A stretch of 45,026 nucleotides of DNA, taken from the IMG/VR virus record IMGVR_UViG_3300016478_000220, positions 1 to 45,026 of that record. One strand, 5' to 3'. The notes beneath the pieces were generated by a model. That model saw nothing but the letters and a program-made list of their open reading frames with translations. It had not been told where the DNA came from and ran no database searches. This stretch comes from a virus (lineage: Duplodnaviria > Caudoviricetes). Shown here piece by piece: positions 1 to 45,026 of this stretch. Made by a program: the position numbers and the translations under genes. Positions within the stretch are counted from its first letter, which is position 1, and every line of letters starts with the position of its first letter.

Positions 1-26
1 GGGGAGGATTCCCTCCCCCGTTCGGG

Positions 27-539
27 TTATTCCTTCACCAGCTTCCCGAACAATTCCGCCAAGCCTTCCTTGTCGGCTGCCTTCGCGGCCTCCTTGGCAC
101 GGGCGGCCTTGATCGCGGCAATCTCCCTCTTGACCAGGGGATGCGCCGTGATGGCCTTGAACTCCTCGTCGTTGGCCCGCTCGAGGGCCGCACGCACGGA
201 GTCTTCGTCCGCACCCTGAATCTTGCAAAGGGCCGCGATCAGATCGCTTGTGCCTTCGCCGCCCTTCGCCGCCCAGATGCCCGCGTAGAGGTTATCCACA
301 ACCGTCTGCATGGCGCCGAAGGCGGAATGGAAATCCCGCGCGGCGGAGAACCCGCTCGCGGCATCGCCCACTTTCTGACTCAGGCCGTGAAAGGCGAGTC
401 GGTCCCAGACTTCGCCCGGGATCTTGTCCCGTTCCGCGACGACCTTAACCCCATTCCCGAGAAGGAACGTAACCTTCCCGTCCTCGCCGTCGGTGCTGGT
501 CGGAACAACCTTCTTCAAAAACGCCTTTTTGACTTCCAT
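27..539 (-). CDS. Hypothetical protein, paralog of 37009..37527
   Basis: 170-aa ORF with AGGAG RBS and upstream promoter; aligns by eye with 37009..37527 (TF.GNG, HG..QK.GD, AHP.VK..IA.I.A..A.EA). Confidence 0.85.
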   Translation of the reverse strand: MEVKKAFLKKVVPTSTDGEDGKVTFLLGNGVKVVAERDKIPGEVWDRLAFHGLSQKVGDAASGFSAARDFHSAFGAMQTVVDNLYAGIWAAKGGEGTSDLIAALCKIQGADEDSVRAALERANDEEFKAITAHPLVKREIAAIKAARAKEAAKAADKEGLAELFGKLVKE

Positions 540-653
540 GATTATCTCCTAAAGAACAGGCGGATACCGCCGCCTCGGTCGCGGGGAGTCTTCCCCGCCG
601 GTCCTACCACTCCCATCACGTTGTGAAAGAGCACTGCGTTAATCCATGTACAA

Positions 654-682
654 AGTATAATCCCCCCTGAACGGGAAGGCAA
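654..682 (-). promoter_or_regulatory. Sigma70-type promoter for 27..539
   Basis: TTGCCT-17 bp-TATACT on the - strand. Confidence 0.65.
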
Positions 683-799
683 GCTCGGAAAATTCCCCCG
701 TAAAATCAACGGGTTAGCGACCGACCCGGCCTCCCCCCCACGAGGGGGCTGGACGCCAGGGGGATGGACCACACGGATTTTTGAAGCTGGTCTGAATTA

Positions 800-833
800 A
801 TGGGGAGGTTAATTCCCCAATTAATCCGGCCCT
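800..833. repeat. Dispersed 13-8-13 palindrome, copy 1
   Basis: ATGGGGAGGTTAA ttccccaa TTAATCCGGCCCT, between divergent promoters. Confidence 0.85.
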
Positions 834-895
834 CTCCCTTCCCCTCCCCTCCCCGCCAGCCATCCCCGCCAGCCCGCCCTCGCGCCCGTCCCCTC

Positions 896-924
896 TTGAC
901 AGCCGTCCCGGGAAGAAATAGAAT
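896..924 (+). promoter_or_regulatory. Sigma70-type promoter of the packaging/structural operon
   Basis: TTGACA-17 bp-TAGAAT, followed by AGGAG RBS and ATG 960. Confidence 0.75.
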
Positions 925-959
925 CTCGTTCATCCCCCGCCAATCAGGAGTAGCGCGCA

Positions 960-1544
960 ATGAGCAACGAGATGTATGACATCGACTGGCCCGCGAGTAA
1001 AGGGACCAGCCTGCAGAAGCTGAGCCATACGCACGACCAGATGATTAACTGGCTCCTGCTGAACCCGGAGAAATCCCTGCGGGAGCTCGCGGACGTCTTC
1101 GGCTATTCCCAGGCCTGGGTGAGCACCGTGATCCACTCGGACATCTTCCAGGCCGCGCTGAAAGAGCGTCAGATTCAGCTCGCCTCCCTGGTGGTGCAGG
1201 GTATCCCGGACAAACTCCGGCGAGTGGCGGACATCGGCGTGGAGAAGCTCACGCAGCAGCTCGAACAGAGCGAAGACCCGAAGTTCGTCCTGGACGCCAC
1301 GGACAAGATCCTTCACCGGCTCGGCTACGCCCCGCAAAGCGCCCGTGCCCCGGGAGGTATGGTCGGGGGCCAGTCCCCGGCCGGGGTCACTGTGAGCGTG
1401 ACCGTCACGGACCTGCAGGACGCGCAGAACCTGATCGCGACAGTGGCTCGCGGGAAGTGCGAGAAGGAGATCGAAGGGGAGGTGCTGGAAGTGAAGGAGC
1501 TGGACGTGGACGAGGCGAATGGCGGGATTGGCCGGGAGAGCTGA
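960..1544 (+). CDS. Putative terminase small subunit
   Basis: N-terminal HTH (SLRELADVFGYSQAWVSTVI), helical middle, first gene of the packaging operon. Confidence 0.6.
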   Translation: MSNEMYDIDWPASKGTSLQKLSHTHDQMINWLLLNPEKSLRELADVFGYSQAWVSTVIHSDIFQAALKERQIQLASLVVQGIPDKLRRVADIGVEKLTQQLEQSEDPKFVLDATDKILHRLGYAPQSARAPGGMVGGQSPAGVTVSVTVTDLQDAQNLIATVARGKCEKEIEGEVLEVKELDVDEANGGIGRES

Positions 1545-1545
1545 C

Positions 1546-2052
1546 ATGGACACCCCTGTACAATACTGTCCCCCGCACGGGGGATTTAGGCCAGCCGGCC
1601 AGGTCGTCGCCGCCCACTTCTGCACTCCCCCCAGCCTGACGAAGCGGCGCCTCACGGGTCGGAGGCTCCAGGGCGTCCGGTACGAGAAGAAGGCGCAGGA
1701 GTACCTGCAGGAGCGTCTCGGGGAGGGCTATGTGAACTCCCCGTGGATTCGCTTCCTCGCGGACGGGAAGTGGCGCTGGTGCCAGCCGGACGGGATTCTC
1801 TTCAAGCCCCGGGAGGGTCGGATCGTGATCGTCGAGGTGAAGTACCAGCATACCTCGGACGCTTGGTGGCAGCTCCGGCACCTTTACCAGCCAGTGCTGG
1901 AAGCGATCTTTCCCCGGGACCTCTGGAGGTACGAGGTGTGCGAGTTGGTTAAGTGGTTTGACCCCGCCACCCCGTTCCCGGAGAAAACTGTCTTCGCCCA
2001 TGAAGTGGACATGATGTCGCATGGGTTTAAGGTTCACATCTGGAGGCCCTGA
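1546..2052 (+). CDS. PD-(D/E)XK nuclease-like protein
   Basis: QPDGILF...IVIVEVK motif; ATG 1546 follows the upstream stop; TGATG overlap with the next gene. Confidence 0.6.
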   Translation: MDTPVQYCPPHGGFRPAGQVVAAHFCTPPSLTKRRLTGRRLQGVRYEKKAQEYLQERLGEGYVNSPWIRFLADGKWRWCQPDGILFKPREGRIVIVEVKYQHTSDAWWQLRHLYQPVLEAIFPRDLWRYEVCELVKWFDPATPFPEKTVFAHEVDMMSHGFKVHIWRP

Positions 2053-3536
2053 TGTTTGACAATATTCTCCTGTCTCCGGACGAAGCTGTCCGGATTGGCG
2101 CCACGAGCCTAACCCGCTACGGGCGCATTTTCTTTCCCCGGACCTTCCGCCAAGCCAGTCCCGTGTTTCATGAGAGCATCGGCACGGTGCTGGATAACCC
2201 GGACTTCCGGCAGGTGGCAATCGAGGTCTTCCGGGACGGGGCCAAGACGACCCTGATCCGGACCCTGATCAGCCGCCGCATCGCCTACGGGATTACCCGG
2301 ACGGGCCTGATCGTCTCCGCCAGCCAGTACCACTCCATCATGACCCTGCGGTGGATTAAGCGCCAGATCGAGCATAACAAGACCTGGACGCAAATCTTCA
2401 AGCTGCGGAAGGGGAGCAAGTGGAGCGACGACCATATCGAGATCATTCACGGGAAGTTCGAGCATCCAGTGACCCTGCTTGCCCTGGGTATCACCGGCCA
2501 GCTGCGCGGGTATAACATTGATGACTACCGGCCGGACCTGATTATCTGCGATGACACGTCCACAGACGAAGCGGCCAACTCGGCCGGGCAGCGGAAGAAG
2601 GAACAGAACCTGGTCTTCGGCGCCCTGCTGAACTCCCTCGCCCCGGAGAGCGAGGCGCCGAACGCGAAGGCTATTATCCTCGACACCCCGAAGAGTAAGT
2701 TCGACCTGATCGAAAGCTGCGAGTCGGACCCGGCCTGGAAGTTCTTCCGGTTTGGTATCTTTGACGAAGCCGGGGAAAGCCGCTGGCCGGAACGCTACCC
2801 GACAGCGACTCTGCTCCAGGCGAAGGAGCACGCAGTAAAGGCCGGGCGCCTGACCATCTGGCTCCGGGAGAAAGAGTGTAAGGTTGTGAGCGAGGAGACG
2901 GCCTCCTTCATGGAGAGTCAGCTGATGTATTGGGAAACTCTCCCGGACTACGCCACTTACCTGATCGCTATCGACCCCGCGTCGAGCGATTCCCCGAAGG
3001 CCGACGATAATGTGGTCGCAGTGCTTGCACTCAAAAAAGGGAACGTGTATCTTGTGGAATATCAGGCCGCTACAGGCCAGAACCCTGAGATGGTGACCAC
3101 TGCCGTCTTTGAGTATGCTCGTCGTTTCCGGCCAATCGGCTGCGTGGTGGAGAGTATCGCGTACCAGCGCACGCTGGCTTGGTACCTGGAGAAGGAATTG
3201 CGCAAGGCACGCATCCCCCTCCCGGTGTTCAAGCGTCAGGACAGACGGAGTAAACCTGACCGGATTGTGCAGGCGATCGGGGGCTATGTGGCGTATCAGC
3301 GGCTGTATGTGCGCCGCTCGCACGCGAAGTTCCTTGAGCAGTATATTGAGTTCTCCCCGCTCGCGGAGATTCACGATGACGTGCTGGATGCAGTGTCGAT
3401 CGGGATTGACTGGGCCGAGGACCGGGGACTGGATTCCATCCTCGAAGGCGAGTCCCGCCGGATTCCCGAGGGGGAAGATGATGAAGATGAATACGACGGC
3501 GAAGCCCGTCGCCTTACTTTCAGGAACGCGCCATGA
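2052..3536 (+). CDS. terL: Terminase large subunit
   Basis: Walker A-like FRDGAKTT, Walker B LIICDD, RNase H-like IAIDPA and HDDVLDA. Confidence 0.9.
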   Translation: MFDNILLSPDEAVRIGATSLTRYGRIFFPRTFRQASPVFHESIGTVLDNPDFRQVAIEVFRDGAKTTLIRTLISRRIAYGITRTGLIVSASQYHSIMTLRWIKRQIEHNKTWTQIFKLRKGSKWSDDHIEIIHGKFEHPVTLLALGITGQLRGYNIDDYRPDLIICDDTSTDEAANSAGQRKKEQNLVFGALLNSLAPESEAPNAKAIILDTPKSKFDLIESCESDPAWKFFRFGIFDEAGESRWPERYPTATLLQAKEHAVKAGRLTIWLREKECKVVSEETASFMESQLMYWETLPDYATYLIAIDPASSDSPKADDNVVAVLALKKGNVYLVEYQAATGQNPEMVTTAVFEYARRFRPIGCVVESIAYQRTLAWYLEKELRKARIPLPVFKRQDRRSKPDRIVQAIGGYVAYQRLYVRRSHAKFLEQYIEFSPLAEIHDDVLDAVSIGIDWAEDRGLDSILEGESRRIPEGEDDEDEYDGEARRLTFRNAP

Positions 3537-5464
3537 AATACGATAAGACGAAATTGCAGCCTGGGGTTTTCCGTATCCCCTTCGGGTCTCCGCTTCACAA
3601 GAAGATCATCGGGCGGTTCTCCGCTTTCCGCCGCATGTCGCGGGATGAGCAGCGGAAGTCCCGCGACAAGGCCTGGAAGGAGGCTGAGAATACCTTCACC
3701 GCTTACATGCCGGAGGCGGATGTTGATTCCGCTCGGAAGGATAACCGGGCGAGCGGGAAGCAGGACTATGTCACCATCTCGGTCCCGTACAGCTACGCGA
3801 TGCTGCTCACCTCGCACACGTATTACACGAGCGTTCTTCTCGCCCGCGATCCCGTCTTTCAGCTGAAGGGCCGGCACGGCGAGAGCCAGAATGCGGAAAT
3901 CGCTATGGAGAGCATGCTGGATTACCAGTTCTCCGTGGGCGGCGGCTCAGTCCCGCTGTTCATCTGGCTGATGGATGTGGGCAAGTACGGGCACGCCGTC
4001 GTCGGGCACTACTGGGACCGGGAAGTCTTCACGGTGAGTAAGCAGATCGAGCGGCCTCGCACCTTCATGGGGGTGCCCATCCCCGGCACGTCGGAACTCG
4101 CCCTAGTCTCCGAGGAGATGGTCGGGTATGAAGGGAACCGGCTGTACAACATTCGGCCCCAGGACTTTTACACCGACCCGCGCGTCCCCCTGATCCGCTT
4201 CCAGGAAGGGGAGTTCTGCATCGTCTTCGACAAGGTGGGCTGGAACAAGATCGCGACCAAGGCCGTAGACGGCATCTACTTCAACGTGGACGCGCTGGTT
4301 AAGGAAGGTTCGCAGACCGGGGCTGACTTCGACCGGGGGGAGACCGGGAATAATACTGAGCTCGCCGGGGACAATATCGACTTCTACCCGGATGGCGAGA
4401 AGGGGACTCCCTCGTCAGTCGTGCTGGAAGAATTCCACTGGAACCTCATCCCCAGCGAGGTCGGCCTGGGCTCGAGCAACCGGCCTGAAAAGTGGGTGTT
4501 CACGATCGCTAATCAGCGGATTATCGTCGGCGCCCAGCCCCTGGGCCTGATCCACAACAGGTATCCGTTCGACGTGATCAGCTGCGAGGTGGAGGGCTAC
4601 AACGTCTTCAACCGGTCCATGCTGGAAATTCTCGACCCGCTGAACAAGACGATGGAGTGGCTGTTCAACTCCCACTTCTACAACGTGCGGGCTGCGCTGA
4701 ACAACATCTTCGTGTTCGATCCCAGTATGATCCACGTCCGCGACCTGGAGGAACCTGGGCCGGGCAAGCATGTGCGCCTCAAGCCGGCTGCATACGGCCA
4801 GGACGTGCGGACCCTCCTGCACCAGTTCCCCGTCGCTGACGTCACGCGCTCGAACCTGAACGACTCAGAAGTCGTGGCCAGCCTGGCCCAGCGCGTCACT
4901 GGCGTGAACGACAATGTGATGGGGGCGGTGAACTCTGGCGGGCGTAAGACCGCAACGGAAGTCCGTTCCTCCACCACCTTCGGCGTGAACCGGCTGAAGA
5001 CGAATTGCGAGTGGTTCAGCGCGATGGGGTTCTCCCCGCTGTGCATGAAGATGACCATGAACACTCAGCAGCTCTACTCCGCAGAACGCAAGTACCGGAT
5101 TGTCGGAGACGGAGGGCAGTTCGCTGAGAAGTATATGCAGATCACCCCCAAGGACATTGCGGGCTTCTTCGACTTCGTCCCCGTCGACGGGACGCTGCCG
5201 ATCGACCGCTTCGCACAGGTGAACACGTGGCAGATGCTGCTCTCGAACCTGGCGAAAGTCCCCGGCATGATGCAAGGGTATGACCTCCCCCGCATCTTCG
5301 CCTTCGTGGCGCAGCTCGGGGGCTTGAAGAATCTGGAACGTTTCCGCGTCCAGGTGGTCCCGGACGGCGTGATGGAGCAGCAGGCCGCTGCCGGGAATGT
5401 AGTGCCTATGCGGACTAACCTCAACGAACCCGGGCAGATTCCGGGTATGGGAGCGACAGGATAA
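3533..5464 (+). CDS. Portal protein
   Basis: 643 aa directly after TerL; podovirus portal-like segments (TGVNDNVMG, RKTATEV). Confidence 0.85.
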   Translation: MKYDKTKLQPGVFRIPFGSPLHKKIIGRFSAFRRMSRDEQRKSRDKAWKEAENTFTAYMPEADVDSARKDNRASGKQDYVTISVPYSYAMLLTSHTYYTSVLLARDPVFQLKGRHGESQNAEIAMESMLDYQFSVGGGSVPLFIWLMDVGKYGHAVVGHYWDREVFTVSKQIERPRTFMGVPIPGTSELALVSEEMVGYEGNRLYNIRPQDFYTDPRVPLIRFQEGEFCIVFDKVGWNKIATKAVDGIYFNVDALVKEGSQTGADFDRGETGNNTELAGDNIDFYPDGEKGTPSSVVLEEFHWNLIPSEVGLGSSNRPEKWVFTIANQRIIVGAQPLGLIHNRYPFDVISCEVEGYNVFNRSMLEILDPLNKTMEWLFNSHFYNVRAALNNIFVFDPSMIHVRDLEEPGPGKHVRLKPAAYGQDVRTLLHQFPVADVTRSNLNDSEVVASLAQRVTGVNDNVMGAVNSGGRKTATEVRSSTTFGVNRLKTNCEWFSAMGFSPLCMKMTMNTQQLYSAERKYRIVGDGGQFAEKYMQITPKDIAGFFDFVPVDGTLPIDRFAQVNTWQMLLSNLAKVPGMMQGYDLPRIFAFVAQLGGLKNLERFRVQVVPDGVMEQQAAAGNVVPMRTNLNEPGQIPGMGATG

Positions 5465-5772
5465 TGGCAAATATCGTCGATACTACTCTCCTCACCAAGG
5501 ACGAGTGTTATGCTCTACGCAAAGAGTTCCAGGACTTGCAAAGTAGTCCGGGGTGGTTAAAATTGGTGGCAATCCTTCAGGCACAAGTGGACCGACTTCA
5601 GACTGAGTTGATCTACGGTTCGCCTGATAACCCGAACATCCTCGCCATCTCGGAGCGGGTCAAGGGGAAGATGGAAGGGCGCCTGTCAGTGGAAGCAACG
5701 CTGACAGGTATTTTGGTAGACATCGAAGAGCAACTCAAATCCAAGCAAGGAGATAGCAATGCTGATTCATAA
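5464..5772 (+). CDS. Small helical head-assembly region protein
   Basis: Coupled to the portal stop (TAATG); typical position between portal and scaffold. Confidence 0.7.
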   Translation: MANIVDTTLLTKDECYALRKEFQDLQSSPGWLKLVAILQAQVDRLQTELIYGSPDNPNILAISERVKGKMEGRLSVEATLTGILVDIEEQLKSKQGDSNADS

Positions 5773-6727
5773 ACTGCTGCGGCGTTTCCACAATCAGGCC
5801 GGGGAAAACGGTGATACCGGCTCGGGCGCCGGGAGCGACACGTCGTTTGTGCAGCCTGCGGCAAGCGAGGATGTTAGCACCGCTTCGGACTCGACGGAGT
5901 CTGACGTTAATTGGGACGAGATCCATAACCAGCTCGACGCCGATGACCTCGGCGGGGAGGAAGGGGATTTGGTCGTGGAACCGAGCGTGGAGCCGACTCC
6001 CACGCCCGCGCCTGCGGCTGCCCCTGCCCCGGCTACCCCGGCACCTGTGGAGCCCGCTCCGCAGCCCGTGGTGCCTGCCCCCGCTCCGGCCCCGGCTCCT
6101 GCTGCTCCGGCTCCCGCTCCCGCCCCGGAAGTCCCTGACACTCCGACGAATGCTCCCACCGCGGAGCAGTATCAGGCGTGGCGCGCTGGACGGGAAGAGG
6201 TCCTCGCTACGCAGCTGTACGCCATCAACGATGATGACGCCGCTGCGCTGCTGACCGAGCCCGAAAAGATTCTGCCCCGCATGGCCGCTCGGATGCACAT
6301 GGAAGTCCTGGAACACGCCATGCAGGCGATTCAGGCAAGTATGCCGATGATCCTCGCGGATCACACCCAAGCAACGCAACGCGAGACGTCGGCTCGTTCG
6401 CTGTTCTCCAGCGTGAACCCGGACCTCAACGATCCCCGGCTCGAACCGGCGATCATCCAGTTGGGTACGGTCTATCGCAAGATGAACTCGCAAGCCAGTC
6501 CTGAAGAGGCTGCGCGCGCCATTGGCGCACTGGTTCGTGCCTCCCTGAACATGCCGGCCCCTGTGGCTGGTGGAGGGGTTCCCCCGGCTGCGGTCGTACC
6601 AACGACTCCCGCTGCCCCGGTTCCGTTCACTCCCGCACGTGGGAGCGGATCGGGTGCAAGTCGTCCCGCCGGGTCTGAGAACTTCTTCGAGCAGATGGCC
6701 GAAGACTTCCTGAAAAACGGTGACTAA
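5759..6727 (+). CDS. Putative capsid scaffolding protein
   Basis: Acidic N-terminus, Pro/Ala linker, helical core; directly upstream of the major capsid gene; AGGAG RBS. Confidence 0.7.
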   Translation: MLIHKLLRRFHNQAGENGDTGSGAGSDTSFVQPAASEDVSTASDSTESDVNWDEIHNQLDADDLGGEEGDLVVEPSVEPTPTPAPAAAPAPATPAPVEPAPQPVVPAPAPAPAPAAPAPAPAPEVPDTPTNAPTAEQYQAWRAGREEVLATQLYAINDDDAAALLTEPEKILPRMAARMHMEVLEHAMQAIQASMPMILADHTQATQRETSARSLFSSVNPDLNDPRLEPAIIQLGTVYRKMNSQASPEEAARAIGALVRASLNMPAPVAGGGVPPAAVVPTTPAAPVPFTPARGSGSGASRPAGSENFFEQMAEDFLKNGD

Positions 6728-6738
6728 GGAGTACAATT

Positions 6739-7941
6739 ATGGCTATCGCAGGCCTTCGTGGTACCGGAGACTGGGGCACCGATGAGCGCCCCAAGAACTT
6801 CCGTGAAATGATCCTCTGGCGTCAACCCAACGGGCAGGCTCCGCTCACGGCCCTTCTTTCCAAGGCCAAGTCCGAGAAGACCGATGACCCGGAATTCTCG
6901 TGGTACGAGGAAGAGCTGAACGCGCTCCGCCTGACCGTGAACTTCAACACGGGCTACTCGACCACCGACACGAGCGTTGTCGTTACGTCGAATCTGACCG
7001 ACGCGTCCGACGTCGTGGCTGGTGACGTGTTCCTCGTTGAAAAGGCCCTGACCAGCGCCTACAACAATGAGGTGATCGTCGCCACCACGGCTGGTACCGG
7101 CAGTACGGTGCAGTTCCAACGCGGCGCAGCCGGCACGACCGCGGCCCCGCTCGCGCATGGTACCTGCCTGACCCGCATCGGCAGTGTGTTCGCGGAAGGT
7201 ACGGGCGCCCCGACCGCTTCGACCCGCAACCCGACCAAGTTCATGAACTTGTGTCAGATCTTCAAGACGACCTACGACATCACCGAGACGGCCAGCCGTA
7301 CCCGGACGCGTACGGGCGACCCTGTGAAGAACGACAAGAAGCGCAAGATGTTCGACCACTCGGTGGTGATGGAACTTGCGTGGCTGTTCGGCAAGCGGTT
7401 CGAGACGGTTGGCGCCAACGGCAAGCCCCTGCGCTTCACCGGCGGCTTCCTGTGGTTCCTGTCGCAGTACGCGCCGCAGATGATCACGGCCTTCACGACG
7501 ACCCCGACTGAAACGACCTTCACCGACGCGGTGTACAAGGTGTTCGATTACCAGTCGAACGCCGGTGACGAGCGTTTGGTGTTCGCGGGCAACGGCTTCC
7601 TGAACAGCCTCAACCGGCTTGCCAACAGCCAGGCCCGCACGCGTGTGAACTTTGACGGCATCGTCAAGGAATACGGGATGAACCTCCAGCGTTGGACTCT
7701 CCCGCAAGGGACGCTCTACGTGAAGAGCCACCCGCTGTTCAACACGCACGGCCGCTTCACCAACGACGCCTTCATCTTCGACCCAAGCGTTGTCAAGTAC
7801 CGCGCCATGCGTGATACGACCTTCAAGGACAACATCCAGGCGAACGATGCGGACGAGAAGAAGGGCCAGTGGCTGACCGAAGCCGGCCTGGAACTCGAAC
7901 ACGCCAAGACCACGGGCTGGATCAGCAACTTCGTGGTGTAA
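6739..7941 (+). CDS. Major capsid protein (DUF5309/SU10-like)
   Basis: 400 aa, TAAGGAG RBS, strongly biased codons; EFSWYEE, N.CQIFK, RFTGG, KKGQWLTEAGLE motifs. Confidence 0.85.
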   Translation: MAIAGLRGTGDWGTDERPKNFREMILWRQPNGQAPLTALLSKAKSEKTDDPEFSWYEEELNALRLTVNFNTGYSTTDTSVVVTSNLTDASDVVAGDVFLVEKALTSAYNNEVIVATTAGTGSTVQFQRGAAGTTAAPLAHGTCLTRIGSVFAEGTGAPTASTRNPTKFMNLCQIFKTTYDITETASRTRTRTGDPVKNDKKRKMFDHSVVMELAWLFGKRFETVGANGKPLRFTGGFLWFLSQYAPQMITAFTTTPTETTFTDAVYKVFDYQSNAGDERLVFAGNGFLNSLNRLANSQARTRVNFDGIVKEYGMNLQRWTLPQGTLYVKSHPLFNTHGRFTNDAFIFDPSVVKYRAMRDTTFKDNIQANDADEKKGQWLTEAGLELEHAKTTGWISNFVV

Positions 7942-7969
7942 CCTGACGTAAGGTAGTACCTTGGGGTGG

Positions 7970-8003
7970 ATGGGGCGGTTAATTGCGAAATTAACCTCCC
8001 CAT
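7970..8003. repeat. Dispersed 13-8-13 palindrome, copy 2
   Basis: ATGGGGCGGTTAA ttgcgaaa TTAACCTCCCCAT followed by a T-run; may also act as the capsid-gene terminator. Confidence 0.85.
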
Positions 8004-8046
8004 TTTTTCGCCCCTCAATCCCGTCCACGTTTTCGGTAAGGAGCCG

Positions 8047-8075
8047 TTGACCGGGGATTGCTACGCGGGCAGAAT
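8047..8075 (+). promoter_or_regulatory. Putative sigma70-type promoter
   Basis: TTGACC-17 bp-CAGAAT upstream of AGGAG RBS and ATG 8104. Confidence 0.5.
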
Positions 8076-8103
8076 TATCCCATGTTCAACAAGGAGAAGC
8101 GCT

Positions 8104-8391
8104 ATGGCAAAGAAGCGGAAGGTGAAAGTGGCTAATGCGGGGGTGGGGCTGTGCCCTGCCGATTCCCCGACTCTCTGGCTCCAGGTGGAGAAGGAGGACA
8201 TCAAAGGACTGGAAATCGGTCAGACTGTCACGCTGGTGATTAAGGGGAAAGTCGCGGCTCTGGAGCAGCGGGAGTCGTACGGAGACCAGGAAAAGGTCAC
8301 GCACGAGATTCGCGTCCGGGACTACGAGGTGATGGTCGAGGGAGGTGGGAACGTCTTCGAGGAGCTGTCGAAGGAGGACGACGATGAGTGA
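8104..8391 (+). CDS. Hypothetical protein (possible small beta-barrel)
   Basis: Start reassigned to MAKKRK on RBS AAGGAG; LEIGQTVTLVIKGKV strand pattern. Confidence 0.7.
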   Translation: MAKKRKVKVANAGVGLCPADSPTLWLQVEKEDIKGLEIGQTVTLVIKGKVAALEQRESYGDQEKVTHEIRVRDYEVMVEGGGNVFEELSKEDDDE

Positions 8392-9046
8392 CACTTTCCG
8401 CTGCGTCGTCGGAGTCCCGTCGGGGAATACCTGGGACGCCCAGTTCGCTATGTGCTTGGTGAATCTGGTGGCGTACTTCGACAAGTGCCCGGTGCCGGGC
8501 TATACGCGACAAGAGCTGCGGGTTGTGAATGTGCGGTCGAGTATCCTTCCCCGGAATCGGATGAACCTGGTGAAGGCCGCCAGAGCCGCGAAGGCCACGC
8601 ACCTGCTCTTCCTGGACTCGGATCACACGTTCCCGAAGGACCTGGTCCATCGCCTCGGTATGGCGAGGAAGCTGGTTGTGGCGGCAAACTGCGTCACGAA
8701 GCAGATCCCCGCCCGTCCGACCGCTCGCGCCTTTTCCGAGGAAGTGGCGGAAGGGGAGCCGGTGTACTCGGAGTCGCAGAAACTGGAACTCGTCTGGCGG
8801 GTCGGCACCGGCGTTATGCTGGTCAACATGAAAGTGTTTGCCGCGATCGGGGATGGGTGCTGGGATATGAAATATCTCCCCGAACGGGACGACTACCAGG
8901 GCGAGGACTGGTCCTTCTGCGAAGCGTTGCAAAAGGTCGGTATCCCCATCTGGGTCGATCACGGGGTAAGCCAGCAGATCGGGCACGTGGGCAGCTTCGA
9001 GTATACCCACGCTGTGATTGGTGAACTGGTGCAGGCGGCTGAATAA
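8384..9046 (+). CDS. GT-A fold (GT2-like) glycosyltransferase
   Basis: THLLFLDSD (DxD), GTGVMLV, GEDWSFC, WVD...GHVG; start MSDTF after GGAGG. Confidence 0.8.
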   Translation: MSDTFRCVVGVPSGNTWDAQFAMCLVNLVAYFDKCPVPGYTRQELRVVNVRSSILPRNRMNLVKAARAAKATHLLFLDSDHTFPKDLVHRLGMARKLVVAANCVTKQIPARPTARAFSEEVAEGEPVYSESQKLELVWRVGTGVMLVNMKVFAAIGDGCWDMKYLPERDDYQGEDWSFCEALQKVGIPIWVDHGVSQQIGHVGSFEYTHAVIGELVQAAE

Positions 9047-9786
9047 TGCCACGCGGGACGCTGGGACTAACCTGGACCGAGGCCTCCGGGCTGACGTGGA
9101 GTAGCTACGTCGGCACGTGGGCGCTCGGCCAGGGCACCGGCGTTGATTCCGGGACAGTGACCTGTACGGAGCTGGCCCGCCTGACCAAGATGTTCACTCG
9201 CACGGATGCGGGTACAGTTACTGTCGTCGAGGCGGCGTCGGCTTACGCCTTGCTTCTTGGGGCGGATGCCGGAACTGTGCTTGCGGATGAACTCGGGCAG
9301 CTGGACGGGTATACCGCCCTAGACGATCCGGGTACGCTGTCGGCGCAGGAGGTGAGCGAACTCCTTATCATCGTGGACGAGCTTCCCGTGTCTGCGGAGG
9401 ATTTCGTCACGGTCTCGGGCGAGGAAGCGGGGAGTATCGCTTCCGAGTCCGGAGTAGAGGATGGCGGGGACCTGCTCTCCGAGGAGTACGGGGAGGTGCT
9501 CGTCCTTTCCACTTACGAGGACAGCGGGCAACTCACCGCGGAGGAAAGTGCTGGGGTCTTGTTCCAGCTATTCGGAACCGACGAGCTGCTAGTCCTGGTC
9601 TCCGAGGACGTTCGGACAGTGGTAGAGGACTGGCCCTCGGACCAGAGCGTGGCAGTCCCTGCGTGGCCTACGGACGCTCCAGTTCCCCCGGCAAACTGGA
9701 CGCAGCAGCCGAAAAAGATTGACAACTGGTCCCAAACAACTCAAGATAAAGGGGAAGATAAATGGCAGAAGATACCGCCGCTGTGA
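9046..9786 (+). CDS. Acidic protein with eight ~20-aa repeats, probably virion-associated
   Basis: D-x-G-T-[VL]-x3-E repeated every 20 aa; Trp repeats at both ends. Confidence 0.7.
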   Translation: MPRGTLGLTWTEASGLTWSSYVGTWALGQGTGVDSGTVTCTELARLTKMFTRTDAGTVTVVEAASAYALLLGADAGTVLADELGQLDGYTALDDPGTLSAQEVSELLIIVDELPVSAEDFVTVSGEEAGSIASESGVEDGGDLLSEEYGEVLVLSTYEDSGQLTAEESAGVLFQLFGTDELLVLVSEDVRTVVEDWPSDQSVAVPAWPTDAPVPPANWTQQPKKIDNWSQTTQDKGEDKWQKIPPL

Positions 9787-9929
9787 AGATTAAGGTGAAG
9801 ATGGAACTGAAAAAGATCGACGAGGCTACGGGGGACGTAGTCGAAACGATCGTGCAAGAGTACGAATACCCGCTGCATGGAGGAAACGAACATGGCACTG
9901 ACGACTGCATTCAAGAATCTGCTCGGTAA
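9762..9929 (+). CDS. 55-aa ORF missing from the ORF track (MAEDTAAVKIKVKMELKKIDEATGDVVETIV...)
   Basis: Translated by hand; purine-rich RBS; fills the gap between 9786 and 9892. Confidence 0.55.
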   Translation: MAEDTAAVKIKVKMELKKIDEATGDVVETIVQEYEYPLHGGNEHGTDDCIQESAR

Positions 9930-10269
9930 GCTGGCAATTGGCGGCGCCGCTACCCCGTACAACGCCGCGAACAGCTATATCGGTGTCGGGGATAGCGCGG
10001 TTGCCTTCGCCGCGGCTCAGACTGACCTGCAGGCTGCCGCGAACAAGATGCGAAAGGGGATGGATTCCGGCTACCCGACCGAGGCGAGTGGAGTGCTGAC
10101 TTTCCGCGCCACGTTCGCAGCGGCGGAAGCCAACTTCGCGTGGAACGAGTGGGCGATCTTCAATGCCAACGCCGCTGGTACGATGATGAATCGGAAGGTG
10201 GAAGCCCTCGGCACTAAGACCTCCGCGCAGTCCTGGCAGTTGACTCTCACCATCACGCTGGGGGTGTGA
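9892..10269 (+). CDS. Small beta-rich virion protein (fibre/decoration type)
   Basis: YIGVGD, TDLQA, TFRATFAAAEANFAWNEWAIFNA motifs common in phage structural modules; GGAGG RBS. Confidence 0.7.
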   Translation: MALTTAFKNLLGKLAIGGAATPYNAANSYIGVGDSAVAFAAAQTDLQAAANKMRKGMDSGYPTEASGVLTFRATFAAAEANFAWNEWAIFNANAAGTMMNRKVEALGTKTSAQSWQLTLTITLGV

Positions 10270-10270
10270 T

Positions 10271-10894
10271 ATGCTCCGCGATGAAGTAGTTGACCTGATC
10301 CGTAGCCGCGCCGGCGGCCTGCGGAACAAGGACGCCCTGATTATGCAGGAAATGGGCTTCGTCCAGCGCACCCAGCTCGAGGGCAATTCGTGGATTCCCT
10401 GGTTCCTCGAAAGCGAACTGTCCCAGGCTGCGACCACCGCAGGCGAGCGTCGCCTCCCCTTCCCCGTCGACTTCCTCGGGGAAATCGAGGAGCAGGAGCT
10501 CATGCTCGTGCTTCCCGACGGTACGGAGCTCCCCTTCCGGGAAAAGGGGAATTACGATGTGCTGGCGCGGAAGTATCCCGGCTCGGGGATGCCTGTTGCC
10601 TACGCCACTGTCGGGGAGTACTTCGCGTTCTTCCCGCTTCCGGATCAGGCGTACGGGATCAAGACTCGGTACTACGCCCGCGATGTCAGCATGATTGCCG
10701 AGAACGTGGAGACGAAATGGCTGAAGTACGCCTCCGATGTAGTCGTGGCTGCGGCCGGGGCCGCCATTGCTGGGAAGGTGCTGCAGAACGCGGCACTGGA
10801 AGCTTCCTTCAAGAGTGATTTGGCGGCTGCGTGGGATCGGCTGTATAAGCGCCACGTAGCGATGGAAGAGGTTAACCAGACCCGGACCATGTAA
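10271..10894 (+). CDS. Putative head-tail adaptor (tail tubular protein A-like)
   Basis: ~200 aa; LPFPVDF, G.P.AY, FFPLPDQAY, WL motifs; position. Confidence 0.65.
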   Translation: MLRDEVVDLIRSRAGGLRNKDALIMQEMGFVQRTQLEGNSWIPWFLESELSQAATTAGERRLPFPVDFLGEIEEQELMLVLPDGTELPFREKGNYDVLARKYPGSGMPVAYATVGEYFAFFPLPDQAYGIKTRYYARDVSMIAENVETKWLKYASDVVVAAAGAAIAGKVLQNAALEASFKSDLAAAWDRLYKRHVAMEEVNQTRTM

Positions 10895-10903
10895 GGAACT
10901 GCT

Positions 10904-11719
10904 ATGACTATCGAAGCTGCAACCGTATTGGGGCAACTGGACCCTACGCTTCCCGCCACCGGGGACCAAATCCCGGAAGGGGATGACCATATCCGCCTGA
11001 TCAAACAGGTGCTACGCGCAACCTTCCCCGGCATGGGCCGGCCTCTCGGCACTTGCATCGTCGCTGGCGCGAATACAACACTCACCGTCACGGACAACCA
11101 GGTTACGGTGATAGTTGCTGGGGCGAGTGTGATTACCCTCCCATCCCTTTCCGGGCTGGCGGCTTTCGACTGCGTGATCGTGGCGCGGAACGCCTGCACG
11201 GTAGCCGCATCCGGGGCTGACAAGTTCCCGGGGGATGTGGCCTCGGTAGCCCTGGCGGCAGGCCAGTGTCTGTGGGCTTTCAACTCCGGGACTACGTGGG
11301 AAGCCCTGCGCATGCTCCGGAGTAACGCTCCGGTTGCAGCGGACACCGCTGTGAACGCTACGAATGCGACGAATGCGCAGAATGCAGACAAACTGATTCC
11401 GCAGGGGACAGCCGGGTACGTGTACACCTCACAAGGGGGCGGCGCTAATCCGACCTGGGCCGCGCCGCCGTCTGCGCCGGTGAGCAGCGTTTTCGGGCGT
11501 ACCGGAGCTGTGGCGTTGACCCTGGCTGACATTACTAACGCAGGTGGGGCGTCGGCGTCCTCGGTAGCGGGGAAAGCTGACGCCAGCCACACCCACAGCT
11601 ACGCGCCGATGACCGCTGTCGTCAGCATCGTCAAGTACGAGGACGGCATCAACCGCTATATCCGATACACGCGGGCAAACGGTGCTGTGGTTGATGTGCA
11701 GTGGGTCAATATTCAATGA
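10904..11719 (+). CDS. Tail fibre protein
   Basis: N-terminal GDDHIRLIKQVL.ATFP attachment motif, NATNA repeats, VSSVFGRTGAV motif. Confidence 0.7.
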   Translation: MTIEAATVLGQLDPTLPATGDQIPEGDDHIRLIKQVLRATFPGMGRPLGTCIVAGANTTLTVTDNQVTVIVAGASVITLPSLSGLAAFDCVIVARNACTVAASGADKFPGDVASVALAAGQCLWAFNSGTTWEALRMLRSNAPVAADTAVNATNATNAQNADKLIPQGTAGYVYTSQGGGANPTWAAPPSAPVSSVFGRTGAVALTLADITNAGGASASSVAGKADASHTHSYAPMTAVVSIVKYEDGINRYIRYTRANGAVVDVQWVNIQ

Positions 11720-11737
11720 TAGCGGAGGAGGTGGGGA

Positions 11738-12190
11738 ATGAAATACGCAAATACTGTTATTAACAATGGAGTGGAGGTGGTCCTCGTCACCCTTCCGCTG
11801 GAGATGGTCCCGGCCTTCGATCCGAGCCAGCCGCCCCCGCAAGCGTACGCTGTGGATGACGAGGTACAACCCGGCTGGATCAAACAGCCAGACGGCACCT
11901 TCCGCGCTCCCACGGCAGCCGACCAGCCTGCACAGCCCGTTCCGCAGCGCGTGACGGCGTACCAGGCGAAGGCCGCGCTTATGGATGCTGGGTACTACAA
12001 CCAGATCGAGGACTTCGTCGCCTCGGCCGCCTGCCCTCCCCGGGTAGGGTTGGCTTGGCGGGAAGCCCTCCACTTCGAGCGGAATGACGATAAGATCTAC
12101 CTCATTGCGCGCAACGTGCTGTTCTTCACCGAGTCCCAGTTGGAATCCCGGCTCGACTCCCTGTTCATCGCCGCCAACGCGATCAAATAA
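11738..12190 (+). CDS. Putative tail fibre assembly/chaperone protein
   Basis: Follows the fibre gene; VP..VT.YQAK.AL...W..A..F.R...LD.LFIAA pattern. Confidence 0.6.
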   Translation: MKYANTVINNGVEVVLVTLPLEMVPAFDPSQPPPQAYAVDDEVQPGWIKQPDGTFRAPTAADQPAQPVPQRVTAYQAKAALMDAGYYNQIEDFVASAACPPRVGLAWREALHFERNDDKIYLIARNVLFFTESQLESRLDSLFIAANAIK

Positions 12191-12204
12191 CTGGAGATTT
12201 CCCC

Positions 12205-12414
12205 ATGTCATCCCAGACCGCATTACAAGAAGGCGCAAAACTAACGCCCCCGGCCGTTGTGACAGCGTTGGACTTGAACCATATTACCCTCCCGGACTTG
12301 GTGTATATCCTGACTGCGATCTACACGCTGATCTTGATTGTCCTCGGCCTGCGCAAGCTCTTCGCCCGCACGCCGAACCGCAAGTCCGGGTGCCCGTTCG
12401 CTGATAAAGACTAG
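12205..12414 (+). CDS. Holin-like small membrane protein
   Basis: 69 aa, hydrophobic segment (LVYILTAIYTLILIVLGL), basic tail, upstream of the candidate lysin; resembles T7-type holins. Confidence 0.6.
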   Translation: MSSQTALQEGAKLTPPAVVTALDLNHITLPDLVYILTAIYTLILIVLGLRKLFARTPNRKSGCPFADKD

Positions 12415-12422
12415 GAGGTCGT

Positions 12423-12833
12423 ATGCACTTTGAACTCGTGCGGCAAGTCAGCTCCGAGACGCGCACGCTCGGCATTTTGTACTGCGATTCTCGCATGCTT
12501 GGGTACATTTGCGAGGATACCGATCGCCGGCTGGAGGCCGGGGGGGAGAAGGTTCCGGGAAAGACAGCCATCCCCCGCGGCCACTACACCATGCGGCTCA
12601 GCATGTCCGCCCGCTTCAAGCGCATTATGCCCGAAGTGCTGAATGTCCCCTTCTTCACCGGAATCCGCTTTCATGGGGGAAACACGGAGGAGGATACCGA
12701 GGGGTGTCCCCTGCTCGGCGCCCGCGCTAACATGAACGGGGTGTGGGAGTGCTCTCGGGTAAACGAAGAGATGGTGAATTTGATGGCTGGCGCGGAGGCC
12801 CGAGGGGAAGAAATCACGCTGGAGGTGCGATGA
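12423..12833 (+). CDS. DUF5675-family protein, candidate endolysin
   Basis: TAIPRGHY, VPFFTGIRFHGGN, DTEGCPLLG motifs. Confidence 0.7.
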   Translation: MHFELVRQVSSETRTLGILYCDSRMLGYICEDTDRRLEAGGEKVPGKTAIPRGHYTMRLSMSARFKRIMPEVLNVPFFTGIRFHGGNTEEDTEGCPLLGARANMNGVWECSRVNEEMVNLMAGAEARGEEITLEVR

Positions 12834-13372
12834 TGGACTGGAAACAAGTCATAGGGAAGCTGGCCCCGACCGTCGCCAGTGCGCTGCTCGGCCCCTTGGC
12901 CGGGGGCGCTGTCGCCGCTATCGGGGAAATCTTCGGAATATCCGAGCCGACCCAGGAAAAAATCCAATCCCTGATCGAGAGCGGTCAGATGACCGGGGAA
13001 CAGATCGCGGCCTTGAAGATGCTGGAGCTTCGGCTGAAAGCGGAAGAACAGGAACGTGGTTTCCGCTATGCGGACCTGGAAGTGCGGGACCGCGAAAGCG
13101 CCAGGGAACGGGACGCCAAGCTCGCGTTGGCCGGCAAGCGGAACGTCCGGGCTGACCTCATGGCCGGGCTTGCTATCCTCATGATTTGCGCGATGGTCTG
13201 GCTGGTGTGGAAAGACCCCACACTTCCGGACGACATTAAGGGGATCGTGACTCTGGTCCTCGGACGCTTCCTCGGGTATCTGGACAACATCTACAACTAC
13301 GAGTTCGGGACGACCCGCATCTCCGCCCGGCAGACCGAGTTGCTGGCGAAGGCTCCGGCGGTGAAGGAGTAA
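12830..13372 (+). CDS. Membrane protein, 3TM-holin-like
   Basis: APTVASALLGP.AG, DRESAR.R, two C-terminal TM segments, YEFGT; start at 12830 or 12833. Confidence 0.6.
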   Translation: MMDWKQVIGKLAPTVASALLGPLAGGAVAAIGEIFGISEPTQEKIQSLIESGQMTGEQIAALKMLELRLKAEEQERGFRYADLEVRDRESARERDAKLALAGKRNVRADLMAGLAILMICAMVWLVWKDPTLPDDIKGIVTLVLGRFLGYLDNIYNYEFGTTRISARQTELLAKAPAVKE

Positions 13373-13374
13373 TC

Positions 13375-14949
13375 ATGGGTATTCAGTCGTTCAGCCCTAC
13401 CGGGGCTAATGGAATCAACACAGACATTCCCCCGGCCGAGCTCCCGCCGGGGTTCTGGACTCGCGGGCATAACGTGCAGTTCCAGGACGGTTCCGTAACC
13501 CCCTGTCCGGGGGACGTCCCCCTGCATACGGAGGCCGGGATCGGCATTAACTGGGGGATCGCCTCCACGTCGTTGAGTGACGGGTCCGCCTGCTGGCTGC
13601 TCGGAGGGGCTACCCGGCTGTACATGTATCGGATGGGGACGATTACTGACATCACCCGAGCCGTGGGAGGGGGGTACACTCTTCCCGCGAACACCCGCTG
13701 GAACGGCGGTTATCTTGGGTCAGTGGTTGTGGTGAATAACTTCAACGACGTGCCGCAAGCCTGGCTCCAGGCTGACCCTGGGGTAAAGGTGGTCCCGTTG
13801 GCGAACTGGCCCGCTAACCTCAAGGCGCGAGTCCTTCGTTCGTTCAAGTCGTATCTTCTCGCTCTCGGAATTGTGCAGGACGGCCAGCGGCGGCCCACGA
13901 CGATTCGCTGGAGTCATCCCGCGGACCCCGGCGCGGTGCCGAGCAGCTGGGATATCGCCGACCCGACGAAAGATGCCGGGGAGTATCCACTCTCCGGCAC
14001 TCCAGGGGATCTGGTGGATTGCCTGGAACTCGGCGACATCAACATCATCTACAAAGAGGATTCCGTCTGGGGCATGCAGCATATAGGCGGAATGTACATT
14101 TTCCGCTTTTGGCCCATCTTCAAGAATTGGGGGATGCGGAACCCGAACTGTGTGGCGGAGATCCCTCCCCGGCGGCATATCGTCTTCACCGGCCAGGACC
14201 TGGTCGTGCATGACGGACAGACGTACCAGTCCATCGCCTCTGGCCGTGTGCTGTCCCTGATCAATTCCCTCTCCGTTCGGCAGCTTGCGGCGTGCTACGT
14301 CACTACCAACGTGGAAGAAAAAGAGGCCTGGCTCTGCTATCGGAGCGTGGATTCGAATGGACTGGAAGCGGACCGGGCACTGGCTTGGAACTGGGAGACT
14401 GGGACGTTCAGCACCCGTGACCTTGCGAATTACAGTTTTGTTATCGGCGGCTCCATCACCCCACCAGCGGAGAATGCTCAGACCTGGGCTAACGTGGTCG
14501 GAACTTGGGATACCCTGACGCAAGCCTGGGGGATTCCGAAACTGGTACGGAACCGTTTCATGCTCCTGGGCATGCATCCGAACGGGATAAACCTGATCGG
14601 TAACTCCAAGCTTTCCCCCGTTCCGAGTCTGCTCGAGCGTGACAAGCTTGGGATTGTGATGCGGTCGACGCAGCCCCCGGACATGACCAGTAAGAAGAAA
14701 CTGCTCAGACTGTGGCCGCGGATCACCGGGCGGGCAGGGGATGTCGTCCGTATCTCCATCGGGGTGGCTGACGGTGTCAATGAAGTTACCGAATGGCTCC
14801 CGCCTGAGGACTTCATCCTTGGAACTGACGAATATATCGATCCCCTGGTCACAGGAAAGCTGTTCGGTTTGCGTCTGGAATCAGTCAACACGATGCCGTG
14901 GAAATTCTCCGGCACGGATGTGGAAGCTGTCTACGTGGGAGCGGGTTGA
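13375..14949 (+). CDS. Tail nozzle / tail tubular protein B-like
   Basis: 524 aa, beta-rich; GINTD.PP.ELP, IRWS, IYKEDSVW propeller-like motifs. Confidence 0.7.
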   Translation: MGIQSFSPTGANGINTDIPPAELPPGFWTRGHNVQFQDGSVTPCPGDVPLHTEAGIGINWGIASTSLSDGSACWLLGGATRLYMYRMGTITDITRAVGGGYTLPANTRWNGGYLGSVVVVNNFNDVPQAWLQADPGVKVVPLANWPANLKARVLRSFKSYLLALGIVQDGQRRPTTIRWSHPADPGAVPSSWDIADPTKDAGEYPLSGTPGDLVDCLELGDINIIYKEDSVWGMQHIGGMYIFRFWPIFKNWGMRNPNCVAEIPPRRHIVFTGQDLVVHDGQTYQSIASGRVLSLINSLSVRQLAACYVTTNVEEKEAWLCYRSVDSNGLEADRALAWNWETGTFSTRDLANYSFVIGGSITPPAENAQTWANVVGTWDTLTQAWGIPKLVRNRFMLLGMHPNGINLIGNSKLSPVPSLLERDKLGIVMRSTQPPDMTSKKKLLRLWPRITGRAGDVVRISIGVADGVNEVTEWLPPEDFILGTDEYIDPLVTGKLFGLRLESVNTMPWKFSGTDVEAVYVGAG

Positions 14950-15614
14950 TGAACTATTCTCCGAACAATGTCCCGGCTGACGTATCCGATCTCCCTAGGT
15001 ACGTCGGGGAAGAATTGTTGCGTATCTCGAGTCTTTTTGGTCTAATAACCAAAGGACGCGGGCTACCCCCGCTGGCTGTTCCTCCGGTCAGGCCAAGGGA
15101 AGGGGACTTAGCTAGTGCAGACGGGGTAGGCTGGAATCCCGGGTCTGGGGCGGGACTGTACGAGTATATCAGTGGACAATGGCAGAAGCTGCGGTACACG
15201 CCACCCGCTGCTGTTCTCCCCCCGGCTTTGTATATTGGGTGGTATCCTGAAAACGCTACGACTAATGGGGTTCTAGTTGTAGGGCAAACTACCCCAGGGT
15301 CGCAGGTATTACTGGATAATAGGTCCGCGTTTTCGCCGTCCTCGGGGCTTTACACCGTCCCGGAGGCTGGTATATATCAATTCTCCGTGGGACATTCTGG
15401 GTACCTTGGAGCTGCGGCTACCTACATGCGGGTGAAGGGTGTAGTTGTCCCTGGATCGTTTGCTTTGCGGTATGGAGACAACTACGGAAATGCGTTGAGT
15501 AGTGTGATAGTGGAGTTGGCTGCGGGAGATACTGTAACTGGATTTGTCCACGCGTGGGACCTCACTACGATTAGCATTTTCAGCGCCTTCATGTCTGGAG
15601 TTAAGATAGGATGA
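14949..15614 (+). CDS. Tail-associated protein with C-terminal C1q/TNF-like domain
   Basis: FSPSSGLYTVPEAGIYQFS...VELAAGDTV...FMSG; start coupled TGATG. Confidence 0.65.
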   Translation: MNYSPNNVPADVSDLPRYVGEELLRISSLFGLITKGRGLPPLAVPPVRPREGDLASADGVGWNPGSGAGLYEYISGQWQKLRYTPPAAVLPPALYIGWYPENATTNGVLVVGQTTPGSQVLLDNRSAFSPSSGLYTVPEAGIYQFSVGHSGYLGAAATYMRVKGVVVPGSFALRYGDNYGNALSSVIVELAAGDTVTGFVHAWDLTTISIFSAFMSGVKIG

Positions 15615-16090
15615 ATGAGGAACTTGGAATTGATGGTCGGGTTAATTCTAAATTAACCTCCCCATTAAAAGCCGCATCTTACGAGTACGTTGAGGGGCCT
15701 CGTGTGCTTGAGGTGTGGCGTGATGTACTTCCCCTGATCGAGAAAGCGGCTGTACATGGTCGGGGGGAGTACCAACCGGAGGACGTCCTTGTGGCTATCC
15801 ACGAGGGCCGGATGCAGCTGTGGCTCTTCCGGGAAGAGGGGAAACTGGCGCTGGTTTGCGTGACGGAAATTATCTCTTTCCCGCGCAAGACAGTGTGCTT
15901 TATCAACGCCCTTGCCGGGTACCGTATGCTGGAAATGTGGGACCTCTTCTTCCCTGTCGCCGAGGTGTGGCTGGCGCAGCTGGGGGTTTCCCGAGTCATG
16001 ACGGAATGCCGGGACGAAGTTGCTGCCAAAACGGAGCGACTCGGGTTTCGCAAACTGGCCAATGTCATGGCTATTGATTTGGAGGACTGA
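15611..16090 (+). CDS. GNAT-like protein of the ejection module
   Basis: G.MQLW, VTEIISFPRK, ECR...RLGF; usual position before ejection proteins; start uncertain. Confidence 0.55.
   Translation: MNEELGIDGRVNSKLTSPLKAASYEYVEGPRVLEVWRDVLPLIEKAAVHGRGEYQPEDVLVAIHEGRMQLWLFREEGKLALVCVTEIISFPRKTVCFINALAGYRMLEMWDLFFPVAEVWLAQLGVSRVMTECRDEVAAKTERLGFRKLANVMAIDLED
15633..15665. repeat. Dispersed palindrome, copy 3 (7-bp spacer)
   Basis: ATGGTCGGGTTAA ttctaaa TTAACCTCCCCAT. Confidence 0.8.
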
Positions 16091-16092
16091 CA

Positions 16093-16935
16093 ATGTCATC
16101 TGGTGGCGGCGGAAAGTCGAGCAGCACCACGGTTAATTACTCGCCGGAGGAAGCAGCGAAACGCGCGCAGGTGATGGACGAGGCTACGAACATCTACAAC
16201 GCGACCAAGGGGCAGTTGGGTAACTCCAAATACCCCGGCGCGCAGGTGGCCCCGTTCGCCAACGAAACGCTTGTTGCGCAGAACCTCGCCGTGAGTAACG
16301 CGGCTGCGGCTCAGGATTCTATCAATCAGATCAACCAGGGGGTGAAGTATGGTCTGACTGATTCGATGGATGTGGAGAAGAACAAGTACCTTCAGTCCGC
16401 GATTCAGGCGGCTACTCGCCCGATCACGGAAAGCTATACCGATGCCGGCGGCGTTTTGAGCCAGATTCGGGGCGGCGCCGAGACGGCTGGACAGTACGGG
16501 GGCAGCCGGCAAGGTATCGCCGAAGGCCTCGCGGCTGGCCGGTACGCGCGCGAGGTGGGCGACGTTACCTCCCAGATGGCCTCGGCCGCTTACGATAAGG
16601 GCCAGGATACGTTCACCAAGACCTTGATGTTTGCCCCGCAGGCTCTCGAGGCTGGTATGACTCCTGTGCACTGGCTGTCGAGCGTCGGGAATCAGAAAGA
16701 GGCGTACCAGCAACAACTGCTGGACTACGATGCGAACGCGAAGATGTGGGGCTTGAACGCTCCGTGGCTTCCGCTGCAGAACTACGCGAACATCGTCTAC
16801 GGTGGAGCAGCTCCCGGCACGACGACGACCGCGCAGACGTCCGGCAAACGCGACGCTCTTGGCACCACGGCGCAGGCAGCCGGTGGCGCAGCGTCGGTGT
16901 ACGCCCTCGCAAAACAAATGTCTTCACAAGCTTAA
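16093..16935 (+). CDS. Putative DNA ejection / internal virion protein
   Basis: MSSGGGGKSSSTT start, AGQYGGSRQGIAEG motif, Ala/Gln-rich. Confidence 0.7.
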   Translation: MSSGGGGKSSSTTVNYSPEEAAKRAQVMDEATNIYNATKGQLGNSKYPGAQVAPFANETLVAQNLAVSNAAAAQDSINQINQGVKYGLTDSMDVEKNKYLQSAIQAATRPITESYTDAGGVLSQIRGGAETAGQYGGSRQGIAEGLAAGRYAREVGDVTSQMASAAYDKGQDTFTKTLMFAPQALEAGMTPVHWLSSVGNQKEAYQQQLLDYDANAKMWGLNAPWLPLQNYANIVYGGAAPGTTTTAQTSGKRDALGTTAQAAGGAASVYALAKQMSSQA

Positions 16936-16946
16936 GGAGGTGAAAA

Positions 16947-17672
16947 ATGGGTGGCTTTGCTGATTTTATTCTTCCCGCTCTGGCGGTCGGTGCGACAGTT
17001 ATGAGCGGTGGGGCTGCGGCTCCGGGGCTTGCTGGCGCTCTCGGCGCTAACGGCGCAGCGGCGGCTAGTGCCGGGACGCTCGCTGCGGAAGGGGCTCTGG
17101 CAGCCGGTGCCGGGGCTGGCGCCAGTGCGGGTGCTGGCGCCGCGGCGGGAGCTGGTGCGGCGGAAGCTGCTGCGGCGGCGCAAGCTGGTGCCATGTCGGC
17201 GGGGGGTGCAGTCGCCCCGACCGGCGCGGAGGCCATCCTCGCCCCACTTGCGGAGACGGGGGCTGGGGCTGCGCCAGGAGCGGCGACCGCGACTCCCGGA
17301 GCGGTCCCCCCGGCTGGTATGGCTCCGCCTCCCGGCGGTCCGGTTCCCCCCGCGACAGGCGAAGTTCTGGCCCCCGGCATGCAGCCGAGTGGCGCGGAAG
17401 TCTTCCCCGTCACGCCGGGCGGTCAGCCTGTTGGCGGCGTTCCCGGCCAGCCGCTGCAAACCGGCGTCCCCCCGAGTAAGGTTCCCGGGCTCAAGCCGGA
17501 GCAGATCGCACAACTGGCGAAGATGTCGATGGGGGGCGGGAATCAGGATTCCACCAACGTCCACTCCAACGCCCCGGCTGGTGGGAGAGGTGTGGCTCCC
17601 GCCCAGATGCAGAGTGCGCCCAGCGTGGGCAGCCGCCCGTCCCTTGGTCAACTCTTGTACGGGAGGAAGTAA
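16947..17672 (+). CDS. Ala/Gly/Pro-rich putative ejection protein
   Basis: TAAGGAGG RBS; hydrophobic Ala/Gly N-terminal half. Confidence 0.65.
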   Translation: MGGFADFILPALAVGATVMSGGAAAPGLAGALGANGAAAASAGTLAAEGALAAGAGAGASAGAGAAAGAGAAEAAAAAQAGAMSAGGAVAPTGAEAILAPLAETGAGAAPGAATATPGAVPPAGMAPPPGGPVPPATGEVLAPGMQPSGAEVFPVTPGGQPVGGVPGQPLQTGVPPSKVPGLKPEQIAQLAKMSMGGGNQDSTNVHSNAPAGGRGVAPAQMQSAPSVGSRPSLGQLLYGRK

Positions 17673-18670
17673 TGGACTTCGCTAACCTTCTGTTTGGTGG
17701 CGATCCGCCTGCCCCGCAGCAGGCCCCTTCGCCCGCTCCAGCCGCTCCCCAGGCAGCTCCGGCTGCTGGCGGGGGCTTCTTCGACAAGATCGGGAACGAC
17801 CCATCCTGGACCAATGCCATGCTGTTCGCCGGGGCGCGCCTGTTGCAGGGGCAGCGTCCGGGCCAGAATGGTGCCGGGCTGATCGGGGATGCGCTCGCCG
17901 TCGGTGTTACGGCTCAACAGATGACGCAGGAGAATATGCGCCAGGCTGGGATTCAGGATGCCCAGGTCGCGCGGCAGAATCGCCTGGCCGATGCCCAGAT
18001 CGAGTCGCAACAAGCCAGCACGGCCGCGACGAAGCAGGAGACGAGTCAAAAAGCTGAGCTCTTCCCCGAGACGAAGAAGAAGGTCTCCGCGGAAGCCCGC
18101 CGCCTCGCCGCCCTCGGGCGGAAGGAAGAGGCGCAAGCTCTGCTGGACGAGTACAAGGCGAACCCGAGCCGGATCGCGGAGCAGTATCAGCTCGATCTGG
18201 ACCTGGACCGGAGTCGGATCAACGCGAGCAACGCGGCCGCCGCGGCTGCCGGCGCTACCGCCGATTTTACCCGTCGCCGGACTCAGGCAGCCGACGCACT
18301 CCTCGATGACGGGCAGCCCAGCGCCGTTCTCCACGGGACTGGGAAGACCGGGAAGAGTGCCGCGAAGGAGCGCATGGCCGAGCTGGAGCAGTACGTTCGG
18401 GCTGCGAATCCGGAGTGGGATGACCAGCAGGTCGCCAAGAAAGTGGCCGAGGCGTTCGACCCGTCAAAGCTTAAAGGGGAGAACTTCCAGACCCTGCGGC
18501 TTCTCGCCGAAAGCGGGGATACGAATCAGCGGAAGTTCGCGCTCGGTGAATTGGCGAAGGCTGTCGGCTTTGCTGAAGGGGGCGCCCCGGCTCCGGCAAA
18601 GGGGAAGGGTGGCGGGAAACCGCCCGCTGCTGTTATCCGTTACGACAAGAACGGGCAACGGATTCAGTAA
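17672..18670 (+). CDS. Putative internal virion protein (coiled-coil)
   Basis: Coupled start; Gln/Ala helical protein before the giant gene. Confidence 0.65.
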   Translation: MDFANLLFGGDPPAPQQAPSPAPAAPQAAPAAGGGFFDKIGNDPSWTNAMLFAGARLLQGQRPGQNGAGLIGDALAVGVTAQQMTQENMRQAGIQDAQVARQNRLADAQIESQQASTAATKQETSQKAELFPETKKKVSAEARRLAALGRKEEAQALLDEYKANPSRIAEQYQLDLDLDRSRINASNAAAAAAGATADFTRRRTQAADALLDDGQPSAVLHGTGKTGKSAAKERMAELEQYVRAANPEWDDQQVAKKVAEAFDPSKLKGENFQTLRLLAESGDTNQRKFALGELAKAVGFAEGGAPAPAKGKGGGKPPAAVIRYDKNGQRIQ

Positions 18671-18717
18671 CTTTTAGGCGGGGGCTAGTCCCCCGTTAAT
18701 CACTTAAGGGGTAGGTC

Positions 18718-21700
18718 ATGGTACAACAGGTTGAGCTTTTCGACGGATCTCGAATCGAGTTCGAAGACGGCACCTCGCAGGAGGTGATGGACTCCGTAGC
18801 TGCGAAACACACGCAGGGACTGCAGCGGAAGCAGGCGGCCCAGACTCCCGAGCAGGATGAACTGCGGGAGAATGCGAGTTATGGTGGGGCCATCGCTGCT
18901 TCCCTGAAAGAGGGTGTACGGCAGGGGGTAGGTGGCGCGATGGAAGCTGCCGGGGACGAACTGCTGAAAGAATCCGCCCCCTCGTTCTCCGGGAAAGTCA
19001 TGGAAGCGATGGCGAGTCCGACGCGAGCCCTGGATATGCCAAAGACTATTTTCGAACAGACCTTCTTGAAGTCCCGCGAGCTGGTGGAAGGGGAGGACGC
19101 CGCCGCTTCTCGTCGGGAGACCGGACAGAACCTGCAAGGGGCTGGCGCGGAACTCGGGGACCAGGCCCGGGAGAACCTGCAAGCCGCTACCCCGCAGGAT
19201 TTGAGCCTGATGGGTGAGGCAGGCATTTCCATCGCCAACTCCGTCGGGCAGATGGTGCCGTGGCTGGTTGGTGGGCGCTTGGGCGCCGTGCGGCCAGGGT
19301 TCGCTACTGCCGGCGCCCTGAGCCAGTTCGGTTCCCAGTCCTTCGGGCAAGCGTACAACGAGGCGAAGGCAGCCGGGGCTGAGCCGGATGTGGCGTATAA
19401 GGCTGCGCTCGCGAACGGCTGGTCCGAGGTGCTGGGGGAGAAGTTGGGCCTGGATACCCTGCTGAAAGGGGGGAGCAACTGGCTGAAGAAGTTCGTCGCG
19501 CAAGAAATCGGCGGAGAAGAGTTTACGACGATCGCGCAGAGCCTCACGGAAAAGGGCCTGTACAATCCGGAAAAGTGGTCGTCCCCGGACGAGGTTATGC
19601 ATGACCTGACCCTGACCGCGCTGAGTGCGGCTGGCGGCGCTGGTGTTGTGGGCGGGGTAGGGAAGGCTCTGGACTACACGCAGCGGCGCCGTACGGAGCA
19701 GGTATTCGAGAACGTAGACGCGCACAAGGAACTTGCCCGGATCGTCGGTGAGGCGGAGGCAGGGATTTCGGCTCCGGCGGTGGTCCCTTTGCGGGAGCCC
19801 ACTCCACAGGAACTGGAGGAAGCCGCCGTCGTGAAGAAGCAGCGGAGGCAGGGACTTCAGGTCGAGCTCACCCCGGAACAGGTTGTGTTCGGGGAGAAGC
19901 TGGACCGGGCCTTCTCGCCGGAAGTGTTTAAGGATGAAGGTGGGATCAGCGCGGCGGTCGCAGCCGCTCGGAGTGAACGCTTCGTGGAAGAGACGCTGCC
20001 GTTCAGTAAGCGCCCTATCGCCTTCGCTGGGAGTAATAACCAGCATGTGCTGGGCCTCACCCTGGAACAGATCGGGGAAAAGGGCCTGAGCGAAGGTGCT
20101 GTCCTGGCTGTGCGAGGAGACGCTGGAGAAGAAATCTTCCCGGACGCGGTCTACTCGAAGCTTACGGAGGATCTGGATACGTGGAGGAAGAAGTACATCC
20201 CGGACGCTCGGATTGTGATGAACCTGACGCAGTTCGCCGGGGAAAAGCAGAAGTCCTCCTTCGGGGCCTTTGAATCGATCTCCCTGCCGAGTGGACAGCT
20301 GTACGTGATCACCCCTCGGGAAATGCCGAGCTTCTCCCACAGCGGCGGGGATTATAAGACGCAGCTCGCCGTCCTGGGCGGCATTGTGCACGAGTTCGGC
20401 CACGCCATCAAGCACCACACGTTCTTCGAGGGGTTGGCCGGGAAACTCGACGACGGGGCGCGCATGCGTCTGGAATCCGGTACCATTACCGGGAACCTTT
20501 CACTGGCCGAGATCGAGACGCTGCGCACCGTCGCCCCGGAAGAGGCGAACCTTCTCCACAGCTGGATTTCCCTGCGTACCAGCGCCCTTCAGGGGCATAT
20601 GACCGCTCACGAGTTTATTGAGCGTTGGGTCGGGATTCGTAAGCTGGGGGATAGCATCGCCAAGACCACTGAACGGGAGCGGAGCGTGTACTCCTGGGCG
20701 AAGGGGGTTATGGGCCGACCGCTGGAAGGTGTCACCGCCAAGGAGCTGATCGGCAAAGCCTTCGGGAATGCGGAAACGGCGCTGAGCTTTGACGAGTTCA
20801 TGGCGGAGCAGTTCTCCCGGTACTCCTACTCGGTGGGGGACATGCAGAAGAGTGGCTACGCCAAAGTGCTGCAGAATGTGATGGGCAAGCTCCGGGCCTT
20901 GTTCCTGGAGCTGAAAGGCCTGCGCGGGCAGAGCGGGGAAAAGCTGATCCAGCCGGGGGAAACCTTCTCGCAGTGGATGGATTCCATGACGCTGCGGAAT
21001 GCGAACAAGAAAGTCCCGACGGGGCGTATCCGCCTGAACAAACGGGTCAAGGAAGCCCAAAAGGCACTCCTGCCGAAGAAACTGGCTGAGACCCTGGCGA
21101 AGGTTAAGAAGGAGGAAGCGGTCCCTGCACCTATCCCGGAACAGGCCCAGCCGGAAGAGTCCATCGTCGCCACGGCTATCCCGACCAAGGAGCTGCTGGA
21201 GAAGCAGCTGGACATGCTGGCGAACCGCGGCGCCTTTTACCATTTCCCCGCAGGGCAGGAGGCGGCTCGCCGGATGATTAAGGGGATGATCGAGCGGGGC
21301 CAGCTGGAACGGGCCATCGCCAAGATGGAGGAAATCTCTGGCGAGACCATCCAGTGGGATCGGGAATACTCCTCGAAGGTGTTGAGCCGCTTGCCGGATA
21401 AGGCGAAGGTGAAGGCGGAGACCCTCCGCGGGCTGATGCGTCAGGCCGATATCAAGCAGCAGGAAAAGGTATTCTGGGCAAAGTTCATGCAGGAAAATCC
21501 GGAAGGCACTTTCCTCTCGGAAGAGCTGAAGCAGGCGGTGCAGGACGCCACGCTTCCCCTGGAGCGCGTCCCCGCCGCAGACCAGAATCTGGCGGATTAT
21601 GGTATCCTGCGCGTGTTTCCCGAGGAGATGTGGGGGGAACCCTATGCGGCTACTGTTAACATCTACAAGGGCCCTGTGGAGCTGGGCGGGGCCGAGCGGC

Positions 21701-24700
21701 ACTTCGAAGATGATCCGGGCTACGCAGCGCACAGTCGGACTATCAACTTCAGCGGTGTGCCGGGACGGTATGTGCTGGAGTTGCAAAGCGACTTGTTCCA
21801 GCAGGCTTCGGAGCTGTACATGGGCGGGCTGCTCGGAGAGGCTCAACTCGAACAGCTAACGGCCAAGATCGGAGAGGTGGGGCAACTCACCGAGACTGTC
21901 GGGAAACTAAGCGATCTACGGGCGAATGCGATAGCGCAGAACAGCCCGGCCGGCGTACTCCGGGCCGAGACGGCACTGAAAGCTGCCCGTCAGGCGCGTG
22001 ACGCCGCCAAGCGGGAAGTGACCCTGTACGTGGACTCGGAAGCGTACAAGGCCCCGATCGGATCAACGCTGCACCAGTACCACATTGCCTCCCAGAACTG
22101 GATGTTCCGCCTGGCGCAGGAGGAGCTGGCTGATGCTTTCGAGTCCGGGCAGGATGCCGTCTACTTCCCGGTCGGGGATACTAACCGGAGGATTCAGCGT
22201 TGGCCCTACGCGGTCGAGATTGAGTGGGATGGCGCCCCGGCAACGGCCCTTGTTGTGGAGGATTCCATGTCGGTTACTGTCCGCGGTCAGTTCGGACAGC
22301 GCACTTTCCACTTGAAAGACGCCCCGCAAATGCAGGAGGTGTATGATACCGCTCTCGCGCAAAAGACCCTCTACTCGAAAGTGGCTCCGATCGTGCGGAA
22401 CTATGCGGAGTTGGAAAAGCGTCTGGTGAAGGAGTTTGGCGGAGCTCGGCTGGAAATGCCGGACGGGACGACCTGGCTTCGCGTCCCCACAAGCGCGTAT
22501 GGGAAAAAGGTACTGTTGTGGGATGAAGAGAATCCGCTGAATTCCAGTCTCGCCGCACCGATCGACTTCGCGGGCGTGGCCGAGGTAGACTACCGGAATC
22601 CTGAGGTGATCGCGCAGGCGGCTGGTATGTGGGAACGGCTGGGGTTCCAGTCCCCCTTCTTCCTTCGCTGGGGTGGGGACACTAAGGTGCGCGGGGCTGA
22701 CGGAAATCCCCTGCGTGTTTGGCGCGGAAGTGGGGATCGGGTGACTTACCTCGACCCGACCACTCGCGGAGGGCAGACGGGGAGTGCCTCGGCCCGGAAG
22801 GCTTTTTGGTTCACGGATAATCAGCGACAAGCCGGGTTCTACGCGGACCAAGCGGCCATTCGCGCCCGACGCAAGCCAAAGGACGAGTTCGCTCGGGAAG
22901 CGACGAAACTGCGCGAAGAGCTAGCCGATTTGAGGGAACTGGCCGTGATGGACCTGAAGCAGGAAGAGCGGGAGGTCGTGAGTAAGGGGATTCTCAGCCG
23001 GATGAAGCGCCTGCATACCCTGCATACAGCGGAGGCTATGTCCCGCTGGGCGGCCCCGGCTGTTCAAGGCTTTTACCTGAACCTGGAGAATCCGCTGGAA
23101 GTGGATGCCCTCGGGGCAGGGTACGATGATAAGGTCTGGAATGGTTGGGTCGAGCAGGCGATCGCAGGCGGGCATGATGGACTGATTGTCCGCAACGGAC
23201 ATGACCCCTATCCCGGCACCACCTACGCCATCTTCCAGCCGGAACAGGCGAAACTGGAGAACAACATCGGCACTTTCGACCCCACTGATAACCTGCACTG
23301 GGATGAAGAGTCCCCGGGACAGCTGGCAGCTCGCGAAGGCGCCAAGGTGGTTCAGGGTATCTGGGCCAAGACGAAACTCCGCGCGGCGAATATGGCTGCG
23401 AAGGGTGTGGATGCTCTCACCCAGTTGCAACAAACCGCCGCCGCGCAGCCGGACGACGTTCCCCTTCAGCTGTTCATGAAGCTCTCCCGGTACGGGATGA
23501 AGATGAAGAACAACTTGCAGGTGGACGCGGAAGATCTGGTCGGGGATATGCAGAAAAGCGGTCCCGGCCTGATTGAAGACCTGCACCGGGTCATGACTGC
23601 GGAATGGAGGGGAGGGACGCTGGCCAGTACCCTCGTCGGGAAGGACGAGAATGGGGAGGTGGTCTGGGGCGGGGATAAGCCCACAACTCCGGAGGCCCGG
23701 GCACTGGTGGCCTCGTGGGAAGTGGTGGATGGCCTGCGCCTGCGCAAGTTCTTCAGCCAGCATGGCGTGGACGTGATGAGCGAGCGGGGAAAGAAGATCC
23801 TCGCCTTTTACCTCCGGGCACGGAATATTATGCTGAAGCAATTCCAGGGCCTAGAGAACACTCTCCGGTATAAGGCGCTGCACCTGTATGAGGGCGCGCC
23901 TGGAGTGCTCTCCACGGAATACTGGGAGATCGAGCAGCTGATGCAGAAGCTGCGGGATACCCCCTTCCTGCCCCGCGGAGCTTTCGGCAACCACGTTATC
24001 CTGCTCCAGGAGAAGAGTCCGGAGACGGGACGCTTCGTGACTGCGGAACGATACCACTACGAGGACGCGGCGGACTTCCAAGCGGCGTACACGAAGATGC
24101 AAGCGGCGGCCCGGAACAACCCGAACCTGCGCGTGAAGAGTCAGGAGCTGGACGATTACTCCGGATTGGTAATGCAGTTCCCCCGCGACTTTCTGGAGAA
24201 GCTGGCGGAAGCCGGGGACTTCACCGATGAACAGCTGGAAAGTGTGGCGGACCTGCTCACGACCAGCCGGTACTCGCGGATTGCAGAGCGCTTTGACAAG
24301 ATCGCGGCGCAGAGCCTGAAGGCGAACGGGGACTTTGTTCGGGTGTTTGCGGACTTCGCGCTGCGGAACTCTAACTACATCTGGAAGATGCACTTCAGTA
24401 CCGCGATGCGCGGGGCGATCAGCCAGGAGCGTTCTGCGATTCGTCGCCTGGAAAAGGCCGAGGACCTTACCCCGGAGGCCCAGCTTGCCCAGCTCACCCG
24501 GTTGCGTCGGAACGTGCGGCTGATGGAGAAGGCCCTCGAGTACATGCTCTATCCCCCGCAGGAGTTCCAGACCGCTCGTATGTGGATCACGATGTTCTAT
24601 CTGGCGTACAACCTCAAGACCGCCTTGATGAACTTCTCGACCCAGATGAATACGGCGATGGCTGTGACCACGGAATTCGGGGAGGTGAAAGGGGCGAAGT

Positions 24701-26169
24701 ATTACTCCCAGGCCCTGTACGATACCGCGAGCTATATGTGGCTCAACTCCAGGATCGAGCAGGCGAAGGGAGACCCTGTGGAATCGCAGCGACTGAACGA
24801 GGTCATGTCGGTGATTACGCAAGCGACCGCCGACGGGGTACTGGACCAGAGCTACGCTTATTTCCTCGCGGGGCAGGCGAATGCGAGCGGACTCATGCGG
24901 AGTGTGCACAATACCTGGCTGGGTAAAGCCACGCACGTGTTTACTGAAATGGGCATGGCGCCGTTTAAGCTGATCGAATCCGCCAACCGGATGAGTGCGC
25001 TTCTCACCTTTTACTCGGCGGAGCGAGGGGCCGGGACCAGTCCGGGCGAGGCCTACGAGCGGGCGATTGCGAAGGTGAATCTGTTGCAGAACTCGTACGA
25101 TGCGCCGAACCGGCCAGCGTTCATGCGGGGGAAGAAGAGCATCTTGTTCATGTTCGCGAGCTACGCGCAGTTCATGGGCTGGATCATGACCGGCGGGTAC
25201 GAGCGGGCAGCCCGGGCTGACATGCGCGCGAGGGGGAGGGACCCCGGCTCCTGGATGGCAGGAACCACGATGAAGCTCTGGCTCATGTACCTGGCCCTGG
25301 GTGGGATCGGGGGTCTGCCGTTTGCGGAAAACGCTATGGACTTTGTTCAGTTCGTCTGGCGGAGGATGTTCGGGAATCCTGAGAATATCGAAATCGAACT
25401 GCGCCGGTTCATTACCGAGTTGGGGATGGACTCGAACGTGGTTATGAGCGGGATGATGCACGACGCTGGCGGGTTTAACCTCTCAGGTAGCTTTGGTCTC
25501 GGCCGGCTCATCCCCGGCACGGACCTGCTGAACAAGCAATGGGAGTCCCCCGGACAGGCGCTGGGCGACGCGGGGATTAAATTCGCGGGACCGGCTGGTG
25601 GCTTCTACCAGGGCGTGGCGAAGGCCGTGGCTGAATTCGGGAAGGGGAATCTCGGGGAGGGGCTGAAGAACGTCCCCGGCATGGTCGGGAGCATCTCGAA
25701 GGGGATGGACGCTTGGCTCGATCAGGAGGACCGTCCCACTTACGGGGTCACCACGAAGGCGGGGGAACGGCTGGTATTCGACCGGAAGACCGGGGAGTAC
25801 CGCGACCTGTCCGCAAAGGAAATCGCTGGCATGTTGATGGGGGCGCAGCCCACGGTCCTGTCCGAGACGAAGGAGGCCCGGTACCTGGTCTCGTCGGAAC
25901 AGATGTACTGGCAGACTCGGCGGAGGGATTTGGTGGATAAGTACTTCCGCGCGGTGAGTACCGGGGATGATCAGCTCAGGACTGATGTGCGGACTGCCAT
26001 TGACGGGTTCAATGACCAGGCTCCCTATCCCGGCCTGCGTATCACCGGGAAGCAGCTCGCGGAAAGCGTGAAAGCCAGAAGGCGGGCGGCTCATGCGATG
26101 GAAGTCTTCGGCTCCGGGCAGAAGACTTACCGGGGGATTGCTGAGGACGTGCGGGAAGTTACGCGGTGA
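18718..26169 (+). CDS. Giant internal virion / polyvalent protein with a zincin-like HExxH domain and an ART-like domain
   Basis: 2483 aa; VHEFGH plus DEFMAE; VLELQSD domain; GNPLRVWRGS..AFWFTD..YLNLENPL..GHDGLI..YAIFQPEQ ART-like domain; helical C-terminal region. Confidence 0.8.
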   Translation: MVQQVELFDGSRIEFEDGTSQEVMDSVAAKHTQGLQRKQAAQTPEQDELRENASYGGAIAASLKEGVRQGVGGAMEAAGDELLKESAPSFSGKVMEAMASPTRALDMPKTIFEQTFLKSRELVEGEDAAASRRETGQNLQGAGAELGDQARENLQAATPQDLSLMGEAGISIANSVGQMVPWLVGGRLGAVRPGFATAGALSQFGSQSFGQAYNEAKAAGAEPDVAYKAALANGWSEVLGEKLGLDTLLKGGSNWLKKFVAQEIGGEEFTTIAQSLTEKGLYNPEKWSSPDEVMHDLTLTALSAAGGAGVVGGVGKALDYTQRRRTEQVFENVDAHKELARIVGEAEAGISAPAVVPLREPTPQELEEAAVVKKQRRQGLQVELTPEQVVFGEKLDRAFSPEVFKDEGGISAAVAAARSERFVEETLPFSKRPIAFAGSNNQHVLGLTLEQIGEKGLSEGAVLAVRGDAGEEIFPDAVYSKLTEDLDTWRKKYIPDARIVMNLTQFAGEKQKSSFGAFESISLPSGQLYVITPREMPSFSHSGGDYKTQLAVLGGIVHEFGHAIKHHTFFEGLAGKLDDGARMRLESGTITGNLSLAEIETLRTVAPEEANLLHSWISLRTSALQGHMTAHEFIERWVGIRKLGDSIAKTTERERSVYSWAKGVMGRPLEGVTAKELIGKAFGNAETALSFDEFMAEQFSRYSYSVGDMQKSGYAKVLQNVMGKLRALFLELKGLRGQSGEKLIQPGETFSQWMDSMTLRNANKKVPTGRIRLNKRVKEAQKALLPKKLAETLAKVKKEEAVPAPIPEQAQPEESIVATAIPTKELLEKQLDMLANRGAFYHFPAGQEAARRMIKGMIERGQLERAIAKMEEISGETIQWDREYSSKVLSRLPDKAKVKAETLRGLMRQADIKQQEKVFWAKFMQENPEGTFLSEELKQAVQDATLPLERVPAADQNLADYGILRVFPEEMWGEPYAATVNIYKGPVELGGAERHFEDDPGYAAHSRTINFSGVPGRYVLELQSDLFQQASELYMGGLLGEAQLEQLTAKIGEVGQLTETVGKLSDLRANAIAQNSPAGVLRAETALKAARQARDAAKREVTLYVDSEAYKAPIGSTLHQYHIASQNWMFRLAQEELADAFESGQDAVYFPVGDTNRRIQRWPYAVEIEWDGAPATALVVEDSMSVTVRGQFGQRTFHLKDAPQMQEVYDTALAQKTLYSKVAPIVRNYAELEKRLVKEFGGARLEMPDGTTWLRVPTSAYGKKVLLWDEENPLNSSLAAPIDFAGVAEVDYRNPEVIAQAAGMWERLGFQSPFFLRWGGDTKVRGADGNPLRVWRGSGDRVTYLDPTTRGGQTGSASARKAFWFTDNQRQAGFYADQAAIRARRKPKDEFAREATKLREELADLRELAVMDLKQEEREVVSKGILSRMKRLHTLHTAEAMSRWAAPAVQGFYLNLENPLEVDALGAGYDDKVWNGWVEQAIAGGHDGLIVRNGHDPYPGTTYAIFQPEQAKLENNIGTFDPTDNLHWDEESPGQLAAREGAKVVQGIWAKTKLRAANMAAKGVDALTQLQQTAAAQPDDVPLQLFMKLSRYGMKMKNNLQVDAEDLVGDMQKSGPGLIEDLHRVMTAEWRGGTLASTLVGKDENGEVVWGGDKPTTPEARALVASWEVVDGLRLRKFFSQHGVDVMSERGKKILAFYLRARNIMLKQFQGLENTLRYKALHLYEGAPGVLSTEYWEIEQLMQKLRDTPFLPRGAFGNHVILLQEKSPETGRFVTAERYHYEDAADFQAAYTKMQAAARNNPNLRVKSQELDDYSGLVMQFPRDFLEKLAEAGDFTDEQLESVADLLTTSRYSRIAERFDKIAAQSLKANGDFVRVFADFALRNSNYIWKMHFSTAMRGAISQERSAIRRLEKAEDLTPEAQLAQLTRLRRNVRLMEKALEYMLYPPQEFQTARMWITMFYLAYNLKTALMNFSTQMNTAMAVTTEFGEVKGAKYYSQALYDTASYMWLNSRIEQAKGDPVESQRLNEVMSVITQATADGVLDQSYAYFLAGQANASGLMRSVHNTWLGKATHVFTEMGMAPFKLIESANRMSALLTFYSAERGAGTSPGEAYERAIAKVNLLQNSYDAPNRPAFMRGKKSILFMFASYAQFMGWIMTGGYERAARADMRARGRDPGSWMAGTTMKLWLMYLALGGIGGLPFAENAMDFVQFVWRRMFGNPENIEIELRRFITELGMDSNVVMSGMMHDAGGFNLSGSFGLGRLIPGTDLLNKQWESPGQALGDAGIKFAGPAGGFYQGVAKAVAEFGKGNLGEGLKNVPGMVGSISKGMDAWLDQEDRPTYGVTTKAGERLVFDRKTGEYRDLSAKEIAGMLMGAQPTVLSETKEARYLVSSEQMYWQTRRRDLVDKYFRAVSTGDDQLRTDVRTAIDGFNDQAPYPGLRITGKQLAESVKARRRAAHAMEVFGSGQKTYRGIAEDVREVTR

Positions 26170-26171
26170 GG

Positions 26172-26195
26172 AAAGGGGGCTTCGGCCCCTTTTTC
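26172..26195. terminator. Bidirectional intrinsic terminator between convergent modules
   Basis: AAAG-GGGGC TTCG GCCCC-TTTTTC between two stop codons. Confidence 0.8.
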
Positions 26196-26196
26196 T

Positions 26197-27390
26197 TTAC
26201 CTGACTACGGAGATGAAGATTTCCGAGCCGGTCTGTACCATGCGGATGAACCCGGCCTCGGAGGCGCTCTGCACCAGGTCCACAAATTCCTTCCAGGTGA
26301 CCTGACGGCTAAGCCGGCGGTAGAGCTCCTTGCGGGATATGGAGGCGTACCCGGAGGCTATATCGATCAGGTCGGCCAGCGCCTTGGTCATGGCGGAACG
26401 GCCGATCTTGTCAAAGACGAAGGGCATGTCGCTTTCCAGCGCGTCCACCATCGCGGCTGCGTTCCGGAGCGTCTGCTCTTCGATGACCAGGCTGTCGGAT
26501 TGGGAAGCGGAGAGGATCATCGCAAGCTTGTGGATGTGCGTCTGCTTTCGCGCGATGTATCCCCCGAACTGGTCCTTGGGCAGGTGGTCGTGCTTGGCCT
26601 TCCAGTGGGATTCGTACCAGTCTACCCCGAAGGCCTTAGCGGCCGGGGATAGGGAGAACTCCCCGATCATGTTGGAGATGATCTCGAGGTCGTGGATCAG
26701 ATCCCCGCGCATTTGTAGGAATTCCGGGGGGACGGCGTCAGCCGGATAGGCTACGGTTTGGCGTTTCTTCTCCGCGAATACCCAGACGCACCGCGAGGTG
26801 AAGCCCCCGCCGATCATATACTCTGGAAAATTCCCGGCAATCCAGCTAGGCGTCGTACAGGCGATGATGTTGATCCAGGGGTTTTCCACCGTATCCGAGC
26901 CGGAGGTCTTCGTAGCCTTTTGGAAGCATCCCTGCTGGCCGTCCCAGAGGGACACGAGCACGTCTACCATTTCCCGGTCACTCGGGTTGAGCAGGTTGCC
27001 GAACTCGGAGGATGCGATGGTGATGCAGGACATGGGGAGGTAGCCCTCTTTCTCGGGCCAGTAGACGAGCTCCTTCGCCTGCCCCATTTCCTCCACGAGC
27101 TTCTGCCACGTCACCACGTCCGGGCCGAAGGAGATTCCCGGGACCTCCTTGAGCAGGTTCATCCCGACGTTCGCAGTAGTGGATTTCGAGACGACGCCGG
27201 GAGGGGCGACTAGCACGACGTAGAAGTTGGTCACCCACTGGAAGTACTTCTGGTCTATCCATACACGCCTGCGCAGCGCCCCGGCGATAGTGGACACCGC
27301 AACCCAGAAGTAAAACTTGGTCGGAGCTTCCCCATATGACGAGTACTGCAAAAATGCGGTGATCCAATCCTTGTGGATTCGGTTTGACAT
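26197..27390 (-). CDS. DUF3987-like P-loop NTPase, putative replicative helicase
   Basis: VVLVAPPGVVSKST Walker A variant, SSEFG, LWDG, GGFTSR; start reassigned to MSNRIH. Confidence 0.7.
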   Translation of the reverse strand: MSNRIHKDWITAFLQYSSYGEAPTKFYFWVAVSTIAGALRRRVWIDQKYFQWVTNFYVVLVAPPGVVSKSTTANVGMNLLKEVPGISFGPDVVTWQKLVEEMGQAKELVYWPEKEGYLPMSCITIASSEFGNLLNPSDREMVDVLVSLWDGQQGCFQKATKTSGSDTVENPWINIIACTTPSWIAGNFPEYMIGGGFTSRCVWVFAEKKRQTVAYPADAVPPEFLQMRGDLIHDLEIISNMIGEFSLSPAAKAFGVDWYESHWKAKHDHLPKDQFGGYIARKQTHIHKLAMILSASQSDSLVIEEQTLRNAAAMVDALESDMPFVFDKIGRSAMTKALADLIDIASGYASISRKELYRRLSRQVTWKEFVDLVQSASEAGFIRMVQTGSEIFISVVR

Positions 27391-27407
27391 GGCTCTCTCT
27401 TGTTTTA

Positions 27408-27441
27408 ATGGGGAGGTTAACACGGGAATTAACCTCCCCAA
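27408..27441. repeat. Dispersed 13-8-13 palindrome, copy 4
   Basis: ATGGGGAGGTTAA cacgggaa TTAACCTCCCCAA in the 57-bp intergenic gap. Confidence 0.85.
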
Positions 27442-27447
27442 GTTTTG

Positions 27448-28224
27448 TCAGGCGTCCCAGGCCTCGTCCTGTGCGTCCCCCCAAGACTTGGTTGAAGTCT
27501 TCAAGCCGGTGGGAATGATCAGCGGATCGGGGTACGGGATTACGACGTTCAGCAGGTCACGCAATTGCGGCTTCACCTGCGGCCACAGGTGGATCGGGCA
27601 CTGGCCGACGAGCGAATCGTGAACCTGCAGCAAAATCTGGGCCTCCTTGAGTTGTCTGACGATACGGTTCCAGGCGGTGTTGATGACGATGGCGACTGTG
27701 GATTGAGGCACCCAGGCCAACGCTTCCGGGAGCAGCCCTTCGATCCGCTCGAAATACGTGCGCGAGAACCCAAACGGGTTAGTGACTGTCCGGGTTGCCG
27801 CAAGCTGATCGAGGACTTTATTATGCCACGCGCGAATCGCAGGGTGCAAGCGAAACCATTCGTTCTGAAAGTCCTCGGCTTCTCGTCTGGAGATATGGAG
27901 AGCTAACGCGCAGGTCGGGGCTGTCCCGCCGTAGTTAGTAAGGTGGACCCCCATTTTGGCGTAGGTGTAATACGGGTCCGTCTTTCCGTCGGGACCAGCC
28001 TTCGCCCCGAAAATGGCTTTCGAGTTTACACAGTGAACCTTCGGTCCCCGCCCAGCGGCGTGATCCCGGAAGGCCTGCTTGAGAGGCTCGTCGTTTGCCT
28101 CCCAGGCCACGATCTGCGCGTCGGCGCCGGCCAAGTCCACGTCGAAAATCAGATGCCCCGGATCGGGAATGTAGAACTTGCGGATATTGGGCAGGATAAT
28201 GCTGCCAGCTTCTTGGATTTGCAT
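27448..28224 (-). CDS. polA: DNA polymerase family A, C-terminal catalytic part
   Basis: Motif A DVDLAGADAQ, motif B AKMGVHLTNYG, motif C LLQVHDSLV. Confidence 0.85.
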   Translation of the reverse strand: MQIQEAGSIILPNIRKFYIPDPGHLIFDVDLAGADAQIVAWEANDEPLKQAFRDHAAGRGPKVHCVNSKAIFGAKAGPDGKTDPYYTYAKMGVHLTNYGGTAPTCALALHISRREAEDFQNEWFRLHPAIRAWHNKVLDQLAATRTVTNPFGFSRTYFERIEGLLPEALAWVPQSTVAIVINTAWNRIVRQLKEAQILLQVHDSLVGQCPIHLWPQVKPQLRDLLNVVIPYPDPLIIPTGLKTSTKSWGDAQDEAWDA

Positions 28225-29885
28225 CAGTCTTTCTCCTCGCCTTTGGGGATGTTTTGGAGGTTCCCGCCGGAACCGAATGCGTTGGAGCTGGACGAAAGGC
28301 GGAAGGTTTCCGCGCCGCCAGTGTTGAAGGAACAGCGCATCCGTCCGTCAATATCGAGCGGCATAAGGCAGAACGTTTTGAGAAAGACAGCCATCGAACG
28401 CCGCTTGGAGATCAACTCCACAAGGGGGATGATCAGGGGCTCCTTTTGGCGGAGCGTTTCAAGGGCCTTATCGTCGCAGGATGGGCGCTTGGTCTTGCGG
28501 TTAATCTGGCGGGGGAGACGGAGCTCGTCGTAGAAGTACTTCTGCATCTGTACGGGAGAGCCGACGTTGAACGGGCGGCCGATGATAAGGCTGATCAGCT
28601 CATCGTACTGAGCGATGACCGCCATCAGCTTCCCCGCAGTTTCCCCTCTGGCTTTTTGATCCACGGCGCAGCCAGTGTGCATGGTCTGGAGGGCACTCCG
28701 AGACACCTCCATCAGGAACTGGTACTGTTCCGTCTTGTTGTAGTAGATCAGGAGTTCCTGCAGGACTAGGTCTACCTCGAAAGTCGCCATCACGTCTTTG
28801 CAGTTGTATAGCCAATACTGCTCCATGTTTTCGGGTAGGCGAGAGTAGTCGTCCATCTCGTCTTTCCAGTAAACGTGGTAGTGGCAGTACATCGAGGACA
28901 GGAAGTCCAGGGACTTCGGCAGGCCGGGGAAGAGCGCATGCTGAGCCAGCATCGTGTCGTCTGTCTGATTCGGGTGATAGCCCAGGTGCTTGGCGAAATG
29001 CTGGTTATCGTAGTTGAAGTTCTGCCCGATCACCTCAGTGTTGGGGTGGGTAAGGAGCTCACGGAGTAGGAAGTGGAGTTCGATCTCTTCCTCTTCCGAG
29101 TAGAAGTCCCCGTTGAGGGTAATGAATGGGATGCAGATAGCATCGCGGCAGGACCAGGCGATACCGAGACAGGAAATGTGTCTGGCGATGGTTTCCAAGT
29201 CGACCGCGATCCTCAGCCTGTTACCGGAGAGCGGGACGGCCAGGAGATCGAGCAGAACCCTTTTCGCCACGGGGAAGGTAGGAGCTGTGATTGTGTTGTA
29301 GACGGGAGGCGTGTACAGGTCCGGCCGGTCGACCAGATTGCGTACCCGCTTCAGGTCACGCAAGACGAACCCTTTTATCTCCCACTTGCGGATAACTGTC
29401 GCCGCGGGGTAAGTGGGGATGACGCGGATATTAGCGTCCACTACACAGGCGAGGTTGGACCCGCGCCAAGTAGCGACAGCCCCGAACACTCCGGCGCAGG
29501 CGAACATAGCCAGATCACCAAAGGCGATGATGACTTCTGGCTTGATCCGGGCGATCGTTTCGTGAAGGTGCTCGATCTCAGCCACAAGCTTCGGGTGTAC
29601 CCAGGTATTGTGCCTGGTCTCTGTAAGCCCGTGCTTGGCGGCGTGAGCCTTCGTCTGGGAGTAGTACAGATCCGGATCGTCGCCCTGCGCCCGGAAGCGC
29701 ATGACCGGGGTGACGTAGGTGGAGGTGCGGGGGATGCCCGCCTCGCCGAGAAGTTTCCAGGCAAATTCCCCCATCTTGCCGGATAGGGGGAACTGCTTCC
29801 ACAGGTCGTCGGCGGTAGCGAACTCCGTGACGACCATGATTTTAGCGGCGGGGTTTCCCCCGCCACGCACAGTGGGCGCGCTCAT
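28224..29885 (-). CDS. polA: DNA polymerase family A, N-terminal part: UDG-like domain, 3'-5' exonuclease and thumb
   Basis: GGGNPAAKIMVV UDG-like start; Exo I AVDLET, Exo II QNFNYD, Exo III YNCKD; FNVGSP.Q, TFRLSSS, NLQNIP. Confidence 0.85.
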   Translation of the reverse strand: MSAPTVRGGGNPAAKIMVVTEFATADDLWKQFPLSGKMGEFAWKLLGEAGIPRTSTYVTPVMRFRAQGDDPDLYYSQTKAHAAKHGLTETRHNTWVHPKLVAEIEHLHETIARIKPEVIIAFGDLAMFACAGVFGAVATWRGSNLACVVDANIRVIPTYPAATVIRKWEIKGFVLRDLKRVRNLVDRPDLYTPPVYNTITAPTFPVAKRVLLDLLAVPLSGNRLRIAVDLETIARHISCLGIAWSCRDAICIPFITLNGDFYSEEEEIELHFLLRELLTHPNTEVIGQNFNYDNQHFAKHLGYHPNQTDDTMLAQHALFPGLPKSLDFLSSMYCHYHVYWKDEMDDYSRLPENMEQYWLYNCKDVMATFEVDLVLQELLIYYNKTEQYQFLMEVSRSALQTMHTGCAVDQKARGETAGKLMAVIAQYDELISLIIGRPFNVGSPVQMQKYFYDELRLPRQINRKTKRPSCDDKALETLRQKEPLIIPLVELISKRRSMAVFLKTFCLMPLDIDGRMRCSFNTGGAETFRLSSSSNAFGSGGNLQNIPKGEEKD

Positions 29886-31207
29886 GCTCCGGCCCCGAGG
29901 GAGCTGATGTCAAGCACGTCCTCCTTCGAGTTGAGCCGGGTCACGGCGTCGTGGTAGTAGGCCTCGACCCGCTCGCATCCCCAGGCGACAAGCTTGAGCT
30001 GGTTTGCGGCGGGGAAGATAGTGCCCGATCCCACGCAGAAGTCAATGACTGTGTTCCCCGGCACGACGGACCGGGAGAGCAGGTCGGTGTACAGGGCCAC
30101 CGGCTTCTGCGCCCCGTGGGTTTTGTTCATGACTTGCGGGTATGTGAGCACGTCCGAGCCGACGCGCACAACCGGCTTGCCGCCCTTGATGGCGTAGAGA
30201 ATGGCCTCGTAAGTGCGGCGGGGGCCGTGCTCCGGCCGGGGCAGCATCCCGTTCAGCTTATTCCAGAACATCGGCGTGGGCCAGACTTCCCATCCCGCGA
30301 GGGTGAACTCGAAGGCGATCTTGTCGAAGAAGCGGATGTCGCAGAAGACGTAGGCGTGAGCCTGCGGTTTCGTGATACGGTAGCCCTGGACCGCGATCAT
30401 CTTGTACAAGGCGTGGGCGTACTCCCAGGAGTCCTCGTACTCGTGGCGGACCGAGGCCATGCTGCCGAAGTTATCCGCCTCGACCCCGTACGGGGGATCG
30501 GTGAGGATGACGTCGCAAATCCCGTCCGAGAGGCCGGCGGCGAAGTCTCGCGCATCGGCGTTGATGAGCGTGTGGGGGGTCTGGGTCAGGTCAAATTGCT
30601 CGGCCAGGACGGCCCGGTGAGCGGCTTCCGCCTTTTGGCGGATGACCTTCAGGGCCTGTTTCGTGTTCTTCGCCTTTTGGACCTCGGGGTCATCGAGATG
30701 CTTGGCCACGAGCAGGGCGTCGGAGACCTTGGTGATTTCAGACCCTTCGGCGCGCTTGCCCGCGATCTCGGAGGCGGTGTCGCGCAGGGTATGAGTTTCC
30801 CCGCGGAGGGCTGCCTGGGCTGCGCGAAGTGCGTCGAGTTCCGCGGTCGCAGCTACGTAGTCCTGCCAGGGAAGGTCACGCCGGATCACGTTCTCTTCGA
30901 GCTCGATCTCCTTCAGGGTAAGGGCGTCGAGTTCGCTGATAAGCGTGTAGGGAATTTGGCCTGGGGGGATGAGCGTTTCCTCGTACTTGAAGGACGTCCC
31001 GGCGGCGGCCAAGCGCGTGATGGCGCGGAGGCGACGCTCCCCCGCCACCAGCTCCAGTCCGCCCTTCTCGGTGAGGCGAAACACCGGGGCATGGATAAGC
31101 CGCTTACCGGCAATCGAGTTAGCCAGATCGATCAGATCGACTTCCGGGAACTCACGCCGTTGGCGGTTCTCGGGGATTTGTACATCATCGAGAAGGGCGA
31201 TACGCAT
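29882..31207 (-). CDS. ParB-N domain fused to N6A/N4C DNA methyltransferase
   Basis: LVAGERRLRA and EENVIRRDL (ParB); TDPPY, H..QKP..L, DFCVGSGT (beta-class MTase); start reassigned to MRIALL. Confidence 0.85.
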   Translation of the reverse strand: MRIALLDDVQIPENRQRREFPEVDLIDLANSIAGKRLIHAPVFRLTEKGGLELVAGERRLRAITRLAAAGTSFKYEETLIPPGQIPYTLISELDALTLKEIELEENVIRRDLPWQDYVAATAELDALRAAQAALRGETHTLRDTASEIAGKRAEGSEITKVSDALLVAKHLDDPEVQKAKNTKQALKVIRQKAEAAHRAVLAEQFDLTQTPHTLINADARDFAAGLSDGICDVILTDPPYGVEADNFGSMASVRHEYEDSWEYAHALYKMIAVQGYRITKPQAHAYVFCDIRFFDKIAFEFTLAGWEVWPTPMFWNKLNGMLPRPEHGPRRTYEAILYAIKGGKPVVRVGSDVLTYPQVMNKTHGAQKPVALYTDLLSRSVVPGNTVIDFCVGSGTIFPAANQLKLVAWGCERVEAYYHDAVTRLNSKEDVLDISSLGAGA

Positions 31208-31208
31208 T

Positions 31209-31553
31209 TTAGTCCTCCATGTCTTCAGCAGCTTGTTGGACGGCTTCCCCGGCAAGGGCGAGATAGGCAGCCCCGTCGATATAGTCGTCGATGACAGGCG
31301 GCACTCCGTTGTTCACGGAAACCTGCGCCCTGGCCAACTTCAGGCAAGTCATGAAGACCGCGGCCTCGCGGCAGTCCAGGTTATGCCCGGTGAGCTGGTT
31401 GAACAGCTTCACGGTGAGGGGGAGGGAACGCTCGCCAGTCCCGGTATCGCGGGTAGCCGTGTTCCGCTCCATCGCGGTGAAGGCGTGGTGGAGGAGTTGC
31501 TCCGCCGGGATGACAGCCGGAGGCGGGGGCAGCGAGTTGCGGGGCTTTGCCAT
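31209..31553 (-). CDS. DUF6378-like protein
   Basis: AVFMTCLKLAR...DDYIDGAAYLALAGE motif. Confidence 0.7.
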   Translation of the reverse strand: MAKPRNSLPPPPAVIPAEQLLHHAFTAMERNTATRDTGTGERSLPLTVKLFNQLTGHNLDCREAAVFMTCLKLARAQVSVNNGVPPVIDDYIDGAAYLALAGEAVQQAAEDMED

Positions 31554-31578
31554 GATTTTCCTTTCACGGGATTAAGGT

Positions 31579-31604
31579 AAAAAAGAAGCCCGACGGATCG
31601 GGCT
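31579..31604 (-). terminator. Intrinsic terminator after the SSB gene
   Basis: AGCCCGA-loop-TCGGGCT followed by a T-run on the - strand. Confidence 0.7.
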
Positions 31605-31624
31605 CCTTCCCCTCTCGGGGAGAG

Positions 31625-32068
31625 TTACAGGGCCGTAGCCGAGACGACGTTGGCCTGGATCGTGACGCCATCGCGCTTGTCGATGGAGTGCGCGACCTTG
31701 ACCTTGGCGACGCCGCCGATCAGCATGCCGGGGTTCCACAGCTGGCCGGAGGTGTTCTGGCCGAGAGCATCGCGGAGACGGCCGAGGGCGACGTTCTTGC
31801 CCTTGCCCATGTCGAGCGTGCCGTTGTCGGTCAGGTCCAGCCAGAGCGACTGGCGAACTTTCGGCTCGGCCATGCCGGTCTCTTCGCGAGCGGTTTCGTC
31901 GTCGATGATCCAGACGACGTCGAGCAGCGGACGACCGTCGGACAGCACGCGCGGCTTCAGCTCGGCGATCGAGCCGGGGTACTCGCCTTCGGCTACGGGG
32001 GTGTAGGCGGTGGCGTTGGCTTCGGTGATTTCGGTGTTGAGGAAGTTGGTGGGATCGAAGGTGCTCAT
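31625..32068 (-). CDS. Putative ssDNA-binding protein (DUF669-like)
   Basis: PVAEGEY, LGRLRDALG, LIGGVAKVKV; next to the Sak4-like ATPase; start MSTFDP after AGGAG. Confidence 0.65.
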   Translation of the reverse strand: MSTFDPTNFLNTEITEANATAYTPVAEGEYPGSIAELKPRVLSDGRPLLDVVWIIDDETAREETGMAEPKVRQSLWLDLTDNGTLDMGKGKNVALGRLRDALGQNTSGQLWNPGMLIGGVAKVKVAHSIDKRDGVTIQANVVSATAL

Positions 32069-32188
32069 GGTATCTCCTGGAATATGAGAGTGAGTGAGTG
32101 TGTGAAGTGCTGGTGGTACTGCCCCGGTCACCAGCTAACCGGCCCGAGATCGGCGTGGAGTGTGCCCGCCGACCGCGAGTAGGAATCC

Positions 32189-32217
32189 AGTATCCCCCAC
32201 GTGGGCCAGATTGTCAA
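32189..32217 (-). promoter_or_regulatory. Sigma70-type promoter for the SSB gene
   Basis: TTGACA-17 bp-GATACT. Confidence 0.65.
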
Positions 32218-32260
32218 CCCAACAACATGACTGGATTGAGCCACTTTCCATTCTGCCTCG

Positions 32261-33094
32261 TCACGGTTTCGGGAAAGCGCGCTTTTTCCACTCGTTAATG
32301 AGCGGGACGAAGCTCGGGGGAAGGCCGTCTTTGATGGGGAGATAGCGGGCTTTCGTGTCCACGTTGGGAGTCGCGGTGGACCAGGTGAAGTCCGCCCCCT
32401 TGCGCACAACGTGGACGACGTCCGAGAAGAAGCGGGGAATCTTCGGGGCGAGTTTCCGGCCCAGTGTGGAAAGCATGATGGAGGTGCCGCCGGTGACCTC
32501 GTCCGTTTCCCGCTCAGTGTGACCGATAAGGACGAAATGGGCGCGGGTATCCACACAGCACTTCGTGATGAGGCGCTCGAGGTTGTCGATCGCCACGCCC
32601 CAGTCGGGGATCGCCTTCACCGGCTTGGACCCAGCGACGAGGTTCATCGCCATGATCGAGAGGCCGGACATGGAGTCGATAACCAGCGCTCGCTCCGGCC
32701 CCCACGAGTCGACGGCCCCGTACTCCTTCCCCGTACGATCGCACTTGAAGTTTTGCAAAGTGCAAAGCACGTCGATGAACTCGGTATATTTCTTCTTGTT
32801 GATGTCGGGGAGTTCGGCCAGGGCCTTGAAGGACAAGGTGTTGATCTTCTGGGCGCTGGCGATCATGTCTGCGAAGTCGGGAGAAGCCGGCGGGATGTAG
32901 TGCCAGTGAAGCTTTTCCGGGGGGAGGTCGGCGAGGACCTCCATGCCCGGCTCGGTGAAGAGGACAAAGACTTCCAGCCCAGCGTCCACCAGGGTGCGGA
33001 TGGCGTGGGTCTTGCCGGTGCCGGTGGCACCAATCAGGAGTTCGTTCAGCCCGGGGATTTGGGCCTTGGAATAGTCTGTTTCAGTGGTAATCAT
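32261..33094 (-). CDS. AAA_24 / Sak4-like ATPase
   Basis: GATGTGKT, LVIDS, VLIGH, GRKLAPKIPRFFSDV. Confidence 0.75.
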   Translation of the reverse strand: MITTETDYSKAQIPGLNELLIGATGTGKTHAIRTLVDAGLEVFVLFTEPGMEVLADLPPEKLHWHYIPPASPDFADMIASAQKINTLSFKALAELPDINKKKYTEFIDVLCTLQNFKCDRTGKEYGAVDSWGPERALVIDSMSGLSIMAMNLVAGSKPVKAIPDWGVAIDNLERLITKCCVDTRAHFVLIGHTERETDEVTGGTSIMLSTLGRKLAPKIPRFFSDVVHVVRKGADFTWSTATPNVDTKARYLPIKDGLPPSFVPLINEWKKRAFPKP

Positions 33095-33115
33095 GGCGCT
33101 TCCTTTGTGGTGGGG

Positions 33116-33454
33116 TTACAGGTCCCAGTCCTTGCAGATGGTTTCAATATCGTGCTTGAGGACGGGGAGGGGAAGGTTAAGCATGAACTCGGTATCCCAG
33201 AGGAGCGAGACCGTGCCGGGAGGATTCATAAACTTGGAGGCCTTTTCGCGGCAACCTGGCTTGTTGCAATGCAAGGCCCAGGCGAACCACGGAGTTGCCG
33301 GAGTAACGACTCGCCGCGCCCAGATGTCCCCGCACGAGGGGCAGAAGTAGGCGTACTGCCGGGGAAGCACGACCTGATTCCGCATGAACTCCCGGCTGAT
33401 GGGGGATGGACCCCCCACCGGCCTGTTGTTGATGATCCAGAGCTGGGTTGGCAT
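33116..33454 (-). CDS. Zn-finger hypothetical protein
   Basis: CPSCG...CNKPGC; AAGGAG RBS before ATG 33454. Confidence 0.6.
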   Translation of the reverse strand: MPTQLWIINNRPVGGPSPISREFMRNQVVLPRQYAYFCPSCGDIWARRVVTPATPWFAWALHCNKPGCREKASKFMNPPGTVSLLWDTEFMLNLPLPVLKHDIETICKDWDL

Positions 33455-33456
33455 CG

Positions 33457-34356
33457 TCACTCCTTGTGGAGGGGATTCCAGTTATTCGGCTCGAAGTAGA
33501 CTGGCACCCAGGCCTCGGGGTCCGGACTCCCACACAGGCGGGCGAAGGGGCATCCGCCATAGCTATTGCACGCATGCTTGTCCAGGGTTTTCGGGAAGAA
33601 CTGTCGCTCGAAGTGCCACAGCATATTCTCGATGGTGAAGTGGGTGGTTTCCTGCCACTCGTCCAGCATCCATTGCGGGCGGTAGACGAGCGCCTGGGCG
33701 TGCCCGAAGCCGTTTTTGAGGATCGAGGTTCCCCGGACAAAGAACCCGGCGAGGGGGATTCCGTACACCTTAGCCGCGTAGGTGTAGCCGGTGAACTGGC
33801 TGTCTAGGTCCCAGTTCCGCATCCACTGGTTCCCGAGCTGCGTGGCGGTCTTGTCGTCCTCCCCAAAGGCGGCGCCGTTGTAAGTGGCGAGAAGGTCGAA
33901 GCGGCCGGTGAAGATCAGGGGATCGCCGGTCAGGGGGTGCCGCTGGTCGAACGGGACAGCGAAGGAGAACTCGATCCCGCGCTTCCCATTCGGGAGTTCC
34001 ATCGGGACCAGGACGTCCTGCCCGAGGGGGTACTGGCAGAAGTACTCGATCACGGCGTAGAAGACCCGGTCGAGGTCCTTGGCCGTCTCGTGGTCGATCT
34101 CCGCATCCCCCCAGAACAGGAGGAAGGCGTGAAGACCCTGGGCGATGGCGTCATCCTCGTCCATGCCCTTTTCGAAGTAGCAGGTGCGCGCCACTTCCAG
34201 GCCCCGGGCGTAGGCCCCCCCGGCATGGAGGTGGATGTTCCCGCCCTTCGGGGTGATCTTGCGGAGGCTGGAGTAGTACCAGTGACGTTTGCATCGCTTG
34301 AACGACGACATAGCGCTGTTGTCGATGAAAGCGGGGAAGGAGATTTCTTTGGTCAT
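33457..34356 (-). CDS. PD-(D/E)XK Cas4/RecB-like exonuclease
   Basis: SSFKRC, GRFD, DDKT, QFTGY, C-terminal C..YGGCPF..LC. Confidence 0.8.
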   Translation of the reverse strand: MTKEISFPAFIDNSAMSSFKRCKRHWYYSSLRKITPKGGNIHLHAGGAYARGLEVARTCYFEKGMDEDDAIAQGLHAFLLFWGDAEIDHETAKDLDRVFYAVIEYFCQYPLGQDVLVPMELPNGKRGIEFSFAVPFDQRHPLTGDPLIFTGRFDLLATYNGAAFGEDDKTATQLGNQWMRNWDLDSQFTGYTYAAKVYGIPLAGFFVRGTSILKNGFGHAQALVYRPQWMLDEWQETTHFTIENMLWHFERQFFPKTLDKHACNSYGGCPFARLCGSPDPEAWVPVYFEPNNWNPLHKE

Positions 34357-34613
34357 TTGTGGGCAACCTCCTCGGCGGGGATACGACGGCGGACGTGGAC
34401 GAGGGTCTTGTCCAGCAGGGTCCGGAAATCCTGAAGGACGGAGATAGCATCCTCCGCCCAGGCTTCGGCTTCCGACCGCTGGATCACTTCCGGCTCCATG
34501 AGGATGGTGCGGAGGTTAGTCACTCGTCCGGCGAGTTTGACGTACAATGCCCCGCACCCCTCCTCGGTGAGAGGAGCGTCGGGGGCGATGGGTTGGGGGG
34601 CTTGGTGGCTCAC
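34353..34613 (-). CDS. Hypothetical protein
   Basis: Overlap-coupled with neighbours; GGAGG RBS. Confidence 0.6.
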   Translation of the reverse strand: MSHQAPQPIAPDAPLTEEGCGALYVKLAGRVTNLRTILMEPEVIQRSEAEAWAEDAISVLQDFRTLLDKTLVHVRRRIPAEEVAHK

Positions 34614-34852
34614 TTCGGACCTCCCCCGGTAAGGCCGAGATTCCCCATCAGGGTGTTGAGGTCGACGGGGGCTGCCTTGGCTTTCGCTTCAGCCTTGGCG
34701 ACGGTCTTGGGGGCGGCCGCGGCGACTGCCCCTCCGCGGAGTTCGCGGTAGCTGATAAGGATCTGGCGGTACTCTTCAGCCGGGAAGGTTTCCCCGGCGA
34801 GTACCCGCTTGCGAAGATCGTTCAGCTCTTCGAGGGATTTAAGGTTGGACAT
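34610..34852 (-). CDS. Hypothetical protein
   Basis: Start reassigned to MSNLKS after AAGGAG. Confidence 0.65.
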   Translation of the reverse strand: MSNLKSLEELNDLRKRVLAGETFPAEEYRQILISYRELRGGAVAAAAPKTVAKAEAKAKAAPVDLNTLMGNLGLTGGGPK

Positions 34853-35060
34853 TGTTATCTCCTTGCGTTTGGGTGGGACGGGTGCGCATGGAGTTGACCC
34901 ACGCGCGGAAAAGCTCGTTCGCCTTGTCGGAGAGGGCGCCGTAACCGATGCGCCCCTTGACCGGATCAAGGAGAAGGAGTGTGACTTCAGCCGACAGCGG
35001 CTCGTCGAGGTAAATCTTGTGCTCGACGCGGGCGACCGTGAGTTTCTTGCGGCCTCGCAT
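34839..35060 (-). CDS. Small protein, possible ribbon-helix-helix DNA binder
   Basis: Strand (VEHKIYLD), helix, G..S, helix pattern; GGAGG RBS. Confidence 0.5.
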   Translation of the reverse strand: MRGRKKLTVARVEHKIYLDEPLSAEVTLLLLDPVKGRIGYGALSDKANELFRAWVNSMRTRPTQTQGDNNVQP

Positions 35061-35068
35061 AATGCCTC

Positions 35069-35383
35069 CTAGAGGGGTTTCCAGATGAGTGGTTTATCGA
35101 AGAAGAAAAGCGTGTTACCCGCTTTATCGTACAGCGCCCCTCCGTTCATCACATGCGCGAGCATGGTGGAGTACTCGCGCATCTTCTGCTCGCTGACCTT
35201 GGCGCGGGACTCGGCGTCGCGCCAGAAGTCGTGCGTCTCCACAAGGGCGTAGGCGAGCAACAAAATCCAGATCGCGCCAAGAGCCTGGAAGAAGTGGATG
35301 ACGCGATGGGTGAAGGACTTCCGGCGTTTCGGCCGGAGTCGAGTGTCCCGCACCCTGTATTTGGAGAGCTGATCCTTAACCAT
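35069..35383 (-). CDS. Hypothetical single-TM protein
   Basis: Basic N-terminus, FFQALGAIWILLLAYALV, coiled segment. Confidence 0.6.
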   Translation of the reverse strand: MVKDQLSKYRVRDTRLRPKRRKSFTHRVIHFFQALGAIWILLLAYALVETHDFWRDAESRAKVSEQKMREYSTMLAHVMNGGALYDKAGNTLFFFDKPLIWKPL

Positions 35384-35801
35384 TTTCAGCCTCGAGCGCT
35401 TCCCAGGCCGCGACCATCGCCTCGTGCATGCGGGCTGCCGTGTTGCGGAGTTCCCACACGGGATAGGTGCGGTTCTTGTGCAAGATGCACACGCGTTGCT
35501 GGTCCTTCTCGTAAGGCGTGAAGAAGCCGCCCCGCTCGTCGTAGGAGTTCGAGAAGAGAGCCCACAAGGCCGCCTTGTCCGGGTCGGTCGTGTCGGGGAC
35601 GAAAGCGCGCTTCGGCATGCCGGCCAGGTACGGCCGGTTGGTCAGGGAACTCAGGGTGAGTTCAGCGATCGGCATGCCGGTGTTCGGCTCGAGCAAGACG
35701 AGGACGGGACGGAGGCTTGTGGCGTTGCCCCCGAGGACCAAGTTCACGGTATGGGCCTGGCCTTTATAGGTGATTGGTACGCGGTGCTTCAGGGTGTTCA
35801 T
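35376..35801 (-). CDS. Hypothetical protein
   Basis: Start reassigned to MNTLKH after GGAG. Confidence 0.6.
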   Translation of the reverse strand: MNTLKHRVPITYKGQAHTVNLVLGGNATSLRPVLVLLEPNTGMPIAELTLSSLTNRPYLAGMPKRAFVPDTTDPDKAALWALFSNSYDERGGFFTPYEKDQQRVCILHKNRTYPVWELRNTAARMHEAMVAAWEALEAENG

Positions 35802-35967
35802 TGATGACGTCTCCGAGGGAAAAGTTATAATAAGGTTTCGGGAAAAACACCTGCACACTTCCATTCGGGAAGTGTTTGGGGTACTCATCCGGCCGCGGCC
35901 AGGGCCAACAGGGTTTCCTGTGGACGACCTCGCGCTTGGCGGAAAGGGTTAGGATGACTCCTTGCAT
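35764..35967 (-). CDS. Hypothetical protein
   Basis: 67-aa ORF filling the operon; weak RBS. Confidence 0.4.
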   Translation of the reverse strand: MQGVILTLSAKREVVHRKPCWPWPRPDEYPKHFPNGSVQVFFPKPYYNFSLGDVINEHPEAPRTNHL

Positions 35968-36105
35968 GGCTCGTACCTTTCGGTGTGATGCAGCAACAAG
36001 GTTCGGATAAAAGCTGCGGTTACCAGCTCAGTGTAAAGGCGGTCGTGAGGGCAGCGAGTGCCTGAGCGAGGGCGAGGACGGCAGTTTTGTGATTGGTGGA
36101 CATGG

Positions 36106-36327
36106 TTAAAGACTCCGGTAAATGTGAGTCGCCACGATGGATTTCGCGGTGAGGGTTTTGCTGCTACAGATAAGGCGACGTTCGGGAAAGCGGACGTGCC
36201 GGGGAAACTCCACCATCTGGCCGGTGAGGAAAAAGAGCCAGAGGGAGAGTCGCACCTTCCGGGCATGCGCCCGGTCGAGTGTCTTTTGCGTGGTGATGCG
36301 CACGCTGGAATTAGAGCGGGAGTTCAT
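36106..36327 (-). CDS. Basic hypothetical protein
   Basis: Start MNSRSN overlapping the upstream stop. Confidence 0.4.
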   Translation of the reverse strand: MNSRSNSSVRITTQKTLDRAHARKVRLSLWLFFLTGQMVEFPRHVRFPERRLICSSKTLTAKSIVATHIYRSL

Positions 36328-36775
36328 ATTGCTTATTCCGGCCAGTTGCTTGAATGGCAAAGTTGAAGCCGGGGATGCGGCATGCGGCGCATGCGCTGAC
36401 CGTTCGCCGGGGAAGATCGTCGTAGAAGATGGGCAGGTCTTCTCCGTGCTCCACTCCATACCCTTCAGGCCGGAGCCAGACGGACTTGGATGCGGCGTGG
36501 GAAAAGCGGTAAAGTTCCGCCCGGACGATCTTGTTAACGTGGCCGCAGCAGGTGCATTCCTGCTCTTCGATCTGGACAACGCGGGCCTCGGCAACCCAGT
36601 TGATGTAACCAGAATGCTCCACGTTCCAGGCTTGTGTGACGGTGAGGGGAATTGGCTCGGCGGCCTTTTTCGGCTTCGCTGGCGCTTTCGCCGGCTTCAT
36701 CCCGGCGAGGTTTGCCAACATGGTTTTCAGCATCTCGTCAGCTGAAAGAGGGACTTGTGGTAGGATCTCGGACAT
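36311..36775 (-). CDS. Zn-binding hypothetical protein
   Basis: CTCCGH and CAAC; AGGAG RBS and upstream promoter. Confidence 0.7.
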   Translation of the reverse strand: MSEILPQVPLSADEMLKTMLANLAGMKPAKAPAKPKKAAEPIPLTVTQAWNVEHSGYINWVAEARVVQIEEQECTCCGHVNKIVRAELYRFSHAASKSVWLRPEGYGVEHGEDLPIFYDDLPRRTVSACAACRIPGFNFAIQATGRNKQYELPL

Positions 36776-36823
36776 GATACTCTCCTGTATTGTTCAAGTC
36801 TGGGGTGTTCCCCATTAACTACA

Positions 36824-36852
36824 ATTATCCCACAATTATCCCAGCGGGGCAA
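36824..36852 (-). promoter_or_regulatory. Sigma70-type promoter (extended -10)
   Basis: TTGCCC-17 bp-TGgGATAAT; contains a direct repeat of ACAATTATCCC. Confidence 0.6.
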
Positions 36853-36872
36853 CCTATGAAGCGAGCGGAATA

Positions 36873-36906
36873 ATGGGCGGGTTAATTATTGTATTAACAT
36901 CCCCAT
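36873..36906. repeat. Dispersed 13-8-13 palindrome, copy 5
   Basis: ATGGGCGGGTTAA ttattgta TTAACATCCCCAT, 20 bp upstream of the -35 box. Confidence 0.85.
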
Positions 36907-36935
36907 GTTAACGCAACAACTAGCCCTGCACAAGT

Positions 36936-36960
36936 AAAAACCCCCGGATCGCTCCGGGGG
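36936..36960 (-). terminator. Intrinsic terminator
   Basis: CCCCCGGA-GCGA-TCCGGGGG-TTTTT on the - strand. Confidence 0.8.
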
Positions 36961-37008
36961 CAAACTCAGGGGGCCATGCCCGTCCCCCTTGGTTTAGGCG
37001 CTGGTGGG

Positions 37009-37527
37009 TCAGGTCAGCGCGGGGAGCTCGAGGCTGGCCGGGGTGGCCTTGGCCAGGGCTTCGGCGGCCTTGCGGGCGCGGATCTCGGCGATCTTCGCCT
37101 TGACAGCCGGGTGGGCGCGGAACTGCTTGCGGACCTCGTCGGTGGCCGCTTCGAGCGAGGCCTCGACCGTGGCGACGTCGATGCCCTGCAGCTCGGACAG
37201 AGCCTGGGCGAGTTCGCCGACCTTGGCGACGCCGGAGCCGGTGCGGGCGGCGTTGAATGTGCCGGATTGCAGGTTGTTGATGACCTTCTCGGCGCAGGCC
37301 GTACCGAAGGCGAAGTCGCCGCCGGCCGAGGCGTAGCTGTCGCCAATCTTCTGCATGGCGCCGTGGATCATCAGCTCGGTCTGGACCTCTTCGGACAGGG
37401 TGTCCAGGTCGATCGACAGGACGGTGCCGTTACCGAAGGTGAACGTGCAGACCTTGCCCTCGCTCGACTTCACGCAGAACTTCGGGGCCTTGGTGACTTC
37501 CGGGGTGGTGTTTTCAGCTTCCGACAT
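37009..37527 (-). CDS. Hypothetical protein, paralog of 27..539
   Basis: GAGGAG RBS, strongly biased codons, own terminator. Confidence 0.85.
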   Translation of the reverse strand: MSEAENTTPEVTKAPKFCVKSSEGKVCTFTFGNGTVLSIDLDTLSEEVQTELMIHGAMQKIGDSYASAGGDFAFGTACAEKVINNLQSGTFNAARTGSGVAKVGELAQALSELQGIDVATVEASLEAATDEVRKQFRAHPAVKAKIAEIRARKAAEALAKATPASLELPALT

Positions 37528-37670
37528 GGTAAATCTCCTCAGTGGATTAGGGCTTTAGCCCGGTTGGGAACTACGTATGGGTGAAACGAATGTGTATCTT
37601 CCACGAAACCCCGGAGCGTGTCAATCGCTGCGTCACGCTGTCGGGGTATGGGGGTTAGCCGGGGACGCCC

Positions 37671-37907
37671 TCATTTATGGAGAATGCGGACCAATTGCTG
37701 GTGGTAACGGATGAACAGGCGCCGGATGGCGTAGCCGCGAAGGACGCTGCTCACGAGGAAGATCAGTCCAATCCCGACGTTCTGGGACAGGGTGAAGACT
37801 GCCCCGAAGAAGGGAAAGATTATCAACTGCAGGCCGAGATTGAGGAAGTACCCAACCAGGGTCTGCGTCCAGGTCTCCACAAGGGAGAGGCGACGGGACT
37901 GAATCAT
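37671..37907 (-). CDS. Small two-TM phage membrane protein
   Basis: QSRRLSLVE...GY......IFPFFG...RGYAIRRLF; start MIQSRR. Confidence 0.65.
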   Translation of the reverse strand: MIQSRRLSLVETWTQTLVGYFLNLGLQLIIFPFFGAVFTLSQNVGIGLIFLVSSVLRGYAIRRLFIRYHQQLVRILHK

Positions 37908-38224
37908 GACTTTCCCTCCTGCGCGTTGACGCTCCTGATCGCGTCCATCAGTCGGACGCGGCATTCCTGCGCGGCTTCGAGCGGGGTCGCGTGCACGAAC
38001 GAGGACATGACCTCGAACTTGACGCCGGAGAGGGGGATGGCTACGTCAATGGCGACGTGCCAGCCCTGTTTCATCCGGAAGAGCTTGACCGCTCCCCAGC
38101 GATCCATTTCGAACAGGATCGCCTCGAGGTGGGAGGCGTCCCGGGTGACCTCGGGGAGTGGGGGAGCGGCGCGAGGAGTGTCGTCCGGGGACTGCTTCCC
38201 GAGAATGGTGGATATGAGACTCAC
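37904..38224 (-). CDS. Hypothetical protein
   Basis: ORF coupled to both neighbours. Confidence 0.6.
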   Translation of the reverse strand: MSLISTILGKQSPDDTPRAAPPLPEVTRDASHLEAILFEMDRWGAVKLFRMKQGWHVAIDVAIPLSGVKFEVMSSFVHATPLEAAQECRVRLMDAIRSVNAQEGKS

Positions 38225-38412
38225 AAGAGTTCTCCTTTCGTTTTGGTGGTGGAGGGAAACGGGATAACCTTGGCCCGGGGACGACTGGCGAGTTCGCGTT
38301 CCCGCTGCTCAGCCGTCTTCGGCCGGAACTTGCGGTAATTGCAGCAGTCGCACGGCTTGTACTCGTAGCCGCATTCCGCTTCCATCTCGCATATACCGCA
38401 GTGGCTGTTCAC
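38221..38412 (-). CDS. Cys-rich hypothetical protein
   Basis: CGIC, C, CDCC; coupled. Confidence 0.55.
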   Translation of the reverse strand: MNSHCGICEMEAECGYEYKPCDCCNYRKFRPKTAEQRERELASRPRAKVIPFPSTTKTKGELL

Positions 38413-39215
38413 GGCTGTTCCTTCCAGAGTTCGTCCCGCTCGCGCACAAGGGATTTCCGATGCTCGGAATTGTCGACTGGTGGGACTGGGGCTTGTTGTA
38501 TCGCCTGGGCTACAACCCGTTCAGCCGCGAGGGCTCGGGACTTCCAGCCTTCGACGCACCGGCGAAGCTGCTCAATTTCCTGCGCATTCTTGTTACTGGT
38601 GCTGTACCCGCACTGTTCAGGCGGATCGATGTCAAAGTCGAATATGTCCGGCTTCGGGCCAAGATCGAGGAAATGCGCCAACTCTGCGGCCACATAGCGT
38701 GCACGCCCTTCGATGGCATCGCTATAGACTTGGTGGCAATCCCACAAGACAGCGTCGGGGGATTTGGCGAGAAACACCATCCAGGTGATGCGCCCATTAC
38801 TTTCGTGCATGGAAGCCACTTTGACAGACAGAGTAGCTATGGGAGCCTCTTTCTTGGCGACTTCGGCTAGGCAGGCATCTGTCAAAGCATTACCAGTAGA
38901 TGGCGCCTGCAAAGGCGCTTCAACCTGCGCATTGATCTTGGCTTGCAGGGCGGCGCATTCGGCGCGGAGTTGTTCAATCTCGCTCGGGACGCCGGCACAG
39001 CGGGCCTCGATCATCCCCCAGACGACTTCGTATTCCGGCCAGTCATCAGCGACCACAACATACTGATGCTCTTTCTTTCCCTCTGCGAGGCGCCTTACCG
39101 CGATCATCTCGACATAGGAGTACAGCTGCCGCTTTTTGTCCTCGGGCAAATAGCGGCGAATATCATCCCACTTCAAGGCCAGAAAACGGTTCTCCCGGAT
39201 AAAGGGTGCGTTCAT
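38409..39215 (-). CDS. Mosaic early hypothetical protein
   Basis: ENRFLALK...YVVVADDWPEYE.VW.MIEAR N-terminal domain plus coiled segments. Confidence 0.7.
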   Translation of the reverse strand: MNAPFIRENRFLALKWDDIRRYLPEDKKRQLYSYVEMIAVRRLAEGKKEHQYVVVADDWPEYEVVWGMIEARCAGVPSEIEQLRAECAALQAKINAQVEAPLQAPSTGNALTDACLAEVAKKEAPIATLSVKVASMHESNGRITWMVFLAKSPDAVLWDCHQVYSDAIEGRARYVAAELAHFLDLGPKPDIFDFDIDPPEQCGYSTSNKNAQEIEQLRRCVEGWKSRALAAERVVAQAIQQAPVPPVDNSEHRKSLVRERDELWKEQP

Positions 39216-39349
39216 TTATGTCTCCAAAGGAAAAAGAAAAGCAAAGCGGCGAGAACGCCGAGACTGAAGGGGAGCCAGTGCTGGTCGATATACCCCAAAA
39301 CACTAGCTACCCCCACGATAAAGCTGAGAATCAGATTGAGTTCAGGCAT
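39212..39349 (-). CDS. 45-aa two-TM membrane peptide missing from the ORF track
   Basis: MPELNLILSFIVGVASVLGYIDQHWLPFSLGVLAALLFFFLWRHK; GGAGGAGG RBS; start and stop overlap neighbours. Confidence 0.6.
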   Translation of the reverse strand: MPELNLILSFIVGVASVLGYIDQHWLPFSLGVLAALLFFFLWRHK

Positions 39350-39663
39350 TATTCCTCCTCCAGGCGAGCTTCGAGCTCCTCAATGCGGGTCTGCAGCGCG
39401 TTGACCTGCTCTTCCAGGTTCTCGATCTGAATATCCGCCTGTTCCCGCATTTGCTCGTTGAGCCGGCGAAAGCTCTCAAACACGTCGGAGATGTTCTTGA
39501 AAAGCCTATCCCGGCGATCGGCTGCCTCATCGTGTCTGTGTGATATGGGAAGGAGGGGGCAGGCGTCCTCGATCAACGAATCGAAAGCGGAGAAGATTTC
39601 CTCCTGAGCTTGTGAGATGCCCGCGTCGATCTTGGGGCAGGTGTAGGGGAAGTTTAGGGGCAT
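39349..39663 (-). CDS. Coiled-coil hypothetical protein
   Basis: Start MPLNFPYTCPKID after GGAGG. Confidence 0.65.
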   Translation of the reverse strand: MPLNFPYTCPKIDAGISQAQEEIFSAFDSLIEDACPLLPISHRHDEAADRRDRLFKNISDVFESFRRLNEQMREQADIQIENLEEQVNALQTRIEELEARLEEE

Positions 39664-39667
39664 GGCG

Positions 39668-39892
39668 TTACCTCCTTTCCAACGCAAACAGGTGCCGCAG
39701 CCAGAGTTGCGCCCCGGCTTTGGTCAGGTGGTGGTCGTCGGTCGCTGCCCAATCCGGCCAGCATCCATCGAAGCCGGCAAGCCGAAGATGCTCACGCATT
39801 TCTTTGGTGCTTGGGGATCGGCAGCAGCCGTACATCAGCAAGAAGCTGCGCACGGCTTGGTTTTCGCCTTCGTCGTCGAGAAGTTCTTTCAT
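39668..39892 (-). CDS. Hypothetical protein
   Basis: Coupled ORF in the early operon. Confidence 0.6.
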   Translation of the reverse strand: MKELLDDEGENQAVRSFLLMYGCCRSPSTKEMREHLRLAGFDGCWPDWAATDDHHLTKAGAQLWLRHLFALERR

Positions 39893-40230
39893 GGCATCGC
39901 CCTCCCGATCTCAGCAGCAGCACGGAGGATGGCTAGGCGGGCGGCTGCAACGGGATCATCACCAACAGGCACGAGTGCCATAGTGGCAAGCAGTGTTCCC
40001 ACTGAAATTGCCCACTCCCCATCGTACAAACCGCGATTAATACTCAGGCCTTTACGCATCGCCAGCTCGAAGGCGTCCCCGCTGTTGTCGCGGGGGTTCC
40101 AGTATTCGTCATTGGAATAGCAATAGAACCCCTCGGGATGTACTGTGTCATTTCTATACAGCCCGCTCTTCCCCGCCGCCTTCGCAGCGAGGGTGAGTAG
40201 TTCGTGGGATTCTTTCTCGTTCATATACAT
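39889..40230 (-). CDS. Hypothetical phage protein
   Basis: LL.LAAKAAG...WNP..N.GDAF.LA...RLAI.RAAAEIG pattern common in phage early regions. Confidence 0.7.
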   Translation of the reverse strand: MYMNEKESHELLTLAAKAAGKSGLYRNDTVHPEGFYCYSNDEYWNPRDNSGDAFELAMRKGLSINRGLYDGEWAISVGTLLATMALVPVGDDPVAAARLAILRAAAEIGRAMP

Positions 40231-40231
40231 G

Positions 40232-40495
40232 CTATTTCTCCTCCAATGTAAGTGATGCTAGATCGACTAAACCGATAATCGGCCTTTCCTGCATGGCTGA
40301 CTTCAAGTAACTGGCCGTGGAGACTGGGTTCCCTTCTGCGTCGAACCCGATCAGGTGCGCGGCACTCTGCGTGACGGCCACCACAAGCCAGAACTCCGTC
40401 CCCGGCTTCCTTCCGCCCTTGGCTGGATAGATATTCCCCGGTAGTACGGCCATAGCTTGAGACATTCCCCGGCACAGGTTCAGGCTGAGTTTCAT
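40232..40495 (-). CDS. Hypothetical protein
   Basis: Start MKLSLN after GGAGGAG. Confidence 0.6.
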   Translation of the reverse strand: MKLSLNLCRGMSQAMAVLPGNIYPAKGGRKPGTEFWLVVAVTQSAAHLIGFDAEGNPVSTASYLKSAMQERPIIGLVDLASLTLEEK

Positions 40496-40701
40496 TTCTC
40501 CTCCTCCTTTTTCTTCTGCTGAGCTTGCAAAAGATCCCGCACGATGAAGACCTGCCGTACCTGGCAGGTATTCGGGGAGCAGCCCCAGATACCGGCGAAC
40601 TCGCACTTTTCCTCGAACTCGCACTTCTCCGGCTTGCACCAGATCAGCAGGAGTAGAAGACTCAGCACGAGAAGGGGAATTACCAGCCAGAGTGCGTTCA
40701 T
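40492..40701 (-). CDS. Small membrane-anchored Cys-rich protein
   Basis: Hydrophobic N-terminus; KCEF repeated twice. Confidence 0.5.
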   Translation of the reverse strand: MNALWLVIPLLVLSLLLLLIWCKPEKCEFEEKCEFAGIWGCSPNTCQVRQVFIVRDLLQAQQKKKEEEK

Positions 40702-40952
40702 TGCTTGATCCTCCAGTAAATCTTCCGGGTTCCGTTCTCCGCGCGGTACTCGAACTCTGTCTTCTGCTGGATTTCGTTATTCGTGCGGAAGAACTTGGTG
40801 ATGGAGTGGCGGTGACGGTGGAGCTTTTTCACCAAATCGTCCACGCCGTGCCACTGGCCATCCGAGAGGGCGTGGAGATAGCGTCCGACGGGGATGGCCT
40901 GGCGCCGGCTACCGCAGCCGCGCCCAATGCCGGGACGTTTTGACTTGCTCAT
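40698..40952 (-). CDS. Basic, possibly winged-helix protein
   Basis: ALSDGQWHGVDDL helix pattern and terminal beta-hairpin. Confidence 0.55.
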   Translation of the reverse strand: MSKSKRPGIGRGCGSRRQAIPVGRYLHALSDGQWHGVDDLVKKLHRHRHSITKFFRTNNEIQQKTEFEYRAENGTRKIYWRIKQ

Positions 40953-41401
40953 TTGTCCTCCTTGTCGAGTGGGTAAAGGGAAGAGAGAAGATCCTCCACG
41001 TTGTCTGTGGGGGAGAGGGGAGCGGGGGACTGGCTCGGGCGGGTTTCGCTCTGGGCTGGCGCGGAACCGCTTCCCGGGAGGCCGGGAATGCTATCCATCC
41101 AGTCCGCGTCCCCTCCTGTCCGGGACGGCCGGGGAAGCCCTTGGCGCGTATAATTCGTGGAGATTTCCACAAAGTACTCCTCGTTCTCCCCCGCCTTGGG
41201 CTTGGCCGAGTGGAGCATGGCCTCGTCCGGCATCCCTTGCTCCTTCGCGTACTGGACGTGGCAGCGATTCAGCCCCACGGCGAGGTTCAAGGCTTTCCCC
41301 TTGGGCATCGGGCCGAGGGAGATAGGGTAGGCGGATTCCGGCTGATTGAGGAAGAGGGACTCGAACAACTTCCAGGTTTTGGTGGATTTACTGTATGCCA
41401 T
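40949..41401 (-). CDS. Hypothetical protein
   Basis: Coupled ORF. Confidence 0.6.
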   Translation of the reverse strand: MAYSKSTKTWKLFESLFLNQPESAYPISLGPMPKGKALNLAVGLNRCHVQYAKEQGMPDEAMLHSAKPKAGENEEYFVEISTNYTRQGLPRPSRTGGDADWMDSIPGLPGSGSAPAQSETRPSQSPAPLSPTDNVEDLLSSLYPLDKEDK

Positions 41402-41789
41402 GTTGTTCTTTCAGAGTTGCGATACGGTCGAGGAGCCAGAGCTGGCGGGCGCGGATGTCAGTAATCACGTCGTCGTAGATGCCCTCCTGCCTGACTTTGG
41501 CGATGTATTTTTGCTCACTCAGCACCCCCAAGAGGGTGGCCTCCTTGTAGACTTTCAGGAGGCTCTTGATGAAGGCTCTCAGGGTAGGAGCGGCCGGGTG
41601 CTTGTCGAAGGGGGGATCGGAGAGGATATGGCAGAGGAAGACCTGCTCATATTCCTTGTCGGGGGCATCTGGTCCCTCGGCATAGATACGCCGGAGGCGC
41701 TCTTCGTAGTGCTGGACGAGTTGCGTCAGCAGGTCGATCACGGCCTCTTTGTTCGGGTGAGCGGGGATGCGGAGGTGATAGCTGAGCAT
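41388..41789 (-). CDS. Hypothetical protein, tandem paralog 1
   Basis: Aligns by eye with 41799..42197. Confidence 0.75.
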   Translation of the reverse strand: MLSYHLRIPAHPNKEAVIDLLTQLVQHYEERLRRIYAEGPDAPDKEYEQVFLCHILSDPPFDKHPAAPTLRAFIKSLLKVYKEATLLGVLSEQKYIAKVRQEGIYDDVITDIRARQLWLLDRIATLKEQHGIQ

Positions 41790-41798
41790 GGTTGGCTC

Positions 41799-42197
41799 CT
41801 AGGGTTGGCCGGGAAAGTTGGCGAGTAGGTCGGTAATCCACATCTTGCGTAACTTAACCTCAGTTTTGGCGTCTGCCTGAGTCTCTAATGAGATTAGCCT
41901 AGGATACTCCAACGCGCGAAACACAGACCAAAGCGTGTCACTTCCGCTGATATAGAGAAGCTGGTCAATGTACTCCAGCATGTACGGTGTAGCGTGGTGC
42001 TTCCCGAAGGCCTCGGAGTTCAGCACAAAGCAGAGGAAAATCTGATCATACTGGGACGAATCGTCCCCCTCGTCCCCCTCGTCCCAGTTTTCCAGTGCCT
42101 TCGTCTTCTCCTCGTAATAGGCAAGGAGCTGGTTTAGCAGGCTTCGCATTGCTTTAGTGGAAGGGAGGCGAGGCACTTCAAGATATAAATTAGCCAT
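41799..42197 (-). CDS. Hypothetical protein, tandem paralog 2
   Basis: Start MANLYL; shares Y.Q.FLC..L....F.KH.A.P, TL..V and R..W..D with 41388..41789. Confidence 0.75.
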   Translation of the reverse strand: MANLYLEVPRLPSTKAMRSLLNQLLAYYEEKTKALENWDEGDEGDDSSQYDQIFLCFVLNSEAFGKHHATPYMLEYIDQLLYISGSDTLWSVFRALEYPRLISLETQADAKTEVKLRKMWITDLLANFPGQP

Positions 42198-42198
42198 G

Positions 42199-42627
42199 TT
42201 AATACCCCTTACAAAAGGGGAGGGGCTTTTTCCCGGCGAGGTCGCGCGCAATAATGCGCTTTTGGAGCGCGCGCAGCCACTTGATCCGGCGGGTGAAGCC
42301 CTCGGATTTCTCCCAGATATCGGAGTCCCAGCCGTGTTTCTCCTTGAACTTGTACATACCAAGGACCAAGTTCAATGTCTCCCGGTCGTGGTGCACTCGC
42401 GGGATATGGGCAGGGTATCGATACTGACGAATCCGGTGATAGATGTAGCTCTTCAGCCAGGCGCGTTCTGCCTTGAACTTCATAATGCTGGTCATGTGGA
42501 AGCAGATAGACCGCGTGCGCACAAGCGGCGCAATCAGCGGGGAATCACGATGCCGCTCCAACTCCGTGCACAGCTGGTCGATCAGCTGGAGCAGATCGAG
42601 TATGGACACTTCTTGCTTCTCATTCAT
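42199..42627 (-). CDS. Hypothetical protein, possible distant third paralog
   Basis: SICFHM, TLNLVL, RIKWLRAL; AAGGA RBS. Confidence 0.65.
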   Translation of the reverse strand: MNEKQEVSILDLLQLIDQLCTELERHRDSPLIAPLVRTRSICFHMTSIMKFKAERAWLKSYIYHRIRQYRYPAHIPRVHHDRETLNLVLGMYKFKEKHGWDSDIWEKSEGFTRRIKWLRALQKRIIARDLAGKKPLPFCKGY

Positions 42628-42715
42628 TTCAATTCCTTTCTCAAAAGCATGGGTGGACAGACTCGGGCCTCACCTCCGGGAGAACCCCCTTCGGTGAGGC
42701 CGCGCTTCGCGCTGG

Positions 42716-43009
42716 TTATGCGGGGGAGGCCCAGGGGATTAGCGTCAGTCCCTCTTCGAGAGCGGTCACGGTCTCCTCGGACAGGGCGGGGAGGATGGAC
42801 GGGTACGCCTGGCGGTATTCCGTTATATCTGCGGGGAGCGTGATAACCCCTCCCGGATGGCGGAAGGGAAGCTGCCTTACCTCGAGCAACTCCACGCCGG
42901 GCGGCTCGCCGGGGGACTCGGGAGTGGCCTCGACGCCGGGGAGGAAGTTGAACTCCACCTCGACCACGGCTTCAGTCCCGGGGAGGAATGCGCTGGCTGT
43001 GACGATCAT
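42716..43009 (-). CDS. Hypothetical protein
   Basis: Start MIVTAS overlapping the upstream stop. Confidence 0.55.
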   Translation of the reverse strand: MIVTASAFLPGTEAVVEVEFNFLPGVEATPESPGEPPGVELLEVRQLPFRHPGGVITLPADITEYRQAYPSILPALSEETVTALEEGLTLIPWASPA

Positions 43010-43461
43010 GCTTTTCTCCGGAGAAGGGGGGTGACGGCGCGGAGCCACTGTTCCACCGGGCGCTTGGAGTCCGGCTGGCCGATGTTGGTGAGATTCGCGG
43101 CCTGTGCCCGGGAGAGCTGCTCAATCAGGCCGGGGAAGTCCCGGGGAGGCTTGAGGCGCTCCACGCGGAAGAAGGCGTACCCGGTCCAGGCCCAGCCATA
43201 CACCTCGTCCGTGAAAGGCTGGGCGAGGGCTTTGAGCCGAGGCTGCGCATAGCGGGGATAGGTTCGGCCGAGATGCTTGATCCAGGCCTGGGACAGCTCC
43301 TCGGCGAGGTCGAAGAGGAAGTCGTCCCGGTCCGGGCACCTGGTCGGGACCGGATACTTGGAGAGGTACTCGGCGAGGGCGATCGCCTGGGGAAAGAACT
43401 TGTGCGAGATGGGGGTGGCGACGGCCGGGGACGGACTGACGCTTTCTGTCTCTTCATTCAT
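43006..43461 (-). CDS. Hypothetical protein
   Basis: AGGAG RBS; 151 aa. Confidence 0.65.
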   Translation of the reverse strand: MNEETESVSPSPAVATPISHKFFPQAIALAEYLSKYPVPTRCPDRDDFLFDLAEELSQAWIKHLGRTYPRYAQPRLKALAQPFTDEVYGWAWTGYAFFRVERLKPPRDFPGLIEQLSRAQAANLTNIGQPDSKRPVEQWLRAVTPLLRRKA

Positions 43462-43520
43462 GGCATGGCTCCTGTGGAATGGGCTGGCGCAGGGCGTGAT
43501 GCGGCTGCGCAGAGCGGGGG

Positions 43521-44120
43521 TTAGTTGATCGAGTCGGTGCCGGGGACGAGCGTGAGGATGCGGACGCGGCGAGCGCGAGAGCTGCCGGGGATGAGCGACT
43601 TCCCCTCGCCCCGGAAGAACTCCTTATTCGCGGCGAAGAACGGCCCCATGTTCTCGCCTTCCCGGACGAGCTCGTCTACCATGCTGAAGTCCTTCCCGTC
43701 CACCTGATCCACGATGGGACTGGACTGGAGGCTGCGCAGAGCGGAGAGGATGTGGGCCATGATCCGCTTATTCGAGGAGTTCTCCCCGTGATTTTTCTCC
43801 TCGAAGGCGGCGAAGGTCAGGCCGTCCGTCTCGTAAAAGACCCAGCCATACACGAACAACTCGTGCTTGGCGTAAGTCTTCCCGTATTCATCGTAGGTAA
43901 GCTCGACGACTTCCCAGGGAAGGGAGTGCTGTTCCTGCAGGACCTCCAGCAAGTGATAGTCCCGGGACGAGCAGAAGCTCCCGTACGTGCCGAAGATGTC
44001 GTTGAGGTCCTGCGGGGGATGAGTGTCGTTGGTGTAAGCCTGGTAAAGCTCCGCCACGGCGATCAGGCCGGAGAGGAACTGGGCGAAGGTAGTGCGCGGG
44101 TAGCCGGGGAGGGTTTCCAT
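43521..44120 (-). CDS. First early gene, hypothetical
   Basis: Start reassigned to METLPG (GGAG RBS, promoter just upstream). Confidence 0.7.
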   Translation of the reverse strand: METLPGYPRTTFAQFLSGLIAVAELYQAYTNDTHPPQDLNDIFGTYGSFCSSRDYHLLEVLQEQHSLPWEVVELTYDEYGKTYAKHELFVYGWVFYETDGLTFAAFEEKNHGENSSNKRIMAHILSALRSLQSSPIVDQVDGKDFSMVDELVREGENMGPFFAANKEFFRGEGKSLIPGSSRARRVRILTLVPGTDSIN

Positions 44121-44156
44121 GGAATAAGCTCCGGGAAGGGGGTGGATGGAATGGGA

Positions 44157-44185
44157 AAAATACCACAACTCCCCCAGCTTGGCAA
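44157..44185 (-). promoter_or_regulatory. Early sigma70-type promoter
   Basis: TTGCCA-17 bp-TGgTATTTT. Confidence 0.55.
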
Positions 44186-44208
44186 CATGGGGGTGAAGTG
44201 GGAGGGAG

Positions 44209-44337
44209 AATGGGCTGAATGGCCAATGAAATCCAATGAAATCCAATGACGTCCAATGGCTCGCGGTAGGTGGCGAATGGCTCGCGGTAGGTGGCGAATG
44301 ATGGCGAATGATGCACAATCATTCCAATCGTTCAATG
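44209..44337 (+). repeat. Phased (C/G)AAT(G/C) repeat array, left arm
   Basis: AATG/AATC at mostly 10- or 21-bp intervals, including an exact 21-bp duplication. Confidence 0.8.
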
Positions 44338-44371
44338 ACTTTGGGGTGACCCCCCCATTCCCCCGGATATA

Positions 44372-44405
44372 ATGGGCCGGTTAACTCCCGAATTAATCCG
44401 ACCAT
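44372..44405. repeat. Dispersed 13-8-13 palindrome, copy 6
   Basis: ATGGGCCGGTTAA ctcccgaa TTAATCCGACCAT. Confidence 0.8.
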
Positions 44406-44437
44406 GTTCCCTCCTTAGTTCCCCCTATCTTCTTATT

Positions 44438-44458
44438 AAAAAAAAAAAAAAAAAAAAA
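44438..44458 (+). repeat. A21 homopolymer
   Basis: 21 consecutive A; the exact length may be a sequencing artefact. Confidence 0.8.
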
Positions 44459-44551
44459 TCTCCTTAGTATAGTACCTAAGGGACTATATGGGTTAAGGGG
44501 GGAAATAAAGGGGGACAAAATATCGGGGGATGGGTGGGGGGTAGCCAAAGT

Positions 44552-44662
44552 CATTGGCCCATTGGACTGATTGGCCATGATTCGCCATGATTGGCCGCGA
44601 TTGGCCGCGATTGCCGCCATTGGTTTTGATTGGAAACGAGCTGGAGAATGATTGGAAACGAG
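44552..44662 (-). repeat. Phased (C/G)ATTGG repeat array, right arm (inverted relative to the left arm)
   Basis: ATTGG-like units at ~10-bp intervals, plus a repeated TGATTGGAAACGAGC. Confidence 0.8.
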
Positions 44663-44995
44663 CGGGAGGGAGGGGACACGAGGGGCTGGTGAGGAGCTGG
44701 TGAGGGGCTGGTCTACGGCGTCATTGGAATACGGGTCGGGCGTCCGGGGTAATGGGGTGGTATTACCCGTCCCCGGCAAACCCCGCCATGCGCGTTTCTA
44801 CCCCATTGCCGGGCATTTTTTACCCCATATCTACCCCCCGCCGCGCGCGACGTCCCGGCGCTCCCAGCGCCCACATACCAGCCGGGGACAGGTGCCTCGG
44901 AGAGCGCCTCCCGTCCCTGGCGACCGTCCCCCGCGAGCAACGAGCGGCCAGCTGGCGCCTCCGAGCGCAACGCCCAGAGCGGGAAGGCTACAGGC

Positions 44996-45025
44996 AAAAA
45001 GAAAAGGGGGAGATCGCTCTCCCCC
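44996..45025 (-). terminator. Intrinsic terminator, probably for gene 27..539 across the circular junction
   Basis: GGGGGAGA-GCGA-TCTCCCCC-TTTTCTTTTT on the - strand. Confidence 0.75.
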
Positions 45026-45026
45026 C

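Follow-up and report, generated by a model that had tools for sequence, protein, structure and literature searches.

The six palindromes described here lie at module junctions of a 45-kb podovirus genome without an integrase, and we think it probable that they are double-stranded operators of a ribbon-helix-helix (RHH) protein that the phage itself encodes at 34839-35060; this protein would repress transcription across the genome and limit its own synthesis. What the analysis established are the sites and their phage-specific sequences, which keep syntenic positions among relatives and overlap predicted promoters there, together with a predicted RHH fold and a statistical co-divergence of protein and motif. 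The stretch analysed (the window, 45,026 nucleotides) comes from a record to which the class linear was given; contigs of 284 and 306 nt, from the probable source run, extend beyond base 45026. Among sequencing runs, none of RNA was listed as containing the sequence. Our literature search, mainly of papers outside subscription, found no description of such a palindrome/RHH system.

An earlier note on the window had placed copies at 800, 7970, 15633 (with a 7-bp spacer), 27408, 36873 and 44372, and these positions are confirmed, as are the gaps between them (7170, 7663, 11775, 9465 and 7499 bp). The 1.5 kb that the note also gave, across the junction of the ends, is a putative distance. The arms pair at 8-12 of 13 positions across the six copies, so that the palindromes are imperfect; an AT tract lies outside each arm. 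With 3 or fewer mismatches allowed, a strict consensus matches 3 copies in the window and none in 100 shuffles; the family built de novo scores 30, where shuffles reach 5 at most; and in a PWM scan the six sites score 36-44 bits, with everything else in the window at or below 14 bits. The TTAA core, said to be invariant, is present in 12/12 half-sites of the window but is not kept in relatives, since half-sites vary from phage to phage. Likewise, the spacers do differ among copies, as had been noted, but they are partly constrained: 4/6 begin with TT and 5/6 end with AA.

When relatives were searched, the cis-acting system proved to be kept, in phage-specific versions. Among 26 clade genomes, the window included, 19 carry a family of 3-7 palindromes scoring at least 10, against a shuffle maximum of 5 or less; in held-out sequences, mostly fragments, a family is present in 6/19, among them 3/5 of the complete ones. 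The same places recur: upstream of terS, behind the capsid gene, ahead of the ejection genes, at the polymerase/primase junction and at early/middle promoters. Half-sites are uniform inside a genome and unlike between genomes; spacer length is constant within 1 bp per genome, and palindrome geometry differs among relatives. Mel-JY34, G026, G027 and G029 have an RHH homologue and no family at the cut-off. The 12-bp TTAA arrays of L015/L016, which we take to be probable origin iterons, were set aside; they lie in ORFs of unrelated contigs that have no gene in common with the window.

The likely reader of the sites is a 73-aa protein (34839..35060, minus strand) whose N-terminal arm is basic (GR-K/P) and whose helices are separated by an inserted beta-hairpin. 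Homologues occur in 24/26 clade genomes, the two without one being partial. On its own, the window protein matches nothing in Pfam or PHROG, and a single-sequence homologue search returned only itself; within the family, RHH_1, RHH_3 and RHH_6 are each matched by 2/33 members. The profile matches PDB 2K6L (E=0.006), a CopG-family RHH, an antitoxin and NikR. The AF2 model has a pLDDT of 88.9 (59 from single sequence) and superimposes on 2K6L over 51 residues (Z 4.7, rmsd 2.7). RHH proteins dominate the list of structural matches, in which Z-scores are all low (best 5.1), and a Foldseek search of the model against PDB gave no match. With these modest scores, an N-terminal strand followed by two helices, arranged as in RHH structures, leads us to predict that the gene encodes an RHH-fold protein.

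The motif diverges along with this protein. In a partial Mantel test of motif against protein divergence, covering 14 proteins and 19 genomes that are related and hence not independent, the RHH protein was the best tracker (r=0.45, p=0.0005; 0.40 in a further computation); Sak4 (0.25) and primase (0.24) also gave positive values. The signal does not single out the recognition strand, which scores no higher than the remainder of the protein (r=0.41 for each), and the best RHH segment ranks 13th of 3909, beneath segments of Sak4, portal and MCP. Of the binders proposed earlier, the RHH-like protein is the best supported, whereas neither the 170-aa paralogs (27..539 and 37009..37527; r=0.12, best-scoring paralog only) nor the ParB-methyltransferase (r=0.08) tracks the motif. 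Nor did covariation lend support to TerS, the nuclease or SSB as readers. It is nevertheless conceivable, if improbable, that some other phage protein uses the sites as operators or for activation: a TerS-like HTH protein, the 170-aa paralogs, the product of the Zn-finger gene 33116-33460, or that of an unaligned gene that evolves fast. TerS carries an HTH, and a terS-upstream site is found in 14 genomes; the 170-aa genes occur in 26/26 clade genomes, their 52 homologues having no Pfam domain and no named look-alike; and LS06-2018-MD01 has the strongest family, with 9 copies, while no homologue of the window's RHH was detected there; two LS06 genes look RHH-like. Against this stand the partial r values of the paralogs and the methyltransferase and that of TerS (0.00; 0.12 for its recognition helix), and the Zn-finger gene is undetected in G001, G002, G008 and G020, all with clear families.

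Where the palindromes sit relative to promoters favors the RHH-operator reading. Across the clade, 32 strong sigma-70 promoter calls lie within 150 bp of a site, and in 17/32 the site centre falls within 30 bp of +1, an overlap of the -10/+1 region that departs from uniform (p=3e-5). The regulator's own promoter is included: in G016 a site covers the spacer and -10 of a predicted TTGACA-17-CATAAT promoter immediately upstream of the RHH gene, and in L205 a palindrome lies ~100 bp ahead of it. The pattern is weaker in the window, where 0 sites cover strong promoter calls and only weaker calls are overlapped. Three copies do lie upstream of a -35 box, as stated earlier, at distances of 62, 43 and 21 bp. 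Site 1 (800..833, N8, 8/13 pairs), whose position before terS is the most conserved in relatives, stands between the divergent promoters of a 170-aa gene and terS, its centre at about -114 from a predicted late sigma-70 promoter (TTGACA-17-TAGAAT, 896..924, plus strand). The downstream gene (960..1544, plus strand) encodes an HTH protein in the small-terminase position, with a weak profile match (E=0.004) to PaMx41 ORF4, annotated as small terminase. Site 5 (36873..36906, N8) is 21 bp upstream of a predicted sigma-70 promoter (TTGCCC-17-GATAAT, 36824..36852, minus strand) for the operon with the RHH and replication genes, and overlaps a weaker TTGCGT-17-TACAAT; it is likely the autoregulatory operator of that operon. 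Site 6 (44372..44405, N8) lies over the -10/+1 of a predicted plus-strand promoter (44346-44373), within the loop of a 73-nt inverted repeat close to the contig end. Site 3 (15633..15665, N7), ahead of the ejection module, falls inside ORF 15611-16090, at its 5' end; if the gene starts instead at GTG 15704, the site lies a little upstream of it. Syntenic copies are found in G001 and G006. Site 4 (27408..27441, N8, 12/13 pairs) sits where the DNA polymerase stops (27448) and the primase likely starts (ATG 27390), in a gap too small for a promoter; a site occupies this junction in 13 genomes.

The earlier note held that a structural role would fit the sites at least as well as simple operators; that sites overlap predicted promoters in relatives weakens this view. 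In one version the same RHH protein reads the sites, and does so chiefly to loop, compact or tether phage DNA in the manner of type Ib centromere-binding RHH proteins, with promoter overlap secondary; we judge this, too, improbable. In its favor, ParG, Omega, pCXC100 ParB, MatP and CdbA are among the fold matches, 30/88 classified sites are intra-operon (the polymerase-primase and late-internal classes), and relatives occur in bins as free, genome-length contigs of 46-51 kb. The even spread that had been remarked on is also there, but it is mild: p=0.037 for the window and p<0.05 in 5/18 genomes, with gaps from 1.5 to 33.6 kb, and it arises because the sites are at module junctions. Spacing statistics gave no support to a fixed-period role. 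The marked enrichment at -10/+1, the occurrence of lone palindromes rather than clustered repeats, the gap range and the absence of ParA all tell against a chiefly structural function. Nor does parS-like loading hold up: PF13614 is absent, and the ParB_N domain forms one protein with an N6/N4 methylase, which fails to track the motif.

One copy probably has a second function. Site 2 (7970..8003, plus strand, N8, 12/13 pairs) begins 28 bp past the capsid stop and is followed by a T run. In the 13 post-capsid copies, G.U pairs outnumber A.C mismatches 21 to 0, as expected of selection for an RNA hairpin; compensatory changes and a T run accompany them, and distant relatives have TTCG terminators at that position. 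Site 2 forms a GC-rich hairpin with a U tract, under sense-strand pairing selection. Because RNA-hairpin selection is seen at the post-capsid copy alone, this copy is likely a binding site and an intrinsic terminator at once. That the elements in general work as RNA or single-stranded DNA hairpins (terminators, processing sites or priming signals), with no double-stranded DNA reader, is very unlikely: the remaining four site classes show no G.U bias (G.U:A.C of 11:10, 12:14, 13:22 and 21:40), site 1 lies between divergent promoters and pairs at 8/13 only, the copies of one genome share their arm sequence, and an Rfam search gave no match.

A host transcription factor differing from host to host would account for motifs that vary among phages with probably different hosts, but we find this hard to credit, since positions stay fixed though motifs are very different, and divergence of the motif goes along with that of a phage gene; moreover, in the two bacterial bins tested (4.9 and 3.8 Mb, in which binning may be wrong), 7/7 and 5/5 matches fell on the phage contig, so that it is not a host-chromosome motif there. 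Recombination at loxP/FRT-like sites has a negligible probability: the 13-8-13 length that recalls them is found in the window only, relatives' geometry being variable, and the idea fails, as does the parS one, because there is no recombinase among the window's 72 ORFs (PF00589 gave no match, with the control present in 14/14 genomes), no ParA, and spacers that are unequal between partners (five N8 spacers, at most 6/8 positions alike), while gene order is unbroken across the sites.

If the palindromes are operators of the RHH protein, the circuit might work as follows. Host sigma-70 polymerase would transcribe the RHH gene from the promoter next to site 5. As the protein builds up, two dimers would occupy each site, one on each of its G-rich cores, which are spaced by some two turns of the helix; the basic arms would lie on the AT tracts to either side. 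Copies on -10/+1 would occlude early/middle promoters, including that of the RHH operon itself, and promoter-less copies inside operons (polymerase-primase, pre-ejection and post-capsid) would hinder elongation as roadblocks and reduce expression downstream; the one behind the capsid gene is in addition a predicted intrinsic terminator. Ahead of terS, the copy lies 80-115 bp upstream of the promoter, where its effect may be either repression or activation.

One could go further and suppose that, in this integrase-less clade, an RHH switch made of one gene and 3-9 operators holds a non-integrated carrier (pseudolysogenic) state, defines superinfection-immunity groups and controls termination through sites that are terminators or roadblocks. 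We regard this as rather unlikely. Pseudolysogeny without lysogeny genes has been described in a distantly related group (PMC13348215). PaMx41, which belongs to that group, showed neither the palindrome family nor a homologue of the window's RHH; Kuura, like PaMx41, shows no palindrome family above null. If the carrier-state reading were true, the phage-specific motifs would mark immunity types, and the family would offer a library, made by nature, of orthogonal repressor-operator pairs with repressors of 70 aa. The analysis names the protein, sites and affected promoters of a testable regulatory circuit for a podovirus clade that is nearly uncultured (the search turned up two close relatives in culture; VS-ABTNL-3 is a cultured relative). 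With more than 20 natural protein-motif pairs, from an RHH family essentially absent from PHROG, the rules of RHH specificity can be studied, and orthogonal repressors as well. The rapid turnover of the motif at constant positions suggests pressure against cross-regulation among co-infecting relatives, which is known in temperate immunity systems and unexpected in phages without lysogeny genes.

The system is a variation on the repressor-operator/stoperator theme. Arc and Mnt of P22 are RHH regulators of the same sort as SvtR, AvtR and F55. The half-site cores of the palindromes lie 21-24 bp apart, and the geometry of NikR comes nearer to this distance. Type Ib centromere-binding RHH proteins (ParG, Omega, pCXC100 ParB) double as repressors; the predicted fold is shared with them, but here no ParA was found and single palindromes are dispersed instead of forming repeat arrays. 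In Cluster A mycobacteriophages such as L5 and Bxb1, which are temperate and have integrase or parAB, 20-30 asymmetric stoperators of 13 bp are oriented with transcription (PMC6550527). Stoperators block the elongation of transcripts, and the intra-operon sites of the present clade may do likewise. The likeness extends to a phage-coded reader (a candidate in our case), to genome-dispersed sites of which some are in promoters and most are not, and to phage-specific motifs that diverge with the reader, the genomes here being non-independent. Unlike those temperate phages, the window clade, in which integrase and ParA were not found and whose capsid had no match in a search of plasmids, has symmetric palindromes of two halves, 3-9 to a genome, at fixed junctions between modules, and an RHH candidate reader. 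The viral regulators SvtR (of SIRV1), AvtR and F55 repress their own promoter and bind a small number of further sites in the virus, among them one at a structural gene (PMC5569661); a small RHH protein, inverted-repeat operators and promoter occlusion (proposed here) are features in common. What sets the present system apart from them is its setting in a bacterial podovirus clade, the beta-hairpin insertion and GR-P/K arm of the protein, and intra-operon copies of the site, one of which is also evolving as a terminator.

All six palindromes reported in the earlier note are present in the window, at 800, 7970, 15633, 27408, 36873 and 44372 (sites 1 to 6), and the invariance claimed for their TTAA core was borne out in 12 of 12 half-sites. 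The copies are imperfect (arms paired at 8-12 of 13 positions) and are far above chance expectation: three matches to the strict consensus are found versus none in 100 shuffles, the family, that is, the set of palindromes alike in half-site within one genome, scores 30 where shuffles reach no more than 5, and a PWM scan gives 36-44 bits to the six sites and at most 14 bits to all else. A GC-rich N8 palindrome-like element at 44741-44774 has a different core and lies outside the family by PWM. We think it probable that the sites are operators of a self-limiting, genome-wide repressor, the 73-aa ribbon-helix-helix (RHH) protein encoded on the minus strand at 34839-35060. As it accumulates, this protein would limit its own expression and occlude early and middle promoters throughout the genome; bound inside operons, it may perhaps act as a roadblock to elongating transcription.

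Conservation in related phages, a check left by the earlier note, is evident for the palindrome system as such. De novo clustering of palindromes in each genome (eight shuffles each, shuffle maximum 5, cut-off score 10) yields a family of 3-7 copies in 19 of 26 clade genomes, the window counted. Half-site and geometry are specific to each genome, and positions recur: 5' of terS, 3' of the capsid gene, in the ejection module or ahead of it, at the polymerase/primase junction and at early or middle promoters. The relatives G007 and G017 score 6 with syntenic sites visible; this clustering gave no clear family in Mel-JY34, G026, G027, G029 and the partial G011. A score of 10 was reached in six of 19 held-out sequences, including three of the five complete genomes, among which G042 is near-identical to the relative G023. 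Among three outgroups examined, PaMx41 and Kuura have no family above null, and Desulfofustis phage LS06-2018-MD01 has nine copies (score 47 versus 14). The latter (L164, OP947158; 243-42971) are near-perfect N1 palindromes, and two small genes there that look RHH by eye (862-1191, 9872-10105) are unrelated to the window RHH. TTAA arrays of 12-bp period within open reading frames of two unrelated contigs (L015 9970-10035; L016 4650-4725) are probably origin iterons.

Promoters, predicted with approximate sigma-70 weights, gave 32 strong calls within 150 bp of a site. The site centre lies within 30 bp of +1 in 17 of these (p=3e-5 versus uniform), six of which come from the near-identical G023 and G024, and the site lies 50-170 bp upstream in 13. 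In the relative G016, a site covers the spacer and -10 of the predicted promoter directly 5' of the RHH gene. Of the window sites, site 1 lies near -114 relative to the predicted terS promoter. Site 5 precedes one predicted promoter by 21 bp and shares bases with a weaker one, and the -10/+1 of a predicted plus-strand promoter overlaps site 6. The region around site 6 (44217-44640), with short tandem repeats, a 73-nt inverted repeat around the site and a long A run, is possibly an origin or terminal region. That the same RHH protein plays a structural role instead is unlikely. The even spread stressed in the earlier note survives only as mild evenness (p=0.037 in the window, 5 of 18 genomes below 0.05, gaps of 1.5-33.6 kb), which is what module junctions would lead one to expect. 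The parS-like reading fails on the absence of ParA from the window (control searches positive in 14/14 genomes).

Homologues of the RHH gene occur in 24 of 26 clade genomes, the two lacking it being partial, and none was detected in the three outgroups. In the alignment of 33 sequences, a basic arm precedes an alternating strand, and two helices follow with a DP...YG insertion between them; the GR-P of the arm presumably resembles an AT-hook. Profile searches against known structures gave weak RHH matches (2K6L, E=0.006), and Pfam RHH_1, RHH_3 and RHH_6 each matched 2 of the 33. The predicted model (pLDDT 88.9) had no Foldseek matches; its structure matches include many RHH entries (best Z 5.1), with Z 4.7 and rmsd 2.7 over 51 residues against 2K6L. 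The 124 half-sites of the G-rich class have a 7-bp G-rich core with an AT tract on either side, which would suit an RHH dimer with two minor-groove arms. For 19 genomes, motif similarity was set against protein identity, with late-gene and replication-gene divergence as controls, keeping one genome per near-identical pair and omitting G008 (truncated RHH), G018 and LS06 (no RHH detected) and G046 (late genes missing). RHH, a binder proposed in the earlier note, reached r=0.45 (p=0.0005, the lowest value that 2000 permutations allow; 0.40 in an earlier set), above Sak4 (0.25) and primase (0.24); the other proposed binders, ParB-MTase (0.08) and the 170-aa paralogs at 27-539 and 37009-37527 (0.12), lost ground. 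The HTH protein TerS (960-1544), at 0.00, was not supported. A different phage protein as reader thus seems improbable to us. Some results count against RHH: its strand carries no stronger signal than the remainder of the protein, its best window comes 13th of 3909, the gene is present in four genomes that show no clear family, and LS06 shows a family but lacks this gene. The 170-aa paralogs (41% identical, invariant HG..QK.GD motif) belong to a core unknown family in all 26 clade genomes, usually in two copies, with no Pfam, PHROG or named Atlas match.

Hairpins acting alone, with no DNA reader, deserve little credence as a general explanation. We classified 88 of 117 called sites by hand, oriented with transcription. 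In the 13 post-capsid copies, mismatches are G.U 21 times and A.C never (p=1e-6, genomes not being independent) and T is enriched behind the stem; these copies therefore evolve as RNA hairpins. Most closer relatives have at this spot a long palindrome whose core shows compensated changes (GGAA/TTCC, AGAA/TTCT, ATAA/TTAT), and several distant ones a plain TTCG terminator instead. The four remaining classes have balanced or A.C-richer counts (G.U:A.C of 11:10, 12:14, 13:22 and 21:40) and therefore do not evolve in this way. The lack of hairpin signal outside the post-capsid class, a spacer constant to within 1 bp and arms common to the copies of each genome point to a candidate double-stranded DNA reader, and to two jobs for site 2, as predicted DNA target and RNA hairpin. 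A host factor as reader is harder still to credit: in two bacterial bins, possibly not hosts, all motif matches (7/7 and 5/5) are on the phage contig. Recombination sites, the loxP/FRT-like reading, can practically be dismissed, the window having no tyrosine recombinase (controls positive in 14/14 genomes).

Domain scans of the 72 window ORFs place terminase, SU10-like portal and capsid, tail, lysis and ejection genes on the plus strand and exonuclease, Sak4, ParB_N-methylase, split PolA and primase on the minus strand. PolA (27448-29885; two ORFs, UDG-like N-terminal domain) is encoded by one ORF in Mel-JY34 and has more interruptions in G007 and G016; an ART-PolyVal domain scores below threshold at residues 1328-1520 of a 2483-aa virion protein (18718-26169). 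By classification the record is linear. At its right end (44997-45026), two branching contigs from its probable source run that continue beyond it, one of 284 nt at depth 105 and the other of 306 nt at depth 46, suggest a terminal repeat or variant end, and the identical loop of the minus-strand terminators at 45026-45005 and 36961-36940 (behind the paralog) would fit adjacent genome ends. Among cultured phages, only Mel-JY34 and VS-ABTNL-3 are close relatives; the PaP2/PaMx41 group is distant. Of four matching GTDB contigs (7-51 kb), three are as long as a phage genome, so that integration was not observed. Persistence without integration in phage Shea, a member of the distant Jamesmcgillvirus group (PMC13348215), motivates the idea that the RHH switch might hold a non-integrated, pseudolysogenic carrier state in the clade, a parallel limited by PaMx41, which has neither family nor RHH gene.

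Our literature search, covering few subscription papers and no supplements, returned no description of an RHH-palindrome system. The system is real and conserved, apparently an undescribed variant of the repressor-operator theme, and with a named candidate protein (34839-35060) it is open to direct tests. Cluster A mycobacteriophages carry 20-30 oriented repressor sites, of which some lie in promoters and the majority serve as stoperators; their motifs correlate with the distance between repressors (PMC6550527). The window and clade sites differ from these in being symmetric, in few copies and without lysogeny genes, and do not belong with them. SvtR, a viral RHH protein, acts as a repressor at its own promoter and has three further viral binding sites (PMC5569661). 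The proposed system would resemble, in mode of action, a blend of Cluster A stoperators and SvtR.
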